From: Escherichia phage CMSTMSU | DNA length: 64,000 nt | Reading direction: 5' to 3' (one strand) | Sequence record: MH494197.1 | Shown here: piece by piece, positions 1-64,000 of the stretch | Numbering within the stretch: position 1 is the stretch's first letter | Layout of the letters: each line of letters starts with the position of its first letter | The notes under the pieces: generated by a model | Seen by the model: the letters and a program-made list of their open reading frames with translations, nothing else | What the model was told of the DNA's origin: nothing | Database searches by the model: none | Made by a program: the position numbers and the translations under genes

Positions 1-9
1 AACTGTACT

Positions 10-132
10 TTAATGGGTCCACTGTAATTGAGATTCTTCTAGGAACTTGATACATCTGAAATAATCTTTCAAGGAAAGAAATTTAACTACTGACATATCC
101 TGAACAATACTATGCTGAACTTCAACTTTCAT
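10..132 (-). CDS. small hypothetical protein (40 aa)
   Basis: ATG with AAGGAG Shine-Dalgarno about 6 nt upstream; downstream of rnlA on same strand; no recognisable motif. Confidence 0.3.
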   Translation of the reverse strand: MKVEVQHSIVQDMSVVKFLSLKDYFRCIKFLEESQLQWTH

Positions 133-141
133 ATGAACTCC

Positions 142-395
142 TTATAGTGGGTCGAATTTATTTTCACGTTTTGATGTATAGCGAGTTACATCATGTATTC
201 TCGGCTTAACACCTTTTGGTTTCCTTTTCTTCTTGTATTCAGTACTACTACACCCGAAAGTATTCTCGATTCGTTTCTTACTAATCTTCACACCTTTCTT
301 AGAGCGTTTGTGCTGTAATTCATCGATTTCTTCTTGTATTTTCCTGAATTCTGTCGGAGAAAGGGAACCGTCATTTTATACTTAGGTTTAGCCAT
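142..395 (-). CDS. lysine-rich basic small protein, frame apparently interrupted
   Basis: ATG (MAKPKYK...) with AGGAG SD, continues in another frame (...SKKGVKISKKRIENTF...KKKRKPKGVKPR...) to a stop near 142. Confidence 0.25.
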
Positions 396-414
396 CACTT
401 CTCCTTGTGCTAGG

Positions 415-1566
415 CTAGATAGTACTAAAATCCTTTAGTACAATTTTCATGTACTTAATAAGAGTCTCTTTGTAATCGACTTTCTTATTGTTGTACATTG
501 CAAAGGCCAAGCCCTGACGATTCAGTTCATTAGTTAAACACTCCTGAACCTTCTTAGCGAATTCCTTTCGCTCCAAGTGCTTGTGTTCCTTGACGAAGCT
601 TTCAACTTCATCTTGTAAAGCATTATAGCACGAAAAGACTAGTTGTTCCATTCTTAATATCTTTTGGGTAGCATATTCGTCAGTACTGAACAACTGTTTT
701 AAATCATCACTCGAACCATTTAATACAGCTTCATATAAATGGGAATCGATTATAATACTGTCTTTCGTTAAATGCAAAGAACAATACCAGTCGGTTTTGA
801 TTTTGCACATTGTACCATTATTTAGGATGCACACAAAACCTTCAATGTCAAGCATTTTCTTAACTTCTTCAACACTTTCTTTGAATGTAGCACGAACAGG
901 GAAAGTGTAATGAATATCTTTACCTGTCATGTTAGTACTGTACTGTGCAAGGCATGGGAACTTATTACGTAATGCAGAACCACATAATAGTTCACCACTC
1001 TTGCGATGGCGAACGTTTAGTACAAATATTTGTTCAACCCGGTATGGTAATACAATACGGTACTCTGGACTTGTATACTCCAGATTAACAGTATAGCCCA
1101 AACGGTCTGCTTCGTCAATGTATTGATACAAATTTTGGTTCTCATTGAGAAGACGAGTACTGTTAATCGCATGGTCTGAATACAATGCAGTATGTGATTT
1201 ACAACGAATTACACCATCATTATCACGGTAAGTACTGATTACTGAACCATCCAACTTAGGCATCACTACTGCAATGTCATCGAATGTGGTATCAGCAGGG
1301 AACATTGTAGTAGGATTTTCGTAAGCATTGAAGAACTTTTTCATAGTACGAGCAGCACAACGAATCATATCACCGTCTTCATCAATTTCCCACATAGAAC
1401 CACGGGTTTCTAATGCATTGGGTTGCATGAAATCGGTATATGATGCTAGACGATAACTGAATACACGATATGTTCCACCAGCAGGACTTTTATGATCCAC
1501 ATAAAAGAAAGCCTCACGAGTATTACATAAGTGCATTAAATCTTCATATATTTGTAAAAGGGTCAT
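415..1566 (-). CDS. rnlA: RNA ligase 1 (T4 Rnl1 family)
   Basis: 383 aa; N-terminal FFYVDHKSPAGGTYRVFSY and nucleotidyltransferase motif I PKLDGS align by eye with T4 Rnl1 (FFYSDDVSASGRTYRIFSY; KEDGSL with active-site Lys). Confidence 0.85.
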   Translation of the reverse strand: MTLLQIYEDLMHLCNTREAFFYVDHKSPAGGTYRVFSYRLASYTDFMQPNALETRGSMWEIDEDGDMIRCAARTMKKFFNAYENPTTMFPADTTFDDIAVVMPKLDGSVISTYRDNDGVIRCKSHTALYSDHAINSTRLLNENQNLYQYIDEADRLGYTVNLEYTSPEYRIVLPYRVEQIFVLNVRHRKSGELLCGSALRNKFPCLAQYSTNMTGKDIHYTFPVRATFKESVEEVKKMLDIEGFVCILNNGTMCKIKTDWYCSLHLTKDSIIIDSHLYEAVLNGSSDDLKQLFSTDEYATQKILRMEQLVFSCYNALQDEVESFVKEHKHLERKEFAKKVQECLTNELNRQGLAFAMYNNKKVDYKETLIKYMKIVLKDFSTI

Positions 1567-1871
1567 TTTATTACCTCTATATCTACATCTGTGCCATAGT
1601 AGGAAACGTAACCATTATCTGAATTACATTGAATTGATAACTCTGATTCATAGTATGTTACTTTGATCACTGTTAGAACTTTTTCATCAATTTTTCCCGT
1701 TAAATAATCCATTTCACGAACACGAACTTTGGTTCCTTTTGGGAGTTCTTGTGCAATTTTATTAACAAGTTCAAAAGCAGCTTCTTCAAGTGTGTGCAAC
1801 AATTGCAATCTATCTTGGATATTCATGTTATTTCCACCAAGTTGTATCACGACCACCAGACAAAGATTCAT
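1563..1871 (-). CDS. hypothetical protein
   Basis: track ORF; overlaps next ORF by 44 nt, may be the C-terminal part of a frame-shifted gene. Confidence 0.35.
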   Translation of the reverse strand: MNLCLVVVIQLGGNNMNIQDRLQLLHTLEEAAFELVNKIAQELPKGTKVRVREMDYLTGKIDEKVLTVIKVTYYESELSIQCNSDNGYVSYYGTDVDIEVIK

Positions 1872-2274
1872 TGTACTGATGCCTGAAATTAGTATTTGGA
1901 TTATTTGTCATTGTACTAATAAAATCAAATTTAACATTCTCTTGAATGTAATTAATAACATTATCTTTAAATTTAATAGTACTGAAATCTAAATCCAAAT
2001 GTTCATACAATACCGGATGACAAAACTCATGTGTACGCAACGATGGCATGGTATCCTTAATGTATTGCACAGTGTTAATCATTGCATTGTATTCAGGCAT
2101 AGCACGCATCATCATTAGCTGAAAGTGTTCTTCCTCTGACATTGACTCATCCAAATCAATAACGACTTCATCATTTTTAGAGTCATATACTTTAATGGAA
2201 CTCTTGGTTGGATCAAGCATAGCCCACTCTGGATACAGGCATGTTTTCCAAAAAGGATTATTGCACTGAAACAT
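1828..2274 (-). CDS. hypothetical protein with family-A-like motif (SEEEHFQLMMM) and an HEFCH pentapeptide
   Basis: track ORF 148 aa; motif read directly; HExxH alone is insufficient to call a metallopeptidase. Confidence 0.4.
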   Translation of the reverse strand: MFQCNNPFWKTCLYPEWAMLDPTKSSIKVYDSKNDEVVIDLDESMSEEEHFQLMMMRAMPEYNAMINTVQYIKDTMPSLRTHEFCHPVLYEHLDLDFSTIKFKDNVINYIQENVKFDFISTMTNNPNTNFRHQYNESLSGGRDTTWWK

Positions 2275-2518
2275 ACTAATTAGATTTTGATTTTTATCAA
2301 AATAGCAAACCCAAGATCCGAACTTGGCTGTACTTCACATACACAAATATCATAAGGAGTCTTCAGTACTGAATGAACCAACTACATTTGATATATGTGA
2401 ATATGGAGTTTCTCTTGATTTTAATTCAAAGGCTCTCTCCATACGATTAACCTGTGGTTGTAATGTAATTACACCCCTCAGTACATATAAAATTCTATCT
2501 AAATCTTTAATCAAAATT

Positions 2519-2854
2519 CTATCCTCTTAGTTTAATAGTACTGGCTGGGTAATCTACCATAGTACTATCTGGTAATCCTATACAGTAATAAGGAAAATAT
2601 CCCATCATATTAATACCAATTAACATTCCTGTTTTATATGAAGTATTAATTTCATAGTGGTCGTCTATATCAACCGCCAGTCCATATAAGGATATGTTAC
2701 AATCCTTGATGTATCGTTCAAAGATTTTATACATTGATGGGTATACAGTTCCATTGGATTCTCTCACTACATCAGCCAACAACTTTATAGTACTGTTAAT
2801 CAAATCTATACTAATCATCTTTGTACTGAAAAGACCAGCAAACGCTGGCCTCAA
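2519..2854 (-). CDS. hypothetical protein
   Basis: track ORF 111 aa, minus strand, tightly packed. Confidence 0.4.
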   Translation of the reverse strand: MRPAFAGLFSTKMISIDLINSTIKLLADVVRESNGTVYPSMYKIFERYIKDCNISLYGLAVDIDDHYEINTSYKTGMLIGINMMGYFPYYCIGLPDSTMVDYPASTIKLRG

Positions 2855-2857
2855 AAT

Positions 2858-3139
2858 TTAAATTATTTCATATAGACAATATACACCATCAACGCCATCA
2901 CAAGGAAAATCAACATAGAAATTCACACTAACAGTATCATAATCAATCTCAGTGATGCGTCCGGTTTTACCTACACTCTTCACGAATAGGTCAGAGCCAA
3001 GATATACAAACTCAAACTCATCTGCATACTCTTTTATAATATCAGCAAAATCACAACCATATCTGGGATCAGTATTAATAATCTCAAGATATAATGTAAT
3101 GTATTGTTCGTATGACCATGTGTGTAGGTAAAAATCCAT
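2858..3139 (-). CDS. hypothetical protein
   Basis: track ORF 93 aa. Confidence 0.4.
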   Translation of the reverse strand: MDFYLHTWSYEQYITLYLEIINTDPRYGCDFADIIKEYADEFEFVYLGSDLFVKSVGKTGRITEIDYDTVSVNFYVDFPCDGVDGVYCLYEII

Positions 3140-3148
3140 AACAGTTCC

Positions 3149-3886
3149 TTAGAAATATACCATACCCATCAATTCTGAATCTTCAGGGCGAGTATAGCCT
3201 TGTTTCTTAACTTTAAAGTAGAAGGATTCATTGTCTTCTAAATTATAACGTTTCTTCAAGCAACGGGTATATGTCTGGCAATTAGGATGAACCCATTCAT
3301 ATATATGAACACCATCTTCATTATAACCATTTATACTACAACGGTTGCCTTCATGTTTCTTGTAGTTCTTGCTTTTCTCGGTAAATTCTTTTACAGCAGT
3401 AGTACTTGGTGATTTATATTCAAAAGGAACTTCAGTCATACGGAAATAATAATATTGATCGTCTTCATCATATCCCAAGAGCACTGTGTTAGTTTCACGT
3501 ACATTGTAATGATTCTTACTTTTCAATTCATTTTCATATATATCTTGAAGTACTTCTTCAAATACTGTAGTACTGTCAGCATTTGGGTTGGATACACCTG
3601 ATACTCTTCGTTCAATAATAAAATCAGTATATTTGCGGTCTTCTGCAATGTCTTCATTCATATAAAGACTAACGAACTTATCCTTGTACGTCTTTACACT
3701 GTATTGTTTACTTTGAACTTCGCTATATACATCTGCTAACATATTCTCCTGACCGCACTGCACACCACTTACAGAATAAGCACATGCATGTTCAGCCATT
3801 ACTGATGTTAACATTTGAAAATTTGCCATGTTTAATTCATTCGCCATCTCTGTAGCGAAACGGATACGGTCAAGCACTTTACACAC
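3149..3886 (-). CDS. hypothetical protein (245 aa)
   Basis: long uninterrupted minus-strand ORF; probable start at MANELNMANFQ...; no motif recognised. Confidence 0.5.
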   Translation of the reverse strand: MCKVLDRIRFATEMANELNMANFQMLTSVMAEHACAYSVSGVQCGQENMLADVYSEVQSKQYSVKTYKDKFVSLYMNEDIAEDRKYTDFIIERRVSGVSNPNADSTTVFEEVLQDIYENELKSKNHYNVRETNTVLLGYDEDDQYYYFRMTEVPFEYKSPSTTAVKEFTEKSKNYKKHEGNRCSINGYNEDGVHIYEWVHPNCQTYTRCLKKRYNLEDNESFYFKVKKQGYTRPEDSELMGMVYF

Positions 3887-3935
3887 TCCTTGTGTTAGTT
3901 ATTGTTCCTCATCCAATATTATATCACTACTTGAG

Positions 3936-4238
3936 CTATTGTCCCGCTTTGTAACAATAAAGATTCTCAAATTTAAAGTTTTCTATATCACATTCCGAAC
4001 GAACTCGATTCTTGTTCCAGAACAAAATGCGAATCCTTTCATAGTCACGATAAACATTAATAATACTTTTGTGTTTAGATTTGTAGTACTGCTGTATAAC
4101 CTGAAGAGTTATATCCCTCAACTTGGACTTAATTGGGTAAGACATATCATTACTAGTTGTTATGGTATAAACCATCTTCATCGTTTCAGCAACAAGTACT
4201 TCATTCGATTTATTTGCCATTAAAATCCTTACAAACAC
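3936..4238 (-). CDS. hypothetical protein
   Basis: track ORF 100 aa. Confidence 0.4.
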   Translation of the reverse strand: MFVRILMANKSNEVLVAETMKMVYTITTSNDMSYPIKSKLRDITLQVIQQYYKSKHKSIINVYRDYERIRILFWNKNRVRSECDIENFKFENLYCYKAGQ

Positions 4239-4663
4239 TATGTAAAGTAAATCCTAAACCTACACCTACGAATGGGAATAGTAAATTAATGTACCAGACA
4301 TTCATTGTCGAAAGGAAACAAATCCCACTTACTGTCAGTACTGCTAGTGAGAAAAGACTCCAGATAAAAATAATGCTCTCATAAAAATGTTACCTCGTTA
4401 GATGAGTAGTTACGATATATTTGTGAATTATGTTCCACACCATGAATTGTTATATGCCCGTTGTAGAAAAAAGTAATATCTACAACTTTGAGTTCTTTAC
4501 GTTTTTAGTACTGAAATATCTACCCACTAACGCAGCATATATATAATCCCTGTACTCTTGAGTAATGAATTTATACATATTATGATTTGCACTACACTTT
4601 TCATCATAAGTATTAGTATATTCTTTCATCAATAACGCATATGTTTTTGTATCAATATAATAT

Positions 4664-5050
4664 TCATCTATAGTTTAATATTGAAATGGGTAGACTATAT
4701 ATATGTACGTAAAGTTTATCAACTCTTTCCATATTCACTTTTAAAGTACTTCCAAGACGACTGATGCTATCTATACGATAAAGCACGTCATTCAGCATCA
4801 TTACGGTATCGGTGTAATCTTCACTAAGAGATTCAATGTAGATATCTTCAAGTTTCACATCCATGCGTGGGATATCTAAATCCCTCAATAAACGCAGTGT
4901 TTGCACGATCAGTTCAGCTTTAGTCATGGATACGCTCACAATTAAGGCAATAAATGCACTCAATGTCAGGTCGCCATGATTTATCGAAATCTTTGTGCTG
5001 TTCTTCAGTGTATTCCGAATCATCATTGATGGGAAAGAAATCACCAGCAC
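4664..5050 (-). CDS. hypothetical protein
   Basis: track ORF 128 aa; overlaps 4920..5120 in another frame, possible frameshift. Confidence 0.35.
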   Translation of the reverse strand: MLVISFPSMMIRNTLKNSTKISINHGDLTLSAFIALIVSVSMTKAELIVQTLRLLRDLDIPRMDVKLEDIYIESLSEDYTDTVMMLNDVLYRIDSISRLGSTLKVNMERVDKLYVHIYSLPISILNYR

Positions 5051-5120
5051 CAGTGGCCCAGTCTGAATCTAAACGGAAACGAGCTAATTGAGTACTGTTG
5101 CAATATGGACATTTATTCAA
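4920..5120 (-). CDS. small zinc-ribbon-like protein
   Basis: CPYC ... CIYCLNC cysteine pairs in a 66 aa ORF. Confidence 0.35.
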   Translation of the reverse strand: MNKCPYCNSTQLARFRLDSDWATGAGDFFPINDDSEYTEEQHKDFDKSWRPDIECIYCLNCERIHD

Positions 5121-5358
5121 AATTTATTCCTTCTAACTGATATACGTTTAATGAAAATGACCCACTATTATTATCGCATCTGAAACACAGTGTTAAAGAA
5201 CCATTAAAACTAACAACATCAGTACATATACATTTTTCACCATTGGATATGATAGATTTTCCTATATATAAATCTCTTACTATAGTACGGTAATGTTGCC
5301 ATAAAAATAATACACACTTTCATAGTACTCATCTTTTACATATGACAAGTATAAGAAT

Positions 5359-5568
5359 TTATAAAATACTTGTATTTCCTTTAAGTTGTTTTTCATTCTC
5401 CAACTCCAGTAAATTTACACCAATCCAATCAACATCACTATCAGTACTTAATTCCAATCGTAGCTTACCGCTATGACTAACAATATCGCGGAATTTGTAT
5501 ATTTTATTATCACGAACTATACACAAATCATGGTAATATTCATGTAATTCATCCAAAACTTTATCCAT
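5359..5568 (-). CDS. hypothetical protein
   Basis: track ORF 69 aa. Confidence 0.3.
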   Translation of the reverse strand: MDKVLDELHEYYHDLCIVRDNKIYKFRDIVSHSGKLRLELSTDSDVDWIGVNLLELENEKQLKGNTSIL

Positions 5569-5982
5569 ACCGAACGATAGATTTCACCGTAGAGATATTC
5601 TCCAGCATCAACCGTAGCGTATTGGATATACAAAAATTTGTATGTGAATTGTATATCATTAAGATTCATATGTCAATCCTTATAGGTCTGTCAACTTCAA
5701 AACTTTGATCTCCATAAATTCCTATCAGTTTTTCAAGAAATTCAACATGGATAATACCTTGATAAGATTTGACACCTGAGTATTCGAATATATCATCGCC
5801 ATCAGTGTAAGTACTGTAATTCTTTTTATATATTCAGCAATAGAATCTAAGTAATCATAGTAATTATTAATAAATGGTGATTCTTTTGATTCGACATGTT
5901 CACCAATCTTCCCACTAAAAGATACATGTCATACAAACCATATATATTTTATACGTGAATTGAACATCATTCAAATTTAATT

Positions 5983-6243
5983 TCAAGGGAATATCTCCAG
6001 AGGAACACTCGTAAATCCAAAATCAGTGTAGAACTGTACCTCTACTTTACCATCGAGCTTAATGATTATATCTGAAAATTCTGCATGATCGTTGTTGATC
6101 ATTACAGTACTGAATTTTTCTTTAATCCTCTCACGCACAATATTAATCATTTCAATACATGTATCTTCTAAAAATATACTATTATTTTTATTTGCTAGGT
6201 CACGAATGCACTTGAATGTTAATTGGAAATCTTTATAATTCAT
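5983..6243 (-). CDS. hypothetical protein
   Basis: track ORF 86 aa. Confidence 0.35.
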   Translation of the reverse strand: MNYKDFQLTFKCIRDLANKNNSIFLEDTCIEMINIVRERIKEKFSTVMINNDHAEFSDIIIKLDGKVEVQFYTDFGFTSVPLEIFP

Positions 6244-6321
6244 ATATTCACCAAATCAACAGAGAATAAGTCGTTATCAAATTTATATGAAAGTACTAAT
6301 CTACCACCAAAACTATCGACT

Positions 6322-6507
6322 CTAAGTATCTTTCGTTTTTCCATTAATGAAAATTTCAGTATCAACAAAATACTCACGTAATTCTTCTAGGTAATTTGAC
6401 CATAATTTATGAGTAAACGCATTTTTATTAATTGTATTAGTACTTCTATTATTGTGGTGTAATTTAAATAATTCCATATAAGTGAATTGTATATGTTTGT
6501 AATTCAT
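6322..6507 (-). CDS. hypothetical protein
   Basis: track ORF 61 aa. Confidence 0.3.
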   Translation of the reverse strand: MNYKHIQFTYMELFKLHHNNRSTNTINKNAFTHKLWSNYLEELREYFVDTEIFINGKTKDT

Positions 6508-6807
6508 ATTTCTTACAAAAAGCCCGAACTTATGTCGGGCTATATGTATTATTCATCGTCATCATCGTCGTCGAGATCAGGTAAATGTCACTATCACCAT
6601 CATCGAAGTACTCAACCACTACACGGAATGTTCAGTGCTGTGAACATCGCATCATATTTTTCATCAGATGGGATAAGAACAAACTCATCAATGCTTTGAA
6701 TTTCAGGCATACGATCTTCAGGAATACCCATTTGCAACAAGGATTGGATGATTTTTCTTTGTATTCTTGGAACTTCTCTTCTGATTCAAAATCCATAATA
6801 AGTTGTG

Positions 6808-7341
6808 CTACATAACCATCTTCGTTACCAAATGCGATTGACATTTGTGCATCAGTACCGACATATGACCATGTACGCTTGCCAGTATTTTTCTCAATGA
6901 AGTTCTGAATTTCAAGAACGATTTCATGACGAGAACTATTGGCAATGTTGTTAAGGTTAGCAACACCAGCAATAATTTCTGAACTGTCATTGATTCTTCG
7001 AATGTGCCATAGTCACCTAATACATATTGAACACCATCACAATGTAATGCATATGCATAATCCAAATCAGCAAGTGAATCACACTTACCACGGATTGGGC
7101 GTAGGGAAAGCCCTAGGCGAAGATAACGAAAGTATGTATTAGTATTTGTATTTGTCAACGTAATGCTCCTTAACAATATAAAAGTAGTTGCTGTTGTTGT
7201 CAAAAAGATGACTAATCCTTTGTAGACATTTACACCAATCTTGATTTGGCATATTTTATTCGATTTACAAGCCTCAGTCAATAACATTTTGTGCTCTTTA
7301 CTGAAAGTGTGGAAGAGTGGTTTTACATGCCACATCTCCAC
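6808..7341 (-). CDS. hypothetical protein, frame probably disrupted
   Basis: track ORF 177 aa with low-complexity stretch; overlapping ORF 6632..6844 in another frame. Confidence 0.3.
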   Translation of the reverse strand: MEMWHVKPLFHTFSKEHKMLLTEACKSNKICQIKIGVNVYKGLVIFLTTTATTFILLRSITLTNTNTNTYFRYLRLGLSLRPIRGKCDSLADLDYAYALHCDGVQYVLGDYGTFEESMTVQKLLLVLLTLTTLPIVLVMKSFLKFRTSLRKILASVHGHMSVLMHKCQSHLVTKMVM

Positions 7342-7401
7342 ACCATCTAGTACTGGAAATGTTCACTGAATTTGATCATTGATTCTTGCAAAAATAACCT
7401 G

Positions 7402-7707
7402 TTAGATTCGAATCATCAGACATGTAAGTTCGCCGAAGTCAATTACTTCGTCATGTGTTAACTTATCACTACGCTCTAGAACATTGATGATGAATGGTGT
7501 TTGACTATATAATTCAGCCAGAAACGCAACTTCATCAGATGTATAAGAATATCCCATAGGAACAACTTGTGCAGTCCAGTTTCCTAAAGTTTTGTTTGCA
7601 ATGATTGCAACCACCGTATTACCTTTGAATTCAACATGGATTGAACGGAAACCCGAATCCTCATTCTGATCCCAAAGTACTGGGTTAGTTTTAAACAGTA
7701 CTGACAT
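7402..7707 (-). CDS. hypothetical protein
   Basis: track ORF 101 aa. Confidence 0.4.
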   Translation of the reverse strand: MSVLFKTNPVLWDQNEDSGFRSIHVEFKGNTVVAIIANKTLGNWTAQVVPMGYSYTSDEVAFLAELYSQTPFIINVLERSDKLTHDEVIDFGELTCLMIRI

Positions 7708-7843
7708 AGTTATTTCCTCATGTATTTTATTACATCTTCAAATAGTTTAGTTTTCAGTGCATCATCATTACGTAGAAAAGTACTGAAGCTATTAAAATCT
7801 TCATTCTTGGCAAACTCACGCATCTGTGTGGAACTGTAGCGAC

Positions 7844-8238
7844 TTACATTTCGGTCAATTCCAGCTTGAACTGCCTTGATTGAACAAAAATTATATAACT
7901 TCCCATTGTACGTGTCAAGCGTTTTTGGAATGGTTCAAGTCTGTCTGAACCACATATGAAAAGAACATCTAAGTACTTTCCATCCAGTTCTCTCATTATA
8001 TCAAACAGATTATCTTCTGTATAGATATTTTCTTGTACAGATGGGTAAAATCCTTCTGTATAGTACATTTTCAGTTCAGGAGGTAATGGGTTTTGATGGC
8101 ATCAGTACTGGTACTAAGGAATATTTTCAAATCAGCATTGTACTGTTCTTGTAGTGCTTGAGCTTTTTCAAACACTAAACCATGACCTCGATGTACAGGG
8201 TTAATTCTTCCGAATGTCACTACGCATGTTTCTTTCAT
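7844..8238 (-). CDS. cytidylyltransferase-like nucleotidyltransferase (possible NMN adenylyltransferase), split into two frames
   Basis: N-terminal piece 8071..8238 reads MKETCVVTFGRINPVHRGHGLVFEKA (G-x-F-x-P-x-H-x-G-H signature), then a stop and continuation in ORF 7844..8068. Confidence 0.5.
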
Positions 8239-8311
8239 ATGTTCTTCATCACCTGACCAATAGATTTAAGATGGTTGATTTTAGCTGGAGTCAAATACTT
8301 ATCCAGTACTA

Positions 8312-8760
8312 TTAAACAACTAGGGAATGGAGCACTGTCAGTCTTTTATCTGGTTCTTCAGGGATACCGAACTTTAAGCGACCTTTTATAAAACAAATAC
8401 AATCACAAACTTTCGCAGCATAATCCTGAAAGGCTATAGTATCAGTTCTTGATGGTACGAGAATCAGTACTGTAGCACCTTTGTTATATGCATCAACTGC
8501 CTTAGATAACCACGTTTTCAAATCACTGTACGGTGGGTTGAGCCACACGATATTGTTTCCCAGTCCTGTTCAAGTGAATTGTCTTCTGGTGTAAAGAACT
8601 TATCACACAATGCAGTTTCTTTGACACACGCTGCATCTAGTGTAAATTCCCAGAGTTCATCCAAATCTTCAAAGAAATCCTTTGGAGTAGTCCAGTTATC
8701 TTTTCCAGTACTGAAATGTACTGATTGTTTTTCTTCGAAGCATCCTTCTTCGACATACAT
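8312..8760 (-). CDS. Dam-like DNA N6-adenine methyltransferase (PF05869-like), frame-shifted
   Basis: WTTP, FTLDAAC, NPPYS, PSRTDT and KGRLKF motifs across overlapping ORFs 8518..8760 and 8312..8548; shift lies just before NPPY. Confidence 0.7.
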
Positions 8761-8772
8761 AATTTCCTTTGA

Positions 8773-9174
8773 TTATAGACAGTTAAGTACTATGTCATCA
8801 AAAGTACTACTGTCAATGTTGTATTCATATAAAAATTTAAAATGTGATCCATAACGCATCATCAGATTAAACTCTTCTTCAGTATTAAATTTGTAATCAT
8901 GAAGAGTTTCAAGGGTACATGTTAAACCTAAAAACTCAATAATTTCTGATGTTACATCATTTCCTGAATTGAAGTATTTAACCCAAACACATTTTCCTTG
9001 TGGGTTGAATTTTCTATATTCTCCTTCTAGTTCTCCATTGACGATATGTGCTTTCGCACTGATTAGATTATTACTATAACGCTCTTCGTAGTAGTTCCCA
9101 TAACGAGCTTTAAGAATTGTAGGCTTCTTGGTTGGGAATAACTTAATGGAAGTTAATTCAAAACCGCACTGCAA
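8773..9174 (-). CDS. hypothetical protein, possibly MORN/YwqK-like repeats
   Basis: 133 aa; NGELEGEYRKFNPQGKCVWVKYFNSGN resembles G-x-x-G-x-W-x-x-Y repeat pattern; weak. Confidence 0.35.
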   Translation of the reverse strand: MQCGFELTSIKLFPTKKPTILKARYGNYYEERYSNNLISAKAHIVNGELEGEYRKFNPQGKCVWVKYFNSGNDVTSEIIEFLGLTCTLETLHDYKFNTEEEFNLMMRYGSHFKFLYEYNIDSSTFDDIVLNCL

Positions 9175-10038
9175 CTCTTTGATGTACGAAATACATCCTT
9201 TTCTTTAATCACAACAAAACCAGTAAAATTCTCGGTCTTGTTTCTGATTTTCTGAATCAACAAATTCTAGTGTTTTATAAGTGACGCTTTTAGATTTTTA
9301 ATAAATGACATCATTATTCCTATGGAAACATCAATGACTGTACATGGCGTTGACTTCATCAACACCAGTCGAATTATACACGCTTCGCATGTCTAATTCA
9401 ACGAAAGTACTATGATTTGTTTTAATTAATATTGACGGGTTTGCTTGAGCATATTTCATCCCCAGAAAGAACAAAAAGTTTGACGCTGGTGGCCTTCACA
9501 TAGTTCATATCACGAATTCTCTTACGAGGCGAAAGCGGGTTGCTCTGTTTCTCTCTATCGCGGTTCTTGTAGCAACGGTCGTCGGTCTTAAACATCCCGA
9601 CACATAATACAAATACCATATGACCAGTACTTGTATTTGATTTCACGAATTTTGGACGCAACTATTTTGTATAAATTACGACCGCAAATTTCTCATGAAA
9701 TCTCCTTAGATAATTGGTAAGGTGCGATCCTTATATGTCTATCGAGGAACTCTCTTTATCCTATTGGAGTTCTTTATACAGCCGCATTGCCGTGAGTGGT
9801 TCAAACTATGCCATCATCTAACGGGTTTCATTTGCTGTTCGTACTGAAAGGACTACTCATCTACCCTCTACTTTTCGAGTGGATTAGGCTTTAATCATTT
9901 CCATATGGAACCTTTCAGGATTAAAAAAGGCGACAACATATTCTGCTGTCACCTTACATTATATCATAAACTTATGGTATGTCTCAGTTGTATTCTGTTT
10001 TTCAGTGAAATTAGTTAAGATATCTGCACTTAAGCTTC

Positions 10039-10830
10039 TCATAACCTCAATCTTACTTGGCATGAACCTGTGCTTGTTTTTACATACAACTCATCATCTT
10101 CAATGAAAGATGTGAACATGAATACCATATCTTCACGTGGAATTGAGAGAATATTACAGTTTTCATTTTCAGCAACAGGGGAATCATTGTAGTACTTAGA
10201 GAATGCAGTACTTTGACGACCGATTATGATAGAATTTCGGATTAGAAAATTACTACAGTACTGAAAATCTTTGTAGTACTTGTCAAGGATATATGGCATT
10301 ATCGCTTCTTTCACTTCTTCATATCCATTTGAACTATCAATTGCAGTACAATAATCTTCTCGGTCTTTATTCCCTCGATGATTATCAAACTCGTACTCAA
10401 AGAATAAATTTTCATTTAATGAATTATTTGAACCAACTGATCCACTATAGTATGATTTTCTATCATTCATTCGATCATCGGGGCATGATGCATACATAGA
10501 AATGTCATGTGTTGACGTACCGATATAAATTTTCTTAGTAATGTGATTGTACGCGATGTAATCATAATCTTGTACTCCAGTGAGCATTAACTGGAACATC
10601 AATTCATCAGGAACATCAATTAACGGGTACTCAAACTTCGAATATCTACTACGACAGAAATTCTTTTCAAATGCTCGATATGCGATGAAATCTTTTAGGT
10701 TTGTAATAGATTCATGCTCATGTGTATTACTTGTGCGTACATTGACATTAGTAGACGAGCAATACCCTTCAGATTCTTCTGCGTAGTCATAATAACCCTT
10801 ACTGTAGTCAACGATTAGATAAAGTTTCAT
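10039..10830 (-). CDS. hypothetical protein (263 aa)
   Basis: long clean minus-strand ORF; GGAGAT SD upstream; no motif recognised. Confidence 0.5.
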   Translation of the reverse strand: MKLYLIVDYSKGYYDYAEESEGYCSSTNVNVRTSNTHEHESITNLKDFIAYRAFEKNFCRSRYSKFEYPLIDVPDELMFQLMLTGVQDYDYIAYNHITKKIYIGTSTHDISMYASCPDDRMNDRKSYYSGSVGSNNSLNENLFFEYEFDNHRGNKDREDYCTAIDSSNGYEEVKEAIMPYILDKYYKDFQYCSNFLIRNSIIIGRQSTAFSKYYNDSPVAENENCNILSIPREDMVFMFTSFIEDDELYVKTSTGSCQVRLRL

Positions 10831-10840
10831 ATATCTCCAG

Positions 10841-10872
10841 ACAAAAAGGACGAGATATTATATCCCGTCCTT
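10841..10872 (-). terminator. rho-independent terminator (minus strand)
   Basis: stem AGGACG/CGTCCT with 13 nt loop followed by U-run in the minus-strand transcript, between two genes. Confidence 0.45.
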
Positions 10873-10879
10873 TGGTTTA

Positions 10880-11184
10880 TTAGTGGCTTGCCCAGCAGTA
10901 AACAGGACGTAGATTTTCCATTGGGTTTACTTCAGGCTTCAGTACTGTAACACGAACTTCATACGGAGTACCATCTGCATGATGGAACGTTTCGTAATGA
11001 ATACTCTCAATGAAGGTTTCATATTCTTCTTGAGAACGTGAACGAACTGATGGGGAATATTTCTTTTGGTATCTGATTTTAGTGTAACACTTACTAGTTC
11101 TGATTCTTCACCATTTTCAAGTTTATTGAAATCGAACTCTGGTACACCTTCAAACATATCAAATTTCATTCCGTTGTCTTCCAT
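10880..11184 (-). CDS. hypothetical protein, apparent frameshift at a CCCC run
   Basis: track ORF 10939..11184 continues in another frame to a stop near 10880 if one C is added at aatattCCCCatcag. Confidence 0.4.
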
Positions 11185-11233
11185 TTTAAATTCCTTTTAT
11201 ATAATGTTAGTTAGATAGTTTTAATAAATCAGA

Positions 11234-11572
11234 TTAGATTACGTCATACGGTAGAGTACCGTGACGGAATTTATCAAGTTGTGCAAGAACTTCTTTACGT
11301 TCGACAATCTCTGGCACATCTTCTTGCAGTTGGTCACATACTTCAACGATGAAATCCCAATCGCTCTCACAACTCACACGTACTGCTTCAATTGTTTTCC
11401 AATCAGCACTAATTTCACCTTCAGGATTTACATACGAAGGCCATACCTTTCCATAGTCTTGTACTGATTTGTCGTTAAGAACACGAATAGCATTGAAAAT
11501 CTGTCCAGTACTGAAGTGTTTAGTATTCTTCATGTCTTCTAAGCAACATAGCTTAGGTTCACCCGACTTCAA
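11234..11572 (-). CDS. hypothetical protein
   Basis: track ORF 112 aa. Confidence 0.45.
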   Translation of the reverse strand: MKSGEPKLCCLEDMKNTKHFSTGQIFNAIRVLNDKSVQDYGKVWPSYVNPEGEISADWKTIEAVRVSCESDWDFIVEVCDQLQEDVPEIVERKEVLAQLDKFRHGTLPYDVI

Positions 11573-11687
11573 TCAGAAGTACACCACCAATAGCTTTTAG
11601 AACAGAACTTGTATTCATCTATATCTCCATTTATCAAAAAGATGTGAACATTATATCACAAGGAATTGTCATGTCCACAATATTTTA

Positions 11688-11978
11688 TCAAATAGTCAAA
11701 CTTTCGTGCCAGTTATTGAAATCGTTAATAGCCAGCATAAACATATTCTCATCATTAAATTCTAGAATATGTTCATTGTATAAGTAGCTAATGTACTTAT
11801 TACTACAGTGTTTGCTATTCATAATTAGCATTTCAACTGCACGTTCATACGAACATGGGCTGAGATACAATTTTGTTCCATCAGGATGCTCAATCTCCAC
11901 TGCACGTGGAATAAAACGTTCACCAGTATAAGGGATATACGGCTCTGTTTTGAAAATAAGTTTGAATTTAGTATCCAT
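11688..11978 (-). CDS. hypothetical protein
   Basis: track ORF 96 aa. Confidence 0.45.
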   Translation of the reverse strand: MDTKFKLIFKTEPYIPYTGERFIPRAVEIEHPDGTKLYLSPCSYERAVEMLIMNSKHCSNKYISYLYNEHILEFNDENMFMLAINDFNNWHESLTI

Positions 11979-12048
11979 ACCAAATCCTCCATAATTACAT
12001 TGTTTCTTTTATGTTGCGTAACATAGTATTAACTATGTTCATCTTCCC

Positions 12049-12756
12049 CTAACTTGAAGTAATATTCCAATTTATTAATAATATTACTTTTAATATCTCA
12101 AATATTTGATATTCATTTGTTTCGAAACTAAGTTCGAATTGGAAAGTATATAAATTGTTGAATAGATGTACCAACGATGCATCAGGTGATTCCATTGTAA
12201 ATGTGTAGTTGGCACGATAACCAGTACTAATCACCACTTCCGATGATTCACCTTTCATGGATATGTCAATATTATACATCATTGGGCGACCAGTTGCAAT
12301 ATCTTTCATTCGGAAGAATGCAGTACTGCGATACACAACACCATCTTCGGTAACCTTTTCTTGTATAGTGATATTTGAAACTTCACTCTCTTTGAATTTG
12401 GATTCGAATGAATGAATACGATTTGATTTTTCATCATCCGTATACATAGTGCATGTATATTTTCCAAAATCATCTCTAGATGTATATGATTTATCGCTGG
12501 CGGTTTTATAAAACGAAACCCCATTGATGTGTTCTTCTTTGTACATCATTGTGTCATTGGATTTGTAGTATGAACAATTAGGTGTTGAAAGAGATTCAAA
12601 ATTGTTCACATCATGACAGTAAGAAATAGAAGAATCGCTATACAGTACTACATCACGAATTGCAACTTCTTTTGAAGTACCTTTTGACAGAAATTTGAAA
12701 GTCATTGCATGGGAAGATTCTATATCCATCGTATGTATCTGATGTACTGATACCAA
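12049..12756 (-). CDS. hypothetical protein (235 aa)
   Basis: long minus-strand ORF. Confidence 0.5.
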   Translation of the reverse strand: MVSVHQIHTMDIESSHAMTFKFLSKGTSKEVAIRDVVLYSDSSISYCHDVNNFESLSTPNCSYYKSNDTMMYKEEHINGVSFYKTASDKSYTSRDDFGKYTCTMYTDDEKSNRIHSFESKFKESEVSNITIQEKVTEDGVVYRSTAFFRMKDIATGRPMMYNIDISMKGESSEVVISTGYRANYTFTMESPDASLVHLFNNLYTFQFELSFETNEYQIFEILKVILLINWNITSS

Positions 12757-12991
12757 ATGGTGTTGGGGAATTCAGAAATTCGTTGATATGTTCAAGTACT
12801 GAATACTTTTGAAATTACGAAAATCTGTTGTATCCATAGTAATACAATCTCCTAAATTTCGGACAAAATTAGTCGAGAATAAATCTCGACTTGTGTTTTA
12901 CTTTACCATTCTTCATTGCTTTTTACGGTCCACATGTGTTTGAGGTTTATTAAACTCATTCATATGCTTTTGTACAAAGTTGTTTACATTT

Positions 12992-13372
12992 TTAGCCATA
13001 CTTACTCCAAATCGGATCTTTAACTGTTAGGCTTTCAATATCACTTGCGTAAAGAACTACATTAGTTTGTGTCTCTGATACTTTAAAATCATGATAACTA
13101 TCTTTCACTTTAAAATTATCCAAAATAAACCCTTTACTACAACACATCATGATTTTATCATCTTTGATAGTGTATGTATTCTTTTTCTTACGTACTTCAG
13201 ATTGTGGGGTAATATTATCATTGTTACGAATAACACAATCAATGTACTCGTCATTTGTACTCATAGGCATACCCATGATAAACGAATTGCTAGTACTGAT
13301 TGTTAGTATGAAAACATTAGTATTTGGATTGTGAAAGAAGTCGTGCATAGTTTTACTGCATAAAACAAGCAC
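12992..13372 (-). CDS. hypothetical protein
   Basis: track ORF 126 aa. Confidence 0.4.
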   Translation of the reverse strand: MLVLCSKTMHDFFHNPNTNVFILTISTSNSFIMGMPMSTNDEYIDCVIRNNDNITPQSEVRKKKNTYTIKDDKIMMCCSKGFILDNFKVKDSYHDFKVSETQTNVVLYASDIESLTVKDPIWSKYG

Positions 13373-13556
13373 TGAATTATGTCCTTTACATTGAACATTA
13401 TATCATGAACTTTGAATGCGTCCAACTCTAAAATGTCATCTATCTTTCCATTCTCAACAGTTTTAATCTCCATGATCTATCCTTGATCTTCAAAGGCACT
13501 CCATGTGCACATATATTAGGTCACAGCTTTGTATTTCTCCATTGCTTCGGTGATAT

Positions 13557-14015
13557 TCAATACTGCTTGCGGTACGTCATTTTGTTGTATGCAGTGGTTA
13601 GTTTTTCCATGTTATTGAGAAGACTTAGAAACAATGGAAGTACTTCTGCATTGTCACTGAAGTTACAATCATTGACAGTACTCAATTGGAATAACTCACC
13701 AGCATCAACATTGAGTGTGTTGTATTCTTTAACAATGTTTTCTTCAGTATTGAAGATGTAGAATACAGTCCCCATGTGGTGTAAGTATACACCAGTATCA
13801 TTCTGAATATGACATGGGGTGATTACAATTGCTGTGTTATCAATATTATTTACTATTGTCAAACGCAGACTATGTAACCCAAAGATTACAGTACAATCCT
13901 TTGTACTGTGTTGGATCTGGTCACTAGTAAAGGAAGACCCACTATGATTTTTAGATCCATTTAGTATTTCTTTGATAATTTTAAATGAATACTTCATAGA
14001 ATTAGTTAAAAGCAT
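13557..14015 (-). CDS. hypothetical protein, weak family A motif
   Basis: 152 aa; DAGELFQLSTVND. Confidence 0.45.
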   Translation of the reverse strand: MLLTNSMKYSFKIIKEILNGSKNHSGSSFTSDQIQHSTKDCTVIFGLHSLRLTIVNNIDNTAIVITPCHIQNDTGVYLHHMGTVFYIFNTEENIVKEYNTLNVDAGELFQLSTVNDCNFSDNAEVLPLFLSLLNNMEKLTTAYNKMTYRKQY

Positions 14016-14359
14016 GAACTTTACCTTTAAGTAAATTAATTAATGTTCGCATAGATTCAGTACTGACAGTACCAAAATCAACACCTAAGCACTCGTATTG
14101 AAAGAACTCAATAGAATCAATTGAGTCCAAAGGAATCTCAACAACCTGATTCCCTATACCAGACATAGTAACATTGCTTTTATTAATCGTCAAGAAGTTT
14201 TTGAATAAGTATTAAATTTTAGTGAAATCGCATCGGGTGCTTTGTAACAATGCAGTACTGGGAGCCATACACATATAGTACTTTACTTTCACTAAGATCC
14301 GTTTTAAAAAATGAATCCCATTGAAGTATTTCTCATTGGCTCCCATCGCCGCGATTAGT

Positions 14360-14686
14360 TCATCTGTTGTTGTTAACCTTGTTTCGTTCTTCGTTAAACT
14401 GTTGAAAAGCATAGAATACTACCTTAACCATTTGTAGTGTTTCAGACATTACTTCTGATGAAAATTCAACATCATTGAATTTCAGCATAGTGTTCTGTGT
14501 AAAGAAAGTTGCTTCTAAGTCTTCCAGATTGAAGGGTTCATCAAACAAATTAGTACTGAACATGTCAGTCTTCTTCTTGTATGTGAACAAGAATTTGGAA
14601 TTATAACGAAGAACTATTTCATCTTTATTAACCAAAATACGTGCAATGTTCTGACGTGTCAATGTGGTAATGTTTAAATTGAACAC
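14360..14686 (-). CDS. hypothetical protein, degenerate family A motif
   Basis: 108 aa; EDLEATFFTQNTML. Confidence 0.4.
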   Translation of the reverse strand: MFNLNITTLTRQNIARILVNKDEIVLRYNSKFLFTYKKKTDMFSTNLFDEPFNLEDLEATFFTQNTMLKFNDVEFSSEVMSETLQMVKVVFYAFQQFNEERNKVNNNR

Positions 14687-14911
14687 GTTCTTGCGTGTTT
14701 CAGTGATATCAACAAAATACCCATCTCCTGATGGATATTACATCGTACATCCAACCCTTTCTGTACTGTATTGAACAGTGCATCTTGAATAAAATAATTT
14801 GCTGTATCGATGTTTCCTAAAATGTCTAACATAACTTCTCCTTGATTGCTGTCATATTTAGAAGAAATTCTTCAAGCAATTCCTCTGTAACATACTCAAC
14901 ATACCAGAATA

Positions 14912-15343
14912 TCACAATATCTTTGAAAGTCGAGTATTCTTAAAAATATCTACTAACTCTTTGTAGTACTCAAGATCATATACATCTTTTATAATTAGTG
15001 AGTACTGAAATAGTGATTCTTCAGTTAACTTAAATTCTGGATATAGTAAGTCATTAAATTCTAATGATTCTGATTGTACTTTTATTTTAGTGAAGTCATT
15101 TGTTAATCCACCATTATATCCATATAATGCAGCGTAATTCACGAACTTGGCTTTTGGATTAAAATCAAGAACAGTTTCACCTTTATATGACAATCGGTGG
15201 AACGCCGTGAACTTTGTAATTTGCCACGGTTGCTTAATGCCTAAGTCATTTATGTCTTTATTATTGTACATAAGAACTGTGAATATTTCAGCAATCTTCA
15301 ATAATAATTTAGTACGTGCTAGTACTGTCATAGGTTCAATCAT
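14912..15343 (-). CDS. family A paralog
   Basis: core TEESLFQYSLII near C-terminus. Confidence 0.5.
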   Translation of the reverse strand: MIEPMTVLARTKLLLKIAEIFTVLMYNNKDINDLGIKQPWQITKFTAFHRLSYKGETVLDFNPKAKFVNYAALYGYNGGLTNDFTKIKVQSESLEFNDLLYPEFKLTEESLFQYSLIIKDVYDLEYYKELVDIFKNTRLSKIL

Positions 15344-15813
15344 TATACACCTTCATATTCATCAAGGAAATCTTCGATGATCATTTCTGCATCATCCATA
15401 TGCATAGCATCTACTTCAACAATGCGAACCTTAGATGCATCCCAAATCATATAGCTAGGAACTGTATCTGGTTCGTAATCGTTCTTGTACTGAACTGCAT
15501 CATAGCCGTTAATTTCGCAGTACTCAATCACTCCACGCCATTCGTCGTCACTGCCCATATCCGTCCACAGAAGCACGTTATCAACATCAACTTCTAAGGT
15601 ATGTAAGTATACTGTATCAGCGTCAACAACGTTCAGTGGGCTTCTCAGCTTGCGTAATGCAGCTTCTAAAGCACTGTGTTTACCTCCCATATGAAGGCCA
15701 CCATACGGGATATAAAAGTTATCAATTTTACAGTACTCGCATGATACAGTTTCATTATTCATTCCTATTTCAGTACTTTGACCGGGCTTTAACCGCTGTT
15801 TCAAGTTGTGCAA
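15343..15813 (-). CDS. hypothetical protein (156 aa)
   Basis: track ORF; acidic C-terminus; no motif recognised. Confidence 0.45.
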   Translation of the reverse strand: MHNLKQRLKPGQSTEIGMNNETVSCEYCKIDNFYIPYGGLHMGGKHSALEAALRKLRSPLNVVDADTVYLHTLEVDVDNVLLWTDMGSDDEWRGVIEYCEINGYDAVQYKNDYEPDTVPSYMIWDASKVRIVEVDAMHMDDAEMIIEDFLDEYEGV

Positions 15814-16219
15814 AGTCGTTGATTGTAAGATAATGAATACCCAATGTACTCATTTCTGAATCTATTTTACTATACAAATCGAACATGTCAAGTAGATATT
15901 GATATGTATATGACTCCGATGACACACATGATTCTTGAAATAGACGTTCTTCCATATCATTTACTACTTCATCATTTACGTCTCGAATCACACCATCTTT
16001 GTATGTGTAGTAAATCTCATCCCATTCATCTGATAAGCGGAATAGTAAAGGCTTACCATTAAACATCTCAAGGTCATATGCATTGACTTCACTCAATAAC
16101 ATATCATCAGGATCAGGTGTGAAATCGAATTGAGCGAGTGAAGAACCATCATAATCCTTAAGGAATACACCAATAGCATTCAATTTAACTTCGCCATAAT
16201 TGCCATTCTTGAACTTCAC
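15770..16219 (-). CDS. family A paralog
   Basis: core MEERLFQESCVS. Confidence 0.5.
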   Translation of the reverse strand: MKFKNGNYGEVKLNAIGVFLKDYDGSSLAQFDFTPDPDDMLLSEVNAYDLEMFNGKPLLFRLSDEWDEIYYTYKDGVIRDVNDEVVNDMEERLFQESCVSSESYTYQYLLDMFDLYSKIDSEMSTLGIHYLTINDFAQLETAVKARSKY

Positions 16220-16336
16220 ACGAATATTAATATCAATGCTTTGAACCGTATCATCATCTTGGAACTGATAATCAATTTTATACTTTTCCCAAAGTTTTTA
16301 ATATCTTTGAAGTACTTAATTTTACTTTCTATTTCT

Positions 16337-16564
16337 TTAAAGTTCATCTGGAACCACCATCTCTTGTATGTTCTTGCATTTTATCATTGCACAATTAGTA
16401 TGTAAAATGATAGAGTACTTATGTAATGATTTAATTTTATAACACTCATTAAGTACTGAAATGATGCCCCATAACTCTTCTACATCAATAGTGATAGGTT
16501 CACTAGTACTAAGTTGCATTAGTGCTGCTTCCACATCATCTTTGTTATTGATTTTGAACTGCAT
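16337..16564 (-). CDS. hypothetical protein
   Basis: track ORF 75 aa. Confidence 0.35.
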   Translation of the reverse strand: MQFKINNKDDVEAALMQLSTSEPITIDVEELWGIISVLNECYKIKSLHKYSIILHTNCAMIKCKNIQEMVVPDEL

Positions 16565-16572
16565 ACCACGTT

Positions 16573-16833
16573 TCAGTATTTTGGTTTTGGATTATACTCT
16601 GCCATTACATCACCTTCAGGGTAACCCTCGTGTAATAATAATGTAGTCTCATAATCTCCACAATTGAAATTAATTTCATCATAGTCAGGAACACAAATCA
16701 TTCCTTCACCATATTGATTATCTACTGATTCGATTGTTAAAATACGCTGATGTTCATTACTCAGGATAATAGAATCGTGCCAGTACTGCGTAGTGAATTT
16801 ACTACGTTTCTTTTGACAGCACATACTTGACAT
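16573..16833 (-). CDS. hypothetical protein
   Basis: track ORF 86 aa. Confidence 0.35.
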   Translation of the reverse strand: MSSMCCQKKRSKFTTQYWHDSIILSNEHQRILTIESVDNQYGEGMICVPDYDEINFNCGDYETTLLLHEGYPEGDVMAEYNPKPKY

Positions 16834-16930
16834 GGGACCATACTTTTATATAGGGACTTCTTGAATGCTATCGCACGAGCCACCTTAATAACTTCTCGAA
16901 TTAGGTCAATAGCTTCTTGATAACTTTTTC

Positions 16931-17137
16931 TCATTTGTCGTACCCATATAAAATATGATCTAGTGTGCATTGTACTTCTTCATGGAAGAACAATGGGTAA
17001 ATTTGTATTAATTTTTCTTTAAGTTCAAGTGAATGGCATAATTCTAATGCTTTGATACAATCTTCATATTGAACTAAGCTATGTATTGTACTTAACTGGA
17101 AATGTTGTTCTTCAGAGTAAGCTAAATCATATACCAA
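16931..17137 (-). CDS. family A paralog
   Basis: core SEEQHFQLSTIH. Confidence 0.45.
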   Translation of the reverse strand: MVYDLAYSEEQHFQLSTIHSLVQYEDCIKALELCHSLELKEKLIQIYPLFFHEEVQCTLDHILYGYDK

Positions 17138-17224
17138 ATTATCATCTAAAAGGTTTGATTTCTTTGAAGGATCAAGTACTGTGTTGCTATGACCTACCCA
17201 GAAAAAGCATTGGTGTTCATATTA

Positions 17225-17479
17225 TTACAACCCCAACCTGCCCCATTTTTGGTGAATAGCAAAGACACAACTATCATAGAGATTAATACCAAGACGCTCT
17301 TCGTTGACATAAATCGTAACACCATCGATTGTCATGGTTATTTGGAAACGCATTGAACCTTCACTTCGTGATCGTGCACAGAAGCCAAGATAACGGTTGA
17401 TAATTGTATTGATTTTATCTGCCCATCCTTCCACATCTTTGGATGCACATAATTTAAAAAGATCATGACTTTGATTCAT
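17225..17479 (-). CDS. hypothetical protein
   Basis: track ORF 84 aa. Confidence 0.35.
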   Translation of the reverse strand: MNQSHDLFKLCASKDVEGWADKINTIINRYLGFCARSRSEGSMRFQITMTIDGVTIYVNEERLGINLYDSCVFAIHQKWGRLGL

Positions 17480-18053
17480 GTAGTTCTCCGTTAATCAAGC
17501 ATAAGTGGCATCATCGCCCATATCTTTTCATAATCATATCTTCAGTAAAACAAACGTTTTAGGTGCAGTATATGATATTGACAACCCAAATGGAAGTACG
17601 ATTGCATCATCAATTATATTATGAATATCAAACCATGTTTTACACAATCATATGGTGGAAGTTCATGTATTGTACTTAACTGAAAGTATTGTTCTTCACC
17701 AAATGTACTGCAATCAATATCACAAATTTTAGTGAATTGATGATTCCATTTAGATATAATACTGTTTTATTATTGAACATATTAGTTCTATGCATGAAAC
17801 CATTTCTGCTAATATGATTTGATATTGCGTTTTCTTCAATATCATTGCTTATTTTAAAATTCATGTCAAAGTTGTAGTGCGAACTCGACGATTCTTTGAA
17901 TTTTAAATGAAAATAACGATTGTTATTAATTTCCATTTCAATACAAAACACATCTGAATCAAAACGATTAAACTTGTAATCGTTGTCTTCAGGTAGAGTT
18001 TGTAATTTTTCATAACACCAAGCATAGGGTGCACTAAGCTTCTAATAAAATCA

Positions 18054-18446
18054 TTAGTTATTTTCATAGTATTCCTTTAGAACTTTAAATGATTCAACAA
18101 TACTATCTTGTGTGTAATTAGAACTATATACAATTGCATTTGATTTGATTGACCACAGATATGACATAAAGGTTATAACACTACTACATGAACTTAATGT
18201 ATTGTTTTGGAATTCATTTTCTTCAATGTTATCAGTACTGGTATTGATGAATTGGATAGTATCTTGTTTCTGATTAGACATTGAAACTAAAGTACAATCA
18301 GTATAAGGAGTGTACAAAAACGTCTCATTACTAATTGAACTATCATTAGTATATGATGGTTTGGTAATATAAATCAAACGCATGATATCACGCTCAATAC
18401 CCGATTTACGACTTTCCACTAAAGAAATCATATCTATATTTTTCAT
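18054..18446 (-). CDS. hypothetical protein
   Basis: track ORF 130 aa. Confidence 0.4.
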   Translation of the reverse strand: MKNIDMISLVESRKSGIERDIMRLIYITKPSYTNDSSISNETFLYTPYTDCTLVSMSNQKQDTIQFINTSTDNIEENEFQNNTLSSCSSVITFMSYLWSIKSNAIVYSSNYTQDSIVESFKVLKEYYENN

Positions 18447-18555
18447 ATGATCAACATTGACATGGAACTTTTGTTTAGAATTACATCTTTTGGGGAATTT
18501 TTATATGAAGATAAGATCTCATACATCTCAACTAATTCTCGTGCATTTAATAAAC

Positions 18556-18981
18556 TCATGTTTTGTCTCTTAATGAAAGAATATCCTTAGTATAAACTGA
18601 TACAGAAATGTGATTATATTTCATCATTAATTTATACACATAAGAAGCTAGTACTAAATCGTAAATTAATTTAGTATCATACAGTACTCCGTATTGTAAA
18701 GCAAGTGAATCAATATCATCTTTACTTTCAATATCCAGAAATGTGCCGAAATATGTAGTACCGTGGAGATGAAAATTGGAATTAATGCAATCAATGCATT
18801 CATTGTCCAACAGAGTAGATGATGATGCCCTCGGTGAATCCCAAATAGTCACTGCGTGTATGCCCTCAACGAACAAATCTATCCATATTTTGTGTCGTTG
18901 TCTTTTTGTTTTATAATTTTCTGGATTTGAAAGTGTAGTTTCAATTATATCCCATATGTATAAGCATTCATCTCTTGTCAT
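18556..18981 (-). CDS. hypothetical protein
   Basis: track ORF 141 aa. Confidence 0.45.
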   Translation of the reverse strand: MTRDECLYIWDIIETTLSNPENYKTKRQRHKIWIDLFVEGIHAVTIWDSPRASSSTLLDNECIDCINSNFHLHGTTYFGTFLDIESKDDIDSLALQYGVLYDTKLIYDLVLASYVYKLMMKYNHISVSVYTKDILSLRDKT

Positions 18982-19099
18982 TATAGCACCTTATCCATTG
19001 CTGCATTTAATGCTTTTAAACGATCAACATTCAAAGTATTGAAGATGTACGTTCCTAAAATGTGGAAATCGAACTGGTTCTTTTTGTATGTGTGATAAA

Positions 19100-19555
19100 T
19101 TAAACTACAAAAACAACAGTACTAAGAACCTCTTCCGGTATAACGGTGCTCATCTGAAACAGTTCTTCATCAACTGTACTTGATTCTGGATTGATAGCTT
19201 TTAACTCATACTCTTTATCACCGAATAGTACTTTAATATTATATAAAACACCAACAGTACTAATATGAAATGGATGGTGTGAAAAACTTCCATCATCATT
19301 AATTTGGATATCGGATCTAATCTCGCACTCTTCATTACTTTTACTATTATTTTTACAATACAAATATTCCGCACCAGAAATAGTAAGAATACCGTGATCG
19401 TAATATTCTTTGGACAAACATTTAGATGAAAATGACACATCACGAATGAGGTAATGTTTGTTAATTTCTTTGGCACTACCAACAATGTGTAGCATCTTTG
19501 TGCTGATATCATATAGCTGTTGGTGTCGGGCTGTCATATAACTATAAGCGTTCAT
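19100..19555 (-). CDS. family A paralog
   Basis: core VDEELFQMSTVI. Confidence 0.45.
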   Translation of the reverse strand: MNAYSYMTARHQQLYDISTKMLHIVGSAKEINKHYLIRDVSFSSKCLSKEYYDHGILTISGAEYLYCKNNSKSNEECEIRSDIQINDDGSFSHHPFHISTVGVLYNIKVLFGDKEYELKAINPESSTVDEELFQMSTVIPEEVLSTVVFVV

Positions 19556-19919
19556 ATGTATCCTTGATGTTTTGATTGCCGTGTAGCTCTTTTAATGTAT
19601 CGGATTCACAGTTAATGAACTTACTATACATTACCAATTCACCAGTGTCAATAGCTTTTGCAGTTTCATAGCAAAGCATCATGTACTCAAACTCCTTGAA
19701 GTTGTCAAGTACTGATCTCTGGAAAATGTATGCTTCACGAATGTCTTCACTTTGATCTAGTTCTGGTGGAATTTCCAAATATGTATCATTCTCTACGTCA
19801 TCAAAATTAGATTCAACAATTCGATTAATATCTTCGTGTAAAGCATTGACAAATATCATGTTTGGAGTAATGGAACCGATTTGCTCACTATGCCTTGATG
19901 TGCGGATATACATTGCCAT
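19542..19919 (-). CDS. family A paralog
   Basis: core IREAYIFQRSVLD. Confidence 0.5.
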   Translation of the reverse strand: MAMYIRTSRHSEQIGSITPNMIFVNALHEDINRIVESNFDDVENDTYLEIPPELDQSEDIREAYIFQRSVLDNFKEFEYMMLCYETAKAIDTGELVMYSKFINCESDTLKELHGNQNIKDTYERL

Positions 19920-20122
19920 AGTATCCCATGAACCTTTTTCGTCGTTCCATAATCGTAAACTTTATAAGACTCCAGTACTACTGAACCAAAACGATATGGT
20001 GATTTGCATTCAACTTTAAGACGATAATTTCCAATAGGCTCATGTTCAGTAATGTTGTGCTTTTCAGATAGTTCTGCAATGTCATGCATCAATTTCATAA
20101 TTTGAATGTGTTCAGCTTGCAT
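19856..20122 (-). CDS. hypothetical protein
   Basis: track ORF 88 aa. Confidence 0.35.
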   Translation of the reverse strand: MQAEHIQIMKLMHDIAELSEKHNITEHEPIGNYRLKVECKSPYRFGSVVLESYKVYDYGTTKKVHGILWQCISAHQGIVSKSVPLLQT

Positions 20123-20270
20123 TATAAGTCCTCTAATTTAACAGGTACATGTTCATTGATGAACGTCTTAAGAGCCAGTACTAGATCTTCTAATTCTTCT
20201 GTACTGAATTTTAATATAGTTTTAAAGATTATCAATTCATTTCTTTCTATAATCTTTGGAATTTCATATG

Positions 20271-20684
20271 CTAACATAAGATTGCGAACAGTACCAGCGT
20301 TGTGTATGAGGTTCGCATTGAATAAAAGTACATCGTACTCGTCTTTTTAATTTTATAATTGTACTCTTCAATTACTTCATGTGTGTATGTATTCTTATAG
20401 GCAATTTTATTTTTATGAAATTTATAACCAACAGTAACACTATCATCATAAAATGTAGAACGATAATCTTGTTTTCTATCGCCGGACGAAATGATGTGTA
20501 ATGCTGTGTATTTGTCCTCAACATCTAACTCAATGTTTGCATAACTGTTAACGGTTTCATTCTTTAGGACGTTAATGTTATATTTCTCATTAACTTTAAT
20601 GTACTGGCGTGAACCATTATCATCAATGAACTTAAAACAATGCTTTACCAACAATGTGATTTCTTTAATTAATTCAGTACTCAT
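20271..20684 (-). CDS. hypothetical protein
   Basis: track ORF 137 aa; promoter-like TTTACA-17-TATAAT and AGGAG SD upstream. Confidence 0.45.
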   Translation of the reverse strand: MSTELIKEITLLVKHCFKFIDDNGSRQYIKVNEKYNINVLKNETVNSYANIELDVEDKYTALHIISSGDRKQDYRSTFYDDSVTVGYKFHKNKIAYKNTYTHEVIEEYNYKIKKTSTMYFYSMRTSYTTLVLFAILC

Positions 20685-20711
20685 ATCTTCTCCTGTACTC
20701 TGTTAAAAGCG

Positions 20712-20740
20712 ATTATAACACACCTGAATGCTCATGTAAA
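20712..20740 (-). promoter_or_regulatory. sigma70-like promoter
   Basis: TTTACA - 17 nt - TATAAT read on minus strand, about 28 nt upstream of the ATG at 20684. Confidence 0.4.
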
Positions 20741-20750
20741 GCACTAAACA

Positions 20751-20778
20751 CAAAAAGACCCATAAGGGTCTTTATTTT
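20751..20778 (-). terminator. rho-independent terminator (possibly bidirectional)
   Basis: stem AGACCC/GGGTCT, 4 nt loop, flanked by A-run and T-run. Confidence 0.55.
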
Positions 20779-21049
20779 GGTAAAACGCTGTCAATGTACG
20801 CTAGAGCCTCATCTCGGAGGTACGTTCCATCTATTGTTATGTAATAGTTCTTAGGATATCACTCCCAATCTTCTCGTAAATTTTCATACATGATATCACA
20901 TCTTCATCACAAATGGTACTCAATTGAAACTGTACTTCATCAGTTAAAGGTACGATATCATGTTTAGATGGGGTTGGTATTTTCATTCAAAACAATATCA
21001 AACAAATTAGGAGTATTCTTTGACGAAATGTAACGATGTTTACTACGAA

Positions 21050-21649
21050 TTACCATTCTCGACAGAGAAATACTGGAACTCCATCTTGGTCCACATCTTC
21101 GTATGTTAACGCAATTAACATTTCATAATAATCTTGGAATTTCATTGATGCATAATATGTTTTGTCCTCACCGTACATTCCAAATGATTTGAATTCAATG
21201 TCACCTACATTGTGTGTATCGCTATCACTATTCACGAATTTTAACAGACTGTTGATTAGTCTGATTAGAATATCATCTTTATTCATTATCAGATAACTCC
21301 CTGTGCATGTTGTATAAATCTCTAAAGTCCTGATAGAAATCTTTTCTTCAAGAATATCTTTTAAACTAGGAATCTCATCCATAATCTCATCGATATCAGT
21401 TTCAATAGTAAAACCTGATTTATAATTTTGTAAGAGATAACTAAAAGCAACAAGATAAAGAATTTCATTTGGTTTATGGATTAACATGTGTTGGAACATA
21501 ACTGATTCTAAATCAGATTCAGTACTAAGGTCAGCATAACATGTATCGTTGGTGTCAATTCGTACTTTACTTGAATTTGGATTCCATGTAAAGCAATGTG
21601 TTCCAACTGTTCCCAAACATCCTACTCTTGTACTATCATTTGTTCCCAA
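21050..21649 (-). CDS. hypothetical protein, degenerate family A motif
   Basis: 199 aa; ESVMFQHMLIH. Confidence 0.45.
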   Translation of the reverse strand: MGTNDSTRVGCLGTVGTHCFTWNPNSSKVRIDTNDTCYADLSTESDLESVMFQHMLIHKPNEILYLVAFSYLLQNYKSGFTIETDIDEIMDEIPSLKDILEEKISIRTLEIYTTCTGSYLIMNKDDILIRLINSLLKFVNSDSDTHNVGDIEFKSFGMYGEDKTYYASMKFQDYYEMLIALTYEDVDQDGVPVFLCREW

Positions 21650-22418
21650 AAGATATCAAAATACGTTTCATCTGTATAATCGTATTTTTGTACTTTACCT
21701 TTTTAAGGCATAAATCATTATCCTTTCGAAAAGTTTTAGATGATAGTGTATCAATGATGCACATTAATGTTTTTGCAAATGCAATACAATGACGTAATTC
21801 AAGTCTATGGAAATTATAATTAGTAAAATTCATAAAATTCATAATTGTACCTTCAATATTTTATCAGCAATTGATATAACCTTGTCATTGAATACATTAC
21901 CAATCTCAATTCTTATATACATCGCAGGTGGAATCTTTCCCTGAAGTGCATAATATGTTTGTATACCTAAGTACTCATTATTTGATAATGAAAATTTGAT
22001 TCTCTCCATATCTATGTCTGATTTTGGTAAATCTAGTAGTTCATGGTGGTAGTCAACATTTTCAGTGTATATTGATTTAAGTAATTTGAATGATCACTAC
22101 TAATGTAGATGCTATCATCACGAATAATTACTTTATAATCAGAAGGTTCAAACTTATCTTTAGGAGAAAAGAAGACATCATCTATCTTCTTCTCGTATAC
22201 CGAATAACAATTTACCATCGTACTTTACATCAAGCATATTACCTAGAATAGTAATTACACAATGTTCATCAATGTCATGACGTAATGAACGAGTCTTGTA
22301 TTTTGGGTTAATGAAAATTTTCATTAATTTTATACAAATGTCGGCAATGCATTTTACATTATCATTTTCTATGTACATCAAAACCCTCTTTAATTCTTTT
22401 ACATTTTAATGAATACTT

Positions 22419-22853
22419 TCATTGCAGAGATCTCAAAAGATAATGATTTAAAATTGCAGTACTTTTAAAGTACGACATAATGAATAGCATTTTGAGTTCT
22501 TTTTCTGTGTAAATTAAACTATTTTGAAAGTAACTTTCTTCTGATAAATCATCAAGAAAAGGATATACAACTCCATTTGGAGTCAAGAACATGACACGTT
22601 CACTCCAAGATCTAAATGAAATGTAATCAGTCTTACCACATTCATATAAGGAGTTTATCATTCCATCAATCATTAAGGAGAACTCAATACTGTATCCTAA
22701 TCTTTGACACTTGTATCTCTTATCTTCTTTCTTTGTAATTACGAAGTGACGACCCAATGAGTCTTTGTTATCGAAAATGAAATCAACTGTCTCTAAACAC
22801 TCCTTAGCGAACTTCATAGTTTCTCTGTACTTTCGGTTCATTAGTCTCTCCAA
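22419..22853 (-). CDS. family A paralog
   Basis: core SEESYFQNSLIY. Confidence 0.5.
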   Translation of the reverse strand: MERLMNRKYRETMKFAKECLETVDFIFDNKDSLGRHFVITKKEDKRYKCQRLGYSIEFSLMIDGMINSLYECGKTDYISFRSWSERVMFLTPNGVVYPFLDDLSEESYFQNSLIYTEKELKMLFIMSYFKSTAILNHYLLRSLQ

Positions 22854-23587
22854 ACTTTACGGAAGTGTTTCTCGTAGAACTCATCATCACTTAACATATA
22901 ATCAGGTGTTTCTACTTCTATGGGTTTGTAGAATGTTTCTGGAATGTGTGTAATTTTATTTGGTTGTACTTTATGTTCGCGTAAAACCTTCTGTATAGCT
23001 CCTAGGCGTTGTAAATCAATACAGGTGGGCAGAACTAAGCTGTACTGAAATAGCTCATCAGGGTCATTATAGATACATCCTTGGCTTGTTTGATTTTATT
23101 GTTGGCATCAATGAATATATCAAATCCAAGTACTGCATTATAGCTTACATATGTTGTTTTGTTTTTGTCAATAGCTGCACTTAAACTATATCCATATATT
23201 CCATGTTGGTCAACAATGCATCGTTGCATAATTTTAATCATTTCGAACATAATTTACCTCGTATGTGTTATAATTCCACGTTTTAACACTATCCATTTGT
23301 ATATCCTGAACTTCATGGAAATATTTAAGTACCTTCTGGTATTCCATTAGTTCGTACACATCTTCAGTATTGACAGTGCTCTCCTGAAACAATTCCTCTT
23401 CTGATAAAGTACTATAATCAGGATTTTTATTTCAGAATATATCTCATTCATATATGAATCATTTTGGTAAATCTGTAGATAAAACTGATTATATTCAGGG
23501 ATATAGGTTACGAAATGGTTCTTGATGAATTCATATCTTGAAGCAAAGCAATCATTGCCATCCGTCATGTACTGAATTGTTGTTGTA

Positions 23588-24070
23588 TTATGCATTCAAA
23601 TAATCCACGCATTTATGGTATACATCTAAATCTAAAAAGAATCGTTGTTTGTATTTGTAATGATGAAGTAGTGCACCATAAAGTAATATAGCATTAAGTA
23701 CTTTTGCATCATGAATACAAGACCCTTGGAAGTACATTTCTTCAGTCATGAAAACTAACTCATTGTAAGGGATAAGCACTGAATCTCTAAATGTATCAAT
23801 GTTAATCTTCAAATCGGACCCTTGGCAATATGAAATATATTCACCTCTGTAATGAAAGTCATTATCGTCAAAGTACTCAGCATATACTTGATTGTTCCTA
23901 TTATTTTTAAAGGCAAGTCTTCCTTTGGTTGAACTGAATTGGTCATATTGGAACATTCCACCAAAAGGCATTCCACCGAAAGGTTGGGGACTTCTGAACT
24001 CCTTTGCAATGCGATGAATGTTAGATGCAAATTCTAAAACACCATCGTAATCATATTCTGTTGTAATCAT
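23588..24070 (-). CDS. family A paralog
   Basis: core TEEMYFQGSCIHD. Confidence 0.5.
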   Translation of the reverse strand: MITTEYDYDGVLEFASNIHRIAKEFRSPQPFGGMPFGGMFQYDQFSSTKGRLAFKNNRNNQVYAEYFDDNDFHYRGEYISYCQGSDLKINIDTFRDSVLIPYNELVFMTEEMYFQGSCIHDAKVLNAILLYGALLHHYKYKQRFFLDLDVYHKCVDYLNA

Positions 24071-24601
24071 AGACCATTTTTCTCCATGTACTCAATGATT
24101 TCATCTACGAAGTTTAAATCCATATAGAATCTATCATTTGCGTCATTGAGTTCATCTTTAAGTACTGTAAAAATTGTAGAACTAAACACGATTCTCTCAT
24201 TGTACAAAGTACTGTACTGGAAGAATTCTTCTTCTGATCTAACATTAAATGTGTCATATTCATCATCAACATCAGATCAGGATGATAGTACTTAAAACTA
24301 TCAGATGTATGGAAACAATATGAGATAAAATCCTGATGGTGCATCGTCAAGTACACGAATACCACAGAAATTCTCATCTGTAGTATGCAACAAATTGCTA
24401 TTCATTGACAAATAATTTTTGTACGCATAAAGTGTGCATCTTGGGAGAATTATATTCTCTTTAACTGTTACAAGGAACTTATGAAGTTTAATGATATTTT
24501 GTGCGATTTTTTGTGCATTGCTAAATGATAGGTCTTTGACATTGTGATATAACCCTTTACAATTAATATAAAGAGATTATATCACAAAGATTTGGAGGGT
24601 G

Positions 24602-24856
24602 TCAAGAGTTCTCACGAAGTTCTACCATTTCTTTCCATACTAAATGGTAATCTTCTAAGTCCAGATAGAAGTCTTCATTTAAGTGCTCATATAAGTACTT
24701 GTACATGAATAGTACACCTAAATTATATTCAGTATTAAGTAATGATTGTTGGAAGTAGTTTTCTTCATTTAGTTCTATATCCATGAACTCAAATCTACCT
24801 AGACCTTTTAATGTACGTATCTCAACATGTGAAGTATCTGTTTTACTGAAGCACAT
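24602..24856 (-). CDS. family A paralog
   Basis: core EENYFQQSLLN. Confidence 0.5.
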   Translation of the reverse strand: MCFSKTDTSHVEIRTLKGLGRFEFMDIELNEENYFQQSLLNTEYNLGVLFMYKYLYEHLNEDFYLDLEDYHLVWKEMVELRENS

Positions 24857-25134
24857 GAATCCACCTCTAAATTCGGATCATATTCACATTCATACTGTCC
24901 ACTGTTATTATAGAAATCTCTATTACCATCCTTATCTTTTGGCTTAACAACTGATACGTGAAGGTCGTCATCTTTGTACATTGTACGTTCTGGCGTTTTC
25001 ACACATTTTAACTTATTTTCTTTAATGTACTTGATAATATCAATTATATCTTGTGCAGTACTGATTGCTGCCTCAAACGTATCCAACTTAAGATGATTGT
25101 ATAGAGTTCCCTCGTTCTTTATTTTATCTAACAT
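24808..25134 (-). CDS. hypothetical protein
   Basis: track ORF 108 aa. Confidence 0.4.
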   Translation of the reverse strand: MLDKIKNEGTLYNHLKLDTFEAAISTAQDIIDIIKYIKENKLKCVKTPERTMYKDDDLHVSVVKPKDKDGNRDFYNNSGQYECEYDPNLEVDSCASVKQILHMLRYVH

Positions 25135-25140
25135 AAAACC

Positions 25141-25479
25141 TCATAGTTCATACATCTTTGATTTGAATTGCATTGGTCCACCAACTTCACATGGATAATT
25201 TTCCATAATACGATTCAAAAGTATCTGGTACTGTTGTAGTACTTCAATTTCCAAATGTATACTACTATCCAGTACTAATGACTCCTGAAACAATTCACCT
25301 CTATCTAAACCTGAAAAATCATTTATAGTTAGCATTGGCTTATCATTTGTACGCAATGTAAATGATTCCTCATTTCGGATTAATGTACAGAATTCATTAT
25401 GTTTTCTGTTGTAATCCATTTTAACCAATAATAACTTGGTGTGAGTTGCGTACATTATTTTTACTAATTCAGTCTTCAT
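25141..25479 (-). CDS. family A paralog
   Basis: core GELFQESLVLD. Confidence 0.5.
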   Translation of the reverse strand: MKTELVKIMYATHTKLLLVKMDYNRKHNEFCTLIRNEESFTLRTNDKPMLTINDFSGLDRGELFQESLVLDSSIHLEIEVLQQYQILLNRIMENYPCEVGGPMQFKSKMYEL

Positions 25480-25750
25480 AACGGAATAAAATTCTCCTGT
25501 ACTGCTCCGGCTTAGTACTCAATCTCTTCACTGGATAATTGTCGAAGATCCTTTTCATTTCTTTCTGGATTAAACAAAGAAAATCAAAATCACAATAGTA
25601 TTTTTTATCCCATACTAAACTTTCTTGAAACAACTCATCTTCTTGCATTAGCGTAGTATCAATTGTATCTTCACGTGTATTTGAGTACGCTTCATGACAT
25701 TGAAAACCATCCTCGGATAATCCTAATGTATATGCCGCCATTTCAAACAT
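25469..25750 (-). CDS. family A paralog
   Basis: core EDELFQESLVWD. Confidence 0.5.
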   Translation of the reverse strand: MFEMAAYTLGLSEDGFQCHEAYSNTREDTIDTTLMQEDELFQESLVWDKKYYCDFDFLCLIQKEMKRIFDNYPVKRLSTKPEQYRRILFRYED

Positions 25751-25832
25751 ATCATCATTTGTCTTTAACGAAAGTAAACAACAAACGTATTTTTCGTTGT
25801 GTAGTAAGTAATGCTAATGGTATTCATTGGAT

Positions 25833-26435
25833 TTAAACCTCAGTATAAAGCTTACAATAGCTTTCATCGAAATCAAAAATACTTCTCAAGAACTGACAAA
25901 GGTCAGTAAAAATATTTACATTTGCTATATACACATTATCAAATTCTGTTCTTTCGAAGAATGTATGCATAGAATTTGTAATATATCTCATTGCAGATTC
26001 ACGCTGCATTGTTATATCATTTGTGAACATCGCATCTTCATCAGTACTGACTAATTCAATATCAAATGATTGCATATATGGGATACTCTTCCCTAGTGCA
26101 AAGCTATCACCGTATGATGCTTCAACTGCACCTTTAGAATACACCAATTGATATAAGTCCGAAATAGGGTTATAAAAAGTACGACATATTGATGAACATA
26201 ATTTATTATCTATCCAAAAGAAAACCCTATTTGTATTACCGTCAAATGCTATACGCAATCCATCACCATCTAACGATATATCACCATCGAGATTAAAAGA
26301 GAACTGAACTAATGCTTTTTCTAAGTCCATTCTTTTGTGATAAATGATTTCTTGCATATAGATAATATCATTTACTAATTTCTTAAAATACAAATGAACC
26401 TCAGTACTACAACATTTATTTGCATTTAATAACAT
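25833..26435 (-). CDS. hypothetical protein (200 aa)
   Basis: track ORF; no clear motif. Confidence 0.45.
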   Translation of the reverse strand: MLLNANKCCSTEVHLYFKKLVNDIIYMQEIIYHKRMDLEKALVQFSFNLDGDISLDGDGLRIAFDGNTNRVFFWIDNKLCSSICRTFYNPISDLYQLVYSKGAVEASYGDSFALGKSIPYMQSFDIELVSTDEDAMFTNDITMQRESAMRYITNSMHTFFERTEFDNVYIANVNIFTDLCQFLRSIFDFDESYCKLYTEV

Positions 26436-26484
26436 AGTAGATCCTTATACATTGCATGTATTCTTACAATGTCTCTGTAATAAC

Positions 26485-26727
26485 TCATATCTTCACGATT
26501 ATCATTAAAACAGTAACACTGAATACAGCAGTACTAATTGAACTATCAACAATGTACTCTTTTAATTTATTATAAAGATATATGCACTTAGTAGATGTAT
26601 CATCCCACATAAGACTATTTTGAAAGATGTTTTCTTCTGTGTTAGGATATAAGTACTGCTCAATCTTGTACCCCAATGAACTATCACAGTTTTTATATAC
26701 AGAAATAGATGGACATTCATATTGCAC
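26485..26727 (-). CDS. family A paralog
   Basis: core EENIFQNSLMWD. Confidence 0.45.
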   Translation of the reverse strand: MQYECPSISVYKNCDSSLGYKIEQYLYPNTEENIFQNSLMWDDTSTKCIYLYNKLKEYIVDSSISTAVFSVTVLMIIVKI

Positions 26728-26966
26728 ATAATACTAATAACATTATCATTGTATGTAGAAATTAAACTGGTACTGGATGCTACACTTTCATCGTAATTCA
26801 GTACTGAAATTCTTGCATTATCTGTGCAGTACAGATGTTTCATTCCACCTCTCATAGCTAGAGTAAGAAATTTATCAGTGAACCATATTCCTTTTGTTTT
26901 CAGTATAGTTTCATGCATAAGATAAGTTTCAATGAAGATTTTACACGCTCAAATGCCAAGTCAAGT

Positions 26967-27158
26967 TCATTGTACATAACGAATATCCTTCTGTAAGGAA
27001 TCAATATATTCTTTAACAACTTGTTCCTGATACTGTGTGCCCAAATACATCAGTACTTTTAACTCTTTGAATTCAGTACTATATGAGTCGGTTTGCATCA
27101 TTTTAGAAGAATATATATTGAATAGTTTAGCAATATCATCTTGGTCTATTATTTTCAT
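26967..27158 (-). CDS. family B paralog (outlier inside family A array)
   Basis: MKIIDQDDI N-terminus and YLGTQYQEQVVKEYI C-terminal core. Confidence 0.45.
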   Translation of the reverse strand: MKIIDQDDIAKLFNIYSSKMMQTDSYSTEFKELKVLMYLGTQYQEQVVKEYIDSLQKDIRYVQ

Positions 27159-27203
27159 TAACCCTCTTCTGAATAAGTTCCTGTAAGTGCTGAATATAAC
27201 CCT

Positions 27204-27653
27204 TCATTGCAACATCCTGTTTGTTAGAGCCAACGAAGAACAAGAGCTTAAAGTCATGGTAATCCATTTTGGTTTAGTAGTGAACCATATGTCCCACACT
27301 GCACTCACAGTTCTCATGTATTCAATTCGATTAAATGTTTTGAATACTTCATCGAAATCAACCTTTAATAAATTGATATTTAAATTACTGTTAAATGCCA
27401 TCTGCAATTCCATATAGAACTGAATAATAGCATAGTCAGGATCAGTACAAGATAGTTGAAAGCACTGTTCTTCAAATGAATTGTAATTGTACTTAGGAAT
27501 ATTAATAGTACGATATAACTCTGGATAACCCCATATCATAGTGTACACGTCAATTTCAGTACACTTTTTCTTAAAAGTCATCTGTCGAATAGTTTCAGAT
27601 CTGGATTCAAGGTATACAACATTCTTATGAACTGCTGAACCAATTGAAATCAA
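27204..27653 (-). CDS. family A paralog
   Basis: core FEEQCFQLSCTD. Confidence 0.45.
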   Translation of the reverse strand: MISIGSAVHKNVVYLESRSETIRQMTFKKKCTEIDVYTMIWGYPELYRTINIPKYNYNSFEEQCFQLSCTDPDYAIIQFYMELQMAFNSNLNINLLKVDFDEVFKTFNRIEYMRTVSAVWDIWFTTKPKWITMTLSSCSSLALTNRMLQ

Positions 27654-27914
27654 TGATGTATCAATGACGTGTTTTCCACGTATCTCACACTTCTGGAATG
27701 CACCATTCCCTGTAAAAGTTTATGGAAATCGTACTTCTCACTAATAACTGTACTAGGATCGATTAAACCAGTACTGCATTTTTCAGTACTGGTACGATAG
27801 TGCGAATCTTTTTGATAAATCTTGTAATGCATCATAATCATTAATGTTAATTTTTCTCAAAGGATGCCTCTTCTATAGTAACGAAATCAACTAACCTATC
27901 AAGTTTTTCAGTGT

Positions 27915-28298
27915 CTAGATAAAATATATCCAGTACTGACTTCTGATATAGTACACTAAATGTACATAGATTGTCAAGTGTTCCTTCATTATAAACAGTA
28001 CTTCGAAGTACCCTTCTTCTGTACTCAGAGATAAAATATCAGAAATTTTAAAAGATTCTTCATTCTCATGACGCTCTATCGTAACTTCATCATATTTTCT
28101 GTTCAATGAAATATAATCGTATGCTAATTCAATAGTACTACAGTTGTTGTTGCTAGTGTCAAATAAAGAATCAATTGTAATCTTCGTGCCATTAGAAACT
28201 TCTCTTCGTTCATCATCTACGTATTCAGGATTTTCTTTGAAGAACTTAACAACTTTTAGAATATCATTTGCTTTCTTGATTGCACTTTCGTAACTCAT
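27915..28298 (-). CDS. hypothetical protein
   Basis: track ORF 127 aa; degenerate STEEGYFEV. Confidence 0.4.
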   Translation of the reverse strand: MSYESAIKKANDILKVVKFFKENPEYVDDERREVSNGTKITIDSLFDTSNNNCSTIELAYDYISLNRKYDEVTIERHENEESFKISDILSLSTEEGYFEVLFIMKEHLTIYVHLVYYIRSQYWIYFI

Positions 28299-28382
28299 TT
28301 TTTCTGGACTCCATATATATCACCTGATTTAGTTCATATACATAATCTAAATCAATGAATATAGAATTATTAAAGTTCTCTT

Positions 28383-28565
28383 TCAGAAATGCATTAAAAC
28401 TACTAAAGCTCTTAATGCACTATTTGGGTATATAGTACTGTACTGGAAGTAAGCATCTTCTGAATTTAAGAATAGTACTTCTTCTTCGGTGAATTCAAAA
28501 TATTTTCCACTTTCATCGATTGAATAGAAAGTTCCAGAATCCCATACGAAGTACTTGAATTCCAA
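28383..28565 (-). CDS. family A paralog
   Basis: core SEDAYFQYSTIY. Confidence 0.4.
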   Translation of the reverse strand: MEFKYFVWDSGTFYSIDESGKYFEFTEEEVLFLNSEDAYFQYSTIYPNSALRALVVLMHF

Positions 28566-28734
28566 ATCATAATCATGGGACTCGTACTTATATTCATTAC
28601 CTAATCCTAGAATATCTGTACCAACACTTATAGTACTAATATATGCCCTTTATAGTCTAAGTACTTTACATTATTTTGAAAGAACTTTACTATATTAACT
28701 AATTCCTCAGCGTGCTTAAGATCACTTTCGTACA

Positions 28735-29109
28735 TTATATTTCAATCTCTATATATTTTTGGGTAATTAAGTAATCCCAGTAGTACTTCACATGTTTTTG
28801 TATCTCAAGTAAAGCATAAAAATTAATTCTCTTGTCCCATACAAGTGATTCCTGAAAAATAAATGATTCATGGTCATCTCTGTAATCACATTCAAGGAAG
28901 TCAGGAATATAATCACAATCGTGAAGATATTCAATCATTAAAGATTCATTACATCTTCTAACGGCAAGGTGCTGGAAATTATCATGATCGAAGAAATACA
29001 TTAAACTAATTGTACCGGAATGTACTGAATACTGTATAAGAATTTCATCGTTTGCCCTTATGTTCGGTACGTACATATTCATAATCCAAATAAAATCTTG
29101 TGCTATCAA
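28735..29109 (-). CDS. family A paralog
   Basis: core ESFIFQESLVWD. Confidence 0.45.
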   Translation of the reverse strand: MIAQDFIWIMNMYVPNIRANDEILIQYSVHSGTISLMYFFDHDNFQHLAVRRCNESLMIEYLHDCDYIPDFLECDYRDDHESFIFQESLVWDKRINFYALLEIQKHVKYYWDYLITQKYIEIEI

Positions 29110-29227
29110 TACTTTTAAAGTACCACATAATAACTAAAGTATCTAGTACTTCATCATCATACAAAGTACTATTCTGAAAGTAATACTCTTCACTATCCCA
29201 CGGACCTTTCAGTACTTCAAAGTTCAA
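29045..29227 (-). CDS. family A paralog
   Basis: core SEEYYFQNSTLYDD; near-identical to neighbour 29230..29745. Confidence 0.45.
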   Translation of the reverse strand: MNFEVLKGPWDSEEYYFQNSTLYDDEVLDTLVIMWYFKSIDSTRFYLDYEYVRTEHKGKR

Positions 29228-29229
29228 TT

Positions 29230-29745
29230 TTAACGGTCTACTGCGATTATAAAACGGATTTCACCTCCATATGCATAACTAATAAATTCTGCATCTGGAT
29301 TGTATTGTGAAAAATCTGCTGGACTTTTGGAATTCAAACCAAGAATAACTGTAGTTGTAGCAAAATCACTATCCTTGTAGTAGTTACCATTCTCGGCTTT
29401 GTATACTTCTTCGAACTTCCCAGCCTTAATATCTTCAATATATGCCTGTAGTTCTTTTGCTTTATCAAGAGCACTTCGTAATGACATTATCTTCCCTACA
29501 GTATTCTCTACGTATTCATAATCGAAATAGAAACTACTAGAGCCAATACTTTTAAAGTACCACATAATTACAATAACATCTAATTCTTCTTCATTGTACA
29601 CAGTACTGTTCTGGAAGTAATATTCTTCACTATCCCACGGACCTTCCAGTACTGAATACGGAATGATTGTGTCATCATCATCGTAATCAGGGCTGTAAAT
29701 TATAATATCTTCATCTCTACAATAACTAATGTACTGATTGTACAT
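29230..29745 (-). CDS. family A paralog
   Basis: core SEEYYFQNSTVYNE followed by VIMWYFKSI. Confidence 0.5.
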   Translation of the reverse strand: MYNQYISYCRDEDIIIYSPDYDDDDTIIPYSVLEGPWDSEEYYFQNSTVYNEEELDVIVIMWYFKSIGSSSFYFDYEYVENTVGKIMSLRSALDKAKELQAYIEDIKAGKFEEVYKAENGNYYKDSDFATTTVILGLNSKSPADFSQYNPDAEFISYAYGGEIRFIIAVDR

Positions 29746-29905
29746 ATGATATTCACAGTCATCAGTATCACCCGTATCAGTGTGTAGTACTAACGTTTCT
29801 GCACATATCTCTGACTCATCATAATCGTCGCGGTCTTTTACAAAAATTCAGTATCAGATGTTTTATACACACGGCACTGAACCTTCTTGTACCATAATCA
29901 TGTAA

Positions 29906-30103
29906 TCATGAATCTTCTTTGCTTCTTTCAATGCACTTTCTAATGACATTACTAATCCCTGTACTTAAATATTCACATGCTCCCCAGTCAAGGAAGAAGG
30001 GTTCAAAATTCAATTCCTTAAAGTACCACAAAACAACCAAGGAATCAAGCATTTCTTGGTTAAAAATAAGACTCTGTTGGAAGTAATACTCTTCAGTACC
30101 CAC
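29906..30103 (-). CDS. family A paralog, N-terminally disrupted
   Basis: core TEEYYFQQSLIFN; upstream DGPW in another frame indicates a 1-nt deletion relative to neighbours. Confidence 0.4.
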   Translation of the reverse strand: MGTEEYYFQQSLIFNQEMLDSLVVLWYFKELNFEPFFLDWGACEYLSTGISNVIRKCIERSKEDS

Positions 30104-30363
30104 GGCCCATCAAGTACCCGAAGTCAACAGGTGTATTTGATGTGTCAAAAGTAATCTTAGTACGGAATATATACAAAGAAACTAGTATATTGACTACATG
30201 AAGAGTACTGTATAGTATTGTCTTTATCATGGCCCATAAGTAAAATATCATCAGAGTATGTCTTTATACCTGATAGATAATACTCATTACCAAATGCACT
30301 TACTTTATCACCATAGAAACCACTTTTATGTTATCGTGGAAGTGATGTATTTTGTGTGCCAGT

Positions 30364-30738
30364 TTAAGTGCACTTGCTAAACTCATATATCCTCTTTAAT
30401 AACTCGTAGTAGATCCAAGTCCAGATAGAAGCTAGGACAATCGGTATTATTAAAGTACCACAGAATGACAAGCTTGTCAAGCACATATTCCTCGTAGATA
30501 GTATTCTGCTGGAAGTAGAACTCTTCACTTCCCAGTCATTATCCAGTACTGAATACGGAAGATGTTTCTCTGCTGCACCAGTTATAATGTCAGTATATTG
30601 TATTAAAATATCAGCATCACGACAGAAGTACATGTAATTATCTTCCAGATTAACATCACACCCAGTGAGTGTTGTTTCAGAAGAATCTAAGTTTTCTTCG
30701 TACATGTGAATGTACTCACTACTGTCATCGTATATCAT
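30364..30738 (-). CDS. family A paralog, frame-shifted
   Basis: motif SEEFYFQQNTIY...LVILWYF readable only in an alternative frame from about 30540. Confidence 0.4.
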   Translation of the reverse strand: MIYDDSSEYIHMYEENLDSSETTLTGCDVNLEDNYMYFCRDADILIQYTDIITGAAEKHLPYSVLDNDWEVKSSTSSRILSTRNMCLTSLSFCGTLIIPIVLASIWTWIYYELLKRIYEFSKCT

Positions 30739-31124
30739 TCGACAATAAGCTTTACCTTCCTTGAATAGATACCCATTGAGACGATTGAGTACTATTTCCT
30801 TTTACATAAATCAATTAACTTAGCAATTTCTAATGCTCTTGTAAAACTCATATCAACTCCTGTGTTGTGTCTTGATATAATCTCGGTACACCATGTGAAT
30901 ATTAGCTATATACAATTCACTAATATCATATGTACCGAAGTTCATGTCATTCCTAATGCTGTTGTTATGTCTAATATCAATTACGAATCGTCGAAGTATT
31001 GTATTCATGAATGATTCCATTTGTTCTTTTTATTCATAGCTTAAAACGATACCTATCTTTGAATCAGACTCTATACAGATTCTTCTATATTCTTTCATCT
31101 TCTGTTGGAGTTCAATTACTTCCT

Positions 31125-31448
31125 CTAGTGTACACAAGTACTTTTGTCAAATATTAATGACTCTTGAAATATTTCAGCCTCACCATGTACTGTTGTATAG
31201 TCTTTCATATTTTCTACAACTGTTCCTTTGGACTGATAATCAATGAAGCTAAAGTAAGCACCATTAAATTTAATGTACTGATCCATTTTGTGTTCATAAT
31301 CACCTTTGTTAAGATTGCAATACACTTCTAGCGAAGTACTAATCTTAGGTATAAACATAGAAAAATCATATTCCATATTACTCACCTGTATTGAAATAAT
31401 AATTACTTGTTGTTGGTGTAGATGTATCAAAGGTGTTTTCTTTAACAT
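31125..31448 (-). CDS. family A paralog
   Basis: core AEIFQESLIFD. Confidence 0.45.
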   Translation of the reverse strand: MLKKTPLIHLHQQQVIIISIQVSNMEYDFSMFIPKISTSLEVYCNLNKGDYEHKMDQYIKFNGAYFSFIDYQSKGTVVENMKDYTTVHGEAEIFQESLIFDKSTCVH

Positions 31449-31743
31449 ATCTCTTCATTTCATTTTGTATAAAAATCATATCTTCTATTGTACATGAGTA
31501 CTTATTCTTGTCAAACACCAAAGAAGCTTGAAATAGTTCAGCATTATCTAGTACTGTATAATCTGTAATACTTTCAGAGTTATAGTCGAAGTCATCATGT
31601 AATACATCAATGAAATTAAAACACAAATCGGAGTACTGAATATATAAACTCAACTCATGTTCCGAATCACCCTTGATAAGATTACAGCATAAATCCCATC
31701 CTGTTCTGGACCTGCAAACGTACATTGAATAATCATATGTCAT
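31378..31743 (-). CDS. family A paralog
   Basis: core AELFQASLVFD. Confidence 0.45.
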   Translation of the reverse strand: MTYDYSMYVCRSRTGWDLCCNLIKGDSEHELSLYIQYSDLCFNFIDVLHDDFDYNSESITDYTVLDNAELFQASLVFDKNKYSCTIEDMIFIQNEMKRYVKENTFDTSTPTTSNYYFNTGE

Positions 31744-32099
31744 TATGTAATTCCTATATTGAATTTGTATTCTTGATTAATACTTACATTGGATGTATTC
31801 AAAGCAGCATACTCTTTCATTTCATTTTGTATAGCAATTACTTCTTCTAGTGTACACAAGTACTTCTTATCAAATACTAATGCAGCTTGGAATAGTTCAG
31901 CGGCATCCATTACTGTATAATCCGGCATATCTTGATGTGGATACTGTAATGAATCGTAATCAATAAATGTAAATTTACCCTGAGTGTAATGAATATACTC
32001 ATTTGCACTGTGCATTAAATCACCTTTGTTTAAATTACAAAAGTACTGAAAACTGTTCTTAAAAGAATGTACTGATATTACAAAATCAAATTCCATCAC
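31743..32099 (-). CDS. family A paralog
   Basis: core AELFQAALVFD. Confidence 0.45.
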   Translation of the reverse strand: MMEFDFVISVHSFKNSFQYFCNLNKGDLMHSANEYIHYTQGKFTFIDYDSLQYPHQDMPDYTVMDAAELFQAALVFDKKYLCTLEEVIAIQNEMKEYAALNTSNVSINQEYKFNIGIT

Positions 32100-32869
32100 T
32101 CTTCCCTAGATTGAAATGATTACTAAAATTAGTTTCACCAGTTTTACACCATTTATCTATACATTCCCTGTGAATGCATTTAATTCTACGCTGGATTTCA
32201 ACAATCTCTTCTAATGTACAGATGTACTTTTGTCAAATACTAATGACTCCTGAAATAGTGCAGCATCATCCATTAAGGTATAGTCCAGCATATCGGTTGC
32301 TTTACAACTAAATCCAGTACCAAGATCCATTAAATAAAATTGTGAATTCCAGAACTTTATAACCTTGCCCTTGTGTAGTTTAAATCACCTTTGTACAAAT
32401 TACAACACGTAATCAACTCACCCGTGTACATCCATGTCCCTATACAAAATTCTTTATATTTTATTTCCATCTTAATCTCTACTGTAATTAATAAGGTAAA
32501 CTCCAATATAAGGAGCACGTTGGGGCGGGGTATTTTTGTTTCAGGAAACATGAACTGTACTCTGAAAACACATTTTAAAACTTTATATTAAACATATACC
32601 TTAACATGTTTTTCAGCGAAAATTTTTTGACCCCAGCGGCCTGTGAAAATGAAACGTCTCTATTTATTCAGCCTAGAAAGCTTGATTTCTTCAATCCTTT
32701 TCATCGCACAAAGCCTTCGACTCGTCCTCTCGTACATATTCAATACTCGCTGTAATGCATTATCTGTATTATCTGAACTGCAATCTGAACCAAATATGTA
32801 TCCTTCAAAATCGAATCCATCATGAATTCAAAACCTTTCACACTAAAGCAATATACCACTTCCGGCTCT

Positions 32870-33070
32870 TCAAACGTAATCATAATTCCAATCTGTCCCA
32901 TCTAACCTTCTAAGATATCTTGCGTAAATTATTTCGAAATATCTGTGCAACGAAATTACGGATTGCTCATAATCATCATTCCTGTACATTGTGCATGTAA
33001 GAAAATCATTTAAACCGTAATCTAAACTGCACTTGAACTTCTCCTTTGCAACATCTCTAAAATTATCCAT
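32870..33070 (-). CDS. hypothetical protein
   Basis: track ORF 66 aa; ATG overlaps stop of upstream small ORF (ATGGATAA). Confidence 0.4.
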   Translation of the reverse strand: MDNFRDVAKEKFKCSLDYGLNDFLTCTMYRNDDYEQSVISLHRYFEIIYARYLRRLDGTDWNYDYV

Positions 33071-33228
33071 AATATGTCCTCTGCACAGCGTAGGTGTACT
33101 GTGAACTCAGCACCGTTAATAGGTAATCTATATTGTAAGCACGATTTCCTCGTTGACTAGCACGACTAGAATAAAGAATATTATCCACATATGTATTGAA
33201 CTGTTCTTCAAATAACTCTTTCATCAGC

Positions 33229-33262
33229 ACCCTTTAACAACCTTTAACAACCTTTAACAACT
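33229..33262. repeat. tandem repeat, 3 copies of CCTTTAACAA
   Basis: read directly; overlaps the 3' end of ORF 33244..33600. Confidence 0.6.
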
Positions 33263-33600
33263 TTTGAAATGTAATCTTCTAATACACCAATGTTCTTTGT
33301 ATTCGTTCGAACTAAAAGATAACTTAAATTCTCGAACTCCTGAACATAATGCTTAACAGCGTACATGCATCGTAATTCAAAATCTGTATGAACCGTTTTG
33401 TACTGAAATAACATCTCTTCTGATGCATCTAAAAGCTCTGTAGCTTGTTCTGTACTGAACTTAAAGGGATTCTGTACTCCTGAACTAAAACACTTTTGTA
33501 CGTTCGTCTGGACACCCTGTGATAGATATAATCCTGTACTACCATCTTGTGTTGATATCGAATTGAAACCATTACTTGCAACCATTAAATCTGAACTCAA
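33244..33600 (-). CDS. family A paralog
   Basis: core SEEMLFQYKTVH. Confidence 0.45.
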   Translation of the reverse strand: MSSDLMVASNGFNSISTQDGSTGLYLSQGVQTNVQKCFSSGVQNPFKFSTEQATELLDASEEMLFQYKTVHTDFELRCMYAVKHYVQEFENLSYLLVRTNTKNIGVLEDYISKVVKGC

Positions 33601-33806
33601 TACAAATAATAATTTATCTTCCTTATGAATTAATAAATCTGACTTCAGGATTTTATTCCTGTACTGGTTATATCACCTATACTAAGATTGTCACTGAACT
33701 TCTCAGCGTTGTTCGCAATGCTCTGGACAAGATTTTTAATCTCTTAATGGCACTTCTGTCTTTTTCTAATGTATCTAATAAACTCATTGAACTCATTGTA
33801 CTTTCC

Positions 33807-34151
33807 TTACATATTTGTACCGAACAAAACGGAACTTTGAATACCATTAATCGACACTTCATGTACATATATATTTTGTCTGAATACCTGAAGCAATTGA
33901 ACTAAACTTTGTTGCATAATAATATGCATCGCTACATTATCAAAGGCCGTTTCGTATTGGAATCGTGCAGCTTCATCTTCTATTAAATTCGGAACTTGGA
34001 CTGGATTCTCAAAATTTGTCCTTGTACTGAACTGTACATCATTGTCCTGTACCTTAATACCATATGAATTATCATTGTTATCAACTACATCAAATTCAAT
34101 TAAACTACCATCTTTACTGACGTTCACTATATACACTGAAAATCTACTCAT
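33807..34151 (-). CDS. family A paralog
   Basis: core EAARFQYETAFD. Confidence 0.45.
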   Translation of the reverse strand: MSRFSVYIVNVSKDGSLIEFDVVDNNDNSYGIKVQDNDVQFSTRTNFENPVQVPNLIEDEAARFQYETAFDNVAMHIIMQQSLVQLLQVFRQNIYVHEVSINGIQSSVLFGTNM

Positions 34152-34194
34152 AATCCTATTTCCTTTAAATCTTCCAAAAATGTTTCATAATCAC

Positions 34195-34464
34195 TTAAGG
34201 AAAAAAGATATCCGTATCGATGTTCGCATCTAATACATTATACAAATTCTGCATCTGTAACACATCAGGAGCATCAATCAATGATTGCTGGAAATAGGCA
34301 GCTTCATCTTCTAAAATATCCCTGAATGTTCTCTCTCGTACTCTGTGGTGTACTGAATTGAATATTGATTTCTCATCCTTAAGCATTGGTAGGTATCGAA
34401 TGTACATGTGTTCTCTTAGCTCAGGACTGATGGAACCCTGAACTGTAACACGTATTCGAAGCAC
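34195..34464 (-). CDS. family A paralog
   Basis: core EAAYFQQSLID. Confidence 0.45.
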   Translation of the reverse strand: MLRIRVTVQGSISPELREHMYIRYLPMLKDEKSIFNSVHHRVRERTFRDILEDEAAYFQQSLIDAPDVLQMQNLYNVLDANIDTDIFFP

Positions 34465-34703
34465 ATAGCAACATCCTGAAGGTAATTGGCACTGTAATTA
34501 TTGCTGTAAACAATCTTATGACTTCTGAACTCATCATCATTTCTGAACCAATTGTCACCTACTTTGGTGTACTTATGACTAAGCAATCCACCCTCTAACG
34601 CTTTGATGATCTTCAAAATGTTGTGTGCAAATGCATATGATGTATTGTACTTGGCCTGATACATGTGTGCCTCATCTGCCTCATTTGGCGTTAAAATATT
34701 CAC
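34416..34703 (-). CDS. hypothetical protein, degenerate family A motif
   Basis: EAHMYQAKYN. Confidence 0.35.
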   Translation of the reverse strand: MNILTPNEADEAHMYQAKYNTSYAFAHNILKIIKALEGGLLSHKYTKVGDNWFRNDDEFRSHKIVYSNNYSANYLQDVAMCFEYVLQFRVPSVLS

Positions 34704-34876
34704 TGAAATGATTATAACACAAAAGCACCACTATGTTAAGCACTCTGTTGTCAAAATCATCTTGTGATGCAGGATGCAAGGACGCATTGATGTTAAAATT
34801 CACTATATCATTGTGGAATTGGTATGTGAACAAATCAAACTTCGTATGCCTTTGTTTGATATCATAGGCGGTCATA

Positions 34877-35080
34877 TTATATATTCAACCCTTTAACAAT
34901 GGAAATAAATTCTTTGTATACATTTTCAGGTAAAGCTTTACTACCATAAAGAATACTAAATTCAGGTAACATATCCGAAATCTCTTTCGCTAAATTTATT
35001 TCATCCCTGAACATTTGCACAGGCATGATATCCTGTACCAATGATAACTGAAAGAAAAATGATTCAATATCTTCATGCAC
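34877..35080 (-). CDS. family A paralog
   Basis: core ESFFFQLSLVQD. Confidence 0.45.
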   Translation of the reverse strand: MHEDIESFFFQLSLVQDIMPVQMFRDEINLAKEISDMLPEFSILYGSKALPENVYKEFISIVKGLNI

Positions 35081-35236
35081 CTCTGAATTTAAATAAATCT
35101 CTTCTGGAAACTGGGCTGTACTGTAATAATAAAATACATCAATTCTTTTTCATTATTTTGTACAAGAGGTAAATTTCTTTCGTCTCTCTTATTAATATTT
35201 GTTTTCCATGACTCAATGTTATTCGGAATCCAAAAC

Positions 35237-35482
35237 TCATAAGGTGTCTTCTCCTGAAATATTATCCAGCTTCAATCCATAATATTCACCTTCTCCGTAC
35301 TTTTGCTTCAAAACAATACCTGTACTACTAATGTTTACAATGTACGTATCAACAATCCCTTCTGTGCTAAAAGGAATATTTAACTCTGAACCTTCAGGGT
35401 ACTTAGCATTGAATGCATCTAATGCTTTACTTAGCACTGGGATTGCACTGGTACTGTACTTCATTAATTGGTCTATGATCAT
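35237..35482 (-). CDS. hypothetical protein
   Basis: track ORF 81 aa. Confidence 0.4.
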   Translation of the reverse strand: MIIDQLMKYSTSAIPVLSKALDAFNAKYPEGSELNIPFSTEGIVDTYIVNISSTGIVLKQKYGEGEYYGLKLDNISGEDTL

Positions 35483-35853
35483 TTTAATTCTGTAATCACT
35501 GCATTTACTGCACTTGATGCAAATAAACTGATATTTGAACGATACATATCGTACACTGTACTTTCTTTCTTGTGCACAATGAAATCATAAAGATCAACGA
35601 ATGCAGGAATAATAATCTTGAATGATTTATTTGGGTACGTCCCAAAATCAACTGTACTCAATTTTGCAACGAGCATAACAACAAAGATTTCTTCTGGACT
35701 ATGCAATGTACTGTACTGAAAATATTCCTCAGCACTCATGGCACTTATTGCATTTATATCTTGTGTTTGTAATGTAATATTAAGATATTCAAAAATAGAA
35801 TAAAACTCTGATTTTGTTTGTATTTTGTATTTGTCAATTGGGGTATCTCTCAT
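35479..35853 (-). CDS. family A paralog
   Basis: core SAEEYFQYSTLH. Confidence 0.45.
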   Translation of the reverse strand: MRDTPIDKYKIQTKSEFYSIFEYLNITLQTQDINAISAMSAEEYFQYSTLHSPEEIFVVMLVAKLSTVDFGTYPNKSFKIIIPAFVDLYDFIVHKKESTVYDMYRSNISLFASSAVNAVITELK

Positions 35854-36104
35854 GAACCATAAACGATCTTGTCCATAAAAGGAATGATTGAATTTGGGGA
35901 AGCCAGAAATACTTCTTCACTATCAATATCCTTTAACTCAATTTGCATACCGGATGAATTGGCAATAATTAATTCATTAAAAATATAATGAACCTTGTGT
36001 ACAATCTCTTGTACTGAATTGAAATCATCTGGTATTTTAAAATTTTCCATAGGTATCTCCTTAAAATGATTACACATTGTACCATGCATTTGTACTCGTG
36101 TCAA
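35850..36104 (-). CDS. hypothetical protein
   Basis: track ORF 84 aa; degenerate SEEVFLASPNS. Confidence 0.35.
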   Translation of the reverse strand: MTRVQMHGTMCNHFKEIPMENFKIPDDFNSVQEIVHKVHYIFNELIIANSSGMQIELKDIDSEEVFLASPNSIIPFMDKIVYGS

Positions 36105-36120
36105 ACAAAAAGCCCATATC

Positions 36121-36618
36121 TTACGATACAGGCATGTTTATTTGAATTTCATTGTACAAATCATCAATATATAGACATGAAAACGATAAACTTTCTTTAA
36201 CTATATTGTTGTGATAAAGCATTTTAAATGCAATATAGAAAAATAAATCAATATCATCATGTACTAAATTCTGCTGGAACCACCACTCTTCTGTTAAATC
36301 TTGTGCATTAAAATCATCAGGAACTACAATTGACGACATATCAGCATCTTCTTTGTACTCAAACCACATGTCGTCATTTGGATAACGTTCATGCTTCTCT
36401 GGGTAACAATTGCTGGGATTAAATGCTAAAATATAAAATGCCGTCGCAGAATGTTCTTTATTATAAAATGAATTATTCCACACCTGATACCTTTCACCAA
36501 CATCAAACTCTTTTGATACTGATGTTATTGCACATAATGTACGATATATTGTTTCTATTTTGTGAACAAATTTAAAGGCTGCATCTAAACTGAACTCTAA
36601 ATCAGACATGCGGTGCAT
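36121..36618 (-). CDS. family A paralog
   Basis: core TEEWWFQQNLVHD. Confidence 0.45.
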   Translation of the reverse strand: MHRMSDLEFSLDAAFKFVHKIETIYRTLCAITSVSKEFDVGERYQVWNNSFYNKEHSATAFYILAFNPSNCYPEKHERYPNDDMWFEYKEDADMSSIVVPDDFNAQDLTEEWWFQQNLVHDDIDLFFYIAFKMLYHNNIVKESLSFSCLYIDDLYNEIQINMPVS

Positions 36619-36938
36619 AAAATTACCTCAACTAAAATAAGAACGGTATTGAATTCGAGGCAACCTTTGATACCTTGATTGTACATGTACTTTGCTACTA
36701 CATATTTCTGTACTAAATTATAATTATTAAATTCCTCAAAATTGTAATTTAGAATGAAATTTGTACTCAAAAATAACTTATGCATCTCTAATGCACTCTG
36801 ATAATATTTGTACAACTCACTGATATCAATACTTTGTAAATCACTTTGTTCATATGTATGATAAGGAATGGCGTCAATATCAATATTATTAAACCATTCT
36901 CTTAACTTATTAATATCAAATGTATTATTCAGCTTCAT
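36597..36938 (-). CDS. hypothetical protein
   Basis: track ORF 113 aa. Confidence 0.4.
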   Translation of the reverse strand: MKLNNTFDINKLREWFNNIDIDAIPYHTYEQSDLQSIDISELYKYYQSALEMHKLFLSTNFILNYNFEEFNNYNLVQKYVVAKYMYNQGIKGCLEFNTVLILVEVILCTACLI

Positions 36939-37042
36939 AACTCAATACCTCCATTAAGCACTCATAAACACCATCAATCGCATAAGCACAAAACTGAAAT
37001 TAATTTTGTTATTCTTGTGTAATGGACTATCGTGTACTGTAC

Positions 37043-37500
37043 TCAACATAACACTATAAAACAAAGAACGTTCATGTGTAAATAATGATTCCTGAAAAAT
37101 GCTTCCTCTGATTTAATTTTATTATATTCAATCGATTGATCATTAGAATAAAATGAATCTTGATTTGAATTGTACCATGTGTAATCCAAATCATTCTTTG
37201 ATATAACTGGTGTTGGATTAAACTGTAAAAGACTAATAACACTACGGGCATTTGGGGTATCAGGTGTATTGAATCGTTTATCAAAATGACTCGTGCACGC
37301 AATATGTGAATCAAAATCAGATGGTTTAAACCCCATGAATGCGTTAATGATTCTTGTATATGGTTTTTATTATGTGCTGCTTTCTGTACATTATATAAGG
37401 CTGCAACAATACAAGCTAACTTTTGTCCCATAAGGATTGCATTAGCGTAGGTGTACTGAATTTCATTGTACTCATTGCTTTCATTGTACTTCGAGATCAT
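37043..37500 (-). CDS. hypothetical protein, frame-shifted; degenerate family A motif
   Basis: two overlapping minus-strand ORFs 37043..37336 and 37072..37500; SEEAFF... Confidence 0.3.
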
Positions 37501-37690
37501 GGAACAGCCTCACTTTGCCTAACTCGTCATTGGATATTAATTCGTTAACAGCTTTTTGTATATTCTTTAATAATAGCACATCAAATCCTTTTGTGTCAAG
37601 CACACATTGCATTTGGAAGAATTCTTCTTCTGATAATGTATTAAAATCCACAAAATTGTCTAATATTACGTCATTATCCAAATGTGCCAT
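37481..37690 (-). CDS. family A paralog
   Basis: core SEEEFFQMQCVLD; near-identical to 37818..38129. Confidence 0.45.
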   Translation of the reverse strand: MAHLDNDVILDNFVDFNTLSEEEFFQMQCVLDTKGFDVLLLKNIQKAVNELISNDELGKVRLFHDLEVQ

Positions 37691-37817
37691 GTGCCATGTA
37701 TTTCTTTCGAGCGTTTAATAAAATTCCATCCATCTGGATAATCGGGTTCTAATTCTACATATATCCCCGATACTGTATAAAGCATTTTATATATCATAAC
37801 TATTGTACTCATTGTTT

Positions 37818-38129
37818 TCACTGTACGTCGATGTCATAATACGCTCCTACCTCATAATCTTTCTTGCTTTGGAATTCATTAACGACTTTCTGTATATTTC
37901 TTAATGTTACCATGTCATGTCCGTACATGTCAACCACCAATTGCATTTGGAAAAATTCTTCTTCAGATAATGTATTAAAATCTATAAAATAATCCGTAAC
38001 AACCTGTGCGTCTAAATTTGCCATGTACCATTGATTGGTATCGACCTCTTTAACCAAATTCCATGCATCTGGATCGGATTCTAATTCTACATATATTAAT
38101 GTTAATGTATAAAGCATTTTATACTTCAT
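37818..38129 (-). CDS. family A paralog
   Basis: core SEEEFFQMQLVVD. Confidence 0.45.
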   Translation of the reverse strand: MKYKMLYTLTLIYVELESDPDAWNLVKEVDTNQWYMANLDAQVVTDYFIDFNTLSEEEFFQMQLVVDMYGHDMVTLRNIQKVVNEFQSKKDYEVGAYYDIDVQ

Positions 38130-38463
38130 AACTATATCCTTGCATTAATAAATCATAAACGTTTGAAAGGTGCGGAATTTTGATATAAAATTTAAAACCC
38201 TTAATTAAAGGATTCGCGTACAATGAACTGAATAACTTTAGATAATGTATTTGACGAGGACTGTATAATAACGATTTCTGAAATAATTCAGCACTACAAT
38301 CTGAACTAATATCAATTAAATCAATTCGTGCTTCTACTTCATCATCTTGTTTCAAAACATAAAAGAAATAATCGTTTGTGTTGACCCACAAATACCCTTC
38401 ACTATTTTCGTATATAACAGGAGATGCTTGTTCTGGATTGCCTTGGCAAATGCTGCAAAACAA
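38119..38463 (-). CDS. family A paralog
   Basis: core SAELFQKSLLYS; C-terminus LLMQGYSYEV shared with 38700..39014. Confidence 0.45.
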   Translation of the reverse strand: MFCSICQGNPEQASPVIYENSEGYLWVNTNDYFFYVLKQDDEVEARIDLIDISSDCSAELFQKSLLYSPRQIHYLKLFSSLYANPLIKGFKFYIKIPHLSNVYDLLMQGYSYEV

Positions 38464-38699
38464 ACTTTTGCATTACTTTCATCTTTAAACATAAACGATA
38501 ATTTATCATATCTATCTTCTATGCGTAAATCACCTATAAAATGTACTTATGCATAGAATGATTATTCTTGAGCATAAGCATTACTGTACTAATCTTGTGT
38601 GCTAATAATTCTATCTCATTCATATATTATTACCTATTGATTGATACATCGTCATTGTCTTCTAATTCAACATAAATCATATCTTTTGTATAAAGCATT

Positions 38700-39014
38700 T
38701 TATACTTCATAACTATATCCTTGCATTAAAAGATCATAAGCAATATCAACTAATTCTAAACGAATGAAAAATTTTAAATTATCTTTCAATGGATTCAAAT
38801 GCATTGTACTAAACAACATAAGATACTTCATTTGATTTGTATTGTATATTAGGGATGTCTGGAATACTTCTGCTTCATTGTAAGGATCAATGAATTTTAT
38901 ACCTTCTTCACTGTAATCCGTTTTGGAATTCTGATATATAAAATAATCATCACCAGCATTGTACCACAAATAACCTTCAAAACTGGAATCAAATTCTGAA
39001 TTTTCATTTCGCAT
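38700..39014 (-). CDS. family A paralog
   Basis: core AEVFQTSLIYN. Confidence 0.45.
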   Translation of the reverse strand: MRNENSEFDSSFEGYLWYNAGDDYFIYQNSKTDYSEEGIKFIDPYNEAEVFQTSLIYNTNQMKYLMLFSTMHLNPLKDNLKFFIRLELVDIAYDLLMQGYSYEV

Positions 39015-39259
39015 TAAAGGTGATACTGAAATTGGATTTGAACCAACTGTTGCACAAACCTCAATGAAAGCATCTTCATTTCCTTAACTTCTTCTTTGAT
39101 TTTATCATTGTACTGACCTGCAAAACCAGCTTTCACTTCCAAATATAAACTACTCCCAACTTTATTAATTCTTAAAAGGGAACTCTGTACTGTATTCGCA
39201 TTGTTCAGCACTAACGATATTGTGCAAATCTTATGTACCAATAACTCAATATCATTCAT
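39014..39259 (-). CDS. hypothetical protein
   Basis: track ORF 81 aa. Confidence 0.35.
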   Translation of the reverse strand: MNDIELLVHKICTISLVLNNANTVQSSLLRINKVGSSLYLEVKAGFAGQYNDKIKEEVKEMKMLSLRFVQQLVQIQFQYHL

Positions 39260-39964
39260 ATTGGTATTCCTTAATTTGGTGGATTTGGATGTAATAACTG
39301 ATCTATATAATTTAAATGTTCTATTGTAACTAATGAAAGATAATAATTGTAATTATCTATACCACCCTTTAAATGTATATTGTAATACATCTTGATACTT
39401 ACTAATAAAGAATCATTTAAATCATTTATTGCTTTTGTATTAACGGTTTTCATTAATGTTCTTCTCTTAAAAACGCTTAATGGCACAATCTAAATAAAAA
39501 TCATAATACATCATATCTCTATTCTTAACCCATACACAATAATCTGCATTAATATTTCTTAATAATATATTCATATTATAATCTTCACACCCTAATCGTG
39601 CCATTTAATAGGATACTCCGTTCCATTTATTGTATAAGATATAATCCATCCGTAATGAATAGGATGATTTTTGTCTGAATCAGGAATAAAATATAAAGAT
39701 GTACTGGGTTATAACTGAATAAATCGTTGTTACCAATTGTAAAATGTGATAACTCAATCTTCCTTGTACCTGTACTTGGACGAAGAACATTCTTAACACC
39801 GAAGACTGTACCTTGATATTTCTCGGAAAATTCAAACAATGCATCTGCAATTAAATCACGAAACTCCGCATGTATGGTTTCAAAAAATCTATATTACACG
39901 ATGTTTTAATATCCTTGAACTCCTTATATAAAGAGCTTCTTGTATTCAAAAGAAATATTACTTT

Positions 39965-40165
39965 TTAAGATCCTGAACTATTTCTGGATTCATATTCATT
40001 TATCTCATTCTGTAACTTAAGCATCAAAATTTGCATATTAATTTTTTGTACAAGGTGATTGAGAAATTTCTGTACTGTATCTTCTTGTTCTTTTGACCCA
40101 AGATAAAATAACATATTAAATTCCGATAACCTCAGAGCAAAATCTTCCTCTCCCCTCGTAAACAA
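39965..40165 (-). CDS. family B paralog
   Basis: core YLGSKEQEDTVQKFL. Confidence 0.4.
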   Translation of the reverse strand: MFTRGEEDFALRLSEFNMLFYLGSKEQEDTVQKFLNHLVQKINMQILMLKLQNEINEYESRNSSGS

Positions 40166-40199
40166 AAATCCCTGTACTTTGAAGCGTACAAATATTGGT

Positions 40200-40412
40200 T
40201 TACCTTTTTATACCTTTGGGTCTGCATTGTATCTCCTTTTTCAAACACCTTATTAGATTATCAACGTATTGGTCCTGTACTATTGTCCCTAGATAAAATA
40301 ATACATCGAACTCTGATAATTTTATATTGAAAGGATCTACATATACATCTTTAATAAACTCTTTGTACTTCAAAATATATGCATTAGGTAAATTCTTATA
40401 TATCGATTTCAA
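40200..40412 (-). CDS. family B paralog
   Basis: core YLGTIVQDQYVDNLI. Confidence 0.4.
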   Translation of the reverse strand: MKSIYKNLPNAYILKYKEFIKDVYVDPFNIKLSEFDVLFYLGTIVQDQYVDNLIRCLKKEIQCRPKGIKR

Positions 40413-40626
40413 TGATCCTCCCTGACATACCTTGTATTAGCTTATCATACATATCTAGCATTACTTTTTGAATACTAATTAATACTGGCATCGTGCAAAT
40501 ATCAATGTCGTATATTAAGCTGTACTGGAATAATTCCTCTTCCTGCATTTGTACTAAATTAGGTAAAAGATAATTGTCTGCCTCTTCATCCGGTACTTGA
40601 ATGCATAACGCCATCCTTTTGTACAA
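40396..40626 (-). CDS. family A paralog
   Basis: core EEELFQYSLIYD. Confidence 0.45.
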   Translation of the reverse strand: MYKRMALCIQVPDEEADNYLLPNLVQMQEEELFQYSLIYDIDICTMPVLISIQKVMLDMYDKLIQGMSGRIIEIDI

Positions 40627-40712
40627 AAGAATGTCAATATCACCTAACTCTTCTGCATAACCAAAAATACATATACTGATGTTTTTGCTATATTAAATTT
40701 CATATTCTTCTC

Positions 40713-41063
40713 TTATATGTGGAATTCACATACGTGTTGAACAAAATTCTTTGGAAGATGACAATGTGTAATCATCTGCTTTTGTACTTCCTTCATATCT
40801 TCGAATGTAAATCCTAAAGAATCATCATGTACTAACAAGTACTGAAACTCTTCTTCTTCAGAGATAGAACATAAATTCGGTACTGAAATTGTGTTTGTTT
40901 TTCTTGCACCTAATTTCCAATGAAAAGAATTATTGCATTTTCTGTACTCAAATATCTTCAACCCAGAACCTGTATTAAAATCAGCTACTACAATGTAACA
41001 TGAATTCTTACGTACAATACAATTGAACTTACGCATTATCTCCACCTCTCTCCGTCTGTACAA
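40713..41063 (-). CDS. family A paralog
   Basis: core SEEEEFQYLLVHD. Confidence 0.45.
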   Translation of the reverse strand: MYRRREVEIMRKFNCIVRKNSCYIVVADFNTGSGLKIFEYRKCNNSFHWKLGARKTNTISVPNLCSISEEEEFQYLLVHDDSLGFTFEDMKEVQKQMITHCHLPKNFVQHVCEFHI

Positions 41064-41340
41064 GAGTACTGGTACGTTGTAGTTAGGGTAGGGACCATGT
41101 TTGTAATGGGCATATTATTAACAATAACGGTAACAGGCATAAGAATCGTCTCTTCTCTACTCTGTCCTGTCCTTGTGCAATTCATCTTTTGCATTTCATC
41201 GGACTCCATGAAATACAATACAAATGGTGCAATCCCAAGAACAATACACAAGACGATAAGGAAATTTAAAAATTCAACATAATTTTCTACCCTATGATTA
41301 ACGTACAGGTACTATATCAGTAATGAAAAGTACTGTCAAG

Positions 41341-41715
41341 CTAGTATTGCACTGTTCTAATGAAAGTACCTTTACTCATGGATTTAAGCTTATGAACCTC
41401 TTCCTGCATACCCTTAATTAACCCTAAAGGTATAGGTAAATCATGTACTAAGCTGTACTGAAAGTATTCTTCTTCAGATAAAGTACTAACATCTGGAATG
41501 CCAATTTTAGTTAGATAATCTTGATGTGTTGACCAATAAATTATATCTTCAGTACTATTGTACTCCCCATATACTGAACAATATTGATGAATATCTTTCC
41601 TGTACCCTTGAGCAATAAAGAACTTATCTACTGCATTACCAGCATTAATAGAATTCACTTCGATTGTCACAGTACTTGAGCTTGTTTTTCCTTTACTATG
41701 CATATTAATCCCCAA
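41341..41715 (-). CDS. family A paralog
   Basis: core SEEEYFQYSLVHD. Confidence 0.45.
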   Translation of the reverse strand: MGINMHSKGKTSSSTVTIEVNSINAGNAVDKFFIAQGYRKDIHQYCSVYGEYNSTEDIIYWSTHQDYLTKIGIPDVSTLSEEEYFQYSLVHDLPIPLGLIKGMQEEVHKLKSMSKGTFIRTVQY

Positions 41716-41887
41716 ATTAGATATCGAACACTATCAGCTTGATAGTTAGTTCCTACTGTGTGTTTTAATATTAACTCATCTTTCAGTACTGAACATTCTG
41801 CATTAGATATAGGAAGAGAATTAATTCTTTGAATTTCTGGTCGCAAAATACCGCGAAGCTTGCGGTAATCTTCGTATGATAATATTT

Positions 41888-42238
41888 TCATTGTTTAGTA
41901 CTCAATAATGTGTTCTTCATAATCACCATTAGGCTCTGTTTAGCTTCTTTCATTAGTACTATCATTTTATGTACTAATGGCATAGGAAATTCTAAATCCC
42001 ATACTAATGATTCTTGAAAGTATTCCTCTGGTGATAAAGTACTTAAATCTTTAATATCAACGTGCTTGTATATTTTATTTTCGTAATTAACAAATGATAT
42101 ATATAAATCATTAATATAAGAATCATACGTAATTGTGAATGGCTTACCCTTGTAGTCCATTACATCTCTACATAGACTACTTTTGATATATATATGTTCA
42201 TAGGATTTATATACCTTGAGTTGTATATTAGTTTTCAT
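41888..42238 (-). CDS. family A paralog
   Basis: core SPEEYFQESLVWD. Confidence 0.45.
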   Translation of the reverse strand: MKTNIQLKVYKSYEHIYIKSSLCRDVMDYKGKPFTITYDSYINDLYISFVNYENKIYKHVDIKDLSTLSPEEYFQESLVWDLEFPMPLVHKMIVLMKEAKQSLMVIMKNTLLSTKQ

Positions 42239-42503
42239 ATTTCTCTTTATTAGATTGTGTGGTTTTATAGTGAATGAAATCTATTAATGTAATCAAGTAC
42301 AACGTCAAATAGTACTCTTGTTGATCTGTACCTAATGATACAAAGAACTTGTGCTCATAGATTAAAACCTGTTTCTCTTCAAATGGACATTTAATCCTCT
42401 GTATAGGCTTAAGTAAATGATAGTACTTATTAAATCTATGATACATTTCTAGTTCTGTCAGTACTTTCATATTAAACACGTACTCCATTAGCTGTAGCAT
42501 CAC
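42228..42503 (-). CDS. family B paralog
   Basis: core SLGTDQQEYYLTLYL. Confidence 0.4.
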   Translation of the reverse strand: MMLQLMEYVFNMKVLTELEMYHRFNKYYHLLKPIQRIKCPFEEKQVLIYEHKFFVSLGTDQQEYYLTLYLITLIDFIHYKTTQSNKEKYEN

Positions 42504-42693
42504 GTAAAGCTGTCAAATACTTCTGTACTGCTTGCTCTTGCTTATTTGTACCTAAAAGTATATACATCCATAATTCACTGTAATGTACATCTTCTGTATA
42601 AGGGTTGTTGTAACTTTTTGATAATATAGCATCAAATTCAGATGCATGAACCCTTGTGAACTTAAGAATATCTTGTTGTGTTATGATTCTCAT
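42472..42693 (-). CDS. family B paralog
   Basis: MRIITQQDI start; core LLGTNKQEQAVQKYL. Confidence 0.45.
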   Translation of the reverse strand: MRIITQQDILKFTRVHASEFDAILSKSYNNPYTEDVHYSELWMYILLGTNKQEQAVQKYLTALRDATANGVRV

Positions 42694-42899
42694 ATTTTTC
42701 CTGTACTATCTGTATAAGAATACCTATGTGTGAATTAACAGTTCTCTCTTGATGCTGTGTTCCTAAGAGTGTCAGTACTATCATATCTGAACGCAAAAGA
42801 TTTTTTCAAGTTCACTTATATCAGTTCTTGAATCAAGTGCCATATATTTGTGATTATTCTTCCTGAATAGTGCCAAGTACTCTTGATTTGATATTTCCT

Positions 42900-43430
42900 T
42901 CATAGTTTATCCCTGATGCCATTTAAAAGTGCTCTAATATGTTCCTGTACGAATTTGTACTGACTGTCTGTTCCTAGAGTGAGTAGCAATCTTAAATCTG
43001 AACTTTTGATGTGATATTCTAAATCATTATTTGATTCTTGCATCAGTTTCTTAAAGGATGAGAAGTTTGCAGCCATTAGTTCAATGTATTCTGCTGTTCC
43101 TAGTGGTTTGTGTATTGGCTGTTTGTGCATTTTAATTTTATTACCCTTTGAGTGTATTAATGTAATTATACACATTGGCTTTTGATAGTTAGTTCCCAGT
43201 GTAGCTTGAACATAGATTTCATTTAACTTAATAATTTTATCAGTATCTGGTAGTTTTGATGTGTTAATGGCAAATAACTTCAAAACAGTCCATTTAAGAT
43301 TGTTAGGTATTCTTCGTCGGTAATGATTCGCATTTGCATTGGATAAACCTTTTAGTTCTTTGATGTAATCATTAATATTGCATTCTTGATAGTTAGTCCC
43401 TAGGGTAGCTTGAACATAGATTTCACTCAT
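42900..43430 (-). CDS. family B protein with three tandem modules
   Basis: 176 aa containing QATLGTNYQ twice plus TLGTDSQYKFVQEHI. Confidence 0.45.
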   Translation of the reverse strand: MSEIYVQATLGTNYQECNINDYIKELKGLSNANANHYRRRIPNNLKWTVLKLFAINTSKLPDTDKIIKLNEIYVQATLGTNYQKPMCIITLIHSKGNKIKMHKQPIHKPLGTAEYIELMAANFSSFKKLMQESNNDLEYHIKSSDLRLLLTLGTDSQYKFVQEHIRALLNGIRDKL

Positions 43431-43533
43431 TAGAATATTTTTTCTTCATCAGGTAAATCTGTGGTCTTTGCTATATACAATTTTAGAATTAAACTACTTA
43501 ATAGTTCGTGGTATTCACTTGGTGAAAGGATTT

Positions 43534-43749
43534 TCATTTGCATGTTCTCAGTACAGATTCTTTAAGTTCATCGATGTAGTCCTCAACGAATTGCTCTTGG
43601 AAGTTAGTTCCAACATATAAAAGAACTCTTAAATCTGCTCTAAGTAACTCTTTTTCATCCTCATCTATATCAGACAATGTTATGTTTAAGAATTTACTTG
43701 TATTAAAGATTAACAATTCTGTTTGTTCACTGTGGTTTAAAATTTTCAT
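43534..43749 (-). CDS. family B paralog
   Basis: MKILNHSEQ start; core YVGTNFQEQFVEDYI. Confidence 0.45.
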   Translation of the reverse strand: MKILNHSEQTELLIFNTSKFLNITLSDIDEDEKELLRADLRVLLYVGTNFQEQFVEDYIDELKESVLRTCK

Positions 43750-43957
43750 AATCTCTTTTTGCTTTCCTCGACAGTAGGTACAAATACGATTCTTCGTATT
43801 GTGCTTGGAAGTTTGTGTTTAAGAGTCGAAACAACTTCTGTTCTTCTAGAACGAGTTGCTTATCTTCATAACAACGGTAGCGTATCAACTTTTTGTATTC
43901 GATGTTGATTACATCCATTACTATAAGCCCATGTTCATCATCTGTCAAGTGCTTCAT
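43727..43957 (-). CDS. family B paralog
   Basis: core LLNTNFQAQYEESYL. Confidence 0.4.
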   Translation of the reverse strand: MKHLTDDEHGLIVMDVINIEYKKLIRYRCYEDKQLVLEEQKLFRLLNTNFQAQYEESYLYLLSRKAKRDYENFKPQ

Positions 43958-44162
43958 GCTTTTTTCTTTTCCTGATGTGTTTAGTTAAAAGGTATATTAG
44001 TTTTCTGATGTATTCTTCCTGATAGTTTGTTCCTAGGAGTGCAAGAAGTTTTGCTTCAACTAAAGCTAATTGACGTTCTTCGAATGTGTGTTCCAGTATG
44101 TACTTTGGGTTTGATTTTTAGATATTGCACTATTAGTTTTCATTACAATCTTATGATATTCA

Positions 44163-44420
44163 TTAACTGTTAGGATTTTTAAATTCTTGAGCATGTACCT
44201 TTTCCTTTATAGAGAATTTAAGATATCGAAGCATACTTTCAATGTAATACTCTTGTCTGTCAGTTCCAAGAAAGTACAGGAGTTGAATGTATAAAACTTC
44301 TGCACTCCTTTCGGCATGTGACTTGTTTGTGTCGTTTGGAAGTTGATTTGTAAGTTTTCTGGATTTAATTAATCGTTCTTTTAACTCATCGTCTGTTAAG
44401 TATATCATTTCATTTTGCAT
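44163..44420 (-). CDS. family B paralog
   Basis: core FLGTDRQEYYIESML; N-terminus near-identical to 44457..44645. Confidence 0.45.
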   Translation of the reverse strand: MQNEMIYLTDDELKERLIKSRKLTNQLPNDTNKSHAERSAEVLYIQLLYFLGTDRQEYYIESMLRYLKFSIKEKVHAQEFKNPNS

Positions 44421-44456
44421 TTACTTTTTCCATAATAGTAATTTTGAGATATTTAA

Positions 44457-44645
44457 TTATACGTTCAATGTGATACTTTGCCTATCAGTTCCAAGAAGGT
44501 ATGGTAATGACTGGAATAAAACTTCTGCACTCCTTTCTGCTGGGGTTTGGTTTGGGTCATTTGGAAGTTTATTTGTAAGTCTTTTGGATTTATCTAGTCT
44601 TTCTGTTAACTCATCATGTGTTAAGTATATCATTTCATTTTGCAT
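44457..44645 (-). CDS. family B paralog, C-terminally truncated
   Basis: MQNEMIYLTHDEL... ends right after LLGTDRQ. Confidence 0.4.
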   Translation of the reverse strand: MQNEMIYLTHDELTERLDKSKRLTNKLPNDPNQTPAERSAEVLFQSLPYLLGTDRQSITLNV

Positions 44646-44881
44646 TTAATGTTCCTTACGTAAATTGTCTGGATTAAAAGTGAAATCCATTTTTCTACAT
44701 ATTGGTTTTGATACTGTGTGCCTAAAAGACTCTGCATTTTAAACTCTTCTTCGAGTGCATATCTCGTTTCTATAGTAAAGCTTAAATGACCATATTCTTT
44801 ATCGTATCTTCTCAGTGCTTCCCCAATTCTATCAAATCTTTCTGCTATTCTGATGTTATTAATTTTATTCATCGCATTCAT
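44630..44881 (-). CDS. family B paralog
   Basis: core LLGTQYQNQYVEKWI. Confidence 0.45.
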   Translation of the reverse strand: MNAMNKINNIRIAERFDRIGEALRRYDKEYGHLSFTIETRYALEEEFKMQSLLGTQYQNQYVEKWISLLIQTIYVRNIKCKMK

Positions 44882-44966
44882 CGATCAGTACACCTTAGTG
44901 GACGGGTCATTTGATAAAAGTACAGCTTACCTTTGATTTCCAATAGTAACTCAGCAATTAATCGAT

Positions 44967-45155
44967 TTACTTCTGGCTCTTGATAGTTTGTCCTAACAAT
45001 GCACCCATCTTTAACTCACGCATCATAATCATTTTCTTACTGTGTTGAATTTCTGGGTTGTGATAGATTGTATTACGTTTGTGTGTAATTTTTGTCATAC
45101 GCTCGGTATATTCATCTTTACTTAAATTGATCATTTGCATGTTCATCAACCTCAC
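44967..45155 (-). CDS. family B paralog, degenerate
   Basis: MRLMNMQMINLSKDEY start shared with 45563..45811; core degraded to LLGQTIKSQ. Confidence 0.35.
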   Translation of the reverse strand: MRLMNMQMINLSKDEYTERMTKITHKRNTIYHNPEIQHSKKMIMMRELKMGALLGQTIKSQK

Positions 45156-45562
45156 ATTTATTTTCGATACAAATCATTAGTTCTCTAAGATAGTTTTTAT
45201 CTTACCTTCCTGATGGTTCGTCCCGAAAGTTGCATAACTCTGCTTCTATCATTTTGATTCTTCTGGTGTCAGGTTTCAATCTTTTGTTATTGAAGATTTG
45301 AATCCTTATATCCCTTGATGCATTTAAACGTTTTGATATTCATGGAAAGATAAATTAATCATTTACTTTGTATCTCTCTCTTGAGGGCATCAATTAACAA
45401 CAGTACAGCATTCTCTTGATAGTTTGTTCCTAAGACTGAAAGCATCTTAATCTCATTTACTACGATCAACTTCTTTGAGCGTTCAATAATGTTACTATTA
45501 TAAACGGCGTTACGTGCTGGATAAGTTTTGCAAGACGATCATAATATTCATCTTTACTTAAA

Positions 45563-45811
45563 TTAATCATTTGCATTTCTCGTACATTTACTTAGTTTAC
45601 TCCCAATGTATTTCTTAAGTGTAATTATATATTCCTCTACATAATACTCCTGATAGTTAGTTCCTAAGAATGCACATAGCTTTGTCTCACGCTTCATAAT
45701 CATCTTATTTTCGTGTTTGTTTACTTCACCGAAATGGATTTCATTAAGTTTAGGTAAGATTTTTGCTTGGCGTTCTTTATATTCAGATTTACTTAAATTA
45801 ATCATTTGCAT
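45563..45811 (-). CDS. family B paralog
   Basis: core FLGTNYQEYYVEEYI. Confidence 0.45.
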   Translation of the reverse strand: MQMINLSKSEYKERQAKILPKLNEIHFGEVNKHENKMIMKRETKLCAFLGTNYQEYYVEEYIITLKKYIGSKLSKCTRNAND

Positions 45812-46014
45812 TTACTTTGGATCTCCTTGACTAATGCATCAACCCACATGTCTATATACATTTGTTGATAGTTTGTCCCTATGAGTGCCCTGCATAGAGT
45901 TCAGCTATCATTGCATGTTTTAGGTTGGCAGGATGCTCTTATCAGATTGAATCTTTACTCTTCTGTTGGCACATGTTTTCAGGAGTCTGATGTATTCAAA
46001 GCCTTGTAATTTTC

Positions 46015-46230
46015 TCATTCTTTAGATATCACCTTGTTACGTAAGGCACTTAACAATACGTCAGTGTAGATGTTTTGATAGTTTGTTCCTACGAAAGCAC
46101 CCAACTTCATTTCAGCTATTATAACACATTTGTCCTCTTGTGCAATAGACTTGTCTAAAGAAATACTAACAACTTTCCTTCTTATAGCTTGTAATCTCCA
46201 ATGATACTGATACTCATTTAGGGTTATCAT
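46015..46230 (-). CDS. family B paralog
   Basis: core FVGTNYQNIYTDVLL. Confidence 0.45.
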   Translation of the reverse strand: MITLNEYQYHWRLQAIRRKVVSISLDKSIAQEDKCVIIAEMKLGAFVGTNYQNIYTDVLLSALRNKVISKE

Positions 46231-46465
46231 TCTCTCGCCTCCATATCTCGGTTCTAATGTGTTGACATTGTGCTTCGATGAACATATCTATTGATTTGGC
46301 AATTGCGTTTTTATCTGTGCCAGTCATCAGTACAAGCATCTCGGCCTCACAGTGAAGTAAACGCATGATATCATAGGGTAATATTCCAGATACCGTGTCA
46401 TAGTGTTTCTGTGCCAGTGTCTGTAATAGTTTACAATACATTTTGTGATTTAGTCTGTGTCGCAT
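46214..46465 (-). CDS. family B-like paralog, degenerate
   Basis: LMTGTDKNAIAKSIDMFI in place of core. Confidence 0.35.
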   Translation of the reverse strand: MRHRLNHKMYCKLLQTLAQKHYDTVSGILPYDIMRLLHCEAEMLVLMTGTDKNAIAKSIDMFIEAQCQHIRTEIWRRENDNPK

Positions 46466-47587
46466 TGTTTATTCCATTCTTTTTGGCCCTCTGGGTTTTA
46501 TATTGGATTTGGTTTCTTAATGCTGATAAGTATCGTTGAATGAACAGATCTTGATAGTTTGTTCCAATGAATTTCATAAGATAAAGTTCACCGTTGATAA
46601 CATCCACTTCAGGTGCACCATATAAGGCATTGTTTTTCTAAGGGCATGGATTAAAGAGAATAGGGCAGTTTGATACTCAACTCCTGATAAAGTCTTCATG
46701 TTTTGTGAGCCAATAATCATCTAGTTTATCCTGTATAACATTCATTAATTGTTCGACATATTCTGTGCAAAACTTATCTTGATATTGAGTCCCATAAAGT
46801 ACAGCAACCATAGCTCATTAACTTTAGCTCGCATTTGGTTCCATGTAAGGCTGGGGTCATCGTAGACTATCCTTGCTATAGGGTTAGTTTACGGACTATA
46901 GTTTCATATTCATCTAGTGTTAAGTGTTTCATTTACATTTGTCCCTTATTAGATCAGTGAGGGCAACTATGTGTGCAACAACATACTCTTCCTGAAAGTT
47001 CGTCCCAGTACAGCCATCATGCGTATATCGGTGGTGTTTATCCTGTGTTCCCTTACACATAAACCTTCTGTGTGAGGAAGTGTAAAATATTTGTTTATTG
47101 CAGCAATGATAATTTTATTCTTCTCGGAATTACTTAAATGTTTCATAGTTTGCTCTTAATGTATTTCTGGAGTGCAATTATATACTCATTCAAGAAGTGC
47201 TCTGATAATCTGTGCCGAGGAATGCACCCAATAGTATATCATTTTCCAATACTAATGCTAAGTTCAAATCATCAGTCTCTTCATATACTATGAGAATTTC
47301 AAGTTGTCTGGCAGCGACGCGTTCGGTATATTGATTTGAGTTTGCAATGATATTCATAGTTTACTCTTTATGTAATTCTTGAGTGCAATTAAGTATTCCC
47401 CTACATAATACTCCTGAAAGTCTGTATCCAAAAATGCACCCATAAGTAAATCTTTTTCTAATACCCTTGATAAGTTAAGGTCTGCATTTGAAAGGTATAT
47501 AAGTAAGATTTCACCCTGTGCGGAATTGAAACGTTTCTTATATTCTTCTGGTGTTAAAAAATCATAGTTTACTCTTAATATCTTCTA

Positions 47588-47770
47588 TTAAAAATGAATC
47601 CAATCGTCAACATACTCTTCCTGATGGTTTGTGTTCAGTACAGCCAACATGCGGATCTCTGCTCTTGCAACTTGGATTTCAGTTTTAGAAAGGTCTTTGC
47701 TGATATCAAACATTAAGTCCATGTATTTCAAGATAAGACCGAATGATTGGGTTCGTGTTATAGTTTTCAT
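47588..47770 (-). CDS. family B paralog
   Basis: core VLNTNHQEEYVDDWI. Confidence 0.4.
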   Translation of the reverse strand: MKTITRTQSFGLILKYMDLMFDISKDLSKTEIQVARAEIRMLAVLNTNHQEEYVDDWIHF

Positions 47771-47967
47771 TGTTTCCTCGTGGACAATATTTCATTTTTC
47801 AATGCATCCATATATTGAATCACCCATCTTCCCTGATAGCTTGTTCCCAATGTAATCAAAAGGTATAACTCAATTCGTTCTAAGTTTGTGTCTGTGTTAT
47901 AAATCTTTACCATGTTTTTACGTAACAGTTCTTGATAATCTTCTTTATTTAAAATACGCATTTTCAT
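47767..47967 (-). CDS. family B paralog
   Basis: MKMRILNKEDYQ start; core TLGTSYQGRWVIQYM. Confidence 0.45.
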   Translation of the reverse strand: MKMRILNKEDYQELLRKNMVKIYNTDTNLERIELYLLITLGTSYQGRWVIQYMDALKNEILSTRKQ

Positions 47968-48161
47968 AGTCTACCTTTTATGTCCCTTCGTAATTCTTGT
48001 AAGTATAGTTCGATATACTTTTCTTGATAGTTAGTTCCTATGAAAAGTTTCATAACCAATTCACGCTTATATGCAATACCACGGATATGTGACATATGTA
48101 GGATATATGCCATGTTGGATATGAGTGTGTGGTTGTGCTCTTCTTCAGTTAAAATACGCAT
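47964..48161 (-). CDS. family B paralog
   Basis: MRILTEEEH start; core FIGTNYQEKYIELYL. Confidence 0.45.
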   Translation of the reverse strand: MRILTEEEHNHTLISNMAYILHMSHIRGIAYKRELVMKLFIGTNYQEKYIELYLQELRRDIKGRL

Positions 48162-48877
48162 AGGGACTCCATTAAAAATAATATCAATCCCATAATATAC
48201 GATTCATATAAAAGTCAATAACATTTTATTCGTAATACCCTTTATCGAAGTCGCTAAGGTTACCCGCCCTTTAGCCCCTACGCATTTTGCCATAGTCCAA
48301 TCCTTTTATTCATAAAAGTCAAGGGATTACCTATGCATTTTTTAACGCTGAAGTTTAAAAATGCCTTGACTTTTTATGATTCAGTACTAAATCCTTTTAC
48401 GCATTAATCCTTCGTTACGCTTACGATTATCTGTGTATCCCCATAGTCCTGCCATACTTCCACGCCAGCCGTCGCCCGGTTAGTCGTGCTGTCATCTGCT
48501 TAATGGTCTTAGGCTTTAGTGGAACCTGTTGCAGTACTGTACGCATAGTATCATCGACGTTATCGTGTACGCCTGCAATAGTGCCTAGGACGCTGTATAC
48601 GTGTATAGAACATATGTATGCCCTCCTGATATAGTTAAGGCCGCTACAAGGCGGCCTATGATGTTTGGTGATGTGTAACGCTTACAGTCCTAAGATAGTG
48701 CGTGCTTCGTTACGTTCCGTGCACAGCTGCATGATGTGAGCAAGTAAGTCCTTGCTAATGTATCCGGTGTTCATAGCTTCACGAATAGATACATCATAAG
48801 CACCGAACCCGTGCGAACGATACGCACATCATTCAGGTTAGTATTATAGATACCGCCGAGATCAACGGCTTCGAATA

Positions 48878-49081
48878 CTACATCAACAGAATATTCATTG
48901 TTGCCATCGTGGAAGTTTTCCAGTGCAATAGTATTGGATACCGCCCAACGTTTGCAGTTTCAATGATGCGGCACTGTTCCGGTTGGATAGTGCCATTACT
49001 TACAGCGTACTCCAGTGCATCTTTACCAAAAGTCCGAGCCAGTACTAAAACGTCAGCGAAGGAAGTGATTGAGAAGGTCAT
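48878..49081 (-). CDS. hypothetical small protein (67 aa), probably continues beyond a frameshift
   Basis: ATG MTFSITSF... with AAGGAG SD directly downstream of a promoter/stem-loop cassette; the track merges it with the upstream gene because no stop intervenes. Confidence 0.4.
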   Translation of the reverse strand: MTFSITSFADVLVLARTFGKDALEYAVSNGTIQPEQCRIIETANVGRYPILLHWKTSTMATMNILLM

Positions 49082-49099
49082 GATAAAACTCCTTAATTT

Positions 49100-49161
49100 A
49101 GGAGGGAGAACCATTTCCTCTCTATGTAAAACATTATACATGAATCTAAGTACTATGCAAG
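49100..49161 (-). promoter_or_regulatory. PeSL-like cassette (promoter plus 5' stem-loop)
   Basis: minus strand TTGCAT - 16 nt - TATAAT, then short hairpin, then SD/ATG. Confidence 0.5.
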
Positions 49162-49164
49162 TAC

Positions 49165-49498
49165 TTTTACATTTTAATACCGGATTCAGGTAGCGGTGAG
49201 ATCCATATTCTGGATCGGTTTCGGTCCAGTACTGTAAATCGATAGTACCTTTCGCGTTAATCTTGTCTACCAGCTTATTCATCTTAGCGTATACTACGTC
49301 AGCATCGATGCGTTTAAAGCCAGTAGCTTTAGTGAAGTAGTAGTGATTTGCTTCACTATCATTAAGGATATACCGAGCACCGTTTGCCGTTTGTGCGATA
49401 ATGATTGAGTATTCTACGTTACGGTCGAGGCCGTCGATGAATACAGAGGAAACATTAGTACGGATGAAAGCTTTAACGATAGCGATTGAAGTAGTCAT
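49165..49498 (-). CDS. hypothetical protein, 3' end unresolved
   Basis: MTTSIAIVKAFIRTN...; reading frame runs through the downstream cassette without a stop. Confidence 0.35.
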
Positions 49499-49587
49499 TT
49501 TGAATCTCCTAACTTTGTGGGCCGTCGCACCATTGCCGCCCTACGAGATACATTATTGCAGTACTGATATACTTTGTCAATACTTTT

Positions 49588-49725
49588 TATTAATAGTTTT
49601 AGTTCCACCAGCAGATAGTTACTCACCGTTATTAACTATATATTTTGGATACACCTATGCACCCTGTGGGCTAGTTTTTGTCTATGCGTATATATAGCAG
49701 GACTGACCGAGTCAATCCCTTTTTA
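49588..49725. repeat. ~130 bp repeated intergenic element, copy 1
   Basis: shares ATGCACCCTGTGGGCTAG ... TATATAGCA(A)GGACTGACCGAGTCAATCCCTTTTT with copies at 52.3, 55.6 and 60.1 kb. Confidence 0.6.
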
Positions 49726-49956
49726 TTCTTTTTGTTAGATGATTCTCCAATCATCAACGATCATGGTAAGATACCGAACCAGTGATTCGAGTGATTCGTG
49801 TTCTCGATAGTCTGCCGCTCCACCAGCGGTACAAGTACAGCCGATTAAGCCGTTTTGTAGTTCCGGATCTTTACGTCGATCTGGTTGGCTTTAGCTTCTT
49901 TCAGTACTTCAACCGGGCGAGAGCGATAGACATAATGTTTTACTCCAAACTATTGG

Positions 49957-50016
49957 CGGGAGAACTATTCCCCGCTCTATGTAAAACATTATACATTACT
50001 GGTTAGTACTGTCAAA
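49957..50016 (-). promoter_or_regulatory. PeSL-like cassette
   Basis: TTGACA - 16 nt - TATAAT on minus strand, hairpin GCGGG...CCCGC just downstream. Confidence 0.55.
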
Positions 50017-50022
50017 TAGTTT

Positions 50023-50280
50023 TTATGAAATATCTTCGATGTAGTCGGCCCATTTCATTTTTTCAGTACTGTCAATGGCTACCGGATTATTTGGATCAAA
50101 CCATTCACCATTACCGCAGTACATACCCACGGCTACGGTTTTATAGCCATCCCGGGCCGCACACCACGACATTGCACGATAGATATGGCCTTTAACTGGT
50201 TGCAGTACTGGTAACGTTTTATGGTCTTCTACGTAGGCCATAGCTTGTGGATTTACCCGATATTGTGTGAACTGTTCCAT
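50023..50280 (-). CDS. hypothetical protein (85 aa)
   Basis: track ORF; promoter-like sequence upstream. Confidence 0.45.
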   Translation of the reverse strand: MEQFTQYRVNPQAMAYVEDHKTLPVLQPVKGHIYRAMSWCAARDGYKTVAVGMYCGNGEWFDPNNPVAIDSTEKMKWADYIEDIS

Positions 50281-50593
50281 TATGTTTCCCCTTGTAGTTA
50301 GTAAAGTTATTACATCAGTACTATCAAGCTATGTCAATAGTACTGAAATAAAACTTTTAGATTAGATTATTGAGGCCGTCAATGGTAGACTCACTTTCTT
50401 CTTTCTCCCATTGTCGGTAGTACTTCCATGCTTCATGATAGGTGGCGATCAGTTCATCTTTTGATCCGGTTACATGCCAGTACTGAATCACGGTGAGCGG
50501 TGTTATAGATAGAATCGAATGATTTCTTCTCTTCTGCCGTTAGCTACTTCCCGCATCAGTTCATCAAAGTTAGCCATTTTATTACTCCTTTTA

Positions 50594-50650
50594 GTGGGGA
50601 GGATATCTCCCTATGCAAAACATTATACTTTGTTTTAGTTATTATGCAAG
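50594..50650 (-). promoter_or_regulatory. PeSL-like cassette
   Basis: TTGCAT - 15 nt - TATAAT; hairpin GGGAG GATAT CTCCC. Confidence 0.5.
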
Positions 50651-50902
50651 TACTTTTTCATATAAACATTAAATTCTACACCGCCGTAACCTTCCACGAT
50701 GATATGTTTTGCGTTATCACGTTTGCACATAGTGAAACCATCGTTTACGTGTTTTGCATTTTCGGGCGACATCACCGATAGCGGCACATACGGCACTAAT
50801 AACAGTATTCCGCAAAGTACTGGTATCATTGGCGGTCATAGTAGTTTGCAGTACTACGTTGTCGTATACGTGTGCATTGATAGTGATTTCGATAGTGTTC
50901 AT
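50635..50902 (-). CDS. hypothetical small protein, frame-shifted
   Basis: ORFs 50717..50902 and 50635..50829 overlap in two frames and look like one gene. Confidence 0.35.
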
Positions 50903-50916
50903 GGTGTATCTCGACT

Positions 50917-50978
50917 GGCGGGAGAACTATTCCCCGCTCTATGTAAAACATTATACGTTAATCTAACTACAATGCAAG
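50917..50978 (-). promoter_or_regulatory. PeSL-like cassette
   Basis: TTGCAT - 16 nt - TATAAT; hairpin GCGGGAGAACTATTCCCCGC. Confidence 0.55.
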
Positions 50979-51233
50979 TACTTTTAAATTTTATTTCCGA
51001 TATAGTCCGGTCTATTCTTTTCGGTCATACGCTTTGCTAATGTTTGCATATGGCTTATTGCTTGTAGTGTATCCTCTTCCGGGATGAATCGAGATAATCA
51101 GGATCATTCTTCACCTTGCAATGATTATGATAGCGTAGTACTGCCAGTACTTTTTAACTTCTTCTACTGTCATAATAAGTACCCACTTCGTTAGCTTTCA
51201 GGTTAGTATCAATCATCAGTGGATTTTTGTAGT

Positions 51234-51440
51234 TCACAAAACGAGTAGTTTTCTCGATAGCGAATCCCATATAATCCAGCTTACTAACAGTACATTCATT
51301 CTTAAAACTTCTTTCGCTGCATCGATGGCTGATTGCATGGATAACCGACCATCTAAATTAATGTTTCCAAATGATCCACCAGCAGAAGTAGGATTACCGT
51401 TCATATCTTTAATGATCATAGTAGCGGAGTAGCTGGACAT
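51234..51440 (-). CDS. hypothetical small protein
   Basis: track ORF 68 aa; AAGGA SD; cassette immediately upstream. Confidence 0.45.
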   Translation of the reverse strand: MSSYSATMIIKDMNGNPTSAGGSFGNINLDGRLSMQSAIDAAKEVLRMNVLLVSWIIWDSLSRKLLVL

Positions 51441-51463
51441 AATTTTGTTTCCTTTTATTGGTG

Positions 51464-51520
51464 TGGGAGAACTATTCTCCCTTGATGTAAACTATTATAC
51501 AGTACTGATATACTTTGTCA
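51464..51520 (-). promoter_or_regulatory. PeSL-like cassette
   Basis: TTGACA - 16 nt - TATAAT; perfect hairpin GGGAGA ACTAT TCTCCC. Confidence 0.6.
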
Positions 51521-51559
51521 AATACTTTTATTCGCCCATATAGATTAGATTATCATCGC

Positions 51560-51930
51560 CTACATAGGATCGCAAACGTTGATTTCTTCGCAGTACTTCG
51601 TGAATACATCGCCATAGTGACCTAAACCACGATCCCAAAACCAGTTCCGTGACCTTCGCGGGTAAGGAACAGATCATGACCAGCTTGCTCATAACCGTAA
51701 TCAATAAACATACCGCGAACTACTTCCAGATCATTACCGTGTTTCTCAATGAAGCGAGAACATGCAATCACTGCCGCTTGATGGGCTTGCTCTGATAATT
51801 CATAATCTTCCGTAATCGCCGTTCTCATTGTGTACAGTACTGAATTGCATAGCTTCAATGTAAGCTACAACCATTGCAGCATGATTTTTATCGTTAGTGA
51901 TGTTCCGAGCGAGATTAGTAGTAGTAGACA
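51560..51930 (-). CDS. hypothetical protein, frame-shifted
   Basis: ATG MSTTTNLARN...; continues in two other frames through ...REGHGTGFWDRGLGHYGDVF... Confidence 0.35.
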
Positions 51931-51951
51931 TGATTTTATTCCTTTTAGTAT

Positions 51952-52009
51952 CGGGGAGAACTATTCTCCCTTGATGTAAACTATTATACAGTACTAATAT
52001 ACTTTGTCA
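51952..52009 (-). promoter_or_regulatory. PeSL-like cassette
   Basis: TTGACA - 16 nt - TATAAT; hairpin GGGGAGAACTATTCTCCC. Confidence 0.6.
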
Positions 52010-52254
52010 ATACTTAATTACGTTTAAAATGATATGTGCCTTTATCATCCTGTACGCCCCATACTGATTTACCATCAACACCAGTGAAGCCGGATTGTAA
52101 TTCAATATGGAAACCATTATTATCAACTACAAAAACTTTTTATTTTCATCCCGATAACATTGATATTCTGAATCAACATTAAAGGCCGCATCATTCAGAA
52201 GATTAGAAGCGTAAATGCAAGTCATTGTAGTCATGATTTTATTCCTTATTGCCG

Positions 52255-52308
52255 TGGAACCGTTCCTCTCGATATAAAACATTATACTTGATTCTAAGTA
52301 TAATGCAA
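52255..52308 (-). promoter_or_regulatory. PeSL-like cassette
   Basis: TTGCAT - 16 nt - TATAAT; hairpin GGAAC C GTTCC, stem sequence differs from other copies but pairing is kept. Confidence 0.55.
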
Positions 52309-52311
52309 GTA

Positions 52312-52446
52312 CTTTTTAAAATAGTTTTCAGTACTGAATACTTATATAATAGATACACTTCCGCACCCTATGGGTCAGTGAGTTATCTCTCAATGGATAT
52401 ATATAGCAAAGGACTGACCGAGTCAATCCCTTTTTAATCTTTTTAT
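52312..52446. repeat. ~130 bp repeated intergenic element, copy 2
   Basis: CGCACCCTATGGGTCAGTGAG...GGACTGACCGAGTCAATCCCTTTTTAATC. Confidence 0.6.
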
Positions 52447-52507
52447 CGTGTTACCTTACTTGCTGCCACATCACGCTTTTTATAGTACTGATTCCAGATA
52501 TTGCTGG

Positions 52508-52825
52508 TTAAACCGTAATCAAGTACTTTAATAAGTCCATTACGATCCCGCCGATATTCTGTTTTCTGATATCTCTTATCGTTAGTGTTGATAATGTATC
52601 ATCGACGTGTTGTAGTGCATCAGCAAAGCGGTGCTGGCGTTCAATGGCATTACGTTTAATATTGTACTTTAATTCATTGCACGCGTTTACGTGCTTTACA
52701 CTGCCTTTACTTGCAGTACTCAACCGATCCATAACGATAAACATATTATCAGGATCGCATAAATGCATATGCACCTTTGCAAAGTACTGTTTCAACTGAG
52801 GGCGGTCATAGTCTAAAAATTCCAT
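52508..52825 (-). CDS. hypothetical protein (105 aa)
   Basis: track ORF. Confidence 0.45.
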   Translation of the reverse strand: MEFLDYDRPQLKQYFAKVHMHLCDPDNMFIVMDRLSTASKGSVKHVNACNELKYNIKRNAIERQHRFADALQHVDDTLSTLTIRDIRKQNIGGIVMDLLKYLITV

Positions 52826-52891
52826 ACCTTACATTCAGTTTCATTTTGTTCGACACCCGCATCACAATTCGCGACCTTAATCACTAACCGA

Positions 52892-53080
52892 TCATTTAAA
52901 GCGAAAACTATACGGGAAGATCCGCCCGATGATCTCCAGTCCAGCTAACCGACAAGCTGAAAGGATCTCTTTGTTGGTTTCCATTTCTGACAGTGTACGG
53001 ATGAATTTAGTATAATTACGCATTGCATGTTCTCCTTGAGTTAATGAAACTATATTACAGTACTTTACTATCAATGGCAA
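52892..53080 (-). CDS. hypothetical small protein
   Basis: track ORF 62 aa. Confidence 0.35.
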   Translation of the reverse strand: MPLIVKYCNIVSLTQGEHAMRNYTKFIRTLSEMETNKEILSACRLAGLEIIGRIFPYSFRFK

Positions 53081-53296
53081 CTACTTTTTAACATTAACGG
53101 CGTGAATCACTTCCTTAGTGTTTTTAGTACTGAATACTTTCGCCGCTCCTTGTTCGACCGTGATACGATAGCGACCATTAACATCAACCATATTAATAAA
53201 GTCCGGCGTGCTGAATGGTGTTGTTTTGCATTTGAGTACTGTTAACAGTTCCACCAGCGATGTAGTTTCTTTGATACGTTTTTCTAAAGTAATCAT
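53081..53296 (-). CDS. hypothetical small protein
   Basis: track ORF 71 aa; promoter-like repeat upstream, also found before the next gene. Confidence 0.4.
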   Translation of the reverse strand: MITLEKRIKETTSLVELLTVLKCKTTPFSTPDFINMVDVNGRYRITVEQGAAKVFSTKNTKEVIHAVNVKK

Positions 53297-53434
53297 TTTG
53301 TTTCTCCCCGTGTTGGTATGTACATATAGTACTAAAACATTTGAGTACTGTCAATTAGATAATATTATATTTCTTAAAATAAAATGCGTCTTGTGTTGGT
53401 TGATACTCGATACCGTTACCGTTATTGACTTCAA

Positions 53435-53629
53435 CTAATAAACCTTTGTCAATAAGTTTTTAATAGTACGATACCCTTGTTGAAAATTGGTAAAATGTGA
53501 ATCATTACGAAAGGTATAACCGTGCTTAACTGCTTCATCAATAGTTTTCTTTTCGATTTTAGATAATTTCATTTTGTTTCTCCCGTGTTGGTATATGTAC
53601 ATAGTACTAAAACATTTGAGTACTGTCAA
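53435..53629 (-). CDS. hypothetical small protein
   Basis: track ORF; likely start at internal MKLSKIEKK with GGGAGA SD. Confidence 0.4.
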   Translation of the reverse strand: MTVLKCFSTMYIYQHGRNKMKLSKIEKKTIDEAVKHGYTFRNDSHFTNFQQGYRTIKNLLTKVY

Positions 53630-53890
53630 CGTGATATTAGTTTTATTTTCTTATTGTATTGTTGATGCTCATAAAGGTTTATCTTTCCTGTGTTCTCGAT
53701 TACTATCCTGTTGTTAGTGTCCACATCGATTACACGCAGTTTCCGTTGCTTAACTTCCGGGTAATAGGTTACCATTAATAAACTCATTAGCAAGCTGTAC
53801 GGCCTTTGTGATGATTCTCTTCGGTGCTTTATAGTGTACCCGTAAGATGTTATCTTTATATAGTTGAACCTTAATCATTTTGTTTGTCCT

Positions 53891-53916
53891 ATAAAAAGGC
53901 GGGAACTGATCCCGCC
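53891..53916 (-). terminator. rho-independent terminator (minus strand)
   Basis: stem GGCGGGA/TCCCGCC, loop ACTGA, followed by U-run in minus transcript. Confidence 0.6.
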
Positions 53917-54423
53917 GTGTTGTTAGTACTGCAAGTTATTAGATAACCGGCGGCGTTTACTGTATACTGTTACACGATTACCCTTACGGTCGTGTCGGAT
54001 CTCTTTCTGGTTGCGAATCAGTTCACTTGGACGCTTAAGGTTTGCCGTGATCCGCGTGAGTCCATGCATTGGCATTTACCTGTACTTTGATATCAGAACC
54101 AGCGATAAACTCATCTTGTGCGTCAGTATTGCCGCCAGCATATCCGCTCGTTTTAGTTCTGCTGCTGTTAGTACTGGCTCAGGTGAATTCACAATATCAG
54201 AGATCTTTGAACTGTACGGCCCAGCGTTGGCCTTTCGGTGCATCTTTGCCCATGTCTTTAAATGCTGCTCCTTCCTCGCGTGCAACAATACGGGCAGCTT
54301 CACGGGTAGCGTAGAATTTAGTAATCATGGTATACATCCTATTAGTTAAGTTAGTACTACAAGTTAGAGTCTATTATAAAGTACTATCTGGGCAATGTCA
54401 AATAGTACTTTAAATGGATTCTA

Positions 54424-54745
54424 TTACATGTCTTTCTTACGTTTTACATCGTGGTAGCGAACTGTTATTTCTTTGTTGATCTCTTCCTCGATGCGGTGAA
54501 TAACTTTTTCTTTCGGGTTGAAACCTATAACGGTTTCTTTAATGATCTCAAGCCCGTGTATTCGCCTTGTGTACCGTAACCGTATGTAAAGGTTTCGTGT
54601 CCCGTGTCTTCCAGCGGTCGCCAATTAACGCAGACACGTAGCAAGAGTGGTAAGTATTGCCGTGTGAATCAGTCCACCGATTAACGTTAATGTCAAAGGA
54701 GGTTACAATTTTCAATTCTACTTTCTGGGCAAGGATCATAGCCAT
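54424..54745 (-). CDS. hypothetical protein, frame-shifted
   Basis: MAMILAQKVELKIV...NVNRWTDSHGNTYHSCYVS; two overlapping track ORFs. Confidence 0.4.
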
Positions 54746-54764
54746 TTTATTTCTCTCTTTTAGT

Positions 54765-54825
54765 TAGGAGGAACCATTCCCTCACTTGATGTAAACTATT
54801 ATACAGTACTAAGATACTTTGTCAA
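54765..54825 (-). promoter_or_regulatory. PeSL-like cassette
   Basis: TTGACA - 16 nt - TATAAT; hairpin in 5' leader. Confidence 0.55.
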
Positions 54826-54843
54826 TACTTATTTTTGGAAAGT

Positions 54844-55008
54844 TTACGCATTAATTCTACGCTTTCTTGTGAACGTTTTGCTACCGGCAAGCTGCATGGG
54901 TAGTAAACATTTTGTATAGTCTGACGCTTTGCCACCGAACCGAGCGGCACGTTCACGGGCACTTGGAACTAATACTATTTCTTTCTTGCAGATAGTGCAC
55001 TTAGCCAT
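54844..55008 (-). CDS. small Cys-containing protein (54 aa)
   Basis: MAKCTICKKEIVLVPSARERAARFGGKASDY...; own cassette upstream. Confidence 0.4.
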   Translation of the reverse strand: MAKCTICKKEIVLVPSARERAARFGGKASDYTKCLLPMQLAGSKTFTRKRRINA

Positions 55009-55027
55009 TTTATTTCTCTCTCTTTGT

Positions 55028-55089
55028 TAGAGGGGAACCGTTTCCTCACTCGATGTAAACTATTATACAGTACTAAGATACTTTGTCAA
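55028..55089 (-). promoter_or_regulatory. PeSL-like cassette
   Basis: TTGACA - 16 nt - TATAAT; hairpin GGAA ACGG TTCC. Confidence 0.55.
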
Positions 55090-55093
55090 TACT

Positions 55094-55366
55094 TAATTAT
55101 TGTAAATGTCGTGAATAGTGATAAAGTTTTTACGACCGTAAACCTGCAAATCAATATCAATGTAGTGCTTATCTAGTACATCCTCGACGCTTAACGCGGT
55201 GTCGTGGATATCTTCGTAGAATTGAGTATCTACAATCTTGCTTAAGTCATCCGGCGTTAACTCATCGTTAAGCAGTTGAACCGCCGGATATCTGCTTCAC
55301 GTTTCCAGTCTTCCAGTTAGTAGTCAGTACTTGTTCGATTTCGTTAGCTGTCAGTAGAATCCGCAT
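55094..55366 (-). CDS. hypothetical protein, frame-shifted
   Basis: MRILLTANEIEQVL... then ...LLNDELTPDDLSKIVDTQFYEDIHD... in another frame. Confidence 0.35.
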
Positions 55367-55547
55367 TTTTATGTTTCCTTATCAGTGGTTGATGTAAGTA
55401 TTATACTCGTTTACTTTCTATTGTCAAACTATTTTATCAGGGAGTTTTTCGTATGTCTTACTCGACTACTTAACGGGGTTACTTGTTTCGTTCCCCGTCC
55501 TGATGTAAAACATTATACTTGATTCTAAGTACAATGCAAGTACTTTT

Positions 55548-55670
55548 TAAAAATAGTTTTCAGTACTAGCCACCAGCAAACAATAGATACATTTATGCAC
55601 CCTGTGGGCTGATTTGTTTCTATGCGTATATAATAGCAAAGGACTGAATCCCTTATTCAATTATTTTTAA
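55548..55670. repeat. ~130 bp repeated intergenic element, copy 3
   Basis: ATGCACCCTGTGGGCTGA...TATAATAGCAAAGGACTGAATCCC. Confidence 0.55.
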
Positions 55671-55816
55671 ACTTCTTTCGGGTTGCGATAGGTGATAGCG
55701 TTCGGGTACATTTGTTTAATGTTATTCCATGCCCGGTTGACATTGTAACCACTTGATCGAATCAGTTGGTTACTACCGACACCTTGAAACACTACTTCGA
55801 ATAAGAATTCTTTCAT
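55668..55816 (-). CDS. small hypothetical protein (49 aa)
   Basis: MKEFLFEVVFQGVGSNQLIRSSGYNVNRAW... Confidence 0.3.
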
Positions 55817-56286
55817 GCTTTCACCTCGCGATCTGCTTTACCTTTACGCCGACATTACTAATTGTTCGCGTTGCCATAAGTCGAGTGATACAAAAGTTTT
55901 GCGGTATCACTTTTAGGATACTCGCCATTAGTACCTAACCGATAAAACAGATCTTTCAGTACTGATAATTCTACTTGGATCATTATACTTTCTCTTTGTT
56001 GGGAGGGAACTATTCTTCCGATATAAAACATTATACACTTTATTCAGTACAAGTACTTTTAATCTTTCAGCCAATGATCCTGAATGAATTTTTCACCGGA
56101 ACCTTGCTGCATTGATTGTAACAGACGTTCACGATGAGCGGCGGCGAATTGCTCAGTACTATGCGTTACACCGGTTGATATCTGGATTCACCATTGGGGC
56201 TGATGTATTGTACATCCCACGGTTTTTCGTTAGTATCAGACCATTTACGAACGATTAGTTGACCTTGCATTTTTCTTTCTCTTAGT

Positions 56287-56346
56287 GGGGAGAATCATTT
56301 CTCCCCTTCATGTAACTTATTATACAGTACTAGATTATCTTGTCAA
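56287..56346 (-). promoter_or_regulatory. PeSL-like cassette
   Basis: TTGACA - 16 nt - TATAAT; perfect 8 bp hairpin GGGGAGAA TCAT TTCTCCCC. Confidence 0.6.
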
Positions 56347-56351
56347 TAGTT

Positions 56352-56636
56352 TTATTCACCTTGTTTGAATTTAGTTTTCTCCATTGATTCCATGATTGCA
56401 ACCAATACGCCGTGGATCTCGCTTAACGCGGAATCACTAAAAGCATTAATGAATAGTCGATCATTCTCGCGAATATTTTTAATGTACTTTTCAGCAGTAG
56501 TTGCGAATTCATTCAACGGTAGATCAAATGCTTTATCCCATGATGGATGGCGTAATTGTAACAGTACTGGATTATCACGATCACGGGAAAACGTACCAGT
56601 GATGAAACATACGCCCGAATACTTTCGAACTGGCAA
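56352..56636 (-). CDS. hypothetical protein (94 aa)
   Basis: track ORF. Confidence 0.45.
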   Translation of the reverse strand: MPVRKYSGVCFITGTFSRDRDNPVLLQLRHPSWDKAFDLPLNEFATTAEKYIKNIRENDRLFINAFSDSALSEIHGVLVAIMESMEKTKFKQGE

Positions 56637-56959
56637 CGGACTTCCTTTGTGATAGTAGTATGAATGTACATTTATTGTTATCCTCTATTAAATTAATATT
56701 ACAGTTTATGAATCAATTCTTTATCTAAGCGATAGCGTACATTATTAATAGTAACGGCATTGTTTTAATGCTACGCTGTACAGGTCCACCAGCAATAACA
56801 AATGTTGCTTTATTACCCCGAACAATGATAGCACTTCCGTGATTACCGAAATCATCTTGTACTAAAATACTTGATAAGTTTTCCATTTTATTTCTCTTAG
56901 TAGGGAAGATGTTTCCTTGATGTAAGTACTATAACAGTACTGAAAACTAATTGCAAGTA

Positions 56960-57313
56960 CTATGATAAAATCATGATAGGATATTCACTATCGATCAGTA
57001 CCTCGAATCCGAACCCTTCGTACCATTCTTTAAGATTAAAGGCGTTATCTTCTCCGTATCGCATTCTAAGATGATACAATCTGAATCATCAGCGGCATCG
57101 ATAAAGGCATTCATTAATTCGTTACCTTCACCATTGCCCCGACTATCAGGATCAACATAAAGAGAATCAATGAAAGCAACACGGTCATAATCAAGATCCG
57201 GTGCAATGATTCCACGTTTAACAAACCAGTACTGCAATTGTGCTACTTTGCTGTACCTGATAACCAGTGATCTCGCCATTGTCAGTAGTACGCGTGATAT
57301 GTTGTATTCCCAT
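56960..57313 (-). CDS. GNAT-family N-acetyltransferase-like small protein, frame-shifted twice
   Basis: acetyl-CoA-binding motif ...VDPDSRGNGEGNELMNAFIDAA... and C-terminal ...EWYEGFGFEVL... readable across three frames. Confidence 0.5.
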
Positions 57314-57962
57314 GATTTCTATCCTCAGTTAAGATATAAAACATTATACACTATCTTTCAGTACTGTCAATTACTTTTATCTCATAGATCTATGCCAACA
57401 ATTACGCGGATCTCTTTAAAAGTACTATCATGATCCTCCGGCAAGTAATACAATACATGCACCTATAACGGCCCGGCGTCGATTCTCAGGGATTTTACCG
57501 CCGCAGTCGAGGCAATGTACAGTGATTCTCTTTGTGCGTTAATTTGCTTTCTAGCGTGGTTAACGGCGGCCTGAATCACTGCGTTAATCTCGTCTTGTTC
57601 GGCCCCGTCTTTCGCGAATCCTACAGCCATTATTTTAACCTCATTATAAAAATACTATAGTACTGTAATGCTACAATAATACTACTAGTGCTAATCTTAT
57701 TCAAACCACATGATACTACATATCCACCAGCATTACCACGGATAGTAACGCCTTTGTACTGTCTATATAAATTCAACTGCGTATATTGCCTTTGATCAAG
57801 AATTGATCAGAATTATACGCCTTATGCTAAATTGATCCAGTACTTTTGATCATTTATTGATCGATGTTATATAGTTACATTTGTGCACCCTATGGGTTAG
57901 TGACGTTCTCGTCTTGATGTAAGTATTATGCCAGTACTGGAGGATATTGTCAATAGATTATT

Positions 57963-58160
57963 TTAATTTTTTCTATCATTAATTAATGCTTTCAGTACTA
58001 TACTAATAACTTGCAATGATTCATCAATGACAATGAAATTATTCTCTTTCATTAGATGATAGTTACCATTGATTGTATATTCTAACGAGTACTGTTTACG
58101 TTTAATTTTTGATAATGTTTCTATTTGTTTTTGTACTGATTTCATGCTAATCATTGTCAA
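57963..58160 (-). CDS. hypothetical small protein
   Basis: track ORF 65 aa. Confidence 0.35.
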   Translation of the reverse strand: MTMISMKSVQKQIETLSKIKRKQYSLEYTINGNYHLMKENNFIVIDESLQVISIVLKALINDRKN

Positions 58161-58983
58161 ACGTCCTGTAACGCATTCTAACGAGATAAACGGTTGAGTA
58201 CTGGCATTGTATAGGGTAATGATTAAAGCCCACCAGCGTTAACCAGTGGGCTATAATCTTACATCTTGCGGATAATCTTAACAGTATCTTTCACCGATTT
58301 ACCGTTTTGCTGACATTGCTCGATCATCGCGTATTGTTCTGCGGTCAGATCCTCGCCAGTTTTTGCCAGTACTGCGTCGATGAATGAATCCAGTGCGATC
58401 ATTTTGTTTCTCTCTTAGGTTAAGTTAACTACTGTTTATAAAACTTATTATACAGTACTATCAAACTATGTCAATAGTACTGGTAATATATTTTAGCGGT
58501 AGTCGTCGTATGCTTTATTCACGGCGAATATAACTTTCAAAGGCTTCGTCTACCGTTTCATACTCCCGAACATAATCACCATATGAAACTACATACATAC
58601 CTTTTGATCTTCAAACGTCATGATGATAGAATCCAGACCAACGATTTCAGTTTTTGCGATGATAGCCATTTTTAATTCCTTAGTAGTGTAGTTGATAAAA
58701 GTTATTATGTCAGTACTATCAAACTATGTCAATAGTACTGTGATAATATTTTAGTTAATGATAGTCAGTGTAAAATTGTAATCCCCTGCCCGTATAGTAC
58801 TTTATCGCCGAACGTTCCAACACGTTTCATATTGCAATAGATACCCATAACACTTTTACATCTTTGATATTCCGAACGCCAGTAATATCCTTGTTTAAAT
58901 GATCGTGATCAGAAAATAAAACTTGTTTTGCATTTTTCAGTACAGTGCAGATATTAGCCATTTTGTTTTCTCTTCTGTTAGTG

Positions 58984-59041
58984 GGGAGAAGTTTTTCTCC
59001 CTTGATGTAAACTATTATACAGTACTATAATCTATTGTCAA
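58984..59041 (-). promoter_or_regulatory. PeSL-like cassette
   Basis: TTGACA - 16 nt - TATAAT; hairpin GGGAGA AGTTTT TCTCCC. Confidence 0.6.
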
Positions 59042-59414
59042 ACTATTTTTTATATTATTCGAAATCTTCTGGACCGGACTGATAATCATCTTCACCGTAT
59101 GCACTTTCTAACCGCTCGCCAGTGCAATCATCAGTTAGTGAGTCATCCTCATAGTTCACGTCTACGCCAGTGATGTAAAACTGGCTATCGTCTGGATCAT
59201 TGAAATTAATTTTCTGGATGTTTACAATAACTGTATTGATGCCGTGACACCGCCATCAGCCGTTACAAAGTACTGATATTTTTCACAACCGCCTGAATTG
59301 AAACCGTAATTAATTTCGGCCCGACCATCACTTAAACGCAGTGTCTGAGCGATGATTTCATTTTCAAAGTTAGATTGAGCAATTGCAATAGTCATGATTT
59401 GTTTCTTATTATCA

Positions 59415-59471
59415 GGGAAACCGTTTCCCTTTCGATGTAAAACATTATACGCTTATCAGGAAGTAATGCAA
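59415..59471 (-). promoter_or_regulatory. PeSL-like cassette
   Basis: TTGCAT - 16 nt - TATAAT; hairpin GGGAAA CCG TTTCCC. Confidence 0.55.
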
Positions 59472-59957
59472 GTACTATTTCACGTTAATTTCAAAGTACT
59501 GCTCTTTGATGTTTTCCTGTTGGTAAATCTCGTTTAATGCTTTAAGATCTAAAACCTGTTTACCTGCTGCCTGAATATACTTTTAAGAGTCGCTAACAGC
59601 TTCTCAGGCGTGTTTGTAGTCTTACGTGTTGGGATCTTATCGTGCCCCATAGCGTAGTACTGCTTACGTGCTATAGTACTGATAACACTGCGGTACGGTT
59701 CCATGATCAGCTTGTCTGTATTCGTCGCTATCCCCAAACTTCATACCGTGGATCGCAAAGGTCATCATCATGCGGTCGTTATCGCGGATATTGTGGGGCA
59801 GTCGGCAAGCTCGCGAGTCAGTGACATAGTGATCCCCACGTCGCCACCCAGCGGTAAAGGTCGGGCGATAAAGAAACCGTTAGGGAATACTTTCAGGAAG
59901 TTTTCTTGAACTGCTGCGACGAATTCGATGCTATTCATAATTCATTTCCTTAATTAG

Positions 59958-60015
59958 TGGGGAAGTTGTTTCCTCTTGATGTAAAACATTATACGCCTAT
60001 TGAGATAGTTTGCAA
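59958..60015 (-). promoter_or_regulatory. PeSL-like cassette
   Basis: TTGCAA - 16 nt - TATAAT; hairpin GGAA GTTGT TTCC. Confidence 0.5.
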
Positions 60016-60032
60016 GTACTTTCTACAAATAC

Positions 60033-60160
60033 TTTTAAAATAGTTTTCAGTACTCAATACTCATATAATAGATACACTTATGCACCCTGTGGGCTAGTGA
60101 GCTATCTCTCAATGAATATATAATAGCAAAATGGCTGACCGAGTCAACCACTTTTTCATT
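60033..60160. repeat. ~130 bp repeated intergenic element, copy 4
   Basis: ATGCACCCTGTGGGCTAGTGAGCTATCTCTCAATGAATATATAATAGCAAAATGGCTGACCGAGTCAACC. Confidence 0.6.
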
Positions 60161-60271
60161 TATTTTAGCTTTTAGAATCGCCGCCTTTCGCGTCATGCCT
60201 TGCTTGATGTATTCTGTACTTTCGCTTTACGTGCATTCGCTTTATTTGCTTTCGTAAACGCCGAACAACTT

Positions 60272-60580
60272 TTATAGTTTAAACCTGTTGGATTCATTTA
60301 AATCACCATAAAGAATAGATAGGTTACTAACAACGCCGCGATCAATGCACCGACCGAACTGTAATAAGCTAATGATCTCATTTTTAGCCTGAAAATAATG
60401 TTTAATTTGAGCGGCGGTCAGTGCACAATTACGCAGGAAGTTTTCTGTATAACTTTTGCGAGTACTGAAAGAGAATTGACCTTTGCTGCTGCCGATAGTA
60501 ACATCAAACCGAGCGTTGTATTGTTTCATTTTGTTTCTCCTGTTATTGGGGAGAATCATTTCTCCCTTCATGTAAAACAT
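60272..60580 (-). CDS. hypothetical protein
   Basis: track ORF 102 aa; probable start at internal MKQYNARFDV. Confidence 0.4.
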   Translation of the reverse strand: MFYMKGEMILPNNRRNKMKQYNARFDVTIGSSKGQFSFSTRKSYTENFLRNCALTAAQIKHYFQAKNEIISLLQFGRCIDRGVVSNLSILYGDLNESNRFKL

Positions 60581-60605
60581 TATACAGTACTAAAACTAAT
60601 TGCAA
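60548..60605 (-). promoter_or_regulatory. PeSL-like cassette
   Basis: TTGCAA - 15 nt - TATAAT; hairpin GGGGAGAATCATTTCTCCC, identical to copy at 60771. Confidence 0.55.
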
Positions 60606-60770
60606 GTACTATTTTTAGATTTACGCAAACTTTCTACCATCTCAGGAGTAAGGTCTGCGGGTAGGAAACTACTTCATCAACGAAACGTAAAGGAATACCC
60701 CAGCGAAAGGTGAACGTGCTTTCTTAGTATTACTCTTTTTGATGCTTTCATTTCATATTCTTAATTAGTG

Positions 60771-60827
60771 GGGAGAATCATTTCTCCCTTCATGTAAAAC
60801 ATTATACGCGTTTAAAACTAATTGCAA
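60771..60827 (-). promoter_or_regulatory. PeSL-like cassette
   Basis: TTGCAA - 15 nt - TATAAT; hairpin GGGGAGAATCATTTCTCCC. Confidence 0.55.
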
Positions 60828-61691
60828 GTACTATTTGAAAGTAAATGCTCATACGCTACATTAACTACGTTTTCAATAACCGACTGTACAGAAAGATCCC
60901 CACTTCCGGCTATAGTAGAAATCGCTTACAGTAGTGTCATCGTATGCAAATACTTTACCGTGACTGCATCAATCACATACATATTAACCTTTAAGATGTC
61001 GATCTTATCCTGTACAGTAAGCATATTAATTAACCTTTTAAGTACTGACTTAAGTAATCTTGTTGATCTTCGGTGATTGCAGCCATCTTCCCTAGTACTG
61101 GATTAATGATATAATCCCTGTAACGTCCTGTAACGCATTCTCAGGCGGTTTAACGGCTGGGGTAGCCATAGCCATTGCCGACTTGTTCGACGCTGTAACG
61201 CTCATAAAGGCGGCATTCTTCCGGTGTTAACATAGCATCAATGCGTTTCATTGGTTTAATGATGCTTTCGATCTCATTCAGTACTTGATTAACGTTCATG
61301 GTATAATCCCAATATAAGCGGCCTAAATCGACCGCTAACGATGTTTTGATTAATAGGTGTATGGTTGACGTTCAAACAATGATTGCACGTTGTACGCCCC
61401 GCTTATGGGCTTTGCTGGTAAATCAATTTTATATTGTTCACGCTTAAAGATAATAAAACGGCAATTGTTTTAACATCAAAATTGATTGAACGTTCCGAGT
61501 TTACCATCGTGCACAAATACAAGATAACCGCTCGCTACTTGTTTTGTAGTACTGGTTGCAACCATAGACCGCCGAACATGTGTACCTGCGTCGATTAAAG
61601 TACTGATATTTTTCATTTTACTATCCTCTTAAGTTGATTTAATTTCTTTCCCTATGCAGACACTGTACCAAAGTATCTGCATAAAGTAAAG

Positions 61692-62013
61692 CTAATTAAA
61701 GATCTTTTTACGTTTTACATCCTGTACAGTACAATGCAACGGGATAGACAAATCATTGCACAAACGATAGAGGGAGGTTTCATCAGTATTAAGCCCGTCT
61801 ACTGATTCCTTTAAGAGAGATAACGCCGTTTGTTGGTATGCATCTTCATAGCCATAAGTAAATGATTCAACCGCCAGATCATTCAAGCCGTTATCCAGTT
61901 CGACGCTTACATGACAAGAATGATGTATTGCCATATGAATCAGACCAACGTTTACCGTCAACATTGATTGCACGGATTGCAGCCGAAACGGTGTTAATGA
62001 TAGTTTTAGCCAT
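61692..62013 (-). CDS. hypothetical protein, frame-shifted; paralog of 54424..54745
   Basis: MAKTIINTVSAAIRAINVDGKRWSDSYGN then ...HHSCHVSVELDNG...; shares RW-x-DS-x-GN-x-YHSC-x-VS with 54424..54745. Confidence 0.4.
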
Positions 62014-62263
62014 TTTAGTATTCCTTAAATTAATATGTGTCGTCTTGATAAAATCTATTATGCCAGTACTATCAAACTATGTCAATAGTACTGTGATAAT
62101 ATTTTTACTTACTTTTTGCTTTCTTTATTGCTTCCACCGGTCGGCCCATTCTTTACCCCATACTTGTAAATTATAATGGTACTGGCAAAGTGCAACGCCC
62201 CGCTTTAAACCAGTAATAGATTTTTACCACATTGACAAGTTTTCATTTTAGTTTCCTTGTAGT

Positions 62264-62321
62264 GGGAGAACCATTTTCCCCTTGATGTAATGTATTATAC
62301 TTTATTCGATTTACTTTGCAA
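62264..62321 (-). promoter_or_regulatory. PeSL-like cassette
   Basis: TTGCAA - 16 nt - TATAAT; hairpin GGGAGAACCATTTTCCC. Confidence 0.5.
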
Positions 62322-62338
62322 GTACTTTTTAATTTAAT

Positions 62339-62551
62339 TCATCCGTAAAGGATACGCTCAACGCCCAAATCAGTTAAACTAATCGACGGCACTTGATAGG
62401 TTTCAATGTATGCTACACTTGCCCACTGACCGAACTCATTAACGGCCGTATTCATTGCATTTTGCAATTCCACACCTTCCTTGTTGGTAATGACTGCAAC
62501 TACTTGTTCGTTGCCAGTAGTACCAGATACGCGAGTAATGATAATAGCCAT
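62339..62551 (-). CDS. hypothetical small protein
   Basis: track ORF 70 aa. Confidence 0.4.
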   Translation of the reverse strand: MAIIITRVSGTTGNEQVVAVITNKEGVELQNAMNTAVNEFGQWASVAYIETYQVPSISLTDLGVERILYG

Positions 62552-62986
62552 TTTTTAATTCCTATTCAGTAGTTGATGTATGTATTATGCCAGTACTTAA
62601 AACTATTGTCAAACTATTTTTAAAGTTTATCAATGATTGATGCCGTTTCATTGATAGTCTTGCCGTGTTTTGCACACGCGATAACTGCTTTAAATTCCTT
62701 TGATGACCAATCTTTCTTACTGCATACTGACATTACTTGTAAAGTAAAACAATCCAGTTCATAAGTATTCATCTTTATATCCTCAGTTAGTTAAGGTGTC
62801 TGCCTTGATGTAATTAATTATACGCTAATCTCTTAATCGTGCAAGTACTTTTATTACTTTTTGCAAAATACTTTAAACGCTCTCAATCGCATTACAACGA
62901 CCTTAACGCCACCAGCTAGGCAATGCATCAGATAATCAGTTTAAAGCGTTAGAATCGTTTCTAGGCGGTGCTGGTGGCGTAAACGA

Positions 62987-63015
62987 TAAAAAAAGCCCAC
63001 CGTTTAAGGTGGGCT
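62987..63015 (-). terminator. rho-independent terminator (minus strand)
   Basis: 8 bp GC-rich stem AGCCCACC/GGTGGGCT, loop GTTTAA, followed by 7 U in minus transcript; 13 nt downstream of stop at 63028. Confidence 0.7.
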
Positions 63016-63027
63016 AGTGATTCAGTT

Positions 63028-63406
63028 TTATGCTTCAACTTTGCGATGAGCTTCGATCCATTCCTCGCGAGTCATACCACTGGAGTTAATCGCGTCCAGT
63101 ACTACCGCAATGCAGTTACCACGCACCGGAATCAGATATTCTTCCCGTTGTACTACCGCTACGCGTTCCTGAATCCATTTTTGGCTTTTACTTCTGGCTT
63201 GTCTTCCCATACTTAACCGCCGTGGCTTTTGTGCCATCTCTGTAACTACTTCCAGATCCAACTACTGCCGCCTGAATACTTTCGATTGTTGCTTGTAGTT
63301 CTGCTTCACGGGCCGCCTTTGCCGCTTCAATTTCTGCCGCTTTATTTGCTTGTAGTTCTTTCGCAGTACTGTAAGCGATGTTAAAATTATTGCGTACCGC
63401 TTTCAT
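63028..63406 (-). CDS. hypothetical protein, frame-shifted
   Basis: overlapping ORFs 63188..63406 (Ala/Glu-rich, coiled-coil-like) and 63028..63261. Confidence 0.35.
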
Positions 63407-63690
63407 GGTATCGTTATCCAGTTCAGCCGGATCTCAGCCGCGACGTTAGTTTCATTTGCACCAGTGCTTTGATGAATGATTTTACATTAGCCATTTTATA
63501 AATCCTCAATTAAAGTTTAGTTTACGTTTATTAGTGTATCAAAGTTTTCTGACGTGTCCAGTTTTTCGTTCGACTTACTGGCGGTCTACTTAGTGCTCCC
63601 CGTCTTGATGTAATACATTCTACGCCTTTTTGCGGTAATGTCAACTACTTTCTTAAAACTATTTTCAAAGTATCTCAGTACTACGATACT

Positions 63691-63717
63691 ACAAAACAAA
63701 AAGCCCACCCGTGGGCT
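63691..63717 (-). terminator. rho-independent terminator (minus strand)
   Basis: stem AGCCCAC/GTGGGCT with U-rich tail in minus transcript. Confidence 0.55.
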
Positions 63718-64000
63718 GTATTAATCAGTAAGTAAAATATTAAACACTTTACCATTTAACGTTATTGGTGCACTGCTACCGTGCTCAAGATCCGTTAGTA
63801 TACCTGCAATCGCTTTATCATTGGCGACCTTTCCAGTGTCCAACAGTACGACAGTACTGATAAGATTAACGCTCGTTTCAATATCATAATGCACGGCGTT
63901 AAGGAGTTGTGTATACTGCTTTCGTTAAGTAAAACTATTCGTGCTGTCATGATGTACCCGTAGTATCTATCAACGGCAATTAATAACGCCGGAATGCGTT

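Follow-up and report, generated by a model that had tools for sequence, protein, structure and literature searches.

Among described sequence elements, the closest analogue of the motif reported here is HIP1 (GCGATCGC) of cyanobacteria. HIP1 and alternate cyanobacterial palindromes are short and hyper-abundant (15- to 300-fold excess for HIP1), lie in every frame and between genes, occur clade-wide and co-occur with cognate orphan methyltransferases (PMC4390886). Between genomes HIP1 is conserved by selection and not by neutral replenishment, and its function is still unsettled (PMC5861425; PMC4390886).

In Escherichia coli, the palindromic SlmA-binding site (SBS, GTGAGTACTCAC) is recognised by a dimeric helix-turn-helix protein; its copies are dispersed over the chromosome and not restricted to promoters (PMC3020112). 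Repressor operators over sigma-70 promoters (tetO/TetR, lambda) place a dyad site at a fixed position that covers the -35 and -10 elements or lies in between. Chi, KOPS and DNA uptake sequences are frequent, dispersed in genes, selected and lineage-specific; they are asymmetric and strand-skewed genome-wide. Phage T7 evades type III restriction by EcoP15I through sites in a single orientation.

The window, i.e. the whole stretch of 64,000 bp analysed in this study, comes from a jumbo coliphage of the PBECO4/121Q type (Asteriusvirus, Rak2-like). We show that AGTACT, with the optimum CAGTACTG, is a highly iterated palindrome present at about 3 sites per kb and selected across the Rak2-like clade. 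This jumbo E. coli phage purges nearly all other restriction-type palindromes and keeps AGTACT about ten times above chance. No published description of the motif was found in the literature. Like HIP1, AGTACT is over-abundant relative to composition, occupies all frames and the DNA between genes, is not a codon or peptide effect and is conserved above background. Unlike HIP1, it is AT-rich, its excess is 9-fold, it has no evident cognate methyltransferase, and it resides in a virulent phage whose DNA looks unmodified and not in a cellular chromosome. CGATCG has 0 copies in the phage. Since sequence and host differ, AGTACT is HIP-like but not HIP1 itself. AGTACT also shows operator-like promoter placement and contiguous site-free zones with a one-strand variant; neither is described for HIP1 in the available parts of PMC5861425 and PMC4390886.

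Enrichment, symmetry and conservation of AGTACT

A previous reading of the window from sequence only had claimed a strong over-representation of AGTACT, and this is confirmed. The window holds 240 copies as compared to 17.7 +/- 4.2 expected from 100 dinucleotide-preserving shuffles, none of which reaches 240 (maximum 30). AGTACT is the most over-represented hexamer of the window (z = 53, O/E 13.6). The consensus of its sites is the 8-bp palindrome CAGTACTG (44 copies in the window vs 0.7 expected). Genome-wide, 1008 sites occur in 361.6 kb, with 112 expected (O/E 9). The k-mer counting against a Markov background that had been proposed was carried out; the excess persists under Markov, codon-shuffle and paralog controls and is robust to every null model tried. 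Paralog motifs account, as had been stated, for only a part of it: 39 of the 240 sites lie in repeated paralog or promoter contexts, and the 201 in independent contexts still amount to ~11 times expectation.

Other details of that reading require correction. Instead of the claimed 80-150 bp, we find one AGTACT per 267 bp (207 bp outside gaps), or one per 178 bp if AGTACT and TGTACT are pooled. Nor does the motif extend over the whole window, as there is zero AGTACT in 32,048-40,837 and 42,882-48,382. TGTACT, which had been taken as a motif as well, is no motif in its own right: it is present in 119 copies, exactly the 119 predicted by an order-3 Markov model. The avoidance of palindromes that had been assumed for phages is extreme here: 22 of 64 hexamer palindromes are missing from the window, and in the genome 23 other hexamer palindromes and GCGC stand at 0 copies next to AGTACT at O/E 9. 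AGTACT is enriched and not depleted, the opposite of restriction-site avoidance.

The signal acts at the DNA level. Synonymous-codon shuffling lowers the 168 ORF-internal sites of the window to 55 +/- 6, and whole-codon shuffling to 21 +/- 4. The sites occupy each of the three codon phases (63/44/43), both gene orientations carry them, the encoded peptides are diverse, and non-coding DNA (3.7-13.7 per kb) is denser in AGTACT than coding DNA. Flank bias is limited to positions -1 (C 48%, G 7%) and +1 (G 44%, C 10%), no other position adding information. These preferences mirror each other, so that recognition looks dyad-symmetric; among the 1008 sites, CAGTACTG occurs 223 times vs 4 times for GAGTACTC.

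AGTACT sites are under purifying selection. Compared with a 98%-identical relative, 6 substitutions fall within AGTACT hexamers vs about 26 expected (ratio 0.24, fourfold rarer). In an about 85%-identical relative, 75% of AGTACT sites are retained vs 51% for the average hexamer, ranking first among 95 frequent hexamers, and some sites, e.g. in DNA polymerase and gp46, hold conserved positions in 8 of 8 genomes compared. AGTACT is the top hexamer in nine of nine Rak2-like samples spanning at least five genus-level groups (O/E 5.5-8.3). The enrichment was not seen in PA5oct, XacN1, T2 (O/E 0.66) or the rV5-like coliphage muut, where 0 copies vs 9.7 expected indicate avoidance. Its presence in all nine Rak2-like samples and in none of PA5oct, XacN1 and T2 implies a clade-specific factor. 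GCGC is wholly missing (0 vs about 200 expected), an absence that shares the clade boundary of the AGTACT trait. AGTACT is about ten times scarcer in host DNA than in the phage. The earlier suggestion that enrichment means function is thus supported, because the sites show selection, and the trait is clade-wide; of the mechanisms offered with it, DNA modification finds no support.

Regional density, site-free zones and early promoters

AGTACT is unevenly distributed over the window (no strand is assigned where none is given):

1-32047: AGTACT-rich early-gene region, 128 sites, 4.0 per kb, in paralog arrays and small genes of the minus strand
32048-40837, minus strand: zone 1, AGTACT-free, 8.8 kb; 0 AGTACT, 0 AGTACA and 47 TGTACT on the plus strand
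40838-42881: dense island between the zones, 15 AGTACT and 36 GTAC in 2.1 kb
42882-48256: zone 2, AGTACT-free, 5.5 kb; array of tiny paralogous genes
48257-64000: part of the direct terminal repeat (full repeat 22.5 kb), 97 AGTACT, 6.2 per kb

Density follows expression class. It is highest in the full terminal repeat (151 AGTACT in 22.6 kb, about 6.7 per kb; 13.7 per kb in non-coding DNA of the WPEC3 repeat), lower in the early region (about 4 per kb, in all codon phases and diverse contexts) and lowest in late and structural genes (2-2.5 per kb). Host Chi is also strongly enriched within the terminal repeat.

In zone 1, plus-strand TGTACT, equivalent to (C)AGTACA(G) when the coding minus strand is read, stands in for AGTACT (47 of the 119 window copies). 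The half-mutated CAGTACAG is confined to one strand: the pentamer GTACT occurs 52 times on the plus vs once on the minus strand, and GTAC density is still 10 per kb. The variant sites cover all three codon phases and diverse peptides. PBECO4 conserves this pattern, as 0 of 39 aligned sites are AGTACT and 25 of 39 are retained. Zone 1 is the longest AGTACT gap of the entire WPEC3 genome. Its single-orientation word (52 vs 1) resembles T7 sites evading EcoP15I; unlike these it is enriched and not merely tolerated, and the rest of the genome carries the palindrome, which is present in both orientations. We know of no enzyme recognising CAGTAC(A). The one-oriented variant also recalls polar signals such as Chi and KOPS. 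Unlike them, AGTACT is a perfect palindrome which cannot be skewed outside the zones and has no known reading machine, and one-oriented CAGTACAG occurs in zone 1 only in Asteriusvirus.

Zone 2 has GTAC at background (2.75 per kb). Its plus strand carries 9 AGTACA vs 2 TGTACT, a polarity opposite to zone 1; it is deduced from about 10 sites, of which some belong to paralogous contexts. It terminates exactly at the terminal-repeat boundary, and the gap is also present in PBECO4. Strand skew increases gradually across about 30 kb. The site-free zones are restricted to Asteriusvirus and not seen in CBB, and are therefore not part of the clade-wide function.

The promoter-spacer placement noticed earlier was verified. 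The terminal repeat has 22 strong σ70 early promoters, and in 12 of them AGTACT occupies a fixed spacer position, +15 from the -35 start, in the layout TTGACA-N9-AGTACT-G-TATAAT; as the promoter cassettes are paralogous, these are not 12 independent events. In 4 of the 22, AGTACT overlaps the -35 element.

49560, 51501, 51990, 54805, 55069, 56326, 57933, 58454, 58712, 59021, 62065, 62592: starts of the 12 spacer sites
51494-51521, minus strand: example of the commonest layout, TTGACA-N9-AGTACT-G-TATAAT, site 51501-51506
58447-58481, minus strand: early promoter with two AGTACT 22 bp apart, AGTACT-a-TTGACA-tagtttgat-AGTACT-g-TATAAT, sites 58476-58481 and 58454-58459
58704-58739, 62057-62092, 50310-50344: further copies of the paired-site promoter module
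53326-53354, minus strand: example of the -35 overlap, TTGACAGTACT; another AGTACT lies over the -10 region

This placement, dyad-symmetric and at a fixed position over core elements, is operator-like. In some promoters the paired sites lie about two helical turns apart, like those of repressor operators; genome-wide, pairs spaced 14-26 bp are in mild excess (52 vs 40 +/- 6).

Candidate readers of the motif

We tentatively favour, at clearly less than an even chance, that AGTACT is the recognition site of a clade-specific dimeric DNA-binding protein. Enrichment, selection, symmetry, clade spread, placement and zones are observations; the existence and identity of the protein and the effect of its binding we infer. 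Among the three mechanisms put forward in the sequence-only reading, a dimeric protein fits best on account of the mirror-symmetric flanks and the fixed operator-like positions, but no such protein was found. A homodimer would bind double-stranded DNA and recognise both half-sites of AGTACT. In the early promoters of the terminal repeat, where AGTACT lies against the -10 or over the -35 element, the bound protein would therefore compete with RNA polymerase, and this competition may result in a timed shut-off, possibly a gating, of early transcription. At the roughly 800 intragenic sites the same protein might cover, organise or mark the phage chromosome as a whole. A search of the phage for a SlmA or TetR homologue or helix-turn-helix protein found none, and a Pfam scan of 121 early-region ORFs revealed no DNA-binding domain. 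One weak candidate was discounted: it is also present in rV5/phAPEC8-type phages, whose sampled member muut lacks AGTACT. Unlike tetO/TetR or the lambda operators, AGTACT has no identified cognate repressor, and ~80% of its sites are intragenic and far from promoters, which an operator role leaves unexplained. The half-mutated, one-orientation sites of zone 1 are explained more easily by a strand-specific reader than by a symmetric dimer.

Two explanations centred on a mark in the DNA are both unlikely in our view. AGTACT may be the target of a phage methyltransferase or another base-modifying enzyme, with modified sites as an epigenetic mark, a role already proposed for HIP1 and its orphan methyltransferases. 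Two methyltransferase genes are present in the phage, one for a short C5-cytosine enzyme (PF00145, 286 aa) and one for a Dam of the phage type (PF05869), and HIP palindromes are accompanied by cognate orphan methyltransferases. Given the removal of other restriction palindromes, the 1008 ScaI/Eco255I-type sites of the phage would be safer if protected; E. coli has an isoschizomer of ScaI. However, the distribution of the methyltransferases does not track AGTACT: both families are widespread, a close copy exists in only about 51-53 of 72 Rak2-like records, and muut, with its 50%-identical C5 enzyme, has no AGTACT. AGTATT/AATACT at O/E about 1 shows no deamination or VSP signature, the roughly 430 assembly indels of the window are not concentrated at AGTACT (ratio 0.8-1.1), and protection lifts negative selection only, from which no nine-fold excess arises. 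Normal cutting by 10 restriction enzymes shows that the DNA of a 98%-identical relative is not globally hypermodified (PMC13070987). Instead, AGTACT might be a sequence-encoded self mark read strand-wise by a translocating enzyme, e.g. a helicase-nuclease (as for Chi), a primase, or a motor for packaging or segregation; the palindrome would put the signal on both strands, and the half-mutated zone sites would turn it directional. The GTACT skew of zone 1, the opposite polarity of zone 2, the position of both zones around the dense island near the terminal-repeat boundary and the gradual skew agree with such a reader, as do the unmodified appearance of phage DNA, host Chi in the terminal repeat and the scarcity of AGTACT in host DNA. 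The total absence of GCGC is a second clade signature, and with AGTACT present and GCGC absent a discrimination of phage and host DNA without base modification would be possible. No candidate enzyme is known for strand-wise reading, though, the zone 2 polarity is based on few and partly paralogous sites, and the zones are Asteriusvirus-specific. Known sites of the Chi, KOPS and primase types have no such symmetry, and to our knowledge none is a hexamer palindrome like AGTACT. It is distinctly doubtful whether Rak2-like phages distinguish their own from host DNA by sequence alone, with AGTACT as a positive mark read by a dedicated protein and the exclusion of GCGC and most GC-rich palindromes as a negative one. 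If so, phage nucleases, silencers or organisers could act differently on phage and host chromosomes, and the AGTACT-free zones with their one-strand half-sites would form a deliberately exempt or directional domain beside the terminal repeat.

It is very improbable that AGTACT is the preferred action site of a conserved replication or topology enzyme, e.g. a T4-type topoisomerase II cutting A/GTAC/T. The gene set of the phage includes T4-type topoisomerase II subunits and a primase-helicase, and type IIA topoisomerases cut with a usual 4-bp stagger, a geometry matched by the dyad symmetry with its central 4-bp GTAC. T2, a T4 relative, shows no enrichment, although T4-type phages carry the same topoisomerase class; neither promoter placement nor site-free zones are accounted for, and a literature search retrieved no published site preference of T4-type topoisomerase II. 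We give equally little credence to a neutral by-product of biased mutation, repair, gene conversion, codon or peptide usage. Biased mismatch repair has been proposed as the origin of HIP1 (PMC4390886), and the paralog families carry a recurrent FQxST/FQY peptide able to encode CAGTAC or AGTACx. Codon shuffles, however, abolish most of the excess, and together with the occupation of all codon phases and the diverse peptides they led us to reject a peptide motif or codon bias. VSP-type repair was rejected on the AGTATT/AATACT ratio; no single-substitution neighbour of AGTACT is depleted, AGTACT is conserved above background at both short and long divergence, and two zero-site zones cannot come from uniform repair bias. 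Capture of the host nucleoid-occlusion factor SlmA by phage DNA, with a block of cell division over the long infection as the result, is scarcely credible. The SBS has the identical 6-bp AGTACT core, and cells infected with Asteriusvirus Sharanji filament and become filled with phage DNA, this phage having no known division inhibitor (PMC11895373). SlmA requires G1, T2, a purine at 3, A4 and G5 in each half of a 12-bp palindrome (PMC3020112), and no match to GT[GA]AG[TC][AG]CT[CT]AC occurs in the window or genome, even under a relaxed rule. Against about 50 SBS in the E. coli chromosome, 0 of the 1008 phage sites fit. Published specificity thus contradicts host SlmA sites as an explanation. 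The phage flanks are opposite to the SlmA requirement (C and not purine at -1, no GT at -3/-2): G is the most avoided base at -1 (only 4 of the 1008 sites are GAGTACTC), and SBS-type flanks are under-represented with 20 and 11 half-sites where about 34 and 37 would be expected. The phage tends, if anything, to avoid SlmA sites.

The AGTACT excess and its controls

By megablast, the window was assigned to the PBECO4/121Q group of E. coli jumbo myoviruses (about 350-380 kb; genus Asteriusvirus, Rak2-like), its nearest record being phage WPEC3 with ~98% identity. The WPEC3 genome was pieced together from nine segments and has a non-redundant length of 361.6 kb. Its ends form a 22,503-bp direct terminal repeat, the right-hand copy of which is reached by the window at 48,257. 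Nearly all genes of the window are small, lie on the minus strand and have no known function. Compared with WPEC3 312,584-376,583, the window shows ~390 small deletions, of which 313 remove one base, together with ~30 insertions, and ORFs cover 78% of it versus 90% of the same WPEC3 region. These small indels and the low ORF coverage give the window the appearance of an error-prone (long-read) assembly, and many of its apparent frameshifts are probably artefacts. AGTACT counts are unaffected by these errors. The following features were noted in the window and in WPEC3.

Window ~8315-8760, minus strand: gene for a phage-type Dam methyltransferase (PF05869), broken up into a pair of overlapping ORFs whose frames differ
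Window ~54.4-54.7 kb (6461-6712 of the WPEC3 terminal-repeat locus L009): conserved 84-aa terminal-repeat protein matching a ParE-like toxin domain (PF24732, E = 6e-11), common to phage CBB with 43% identity
WPEC3 27,311-47,580, plus strand, outside the window and just inside the left terminal repeat: 17 tandem RCC1-repeat ("regulator of chromosome condensation") genes

The Dam-type PF05869 gene is unbroken in WPEC3 (174 aa), and its split in the window is probably due to an assembly indel.

AGTACT occurs 240 times in the window, compared to 17.7 +/- 4.2 times in dinucleotide-preserving shuffles, none of 100 of which came near that number. It is the top over-represented hexamer (z = 53), followed in rank by its own extensions, and its optimum 8-bp form CAGTACTG is present in 44 copies versus 0.7 expected. 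The strong excess described in the sequence-only reading is thus real, but the density given there, once per 80-150 bp, is not; there is one AGTACT per 267 bp. The k-mer check against a Markov background proposed in that reading was run, and even a fourth-order model, in which AGTAC and GTACT are already absorbed, predicts 199 sites and not the 240 observed.

The presence of AGTACT in coding regions was confirmed, with 168 sites intragenic and all three codon phases used (63/44/43). Shuffling synonymous codons within genes reduces the intragenic number to 55 +/- 6, and shuffling whole codons to 21 +/- 4; hence amino-acid sequence and codon choice are both biased towards AGTACT. An origin in codon usage or in dipeptides (Ser-Thr, Val-Leu, x-Tyr) was rejected on account of the three phases, the shuffle losses and the varied peptides encoded. 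Only 39 of the 240 sites have flanks like those of another site, and the other 201 stand in independent contexts. Paralog and promoter modules therefore contribute a minor share, as anticipated by the suggestion that part of the excess, not all, sits in paralog motifs, and such repeats were dismissed as its source. With codon usage and paralogs controlled for, the excess stays.

The WPEC3 non-redundant genome contains 1008 AGTACT versus 112 expected. Replication genes and structural genes, whatever their orientation, have 2-3 sites per kb; the terminal repeat has ~6.7 per kb overall and 13.7 per kb in its non-coding DNA. No other hexamer palindrome is strongly enriched in WPEC3 (runner-up O/E 1.56). 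A search for short-range periodicity in site spacing gave a mere mild excess of pairs at 14-26 bp.

Avoidance of palindromes, invoked earlier as the normal state of phage genomes, is extreme here. Of the 64 hexamer palindromes, the window lacks 22 and the 361.6-kb WPEC3 genome 23, mostly GC-rich restriction sites (e.g. GGATCC, CTGCAG, CCATGG, GAGCTC, GTCGAC, GGTACC). GCGC is at zero in the window (42 expected) as well as in WPEC3 (about 190-220 expected). Phages usually lose palindromes to restriction pressure; AGTACT is instead nine-fold up, held by selection and spread over a clade of ~350-kb phages. Such an excess is counter-intuitive in a phage and directly testable.

Symmetry, promoter placement and conservation of the sites

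Among the 1008 WPEC3 sites, only the immediate flanks carry extra information, and they mirror each other: C is found at -1 in 48% and G at +1 in 44%, versus 7% for G at -1 and 10% for C at +1. Of these sites, 223 are CAGTACTG and 4 are GAGTACTC. Where genes share one direction, a signal acting in RNA would have no need of mirrored flanks; this symmetry suggests that the reader is itself symmetric and recognises double-stranded DNA.

The part of the window within the terminal repeat (48257-64000, 16 kb) carries 22 strong sigma-70-type promoters, all on the minus strand, 11 of them with the perfect 12-of-12 consensus TTGACA-N16/17-TATAAT. The report of AGTACT in promoter spacers was correct: when aligned, 12 of the 22 read TTGACA-N9-AGTACT-G-TATAAT, and in another 4 AGTACT is fused to the -35 element (TTGACAGTACT), counts which are not independent since the promoter cassettes are duplicated. 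Several promoters have a second AGTACT directly upstream, 22 bp from the first. Judged by its sequence, this arrangement is a classical operator layout. Most of the 11 perfect promoters are followed by a conserved leader with a GGGAGAA...TTCTCCC inverted repeat.

Concerning the distribution of the motif, homologous core regions were sampled, about 42 kb per phage and 26 kb in the case of XaC1. AGTACT ranks first among hexamers (O/E 5.5-8.3) in PBECO4, RaK2, GAP32, CBB, fHe-Yen9-04, Munch, XbC2 and the distant XaC1. No enrichment is seen in the samples of XacN1 (0 sites, 5.2 expected), PA5oct (1, 8.8 expected) and T2 (3, 4.5 expected). The sample of the rV5-like coliphage muut (32,734-63,708) has 0 sites versus 9.7 expected. 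At least some E. coli phages may thus avoid AGTACT, T2 showing no clear avoidance (3 versus 4.5), and the zero in muut makes the Rak2-like excess stand out more.

GCGC follows the same line. It is absent from all Rak2-like samples and present in 25-37 copies per 25-31 kb in PA5oct, XacN1, T2 and muut, so that its absence and the enrichment of AGTACT have an identical clade boundary. Going by this shared boundary, both may belong to one system.

Individual sites are conserved as well. Relative to PBECO4 (~85% identity), 75% of AGTACT sites are intact, compared to 51% for the average hexamer, which places AGTACT first of 95 frequent hexamers. Relative to WPEC3, 6 substitutions fall within AGTACT versus about 26 expected, four times below background, and positions 1-3 bp away are close to the background rate. 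Some sites occupy the identical alignment column of orthologous proteins in eight of eight genomes; many others are lineage-specific. Taken together, retention, substitution and column data indicate that individual sites and overall density are both kept.

Two stretches free of AGTACT

Contrary to the claim that the motif extends over the whole window, two stretches lack it.

Window 32,048-40,837: zone 1, free of AGTACT
Window 42,882-48,256: zone 2, free of AGTACT, the absence running on to 48,382

Their WPEC3 equivalents are the two longest AGTACT gaps of that genome (8.4 and 6.0 kb; the third measures 2.3 kb), and PBECO4 has both. The 2.1-kb island between the zones holds 15 AGTACT and 36 GTAC. 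In zone 1, GTAC density stays at 10 per kb, and the plus strand carries 47 TGTACT and 0 AGTACA; on the coding strand this gives (C)AGTACA(G), the octamer with a single-base change, CAGTACAG being this natural variant. TGTACT, counted earlier as an enriched word, has no separate enrichment except here. The variant sites use three codon phases and encode varied peptides. In PBECO4, 25 of 39 aligned variant sites are kept and none of the 39 has become AGTACT. The pentamer GTACT is found 52 times on the plus and once on the minus strand of zone 1, and strand skew rises over ~30 kb ahead of it. In zone 2, GTAC is at background frequency, and the few sites have a polarity opposite to that of zone 1. 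Zone 2 terminates exactly at the terminal-repeat boundary.

From these word counts, the zones suggest that at least one reader takes in AGTACT by single strands or half-sites, and that the complete palindrome does harm in that stretch. The zones were rejected as a clade-wide architecture, as they are missing from CBB, a phage of another genus; they are an Asteriusvirus elaboration outside the core AGTACT function. Composition changes sharply in zone 2 (42882-48256), where AT skew drops to between -0.18 and -0.24 and GC skew climbs to around 0. The zone is an array of tandem paralogous genes (>20, each 70-80 codons long) adjoining the terminal-repeat boundary.

Candidate explanations, known systems and other word signatures

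We observe the excess of AGTACT, the selection on it, its symmetry, its spread over the clade and its place in promoters; the protein that would bind it, and its effect, we infer. In the best-supported reading, which we hold tentatively, AGTACT is the recognition site of a putative clade-specific, symmetric double-strand DNA-binding protein. At early promoters such a protein would play an operator role, and elsewhere its sites might be signals by which the whole chromosome is coated, organised or marked. A search of the phage for homologues of SlmA or TetR found none (best E = 0.24, a DUF5856 protein), and no DNA-binding domain was detected by Pfam in 121 early-region ORFs. Ten terminal-repeat proteins conserved between WPEC3 and CBB are without annotation, and neither Pfam nor PHROGs revealed a DNA-binding domain in them. 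One reader candidate, a conserved terminal-repeat protein of 203 aa that matches PF25212 weakly, was dropped, because rV5/phAPEC8-type phages possess 58%-identical homologues and muut, their sampled member, has no AGTACT.

It is unlikely that AGTACT is a target of DNA modification. The phage does encode a 286-aa C5-cytosine methyltransferase and the PF05869 Dam-type enzyme, but both families are widespread, a close copy occurs in only about 51-53 of 72 Rak2-like records, and muut has a 50%-identical C5 enzyme, yet 0 AGTACT versus 9.7 expected. Co-distribution of methyltransferase and motif was therefore discarded as uninformative. Modification was also sought via assembly errors, and the indels of the window do not cluster at AGTACT. 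DNA of a 98%-identical relative was cut as predicted by ten restriction enzymes, ScaI not included (PMC13070987). It is likewise improbable that AGTACT is a self mark which a translocating enzyme reads strand by strand, and an explanation outside those listed here has a small share of the probability.

That AGTACT is where a replication or topology enzyme acts is very unlikely; the literature searched yielded nothing relevant on the site preference of T4 topoisomerase. The same low probability applies to a neutral by-product. VSP-like biased repair of deaminated sites was rejected, as AGTATT/AATACT and other single-substitution neighbours are undepleted. Capture of host SlmA by phage DNA is the least probable. 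AGTACT is the core of the SlmA-binding site GTGAGTACTCAC (PMC3020112), and another phage of the genus, Sharanji, causes its host to filament with no division inhibitor known (PMC11895373). However, SlmA requires GT plus a purine directly 5' of the core (PMC3020112), SlmA-type flanks are under-represented and conforming sites number zero in the phage. These flank rules led to the rejection of host SlmA sites as explanation.

The nearest known kind is HIP1, the cyanobacterial highly iterated palindrome. HIP1 is hyper-abundant, reading-frame independent, conserved by selection and clade-wide (PMC5861425, PMC4390886), and AGTACT is alike in all four respects. It fits the behavioural criteria of a HIP and is not HIP1 itself. 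Unlike HIP1 as portrayed there, it has no evident cognate methyltransferase, its carrier is a virulent phage otherwise purging palindromes, its sites stand in promoters in an operator-like way, and there are zones with a one-strand variant. The elucidation of HIP1 function has been described as only beginning, some three decades after discovery. We found nothing relevant on AGTACT or CAGTACTG in phages in the literature searched, and the genome papers of CBB, Sharanji and fEgEco12 do not mention the motif.

As HIP1 is the only well-known iterated palindrome, AGTACT phages may open an experimental route to such palindromes generally. The motif would imply an unrecognised genome-wide DNA-reading system in phages where >80% of genes lack known function, with possible roles in controlling early transcription, organising the chromosome or marking DNA as self. 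The system is tractable, its carriers being virulent coliphages and AGTACT the site of a commercial enzyme (ScaI); the zones serve as internal negative controls and the variant CAGTACAG is available.

Further words deviate in these genomes. The window contains 10 copies of CCACCAGC, the complement of E. coli Chi, versus about 0.2 expected, and 9 of them are in the terminal repeat.

Window 1475, 49605, 49820, 51376, 53251, 55570, 56786, 57724, 58230 and 62909: complement of Chi (CCACCAGC)

In WPEC3, Chi is found 24 times on the minus strand, 10 of these in the first 22 kb, and 7 times on the plus strand (about 1 expected per strand). This bias may be an oriented protection of the genome end from RecBCD. 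The most depleted hexamer genome-wide is TAAATA/TATTTA (O/E 0.3, WPEC3), and TATAAATA has 0 copies in the window. Both are consistent with avoidance of stray T4-type late promoters; a putative late promoter ATAAATA has been reported for CBB (PMC5259590). In the XacN1 sample GATC is absent from 25 kb. CTGCAG was considered as an analogous palindrome in PA5oct; its excess (14 versus 2.8) is mild and not comparable with AGTACT. Related jumbo phages thus have word signatures of their own. In most Rak2-like core samples, CAGCAG/CTGCTG and CACCAG/CTGGTG are 4.5- to 7-fold over-represented, CAGCAG being the EcoP15I site and CTGGTG part of Chi.

Follow-up and report, generated by a model that had tools for sequence, protein, structure and literature searches.

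Three jumbo coliphages of Asteriusvirus (121Q/PBECO4-like), Ecwhy_1 (MH791411), fEgEco12 (PP777464) and WPEC3 (PV611058), share an early-gene region in which an RNA ligase, a Dam-like methyltransferase, paralogous small-gene arrays, a GNAT acetyltransferase, a DksA-like zinc finger and the terminal-repeat region occur in the same order. Comparison with these phages identifies the window, i.e., the whole 64-kb stretch of Escherichia phage CMSTMSU that we analyzed, as this region: the gene order is the same, the genes lie on the minus strand and the sequence is collinear with all three relatives at ~98% identity over aligned bases. The relatives differ from the window in having open ORFs and, in the homologous stretch, 60-65 CCWGG sites and 83-86 six-base runs. 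The Ecwhy_1 record carries an UNVERIFIED flag, but fEgEco12, which was read by Illumina HiSeq (PMC13070987), yields the same outcome.

The second system for comparison is the error profile of Oxford Nanopore consensus sequences, in which Dcm-motif and homopolymer-length errors predominate (Wick et al. 2019, Genome Biol 20:129, PMC6591954). As in the window, errors in R9-era sequences of native enterobacterial DNA cluster in CCAGG/CCTGG and in homopolymer length, with the published homopolymer class comprising runs of three or more (PMC6591954). We conclude with high confidence that the frameshifts of the window are errors in a consensus built from native DNA on a long-read, signal-based platform, most likely Oxford Nanopore of the R9 era with no polishing by accurate short reads; both the choice of platform and the methylation of the template DNA are our inferences from the error footprint.

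Polarity and sequence context of the indels

Two features frame the comparison:

1..64000, minus strand: Asteriusvirus early-gene region, with ~400-430 window-specific short deletions and 34-47 insertions (~1 indel per 145 bp)
48270..64000: homologue of the 20,993-bp direct terminal repeat of fEgEco12, with higher G+C and an indel density elevated 2-4-fold

Indels in the window are biased toward deletion by ~10:1 (deletions/insertions: 407/41 against Ecwhy_1, 427/34 against WPEC3 and 402/47 against fEgEco12), whereas pairs of relatives compared as controls are balanced, with 23-60 deletions and 23-60 insertions. Three-way polarity places 532 deleted bases in the window alone, as opposed to 32 in WPEC3 alone. 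The overall indel error, ~0.9%, is of the same order as that reported for older Nanopore basecallers and somewhat above the best figures in that study, especially in the terminal-repeat region (PMC6591954). The window-specific substitution branch (830) is about twice those of the relatives (325-380), and some of that length may reflect genuine divergence instead of error.

The deletions scale steeply with homopolymer length: the fraction of fEgEco12 runs shortened in the window is 0.2%, 0.5%, 1.3%, 6.9%, 34%, 83% and 86% for lengths 1 to 7, respectively, and the same trend is seen against Ecwhy_1. Only 19 six-base runs and one seven-base run are left, versus 83-86 and 20-21 in Ecwhy_1 and WPEC3. 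Essentially no 6-7-nt run is lengthened, and no insertion in the window makes a run longer than three.

The second context is the Dcm motif. The window contains no CCWGG, with 31.5 ± 5.9 expected from shuffled sequence, and the relatives' sites are altered at 57 of 57 positions for Ecwhy_1, 62 of 62 for fEgEco12 and 61 of 62 for WPEC3; twelve control motifs of 4-5 nt are 76-89% intact. Most of the fEgEco12 sites have been destroyed by deletions that break the frame. Two destroyed sites serve as examples:

28004: destroyed Dcm site; the relatives have CTTCCCTGGAAG and the window lacks CCTG
60353: destroyed Dcm site; the relatives have GACCAGGGCC and the window lacks CCAGGG

Errors at Dam sites were considered and rejected, as GATC is no rarer in the window (152) than in the relatives (140-148) and 84-86% of its sites are intact, like the control motifs. 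The lack of CCWGG and the paucity of runs of at least six bases provide quick flags for such error here that need no reference.

Indel density is 2-4 times greater past ~48.3 kb than in the rest of the window. The problem nevertheless spans the entire window. The segment with denser errors, 48-64 kb, is the homologue of a CCWGG-rich terminal repeat: in the relatives, the motif is ~4-fold above expectation there. A regulatory role for this fourfold excess was rejected, since 30 of the 40 coding sites in the region lie in codon phase 2 (NNC-CWG-GNN), i.e., as CTG/CAG codons, which points to codon usage.

In the mechanism that we propose, homopolymers of at least five bases would be under-called, with one or more bases dropped, and CCWGG bearing 5-methylcytosine, presumably deposited by the Dcm enzyme of the E. 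coli host, would be miscalled, usually with the loss of 1-3 bases. These two basecalling failures would account for most of the frameshifts, and less specific background deletions, heavier in the terminal-repeat region, would add to them. About 117-132 deletions (~30%) fall outside both the homopolymer and CCWGG contexts; some of these, along with the stop-creating substitutions considered below, could be real differences.

Interrupted genes and their repair

Interruption of many genes throughout the window was the central claim of the original prediction, and it understated the extent. At least one frameshifting indel affects 119 of the 151 reference ORFs of Ecwhy_1, 123 of the 158 of WPEC3 and 122 of the 157 of fEgEco12 (~78%), with 306-323 frameshifting events in total; the same genes are uninterrupted in all three relatives. 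Comparison of relative with relative gives 12 of 151 and 9 of 158 (6-8%). ORFs of 60 aa or longer on the minus strand occupy 64.5% of the window and 88.7-89.1% of the relatives. Restoring the indels alone reopens 143 of the 151 Ecwhy_1 ORFs and 150 of the 157 fEgEco12 ORFs, and stop-creating substitutions affect just 7-8 ORFs, lying near 29467, 31745, 34733, 37483, 50929, 61710 and 62347. The substitutions left after repair are under purifying selection: pN/pS is 0.22-0.25 in the window and 0.25-0.35 in the intact-relative controls, so that the relaxed selection we sought among the window substitutions (pN/pS near 1) is absent, with values equal to or below the controls. The deletion bias, run-length scaling, CCWGG loss, ORF repair and purifying selection together uphold sequencing or assembly error as the likeliest cause, as had been proposed. 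Comparison with close relatives, suggested at that time as a check and made here with three phages, one of them Illumina-sequenced, also favors error.

The individual genes that had been singled out are the following:

7710..8238, minus strand: nucleotidyltransferase-like gene; 3 nt lost from a CCAGG at 7771 and 1 nt lost from each of the T-runs at 7921 and 8090
8235..8756, minus strand: Dam-family N6-adenine methyltransferase; 1-nt deletions at ~8343 (T5 to T4), 8558 (C4 to C3) and 8727 (T6 to T5)
10880..11184, minus strand: hypothetical gene of 101 aa; one 1-nt deletion at ~11063 (A5 to A4, coding strand)
48404..49141, minus strand: two genes, of 69 aa and 154 aa in Ecwhy_1; two frameshifts each (48477 and 48601; 48810 and 48960)
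56960..57313, minus strand: GNAT acetyltransferase; two C-runs shortened, by 1 nt at 57053 and by 2 nt at 57250

The Dam-like gene, whose fragments in the window match positions 7-59 and 63-130 of the Pfam Dam family (PF05869), gives in an intact relative a 174-aa protein with a single match to positions 7-153; it is interrupted as described, but extends over 8235-8756 rather than 8312..8760 on the minus strand. Likewise, the nucleotidyltransferase placed at 7844..8238 is interrupted and actually extends over 7710-8238 on the minus strand. Its match to FAD_syn is weak and below the cut-off, and the relatives' annotation for this gene is cytidyltransferase or PPAT. The interruption of the GNAT gene is borne out by the two C-run deletions relative to the intact relatives. 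The 101-aa gene is indeed frameshifted, although the shift lies in the A5 run of the coding strand and not in the CCCC run, which is 12 nt downstream. The ORF-poor stretch 48200-48880, said to hold readable protein segments in alternating frames, contains two ORFs of the relatives (48404-48613 and 48682-49141 in the window), each with two frameshifts, and a further CCC deletion lies at 49116. Neither tRNA genes nor known RNA genes were found in the window, and they are rejected as a cause of the ORF-poor stretches. Several genes are cut short by the errors, in keeping with the earlier caution that coordinates were approximate.

Other readings of the frameshifts

An extension of the consensus-error explanation, which we consider unlikely, takes the error footprint as an accidental map of methylation, with virion DNA ~fully Dcm-methylated, and some of the context-free indels and nonsense substitutions as real gene losses. 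The miscalling of every CCWGG in 64 kb would imply that Dcm methylation of the virion DNA is essentially complete in this lytic jumbo phage; the methylating enzyme would then be the host's or be phage-encoded outside the window. Candidates for real lineage-specific gene losses, concentrated in the terminal-repeat region, are a minority of the ~120 context-free indels and of the 7-8 nonsense substitutions.

It is very improbable that the platform was not nanopore but a flow-based one (454 or Ion Torrent), or PacBio CLR without correction, and that its homopolymer errors produced the pattern. Flow chemistries also miscount long homopolymers, and the observed run-length dependence would fit, as their artefacts include homopolymer frameshifts that become commoner with run length. 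However, 454, Ion Torrent and PacBio CLR either read amplified DNA or have no known miscalls at 5mC motifs, so that destruction of 100% of CCWGG sites is unexpected; 454 and Ion Torrent in particular offer no reason for errors specific to the methylated motif. Flow-based platforms should also yield over-calls beside under-calls, yet no insertion in the window gave a run >3, and the errors of PacBio CLR reads, which are rich in insertions, cancel out once a consensus is made.

Genuine widespread pseudogenisation, i.e., a decaying accessory region with real frameshift mutations, is less probable still, and we reject it. The ~78% of genes frameshifted against intact orthologues are mostly small early genes without known function that might be dispensable, homopolymers are favored by replication slippage, and pseudogene-rich genomes, such as those of Mycobacterium leprae and recent host-restricted symbionts, resemble the window in their many frameshift-interrupted ORFs. 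Genuine decay, however, brings weakened selection, insertions as well as deletions, stop codons by substitution and larger deletions. The window departs from such genomes in its pN/pS of 0.22 (not above that of the intact relatives), its ~10:1 motif-specific deletion bias and its stop-creating substitutions in just 7-8 ORFs. Moreover, 83-86% of 6-7-nt runs are shortened and almost none lengthened at ~1-2% substitution divergence, the disruptions are tied to a methylation motif of which all 62 fEgEco12 sites are gone, and three near-identical phages have every one of these genes open. We know of no mutational process that erases every CCWGG site. The missing bases in long runs together with the loss of all fEgEco12 CCWGG sites thus argue for error and not gene decay.

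Biological recoding, in which programmed ribosomal frameshifting or transcriptional slippage at homopolymers would express the split genes, is vanishingly improbable: many shifts do lie in A/T runs of the slippage-promoting kind, but in the relatives each of these proteins is read from one uninterrupted frame, the run being one base longer, the conserved slippery site and two-frame arrangement sought in them are absent, the places where 2-6 nt are deleted at CCWGG are not slippery sequences, and >300 recoding events in ~120 genes are, to our knowledge, without precedent.

Under the preferred explanation of nanopore consensus errors, any gene finder would mis-call, truncate or split ~4/5 of the genes of the window, and claims of protein families, pseudogenes or 'novel small ORFs' made from it would therefore be artefacts. 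Gene calls from the window need correction, and Ecwhy_1, fEgEco12 or WPEC3 should serve as the reference for re-checking findings that rest on its exact reading frames, its homopolymers, its gene coordinates or its counts of CCWGG/CCSGG. We infer that the real genes of this phage are intact, as they are in its relatives.

Asteriusvirus relatives and gene content

The broken genes of the window are a sequencing artefact, not biology, and the case is built on comparison with close relatives. In megablast searches of both window ends against GenBank phages, the full-length collinear matches came from the genus Asteriusvirus, jumbo coliphages of the 121Q/PBECO4 group. Ecwhy_1 (MH791411), fEgEco12 (PP777464) and WPEC3 (PV611058) scored best, matching at 98.6% across the initial 20 kb; 20,000 window bases paired with 20,122 bases of the relatives, an early clue to lost bases. 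Except for a few very short WPEC3 calls, the relatives' annotated genes map here to the window's minus strand and include an RNA ligase, a cytidyltransferase-like protein, a Dam-family methyltransferase, a GNAT acetyltransferase, DksA-like zinc-finger proteins and small hypothetical genes in long paralogous arrays. The following features are referred to below:

7710-8238, minus strand: gene upstream of Dam (Ecwhy1_355 and fEgEco12 g163 in the relatives)
9200-10040: stretch with little or no annotated CDS in the relatives too
13500-31500 and 42000-48100, minus strand: small paralogous genes in long tandem arrays
48270-64000: last 16 kb, homologue of the long terminal direct repeat found in Asteriusvirus genomes (fEgEco12 1-20993)

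Public labels for the 7710-8238 gene conflict ('ribonucleotide reductase A', 'cytidyltransferase', 'phosphopantetheine adenylyltransferase'); its only Pfam match is a sub-threshold one to FAD_syn (nucleotidyltransferase-fold), and the first label therefore looks wrong. The homologue of 9200-10040 is a gap between CDS 357 and 358 in Ecwhy_1 and holds only tiny ORF calls in WPEC3, and the stretch gave no tRNA or Rfam match. The arrays, which encode proteins of ~140-195 aa ('121Q 370-409' series) and ~65-90 aa ('121Q 319-340' series) in the relatives, are presumably families A and B of the original prediction; their members are frameshifted as elsewhere in the window.

Indels and broken reading frames

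When the relatives' homologous regions were merged and aligned to the window by blastn, the window displayed 407 deletion events (323 of them single-base) and 41 insertions against Ecwhy_1, 427 and 34 against WPEC3, and 402 and 47 against fEgEco12, an Illumina HiSeq genome (PMC13070987). The control comparison of Ecwhy_1 with WPEC3 yielded only 42 and 31 indels, and those of Ecwhy_1 and WPEC3 with fEgEco12 yielded 23-60 deletions and 23-60 insertions. In a three-way comparison, 532 deleted bases were specific to the window versus 32 to WPEC3.

The original prediction that many genes are interrupted by indels is borne out by those minus-strand ORFs of the relatives that are 60 aa or longer: at least one frame-shifting indel is found in the window for 119/151 (Ecwhy_1), 123/158 (WPEC3) and 122/157 (fEgEco12), for a total of 306-323 events, compared with 12/151 (Ecwhy_1) and 9/158 (WPEC3) in the controls against fEgEco12. 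Of total length, ORFs of 60 aa or more make up 64.5% in the window, as opposed to 88.7-89.1% in the relatives. All five cited examples (the Dam-like gene, the nucleotidyltransferase, GNAT, 10880-11184 and 48200-48880) are broken relative to these phages; two window fragments of the Dam-like gene match consecutive parts of PF05869 (positions 7-59 and 63-130), which the relative's intact protein spans from 7 to 153. The shift in 10880-11184 had been placed at a CCCC run; it sits instead in an A5 run at ~11063, with the CCCC 12 nt downstream.

The public reference genomes likewise hold a few errors or real variants, since they differ mutually by 53-95 short indels in ~64-70 kb, 9-12 ORFs of Ecwhy_1/WPEC3 appear frameshifted against fEgEco12 (clustered in few genes), and Ecwhy_1 is flagged UNVERIFIED in GenBank, with misc_features marked 'similar to hypothetical protein'.

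Sequence context of the deletions

Indel placement is far from random. The longer a run is in fEgEco12, the more often it is shortened in the window: 0.2% of single bases, then 0.5%, 1.3%, 6.9%, 34% and 83% of runs of two to six bases, and 86% of 7-runs, with the same rise when Ecwhy_1 is the reference; no insertion relative to fEgEco12 made a run longer than three. Through this shortening, the window is down to 19 six-base runs and a single seven-base run (83-86 and 20-21 in Ecwhy_1 and WPEC3). Many non-homopolymer deletions fall in the Dcm methylation motif CCWGG (CCAGG/CCTGG), which occurs 60-65 times in the relatives' homologous stretch and 0 times in the window versus 31.5 +/- 5.9 expected from dinucleotide shuffles. 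The relatives' sites are altered in 57/57 (Ecwhy_1), 61/62 (WPEC3) and 62/62 (fEgEco12) cases, ~80% through loss of 1-5 bases and the others through substitution, while for 12 control 4-5-mers (GATC, GGWCC and half-site variants among them) 76-89% of sites are intact. Homopolymers of at least 3 and CCWGG together account for ~70% of deletions; ~120 lie outside both contexts.

Past 48 kb, each 4 kb holds 53-95 window-specific deleted bases, compared with 11-34 before it. Window position ~48,270 is the counterpart of the inner edge of the 20,993-bp direct terminal repeat in fEgEco12; there G+C steps from ~0.33 to ~0.38-0.41 and tightly packed genes give way to short genes with longer intergenic spacers. 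Intergenic DNA with many T-runs is more abundant in the terminal-repeat region, and short runs there have per-run error rates 3-5 times higher, which hints at lower consensus quality, greater true divergence in this part, or both. In the accurate relatives the region also carries 46 CCWGG in 15.4 kb, a ~fourfold excess over shuffles (11.5 +/- 3.5; fEgEco12 record L007:5553-20993), versus 16 in the 48.9-kb unique part, where the motif is slightly under-represented (22.7 expected). As 30/40 coding sites of the terminal-repeat region are in codon phase NNC-CWG-GNN, this excess seems to reflect CTG/CAG codon usage and not a signal. Short repeats in this region (window 49701, 52412, 60137, also 52398 and 55627), a palindrome-like GACTGACC(N)GAGTCAA and a TATAATAGCAAAG-like box, are possibly promoter or terminator elements; several copies bear the same single-base deletion, which points to context-specific miscalls.

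Sequencing error versus gene decay

Sequencing or assembly error, originally proposed as the likeliest cause, is supported by the comparison with relatives, the homopolymer and CCWGG contexts, ORF reopening and pN/pS. In Oxford Nanopore consensus from native enterobacterial DNA called with default models, Dcm-motif errors are the largest class and homopolymer-length errors the second (Wick et al. 2019; PMC6591954), and the window's indel pattern matches this profile; judged from its error footprint, the platform would be of this kind. Flow-based platforms would account for the homopolymer indels but explain neither the methylation motif nor the one-sidedness. Real pseudogenisation cannot plausibly underlie the frameshifts: it would not act in one direction only, and it fits poorly with the shortening of >80% of all long runs at only ~1-2% divergence and a deletion within every Dcm site. 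The relatives encode each of these proteins in one frame, which excludes programmed frameshifting.

Repair of the indels (relatives' bases put in at deletions, insertions taken out, all substitutions kept) reopened 143/151 (Ecwhy_1) and 150/157 (fEgEco12) ORFs. The repaired codon alignments gave a window pN/pS (Nei-Gojobori) of 0.22-0.25, versus 0.35 (Ecwhy_1) and 0.25 (WPEC3) in controls against fEgEco12, and the window's substitutions accordingly bear no sign of relaxed constraint. Seven or eight ORFs still hold a nonsense substitution after repair; some of these, or of the ~120 context-free deletions, may be real. The artefact is a warning for any other finding on this window that depends on reading frames or motif counts.

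Follow-up and report, generated by a model that had tools for sequence, protein, structure and literature searches.

The characterised enzymes closest to the gene described here, NMN adenylyltransferase (NMNAT), phosphopantetheine adenylyltransferase (PPAT, CoaD) and NaMN adenylyltransferase (NadD), all move AMP from ATP onto the phosphate of a small acceptor. In phage NAD+ salvage, a fusion architecture has been described in which a nucleotidyltransferase domain is joined to a Nudix or a P-loop kinase domain (PMC9503650), and the salvage module of the Rak2-like phage CBB consists of CBB_113 (NadM-Nudix) and CBB_115 (NAMPT). The name 'cytitidyltransferase' was first given, in T4-like cyanophages, to a phage family whose cyanophage members range from 172 to more than 1000 aa. 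Cyanophage homologues have been reported in virion proteomes (PMC9146016; PMC10665884), and the function of the family 'remains unclear' (PMC9146016). A polyvalent-protein survey (PMC5512222) and a jumbo-phage survey (PMC7824862) make no mention of this nucleotidyltransferase domain family, and a search for literature on phage 'cytitidyltransferase' or 'CTP_transf_like' returned nothing by those names.

The window analysed here is a stretch of 64,000 nucleotides from Escherichia phage CMSTMSU (MH494197.1), and sequence comparison places one nucleotidyltransferase encoded in it within this cyanophage-type family. The locus is very probably a single minus-strand gene (8238..7710) that is intact in nature and whose product is a single-domain HIGH-superfamily enzyme of 177 aa, its split being an assembly artefact. 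Its orthologues include 121Q gp418 and the PBECO4 'cytidyltransferase', and it is a routine gene already annotated in many relatives.

Gene structure and origin of the split

The segment 7844-8238 consists of two adjacent minus-strand ORFs, one of 55 aa at 8238..8071 and one of 74 aa at 8068..7844, and the ORF list together with three-frame translation identifies MKETCVVTFGRINPVHRGHG as the minus-strand product coding from 8238. A third piece, a 37-aa minus-strand ORF that reads MREFAKNEDF..., lies at 7823..7710, and three-frame translation joins all three into one continuous product spread over different frames. A tblastn comparison of the window with the protein of the relatives returns three collinear pieces corresponding to residues 1-50, 49-108 and 106-177. 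When 7700-8250 is aligned with EC.P1 and WPEC5, the frame-corrected gene has about 176 codons, compared with 177 aa (534 nt) in the relatives, and the corrected protein is 99% identical to its intact orthologues. Three differences separate the window copy from these otherwise near-identical Asteriusvirus genes (Table 1): two homopolymers have each lost 1 nt, and 3 nt are missing elsewhere, all attributable to assembly error. The initial annotation had described a gene of about 130 aa interrupted by a stop codon. The peptide and the gene that it recognised do exist, yet it misjudged where the gene lies and how it is interrupted: the last third of the gene, with the SxTxxR motif, had been overlooked, and the frame is shifted by the two 1-nt deletions rather than closed by a stop codon.

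Table 1. Positions in the window of the nucleotidyltransferase gene, its motifs, its sequence differences from relatives and its upstream neighbour
Feature	Coordinates	Strand	Basis or remark
Whole HIGH-superfamily nucleotidyltransferase gene ('cytidyltransferase' of 121Q/PBECO4-type phages)	7710..8238	-	EC.P1/WPEC5 alignment, tblastn, PHROG 3041
N-terminal motif GRINPVHRGHG, HxGH ATP-binding/catalytic signature (family consensus FGRxNPPxxGH)	8179..8211	-	
C-terminal motif SSTQMR (SxTxxR), second signature of adenylyltransferase-type HIGH enzymes	7818..7835	-	Outside 7844-8238
Frameshift site 1: plus-strand T4 (coding A-run), T5 in relatives; 1-nt deletion	8091..8094		
Frameshift site 2: T5, T6 in relatives; 1-nt deletion	7922..7926		
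Junction of 3-nt in-frame deletion, part of a CCTGG (Dcm) site lost; LPGND to LRND	7771..7772		
Upstream neighbour, Dam-family DNA N6-adenine methyltransferase	8235..8760	-	PF05869, E=2e-32 on intact EC.P1 orthologue

Differences of this kind are spread over the whole region compared. Relative to EC.P1, the window carries 232 deletions and 41 insertions over about 47 kb (1260-47868). The artefact reading comes from comparison with relatives that are 96-99% identical, and a few of these indels could be real strain differences. Homopolymer shortening climbs with the length of the EC.P1 reference run, affecting 0.3% of 1-nt runs, 5% of 4-nt runs, 30% of 5-nt runs, 85% of 6-nt runs, 89% of 7-nt runs and 100% of 8-nt runs. 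Deletions occur at 14 of the 15 CCWGG (Dcm) sites, as against 2 of the 69 GATC sites. Homopolymer compression combined with Dcm-motif errors is a recognised mark of unpolished nanopore-type assemblies. Judged by its sequence, the window is an uncorrected long-read-type assembly with systematic homopolymer shortening and base loss at Dcm sites.

Among minus-strand EC.P1 ORFs of at least 70 aa, 85 of the 113 contain a frameshifting indel in the window (4.6 per kb), so that two frameshifts in the 534-nt nucleotidyltransferase gene correspond to the background rate; the flanking genes carry one to three each. The 177-aa protein is intact in EC.P1, WPEC5, TH47 and 121Q, the CDS is unbroken in every annotated relative, and several independent clusters of metagenome and genome sequences likewise contain an intact protein, with 94-99% identity. 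In TH47, whose record was deposited as 'UNVERIFIED' and without annotation, the gene gives one uninterrupted tblastn alignment. Since homopolymers are shortened, bases are deleted at Dcm sites, frameshifts occur at the background rate and the relatives are intact, the interruption is almost certainly a sequencing error. Two frameshifts do stand in the given sequence, as a true pseudogene in the CMSTMSU isolate or a gene expressed via programmed frameshifting would have it. However, each is one base lost from a homopolymer, their rate equals that in 75% of the neighbouring ORFs, the accompanying deletions at Dcm sites are typical of base-calling error, and the frame is intact in every relative, making either alternative extremely improbable. 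About 270 indel artefacts, the split among them, were counted over the 47 kb, and for the window the main value of the split lies in quality control: since these artefacts extend throughout the window, findings that rest on stops, frameshifts, short ORFs or split genes in it should be distrusted.

Phage lineage, neighbouring genes and NAD+ salvage

A megablast search with 7400-8800 matches 30 jumbo coliphage genomes, with nucleotide identities of 99.0% for EC.P1, 98.6% for Ecwhy_1, fEgEco12 and WPEC3, 96.5% for TH47 and about 82% for 121Q and PBECO4. These phages belong to the genus Asteriusvirus (121Q/PBECO4 group), which falls within the Rak2-like jumbo phages, and are not T4-type phages. 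In the relatives the 177-aa CDS goes under the names 'cytidyltransferase', 'phosphopantetheine adenylyltransferase' and 'hypothetical protein', or bears the mistaken label 'ribonucleotide reductase A'; among KM507819.1, PP777464.1, MH791411.1 and NC_019443.1, several name it 'ribonucleotide reductase A' or 'NrdB'. The gene product has no similarity to ribonucleotide reductase, and this label is a propagated annotation error.

Deletions at 8344, 8559 and 8728 leave the Dam-family methyltransferase gene immediately upstream in three fragments in the window. The nucleotidyltransferase start codon overlaps the methyltransferase stop codon (ATGA), an arrangement common to all Rak2-like relatives that suggests translational coupling of the two genes, and the gene pair is kept in 121Q, Munch, WPEC5 and EC.P1. 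A functional pairing of the Dam-like methylase with the nucleotidyltransferase was considered and dropped, because the cyanophage and Pseudomonas phage members of the family have no methylase neighbour. Elsewhere in the window, 415-1566 on the minus strand encodes an intact 383-aa RNA ligase of the T4 Rnl1 type (PF09511 and PF20819). In 121Q a polynucleotide kinase gene lies about 1 kb beyond the ligase gene, and the two therefore make up an RNA-repair gene set. Long same-strand runs of small genes, of about 140-195 aa and then about 70-85 aa, occupy about 13000-33000 and about 43000-50000 of the window (13355-32975 and 43100-49900 in a sequence compared with it). Neighbouring positions in these runs cross-match by BLAST, as do EC.P1 29107-29676 and 31324-31504, and this sequence similarity suggests that the runs are tandem paralogue arrays.

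The initial annotation had proposed that an NMNAT encoded here would fit an NAD+ salvage module and had suggested a search for a nicotinamide phosphoribosyltransferase or Nudix partner. The nucleotidyltransferase is a 177-aa single domain with no Nudix or P-loop kinase fusion. At E<=10, tblastn found no match to NAMPT and only noise for NadM-Nudix, both in the complete genome of TH47 (352,450 bp) and in the window, so that no partner salvage genes came to light, an outcome that the initial annotation had itself named as counting against its reading. Orthologues of the CBB NAMPT with 56-96% identity are present in GAP32, Munch, EJP2, RaK2, K64-1 and KP13-7, and the best 60 tblastn matches include no Asteriusvirus. 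When a piece of 121Q (25421-28476) is compared with a piece of CBB (2983-6190), genes for ClpP-like and HslV-like proteases occupy the syntenic slot of 121Q in which phages of the CBB/GAP32 type carry NadM-Nudix and NAMPT. At one end this slot is flanked by dCMP deaminase and an Ig-domain protein, and at the opposite end by Sir2, Nudix and PhoH. In the 121Q lineage the Sir2-family gene is followed by an adjacent stand-alone Nudix gene of the Nudt16/decapping-like kind; this protein, 121Q gp477, was rejected as a Nudix partner, being Nudt16/decapping-like and no ADP-ribose pyrophosphatase of the type found in NadM, unrelated to the Nudix of NadM and encoded 26 kb away beside Sir2. The Asteriusvirus lineage thus appears to encode a consumer of NAD+ while lacking genes for NAD+ salvage; the Asteriusvirus papers on Sharanji, JP4 and EJP2 have no word on NAD genes. 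Since no NAMPT-based salvage module was found in the lineage, the nucleotidyltransferase is not the NMNAT of such a module, and the proposal of phage NAD+ salvage does not stand for these phages.

The distribution of the family in other phages bears on the same point. Munch, KP13-7 and Kaldavass have NAMPT and, about 25-29 kb away, an orthologue of the nucleotidyltransferase, and both CBB and Serratia phage BF carry NAMPT and NadM-Nudix plus a member of the nucleotidyltransferase family. Since the family member is kept in addition to NAMPT and NadM-Nudix, it is not the salvage NMNAT in those phages.

Family, fold and candidate acceptors

The protein matches PHROG 3041 (phrog_3041) with E=4e-54 over residues 2-176 and PHROG 395 with E=1e-24, both labelled 'cytidyltransferase', and the NMNAT PHROG with only E=0.2. 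The PHROG 3041 match and the identity to intact orthologues place it in the family well beyond chance. Matches of the corrected protein in the curated libraries are weak and below threshold. In Pfam, it matches FAD_syn (E=0.002) and CTP_transf_like (PF01467; E=0.007), the latter with 16.9 bits, under the 21-bit gathering cut-off that several homologues clear with 22-32 bits. Its NCBIfam matches are N-terminal only, to RibF and NadD models. Motif conservation, scored on an alignment of 55 single-domain family members, reveals the family motifs FGRxNPPxxGH, KNPL, GSDR, YNG and SxTxxR, with His-19 and Arg-100 invariant and with Gly-10, Arg-11, Gly-18, Ser-136 and Arg-141 conserved in at least 90% of the members. 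The HxGH motif and the placement in the cytidylyltransferase-like superfamily, both put forward in the initial annotation, are borne out by NPVHRGHG at residues 13-20, SSTQMR at residues 136-141 and the conserved fold. The AlphaFold2 model built on the 55-member alignment (pLDDT 97.1, pTM 0.90) has a Rossmann-like alpha/beta fold that is superposable on known members of the HIGH superfamily.

With the single protein, phmmer gives no matches among PDB sequences, and a family profile is needed. Over its full length the profile matches PPAT with E=3e-5 and Staphylococcus aureus NadD with E=7.5e-5; archaeal and NadM NMNATs match over the N-terminal ~60 residues only (positions 8-68 for the archaeal enzymes). 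Alignment of the profile with the genuine phage NadM CBB_113 spans positions 3-74, the ATP-binding part. Since this alignment stops at position 74, the similarity to NadM does not extend into the acceptor (NMN)-binding middle. Among BFVD models, family members superpose with TM 0.8-0.92, and an annotated viral NMNAT ranks 44th with TM 0.63. An NCBIfam scan of the 55 members gives sub-threshold matches throughout, to NMNAT/NaMNAT models in 40, 22, 18 and 13 members, to PPAT in 16 and to RibF in 14, and the NMNAT model scores fall well short of the cut-offs in every member. The enzyme thus sides with the adenylyltransferases of the superfamily, at roughly equal distance from NMNAT, PPAT and NadD, and no curated criterion makes it a member of any of the three. 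What stands of the earlier NMNAT-like reading is the resemblance in superfamily and fold; family membership, with scores far under the curated cut-offs and a phage NadM alignment limited to the ATP-binding N-terminal third, does not hold, no salvage module was found in the lineage, and the phage is not T4-type.

The nucleotidyltransferase is most likely an adenylyltransferase, a prediction drawn by analogy with these enzymes. It would bind ATP through the GRxNPxHxGH and SxTxxR motifs, as NMNAT, PPAT and NadD do, and would transfer AMP onto the phosphate group that a small acceptor carries, with release of pyrophosphate. NMN or NaMN is the leading candidate acceptor, albeit a tentative one. A functional NMN/NaMN adenylyltransferase that uses host NMN or NaMN could raise NAD+ during infection, either as a counter to defences that deplete NAD+ or as a supply for the Sir2 of the phage, and published speculation about the cyanophage homologues runs along the same line (PMC10665884). 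The Arg-containing GR(F)xP motif and KNPL of the family recall GRFQP and KNPF of NadM, models for NMNAT are the commonest sub-threshold matches in the NCBIfam scan, and the lineage encodes a Sir2-family consumer of NAD+. On the other side, every NMNAT model score is far under its cut-off, the phage NadM alignment leaves out the acceptor-binding part, the true viral NMNAT reaches only rank 44 in BFVD, and TH47 has neither NAMPT nor NadM-Nudix by tblastn. Such an activity would also be redundant in relatives that own the full NadM-Nudix and NAMPT module yet retain the family gene, and the family occurs in about 375 records of Synechococcus phages, a group absent from the ten commonest NAMPT-bearing ones (at least 55 records each). 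Taken together, an NMN/NaMN adenylyltransferase is possible but somewhat doubtful.

As second candidate acceptor, 4'-phosphopantetheine is improbable. An enzyme of the PPAT kind, with dephospho-CoA as product, would agree with the best full-length PDB profile matches (positions 4-148), with the size of about 160-180 aa and the frequent PPAT-like T-x-G-H variant of the motif, and with the acyl carrier protein of Rak2-like relatives, which depends on CoA-derived phosphopantetheine. However, the PPAT model TIGR01510 is matched sub-threshold and in only 16 of the 55 members, its RGLR..DFEYE segment is replaced by GSDR, no further CoA-pathway genes were seen, and the link through the acyl carrier protein, drawn from Rak2-like relatives, is circumstantial; such an enzyme is thus unlikely here. 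A reaction using CTP, as in a true cytidylyltransferase of the glycerol-3-phosphate or phosphocholine type, is more improbable still. The database labels 'cytidyltransferase' and 'cytitidyltransferase' and the weak match to CTP_transf_like speak for it, but the label was taken from the name of the Pfam family and does not originate in an assay, and the C-terminal SxTxxR motif with its helix is of the adenylyltransferase type; a true cytidylyltransferase is thus very unlikely. An acceptor new to the HIGH superfamily is at least as likely as NMN or NaMN and takes the probability that remains.

Comparison with phage homologues and known adenylyltransferases

The tblastn search of phage genomes finds the family in 565 phage records, about 460 of which are Synechococcus and Prochlorococcus myoviruses, whose genes are matched at 1e-15 to 1e-23. 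The remaining carriers include Pelagibacter phage HTVC008M, Pseudomonas and Vibrio jumbo phages and Rak2-like phages, the last with identities of 57% (KP13-7), 52% (Munch) and 40% (Kaldavass). An exhaustive HMMER search yields 2678 cluster representatives at E<1e-3. In many homologues the nucleotidyltransferase domain is N-terminal, occasionally C-terminal, within proteins of 300-1400 aa, and the remainder of some long homologues contains the Pfam domains ParB_N, Zeta_toxin/AAA_33, Hint/intein or DUF5824. One long member is encoded on a 36-kb contig amid replication and nucleotide-metabolism genes of the RecA-like, DnaB-like and NT5C kinds.

Since the family is so widespread, with at least 2678 cluster representatives and a near-universal presence in T4-like cyanophages, and since its domain is frequently placed at the N-terminus of multidomain proteins of 300-1400 aa and has been detected in virion proteomes, it is conceivable, though rather speculative, that the 'cytitidyltransferases' form a separate HIGH adenylyltransferase branch, neither NMNAT nor PPAT, that acts on a novel acceptor and serves as an early-delivered or virion-packaged takeover or counter-defence enzyme. 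This proposal concerns the family at large and not the CMSTMSU locus. What the family adenylylates is the real question, which this locus neither raises nor makes more testable. If such a branch exists, the coliphage gene, always coupled to the Dam-like methylase, would represent its minimal stand-alone form.

Compared with known systems, the coliphage protein differs from NadM-type NMNATs (Francisella NadM-Nudix, 2qjt; M. jannaschii MJ0541, 1f9a; CBB_113), with which it shares only 13-15% identity, the sequence similarity being limited to the ATP-binding third. Unlike NadM-Nudix, it has neither a Nudix fusion nor a NAMPT partner, and its family coexists with NadM-Nudix in phages of the CBB, Munch and RaK2 types. 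It differs likewise from NadD, with 18.6 bits against the 112-bit cut-off of TIGR00482, and from CoaD, being below all curated cut-offs and having GSDR...YNG at the place of the RGLR..DFEYE of PPAT. In contrast, it is the same gene as 121Q gp418 and its counterparts in PBECO4, WPEC5 and EC.P1 (XOD30562.1), with which it shares 82-99% nucleotide identity, the corrected length of 177 aa, the flanking genes and the position right after the Dam-like methylase with the ATGA overlap. It is also of the same kind as the cyanophage 'cytitidyltransferase' (T4-GC 190; P-SSM4 PSSM4_155, S-PM2), as indicated by 24-37% identity, TM values of 0.85-0.92 and the five shared motifs; the cyanophage proteins, usually longer at about 360-1020 aa, have additional stretches at the N- or C-terminus, whereas the coliphage protein consists of the domain alone.

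Follow-up and report, generated by a model that had tools for sequence, protein, structure and literature searches.

Phage T1 Dam methylates GATC, and the Dam enzyme of Stx lambdoid phages (VT2/933W type) is reported to be GATC-specific as well. T1 Dam (AAP49979.1) is the founding member of the family PF05869 (TIGR01712, "phage N-6-adenine-methyltransferase"), which also includes the Stx-phage enzyme. Among jumbo phages, orthologs of the gene considered here are XOD30563.1 in EC.P1, QAY00631.1 in Ecwhy_1, gp417 (AIT14307.1) in 121Q, gp148 (YP_009150462.1) in PBECO4, gp447 (named "dam") in RaK2, and CDS0623 (DMFGBAAK_CDS0623) in Hallingskeid. RaK2 gp447 is listed as one of two methyltransferases, and the authors concluded from unpublished restriction digests that RaK2 DNA is modified (PMC3622015). 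CDS0623 is likewise one of two methyltransferases predicted in the Erwinia jumbo phage Hallingskeid (PMC11780129). The stretch of 64,000 nucleotides analyzed here (the window, to which all positions refer unless stated otherwise) belongs to Escherichia phage CMSTMSU (sequence record MH494197.1), and the orthologs share with it the position, strand and neighbors of the gene: a hypothetical gene lies upstream, and a cytidyltransferase gene follows downstream with an ATGA overlap. The methylase is a known, ordinary and routinely annotated phage gene.

In the deposited CMSTMSU sequence the reading frame of this gene is broken. A preliminary description placed an apparently disrupted Dam-like N6-adenine methyltransferase at 8312–8760, but neither boundary holds, since frameshifts have produced both the apparent start at 8760 and the apparent stop at 8312, and the gene in fact extends from 8756 down to 8235. 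This extent is based on global alignment to the EC.P1 coding sequence, on the annotated orthologs, and on matches in Pfam, NCBIfam and PHROG. The AdoMet-binding and catalytic segments are assigned by translation, conservation and alignment with T1 Dam, and the downstream gene by its ATGA overlap with the methylase, in a gene pair that recurs across RaK2-like jumbo phages. The features of the locus are:

8235..8756, minus strand: gene for the Dam-family (PF05869) N6-adenine DNA methyltransferase
8728..8732: frame break 1, T5 (coding strand A5, codons K8–K10) where EC.P1 and Ecwhy_1 have six bases; makes the false start at 8760
8626..8646, minus strand: FTLDAAC codons, an AdoMet-binding motif I-like segment
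8559..8561: frame break 2, C3 (coding strand G3, W66–G67, just upstream of NPPY) where relatives have four bases
8528..8539, minus strand: NPPY codons, catalytic motif IV of N6-adenine methyltransferases
8344..8347: frame break 3, T4 (coding strand A4, K137–K138) where relatives have five bases; makes the false stop at 8312
7710..8238, minus strand: downstream cytidyltransferase/nucleotidyltransferase gene

All five motifs named in the preliminary description (WTTP, FTLDAAC, NPPYS, SRTDT and KGRLKF) are present on the minus strand, distributed over two overlapping open reading frames. The translated ORF at 8518..8760 (80 aa) contains WTTP and FTLDAAC, and that at 8312..8548 (78 aa) contains NPPYS, SRTDT and KGRLKF. 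Each of the two ORFs separately matches Pfam PF05869 (Dam), with E=1.9e-12 (47.6 bits) and E=5.5e-11 (42.9 bits), respectively, which is far beyond chance. The two halves cover adjoining parts of the profile, positions 7–59 and 63–130, and when joined they match it with E=4.7e-29. The LDxAA AdoMet-binding segment lies N-terminal to motif IV, (D/N)PP(Y/F/W), as PF05869 requires. When the frame is repaired, the protein scores 112.5 bits against PF05869 (gathering cutoff 28.1; E=2.3e-32), covering profile positions 7–153 of 169, and matches phrog_111 "DNA methyltransferase" at 9e-57; together with the alignment of its motifs to those of T1 Dam, this bears out the earlier assignment to the small phage Dam family. 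Against the NCBIfam equivalog TIGR01712 (phage_N6A_met), the repaired protein reaches 92.6 bits and narrowly misses the cutoff of 97.05, so that identical function and target with respect to the seed members are not guaranteed.

Among 83 homologs, Asp41 of FTLDAAC and Asn74 and Pro76 of NPPY are invariant, and Pro75 and Tyr77 are conserved in at least 90%. A sequence search of the PDB returned no methylase relative of solved structure. An AlphaFold2 model of the repaired methylase, calculated with the 83 homologs, has a pLDDT of 87.6 and a pTM of 0.82, and its predicted fold is that of a Rossmann-type class I methyltransferase. The top Foldseek matches of the model in the PDB (PCIF1/CAPAM, RlmJ and KsgA) are all N6-adenine methyltransferases.

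As for the frame itself, the preliminary description noted a break just before NPPY. That break is real and falls in the C3 run at 8559–8561, between ...QDW and G-NNIVWLNPPY, but the gene contains three breaks rather than one. In the window the gene measures 522 nt, compared with 525 nt (174 aa) in relatives, and it shares positions 8235–8238, at its 3′ end, with the next gene. The true N-terminus reads MSKKDASKKKQSVHF..., whereas the false start at 8760 gives MYVEEGCFEE..., and the last 36 residues are hidden by frame break 3. Three ORF products of the window, among them the frameshifted 80-aa fragment (AXC38863.1), are identical residue for residue to the CMSTMSU proteins AXC38860.1, AXC38863.1 and AXC38864.1, and a single 386,442-bp contig is the only one on which each of these is seen. 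When each of the three runs is lengthened by one base, global alignment of the resulting 525-nt gene to that of EC.P1 shows 0 nucleotide differences and an identical 174-aa protein; compared with EC.P1-type orthologs, the deposited sequence differs only in the three homopolymer lengths, with 0 substitutions relative to the intact EC.P1 allele in 522 aligned nt. A scan of IMG/VR with an exact 30-mer around the central break, carrying either C3 or C4, gave no match to either allele.

The 1.5-kb stretch around the methylase matches 35 records of Asteriusvirus jumbo coliphages, the best being EC.P1 (99.1%) and Ecwhy_1 (98.7%), and 1500 bases of the window align to 1508 bases in 8/8 close relatives. 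The records of the close relatives contain an intact 525-nt CDS annotated as DNA methyltransferase, followed by the cytidyltransferase with the same 4-base overlap. By tblastn, 30 Asteriusvirus records and about 18 other RaK2-like phages have the methylase at full length and in one uninterrupted frame, and in these phages the full-length gene is always adjoined by the nucleotidyltransferase gene. The exact intact 174-aa protein is present on 30 public contigs, and homologs of the methylase occur in 2198 phage records. The repaired protein is 100% identical to its counterparts in EC.P1 and WPEC5, 91–92% to those in 121Q and PBECO4, 64% to that in RaK2 and 67.8% to that in Hallingskeid. Relative to PBECO4 and 121Q, dN/dS is about 0.05 with dS of about 1.0–1.4, a ratio indicating that the methylase is under strong purifying selection.

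A different kind of split is seen in another Asteriusvirus record, that of Salmonella phage SD-15_S21 (OR699188.1; 1501–1982 of the stretch examined), where a 40-bp internal deletion takes out the motif-I segment (ELWEFTLDAACVKE) of an ortholog that otherwise has 2 mismatches to PBECO4. The same ortholog is apparently split in SD-2_S15. The SD-15_S21 genome has further deletions of 35–267 bp nearby and is about 22 kb shorter than those of relatives, and the split in its ortholog reflects either genuine loss or faulty assembly.

The breaks in the methylase are part of a pattern that extends over the entire window, which we measured by comparison with 63 kb of Ecwhy_1. In the 4.5 kb surrounding the gene, alignment to EC.P1 and to Ecwhy_1 reveals 28 indels, all of them deletions in the window, most located in homopolymers and several inside CCAGG. 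The downstream cytidyltransferase gene is broken as well: homopolymers near 7922 and 8091 have each lost 1 nt, and a CCAGG site near 7772 has lost 3 nt. Over the window as a whole, 390 deletion versus 39 insertion events are counted relative to Ecwhy_1, and 303 versus 21 when only single-base events are counted. Shortening depends strongly on run length: A/T runs of four, five, six and seven bases are shortened in 0.8%, 33%, 80% and 95% of cases, respectively, and G/C runs of three, four and five bases in 8%, 49% and 83%. As a result of the comparison, 0 G/C runs of at least five bases are counted in the window versus 16 in the relative, and 20 A/T runs of at least six bases versus 103. From these rates, 4.5 shortened runs are predicted in the methylase, and 3 are seen; one C4 run within the gene is called at the correct length.

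Homopolymers and CCAGG/CCTGG were also singled out by an unbiased k-mer scan of the deletions. Of the 55 CCWGG (Dcm) sites of the Ecwhy_1 stretch, 43 are hit by a deletion in the window and 19 by mismatches, and a deletion is found at 1/137 GATC sites. The window itself contains 0 CCWGG sites, against 31.5 +/- 5.9 in shuffled sequence and 55 in the homologous Ecwhy_1 stretch. Homopolymer length and Dcm motifs represent the two dominant classes of consensus error of the ONT basecallers of 2017–2019 (PMC6591954). The CMSTMSU draft (MH494197) was assembled with Canu from MinION FLO-MIN106 (R9.4) reads called with Albacore 2.1.3, and the announcement describes no polishing step and no short reads (PMC6256653). 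Deletion bias, dependence on run length, errors at Dcm sites and a documented nanopore-only assembly, the features by which nanopore consensus errors are recognized, are thus found together. Among reference ORFs, 123/162 with a length of 60 aa or more carry a frame-shifting indel in the window, as do 67/81 (83%) with a length of 100 aa or more. The announcement gives 767–938 predicted genes (PMC6256653), compared with about 550–620 in relatives, an excess that gene fragmentation would produce. The error signature at Dcm sites implies that the sequenced virion DNA carried 5mC at CCWGG and was therefore Dcm-methylated, with ordinary cytosines accessible to the host Dcm.

From these observations, the methylase gene of CMSTMSU is almost certainly intact and functional, and its apparent disruption is caused by uncorrected nanopore errors of the draft assembly. 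The word "disrupted" in the preliminary description is true of the deposited letters, but in all likelihood untrue of the phage, since homopolymers are under-called throughout the window. The Asteriusvirus and RaK2-like jumbo phages all carry an ordinary methylase gene of the T1 Dam type (PF05869). The basecaller systematically shortens homopolymers and miscalls Dcm-methylated CCWGG sites, and on this reading A6, G4 and A5 of the coding strand were each called one base short, splitting the 174-aa ORF into fragments.

A genuine pseudogene in CMSTMSU, inactivated by real frameshifts and dispensable, for example, because the host provides Dam, would agree with the frameshifts present in the deposited sequence, and loss of the gene may be tolerated, given the SD-15_S21 ortholog that lacks motif I. 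Such a pseudogene is nevertheless highly improbable. The gene has three independent indels without a single substitution, which is not what a decaying gene would look like, and the breaks fall exactly in run classes that the assembly shortens at rates of 33–80%. By the same reasoning, 76–83% of the ORFs in the window would also need to be pseudogenes, in an assembly that is nanopore-only and for which no polishing is described. Furthermore, dN/dS is about 0.05 across the genus. Neither a disruption specific to this gene nor a relaxed constraint, as expected for a pseudogene, is observed.

Two regulatory readings of the split were also considered, and both are rejected. If the gene were expressed by programmed ribosomal frameshifting, or by slippage during transcription of the homopolymers, the split would be a regulatory feature, and the breaks do lie in short A and G runs; at the central break, the sequence GGGAAAC resembles a slippery heptamer of the X XXY YYZ type. 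The heptamer is out of phase, however, since the upstream frame reads TGG GAA ACA and not G GGA AAC, and a gene of 522 nt would have to undergo three separate −1 events, in runs of 3–5 bases that are too short for efficient slippage. In addition, about 48 relatives all encode the methylase in one frame, and most genes of the window would need the same "signal", which leaves this reading with next to no probability. Bacterial phase-variable methyltransferases with simple-repeat tracts exist, and homopolymer tracts could in the same manner switch the enzyme on and off in the phage population. Here, the tracts of 4–6 bases are much shorter than those in which slippage is frequent enough to be useful, their lengths are identical in eight independently isolated close relatives, and the shortening is genome-wide and unidirectional, making phase variation equally far-fetched. 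The reading as an intact gene with basecalling errors accounts for the split in its place.

With respect to function, the methylase probably acts, by analogy with its family, as an orphan N6-adenine DNA methyltransferase that depends on AdoMet and marks phage DNA during replication. The 174-aa enzyme would use S-adenosyl-methionine and the NPPY motif to methylate the N6 position of adenine, and the methylation, most probably at GATC, would be placed on the rapidly replicating phage DNA, where it would shield the DNA from restriction enzymes specific for unmethylated sites. The probable target is suggested by the family members and by the methylomes of relatives. In Hallingskeid virion DNA, the modified motifs are GATC (6mA) and CCWGG (5mC), as determined by nanopore sequencing of native versus WGA DNA (PMC11780129, Table 3). 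According to the authors, host enzymes could account for this methylation (PMC11780129), and in the relatives GATC methylation could come from host Dam just as well as from the phage enzyme. Our literature search on T1 Dam specificity and PF05869 found no usable source on target specificity within the Dam family. The errors in the CMSTMSU assembly give no signal at either GTAC (6/591) or GATC (1/137), the error profile being uninformative for 6mA.

The preliminary description raised the question of whether the target is related to a GTAC-centered palindrome that is enriched in the window. The enrichment itself is pronounced: AGTACT occurs 240 times, versus about 21 expected from base composition (11x), and GTAC 600 times versus 199 expected. 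AGTACT is not confined to one codon phase but occurs in all three, and also between genes, and therefore represents a DNA-level signal. The ratio of observed to expected AGTACT is 5.7x in EC.P1 (100–150 kb, the replication/structural region), 8.0x in RaK2 (255–305 kb) and 13.5x in Hallingskeid, so the enrichment is clade-wide, covering three lineages and three host genera. In the compared Ecwhy_1 stretch, AGTACT is absent from one 5-kb bin (35000–40000 in the coordinates of that stretch). A link between the methylase and this palindrome is unsupported, because Hallingskeid, which has an ortholog and about 12 GTAC sites per kb, has no GTAC-containing motif in its methylome, where only GATC and CCWGG are modified.

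The narrowly missed TIGR01712 cutoff does, strictly speaking, leave some room for an (A)GTAC(T) target as judged from the protein sequence, but it is very unlikely that the enzyme of the RaK2 clade acts instead, or also, on the adenine of (A)GTAC(T). If it did, this activity would tie the enzyme to the clade-wide skew in word usage (AGTACT 6–14x, GCGC absent). For a skew of AGTACT or GCGC in jumbo phages, a search of the literature found no report.

Other short words also deviate from expectation. GCGC occurs 0 times in the window, against 41.3 +/- 5.9 in shuffled sequence, and the count is likewise 0 in the stretches examined of Ecwhy_1 (65.7 kb), EC.P1 (50 kb), RaK2 (50 kb) and Hallingskeid (24.5 kb), where 21–56 would be expected. 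Since other assemblies show it too, the absence of GCGC is not a sequencing artefact; RaK2 was sequenced by Illumina HiSeq with primer walking (PMC3622015). The absence suggests that there may be strong selection against a GCGC-specific nuclease, either of the host or encoded by a phage. GGCC and CTAG are also depleted, and among the enriched palindromes of the window TGCA (1.85x) and ATGCAT (2.2x) come next. In a relative, Erwinia phage Kaldavass, modification of unidentified type has been reported at TGCAT (PMC11780129).

The split in the methylase gene is a data-quality artefact that carries little biological weight. Its main consequence is one of caution: no seeming frameshift, short ORF, truncated homopolymer or lack of a CCWGG site in the window should be taken at face value, and findings from it that build on ORFs or on the absence of a motif need to be checked against EC.P1 (PQ657772) or Ecwhy_1 (MH791411). 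Arguments from the absence of CCWGG are invalid for the window, because the sites have been destroyed by sequencing errors.

Among solved structures, the closest fold to that predicted for the methylase is the Rossmann-fold N6-adenine methyltransferase core of PCIF1/CAPAM (PDB codes 6irw and 6irv; E=6.8e-6, query TM 0.66). PCIF1/CAPAM is a eukaryotic enzyme that acts on mRNA caps; the core resides within a protein of about 490 aa and is 12–15% identical to the methylase, and the likeness is a structural analogy only. E. coli Dam (PDB codes 2ore and 4rtn) shares the AdoMet-dependent N6-adenine chemistry and the D/NPPY motif, and its GATC target is probably the same. Unlike the phage methylase, it belongs to the alpha-class family PF02086 and recognizes DNA through a distinct domain; its fold matches the predicted one weakly (Foldseek E=0.017, TM 0.27–0.33), and there is no sequence match.

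The Dam enzymes of Stx lambdoid phages are, like the jumbo-phage methylase, PF05869 members; they are of similar length and can be aligned with it over residues 19–173 (E about 6e-13). They differ in having about 30% identity, and are carried by temperate lambdoid phages rather than by a lytic jumbo myovirus. T1 Dam is 32% identical to the methylase over residues 19–121, and differs by its length of 237 aa, with about 40 additional residues at the N-terminus and an insertion before GRL-F. In both enzymes, a separate large target-recognition domain is absent, and the motifs appear in the same order, W-TP, LDAA, WLNPPY, P-x-x-(T/S)T and GRL-F. The FTLDAAC and WLNPPYS segments of the methylase align with YDLDAAA and WLNPPYS of T1 Dam.

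Follow-up and report, generated by a model that had tools for sequence, protein, structure and literature searches.

Introduction

Several RNAs of phages and plasmids resemble, in one respect or another, the RNA analyzed here. ColE1 RNA II is a primer RNA, and oriF and oriG of T4 are middle-promoter R-loop origins, several of which occur per genome. HK022 put and EAR, RNAs of processive antitermination, are folded and found directly behind a strong promoter, with terminators and long operons farther downstream; known antitermination RNAs measure 70–120 nt. In a different setting, phage pseudo-ToxI neutralises ToxIN. Very few classes of elaborately folded large RNA have been found in bacteria or phages, and every one of them has led to new biology or structural work. 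Among them, GOLLD and ROOL occur in Firmicutes or in lake and rumen taxa (see also bioRxiv 10.1101/2024.12.08.627333); they exceed 400 nt, have long unpaired stretches of invariant sequence among numerous helices and pseudoknots, and are borne by phages and prophages with no associated protein gene. In phage PA5oct, RNA-seq defined four lncRNAs, which are ORF-free transcribed loci of 236–619 nt, all on the plus strand (PMC7318152). A promoter class with a –35 element TGAAACG, found mostly before DNA-synthesis genes, has been described in phages CBB and GAP32 (PMC5259590).

Here we analyze a locus in a 64,000-nt stretch of Escherichia phage CMSTMSU (record MH494197.1), which as a whole is referred to below as the window. 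Positions 9428–9986 on its minus strand very probably hold a member of a real family of structured RNA genes. No description of this RNA was found in Rfam 15 or in the searchable full-text literature, and its status as a previously undescribed family of structured RNA genes is well supported. The RNA shares with GOLLD and ROOL all of the features given above except the hosts, which are Gammaproteobacteria (mostly Enterobacterales, plus Xanthomonas). It differs from them further in that cmscan against Rfam 15 gave no sequence or structure match to either, in its 4–5 ancient paralogues, each with a phage-specific promoter, and in not lying beside tRNA genes.

With the PA5oct lncRNAs the RNA has in common a related phage clade, a number of four per genome, and location on the same strand. 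PA5oct ncRNA004 is also flanked by opposite-strand genes, and its terminal pyrimidine-run/purine-run hairpin resembles the C-run/G-run hairpin described below. The comparison covered ncRNA002 and ncRNA004 and detected no homology to the two (nhmmer E ≥ 0.18; covariance model R1, no match at E ≤ 10 with filters off).

Results

Extent of the non-coding gap and quality of the assembly

The region of the window is 98.5% identical to Escherichia phage EC.P1, 98% to WPEC3, and 87% to 121Q (Asteriusvirus). These relatives are RaK2-like jumbo myoviruses with genomes of ~350 kb. In this part of the window the minus strand is the coding strand of the genes. A reading of the window made from its sequence alone (the sequence-only reading) had marked an ORF-poor gap of about 860 bp, visibly richer in GC than its flanks, and had proposed a decayed gene, a non-coding RNA, or a regulatory region. 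The scarcity of ORFs was borne out: between the ORFs at 8773–9174 and 10039–10830 (both minus) there are only short ones, the longest of which, at 9422–9661, has 79 aa. The length was overestimated, because 9175–9314 is the coding 5′ part of the downstream gene; the non-coding stretch therefore spans ~9315–10038 (~724 bp), which matches the corresponding unannotated gaps of 612 bp in 121Q, 714 bp in GAP32, and 688 bp in Munch. The rise in GC is real and modest. Against a window mean of 0.342, GC is 0.367 over the whole 860-bp interval and 0.40 in the conserved core (9424–9900), at the 92nd percentile of equal-sized windows.

The downstream gene encodes 181–203 aa in WPEC3 and 121Q. In the window, three-way alignment and translations against these two phages place its ATG at ~9314 and show its frame to be broken by three homopolymer deletions. 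A 5.2-kb comparison with WPEC3 shows 30 substitutions and 28 deletions in the window; with few exceptions the deletions sit at homopolymers or CCAGG/CCTGG (Dcm) sites. This is a typical signature of an uncorrected, unpolished nanopore assembly, and because the deletions lie in homopolymers and CCWGG sites we read them as probable assembly errors of the nanopore type. The features of the locus are listed in Table 1.

Table 1. Features of the RNA locus and its flanks, in window coordinates
Feature	Position	Strand	Remarks
Predicted RNA gene promoter	9958..9986	–	–35 TGAGACA (9986–9980), 17-nt spacer, TG-extended –10 TATAAT (9963–9958)
Intrinsic terminator of upstream gene 10039–10830	9920..9955	–	stem-loop 9955–9927 followed by T-run
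5′ domain	9702..9918	–	alignment A2
PK0	9918–9911 with 9851–9844	–	in loop of small hairpin 9856–9841
P2 hairpin	9882–9864	–	conserved GAAAA(N)GUA loop
P3	9838–9834 with 9782–9778	–	encloses P4
P4	9824–9821 with 9793–9790	–	enclosed by P3
P6	9772–9747	–	
P7	9733–9718	–	
Invariant UAAGGGAG	9709–9702	–	UAAGGAG in the window
3′ domain	9504..9701	–	alignment A3
P8		–	in 3′ domain; optional GUACAAUAUAG...CCGUC module
P9, 12-bp hairpin	9637–9606	–	7-nt loop 9624–9618 pairs with 9510–9504 (PK2)
P10	9602–9580	–	
PK1	9576–9572 with 9543–9539	–	
P12	9562–9558 with 9515–9511	–	three-way junction
P13	9555–9531	–	three-way junction
P14	9529–9518	–	three-way junction
H7 hairpin (GNC...GCGUC), then U-rich tract	9470..9497	–	tentative
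Conserved 3′ tail	9428..9471	–	C-run/G-run hairpin UUCAUUCCCC-UGC-GGGGGGAUGAA and box
3′ box CAAAYCYCGUCA	9445–9432	–	near-invariant in A3
Doubtful ORF, 79 aa, TTG start	9422..9661	–	chance ORF within the RNA gene
Sigma-70-like promoter of downstream protein gene	9373..9401	–	TTGAAT-17-TATAAT; consensus scan, 10/12 matches
Downstream gene, 5′ coding part	9175..9314	–	phrog_16210, homologue of 121Q gp416; outside the RNA

Distribution in jumbo phages

Over a conserved core of ~470 nt (9424–9895), the locus retains 65–76% identity in distant jumbo phages, namely GAP32, CBB, Serratia phage BF, Yersinia phages fHe-Yen9-03 and -04, Munch, 7t3, and Erwinia and Xanthomonas phages. Genome-wide ANI among these phage genera is 23–29% (PMC13070987), against 65–80% identity in the core from one genus to another. 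By blastn, the core (query 250–720) was detected in 61–69 phage records at 65–97% identity. Most records have 4–5 matching places, in the distant genera mostly with no annotated feature beneath them; in several GenBank records, spurious CDSs for a "hypothetical protein" have been drawn over the RNA. Every RaK2-like giant phage checked has the RNA, most of them in 4–5 diverged copies, the multi-copy carriers being Asteriusvirus, Mimasvirus, Eneladusvirus, and unclassified relatives. The Klebsiella RaK2/K64-1 group has one place only (blastn), and the diverged copy in RaK2 follows a sigma-factor gene, as does copy 2 of 121Q.

The four copies in 121Q all lie on the plus strand, at 90.3, 192.8, 247.5, and 326.6 kb (nhmmer E = 1e-83 to 1e-168); that at 192.8 kb is syntenic with the copy in the window. 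A second copy within the 64-kb window was found neither by blastn nor by nhmmer nor by the covariance model with filters off. Motif scans returned 36 viral loci, 60 metagenomic loci (mostly on contigs of 350–370 kb), and 3 contigs from bacterial assemblies, two of which are large (185 and 299 kb) and probably phage. In all, the family numbers ~100 distinct sequences. Copies group by paralogue type across genera, which places the duplications before the split of the phages and, on this grouping, makes the paralogue lineages older than the genera.

A protein gene duplicated together with the RNA was sought by all-against-all BLASTP of the proteins flanking the four 121Q copies. These flanks have no protein family in common; only HNH endonucleases occur, near two of the copies.

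Covariation supports a two-domain fold with three pseudoknots

We aligned 34 distinct copies in the RNA sense, which is the minus strand of the window, as a 5′ domain (A2) and a 3′ domain (A3). The RNA is laid out as invariant sequence blocks between helices of variable length. Our curated model has 84 pairs in 16 helices; at these positions the 34 copies are 95% paired, with compensatory double changes in 59 of the pairs. The 5′ domain contributes 35 pairs in 8 helices (95.5% paired, 26 pairs changed on both sides) and the 3′ domain 49 pairs in 8 helices (94.7% paired, 33 changed on both sides). When the register was slid, pairing fell to 32–42% in the 5′ domain and 41–51% in the 3′ domain, and the covariation scores fell from 0.535 to 0.06–0.08 and from 0.526 to 0.09–0.14, respectively. 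None of 500 shuffles attained the observed percentage of pairing or covariation score; since the structure was derived from the same, related sequences, shuffle controls are optimistic and the slid register is the more meaningful control. RNAalifold predicted 31 pairs in the 5′ domain, 20 of them with compensatory changes. The folding energy of the single sequence was only modestly better than that of shuffles (z = –2.0). H7 and the variable hairpins of the 5′ part align poorly.

Three pseudoknots (PK0, PK1, and PK2) are supported. All 7 pairs of PK2, which joins the 7-nt loop of the 12-bp hairpin to a strand ~110 nt downstream, covary. A 120-position sub-model of the 3′ three-way junction (covariance model R1) scored 106.7 bits on the window (E = 4e-18), where it found a single copy. 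Searches with R1 yielded 64 further members, and 58 distinct metagenomic ones keep the pairs of the three helices of the junction. A 25-nt module, GUACAAUAUAG...CCGUCUAAAAUU, is found on one helix or another depending on the paralogue, as is usual for peripheral elements of large folded RNAs. In 121Q, GGGGGGATG and CAAAYCYCGTCA are confined to the four RNA elements.

The C-run/G-run hairpin of the 3′ tail varies on one side only. In the window it lacks CCCTGCGG relative to WPEC3, which is probably an assembly error. Cross-domain helices joining UAAGGGAG or the 3′ box to other regions were also tried and had no convincing covariation support.

Known RNAs and a protein-coding gene as alternatives

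The sequence-only reading could fit no tRNA cloverleaf, and ARAGORN likewise found no tRNA or tmRNA gene in the window. The tRNA and Infernal scans that it had proposed detected nothing, and the RNA was revealed only by comparison of related genomes. Cmscan against the 4227 families of Rfam 15, among them group I and II introns, RNase P, tmRNA, 6S, GOLLD, ROOL, HEARO, and riboswitches, gave no match at gathering score in the whole window. At E ≤ 10, searches of the gap and of ten loci gave scattered weak sRNA and snoRNA matches, none of them common to the window and the nine other copies. Likenesses to RNase P CR-V, to group I R/S elements, and to the hammerhead CUGAUGA were considered as well and had no support from any model score.

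Many frame-breaking deletions in the window, an ORF of 79–82 aa at this place in the closest relatives, and small CDSs annotated here in WPEC3 might together point to a decayed or mis-assembled protein gene filling the gap. Such a gene is hardly credible. The refuting outcome named in the sequence-only reading, a continuous ORF restored by read correction, fails, since relatives free of these errors have no long ORF here; the ORF at 9422–9661, rightly called doubtful before, is present in the closest orthologues only, and the longest ORFs of the 34 homologues (median 70 aa) are inconsistent in position and strand. Indels between the homologues are not multiples of three, and compensatory substitutions occur in the helices. 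Pfam and PHROGs searches with this ORF and both flanking genes returned unknown functions only, and the ORF itself had no PHROG or Pfam match. For the core, the decayed-gene reading is thus already refuted; what remains of it is the leftmost ~140 bp (9175–9314), where an assembly artefact in the neighbouring gene, rather than decay of a gene filling the gap, breaks the frame. Of the three options raised at the outset, the non-coding RNA is the one with strong support, from conservation, covariation, and a predicted promoter of its own. Two smaller candidates, an ORF after UAAGGGAG and one starting at GGGGGGAUG, were rejected, with no conserved frame for either.

Promoter, transcript ends, and a possible role in cis

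The promoter predicted for the RNA has 10/12 consensus matches, with the TG extension (consensus scan), and a TGRRAC-N17-(TG)nTATAAT motif stands upstream of nearly all 34 aligned copies. This motif assigns it to the class introduced above, the phage-specific "divergent RpoD-like" promoters. On the plus strand of 121Q, the TGRRAC/TATAAT motif has 17 matches.

A hairpin with a U-run near 9925–9955, noted in the sequence-only reading, is real and lies on the minus strand, but it is no part of the conserved RNA fold. Its 12 pairs (5 G-C) and T-run stand ~84 nt past the stop codon of the ORF at 10039–10830, as the terminator of that gene; one such site was found, against 0.3 expected in shuffles. 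GAP32 and Munch carry an annotated terminator at the corresponding place. The terminator is found only in the syntenic (copy-1) orthologues and is absent from the other paralogues. The predicted start of the RNA, at ~9951, falls within its 5′ arm, just past the –10 box, and the predicted RNA extends on the minus strand from ~9951 to 9428, ~480–520 nt.

The core RNA probably ends, or is attenuated, at H7 with its U-rich tract, a tentative assignment because the H7 pairs hold in only part of the alignment. In 11 of the 34 copies, a terminator scan detected a terminator hairpin, T1, ~75 nt upstream of the 3′ box; in three more it flagged H7 with its U-rich tail. Terminator-like hairpins occur in many but not all copies, at two alternative positions, and some paralogues have a further terminator ~150 nt downstream.

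This arrangement bears on whether the RNA could be a cis-acting regulator, that is, a large leader that would either modify the transcribing polymerase (processive antitermination) or gate read-through at H7/T1 in response to a phage or host factor, and so set transcription of the long co-oriented blocks downstream. The RNA does lie directly after a strong promoter and is co-oriented with the downstream blocks, with a terminator inside the conserved unit; copy-1 loci of the GAP32 type have no evident separate promoter for the next gene, and on an E. coli island (see below) three co-oriented genes follow the RNA. We nevertheless consider this role quite unlikely. For the downstream gene of the window a separate promoter is predicted between the 3′ box and the ATG at ~9314, and on the island the RNA and the next gene are set ~700 nt apart by unrelated sequence. 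One conserved paralogue, adjacent to an endonuclease VII gene, is directed toward genes of the opposite strand (121Q, CBB) and has a terminator of its own ~150 nt past the 3′ box (CBB, GAP32); flanked by opposite-strand genes, it behaves as a stand-alone transcription unit. At ~500 nt the RNA is also outside the size of known antitermination RNAs. It thus shares with HK022 put and EAR its place behind a strong promoter and ahead of terminators and long operons, but it is 4–7 times larger, one of its paralogues is stand-alone, and in the window the gene that follows is separately promoted.

Arrangement of the copies and a possible role in replication

In every genome where they were located, the copies lie on one strand. 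They are spaced 55–112 kb apart and are co-oriented with most genes. Each element could accordingly be one of 4–5 replication origins of a ~350-kb genome, whose promoter-driven, folded transcript would persist as an RNA–DNA hybrid around the G6 run and 3′ box, priming synthesis of the leading strand. Besides the dispersal and orientation of the 4–5 copies, this would account for the promoter class, which is that before DNA-synthesis genes; for the size of ~500 nt; and for the near-invariant G6 run and 3′ box, which are kept as sequence, not as pairs, after the terminator. The phage has a T4-like replisome and RNase H, and an island that bears the complete unit could exploit it for replication by an infecting phage. 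An origin transcript, the main rival of the reading favoured below, is, even so, unlikely in our judgement. Three covarying pseudoknots and ~150 invariant unpaired nucleotides would be needless in a primer RNA, and several paralogues have an efficient-looking terminator before the G-rich element. The cumulative GC skew of 121Q tracks gene orientation only, has no inflection at the four loci, and does not discriminate between the two readings; no AT-rich unwinding element is discernible against the 34%-GC background. The likeness to ColE1 RNA II and to T4 oriF and oriG covers a promoter-driven RNA of ~500 nt with a G-run, the presence of several per genome (as in T4) and, for the promoter, the class used by replication genes; the jumbo-phage RNA differs in being far more conserved and pseudoknotted, in its terminator before the G-rich element, and in the absence of a skew signal. 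T4 origin transcripts are not known to be conserved structures.

A stand-alone RNA as the favoured reading

A structured ncRNA gene that stands alone and most likely acts in trans is, with moderate confidence, the best explanation overall. What favours a stand-alone RNA that works through its fold is the amount of unpaired sequence that is invariant, together with the pseudoknots; the paralogue that stands alone and the lack of any protein gene linked to the copies point the same way. That the RNA acts in trans, rather than being linked to an origin or working in cis, is a more tentative inference. On this stand-alone reading, the RNA would be transcribed together with the DNA-synthesis genes that have the same promoter class, and would end at the H7/T1 terminator or read through to the G-rich hairpin and 3′ box. 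In its folded form it would serve as an RNP subunit, a scaffold, or a decoy by binding a conserved partner, with the long invariant unpaired stretches as putative contact surfaces.

A position-dependent role in cis would also fit the common strand, the synteny, the promoter class shared with replication genes, and the fact that a mobile island carries the unit entire; it would fit equally the order of a terminator followed by a sequence-conserved G-rich palindrome.

The multi-copy, same-strand, syntenic layout, the promoter class, and the capture by an island hint at an important role in infection by these 350-kb phages. The RNA is found in the culturable E. coli phages 121Q, PBECO4, and phAPEC6 and is thus open to direct study.

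A copy on a mobile island of E. coli

A complete copy of the RNA, running from a phage-type promoter through the 3′ box (R1 E = 9e-19), is present in 2 of 5,426 complete E. coli genomes and on at least 7 further contigs; no match was found in plasmids. Because the strict motif scan misses variants such as the island copy GATATGAGAGAAAC, these scans probably under-estimate the bacterial distribution. The island is 10.8 kb long, is inserted between ffs and ybaA, and carries a tyrosine integrase and also a serine recombinase. PADLOC marks two candidate defence systems on it, PDC-M45 (DuOB, DUF488, plus mSLOG/DUF4326) and PDC-S16. Its similarity to phages is limited to the RNA module, for which the best match is 80.6%, to an Eneladusvirus paralogue. 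Neither of the two uncharacterised island proteins encoded on either side of the RNA (303 and 257 aa) has a jumbo-phage homologue.

One reading of this copy, which we regard as rather unlikely, is that RaK2-like jumbo phages depend on the RNA, in cis or in trans, for genome replication or expression, which would make it a target, and that the island copy could be a decoy or hijacking device. If true, a small mobile element would sense, starve, or parasitise an infecting jumbo phage via an RNA, a type of RNA-based satellite or defence relationship so far undescribed for jumbo phages, and the RNA would found a new class of large RNAs with pseudoknots and might be catalytic or able to self-assemble.

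The opposite relationship, by analogy with pseudo-ToxI, would have the family stem from a bacterial defence circuit, for example as an RNA antitoxin or a regulator on defence islands, with the phage copies serving as decoys that neutralise it. An intact copy on an integrative island beside PDC-M45 and PDC-S16 is what such an origin might leave, and the diverged paralogues of each phage could match different variants. This counter-defence reading is very unlikely nonetheless: the family is overwhelmingly phage-borne, with 69 jumbo-phage records against the two E. coli genomes and no plasmids, and its paralogue lineages are kept across phages of different host genera, unlike a fast arms race. 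The phage-type promoter of the island copy and its closeness to the Eneladusvirus paralogue also speak against it, and suggest that the RNA was transferred from phage to island.

A copy of the phage RNA on an E. coli island

An intact copy of the predicted phage RNA, with a phage-type promoter, is carried by a 10.8-kb integrative island between ffs and ybaA on the E. coli LR-29-1 chromosome (NZ_AP027515). Further sequences (L117-L123) likewise carry island sequence. The island also encodes a tyrosine integrase (its gene is interrupted by IS3 in LR-29-1 and intact in L117), a serine recombinase, two candidate defence systems, PDC-M45 (DuOB/DUF488 + mSLOG-DUF4326) and PDC-S16, and three proteins of unknown kind. 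The RNA is the sole part that the island has in common with jumbo phages. In unannotated island DNA on either side of the RNA, short GTAC-containing repeats (AGTAC, GTACC) are abundant, and ATTATCGATCGTT repeats occur in tandem and inverted; the latter could be iterons or protein-binding sites.

Genomic context of the phage RNA copies

A phage RNA polymerase sigma-factor gene lies directly upstream of one RNA paralogue in both 121Q and the distant phage RaK2. The arrangement is conserved and may, but need not, have a function. Two of the four 121Q copies have an HNH endonuclease gene nearby (gp170 for one, gp513 for the other), at most ~0.5-0.9 kb away, and the products of these genes are weakly related (26% identity, E = 1e-5). 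Between gp265 and gp266, 121Q has ~2 kb without an annotated gene, unrelated to the RNA family.

At the syntenic copy, the terminator hairpin of the upstream gene begins 3 nt past the -10 box of the RNA promoter, so that transcripts from this promoter would start within the 5' arm of the terminator. The same compact overlap is kept in GAP32, Munch and their relatives.

The RNA-seq-defined lncRNA ncRNA004 of PA5oct (619 nt) has opposite-strand genes on both sides, and its 3' end, UUUCCUUCCC-AAAC-GGGGAGGAAAUCUUC, recalls the C-run/G-run hairpin and tail of the phage RNA family. No homology between the two was detected by nhmmer or with the 3'-core covariance model (R1, 120 positions, three-way junction).

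Coordinates of features, local to each sequence
Sequence	Feature	Position
LR-29-1 (L115)	Integrative island	4850-15650
LR-29-1 (L115)	Repeat-containing DNA flanking RNA	8300-8620, 9940-10030
121Q	Sigma-factor gene	89267-90232
121Q	RNA paralogue	90264-90799
RaK2 (L114)	Sigma-factor gene	221-1117
RaK2 (L114)	RNA paralogue	~1160-1660
RaK2 (L114)	ORF245, over RNA gene	1487-1693
121Q	gp170 (HNH)	91320-92108
121Q	gp513 (HNH)	246019-246630
121Q	gp265-gp266 interval	135194-137161
Window	Promoter/terminator overlap	9958-9920
PA5oct (L049)	ncRNA004	1117-1735
WPEC3 (L001)	CDS567-570, over RNA gene	2137-2710
Window	gp416 homologue	8773-9314
Window	Dam methyltransferase gene	8312-8760
Window	Cytidylyltransferase gene	7844-8238

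Probable annotation and assembly errors

In a number of GenBank records, among them WPEC3 and RaK2, small CDSs labelled 'hypothetical protein' have been placed inside the RNA gene on one strand or the other; these are almost certainly spurious.

Relative to the 98%-identical phage WPEC3, window positions 7200-12420 contain 28 deletions, nearly all of which either remove 1 nt from a homopolymer run or take out 2-3 nt at a Dcm site (CCAGG/CCTGG). This pattern is characteristic of nanopore assemblies that have not been polished, and it probably extends over the entire window. Several window genes, encoding the gp416 homologue, Dam methyltransferase and cytidylyltransferase, are split artificially.
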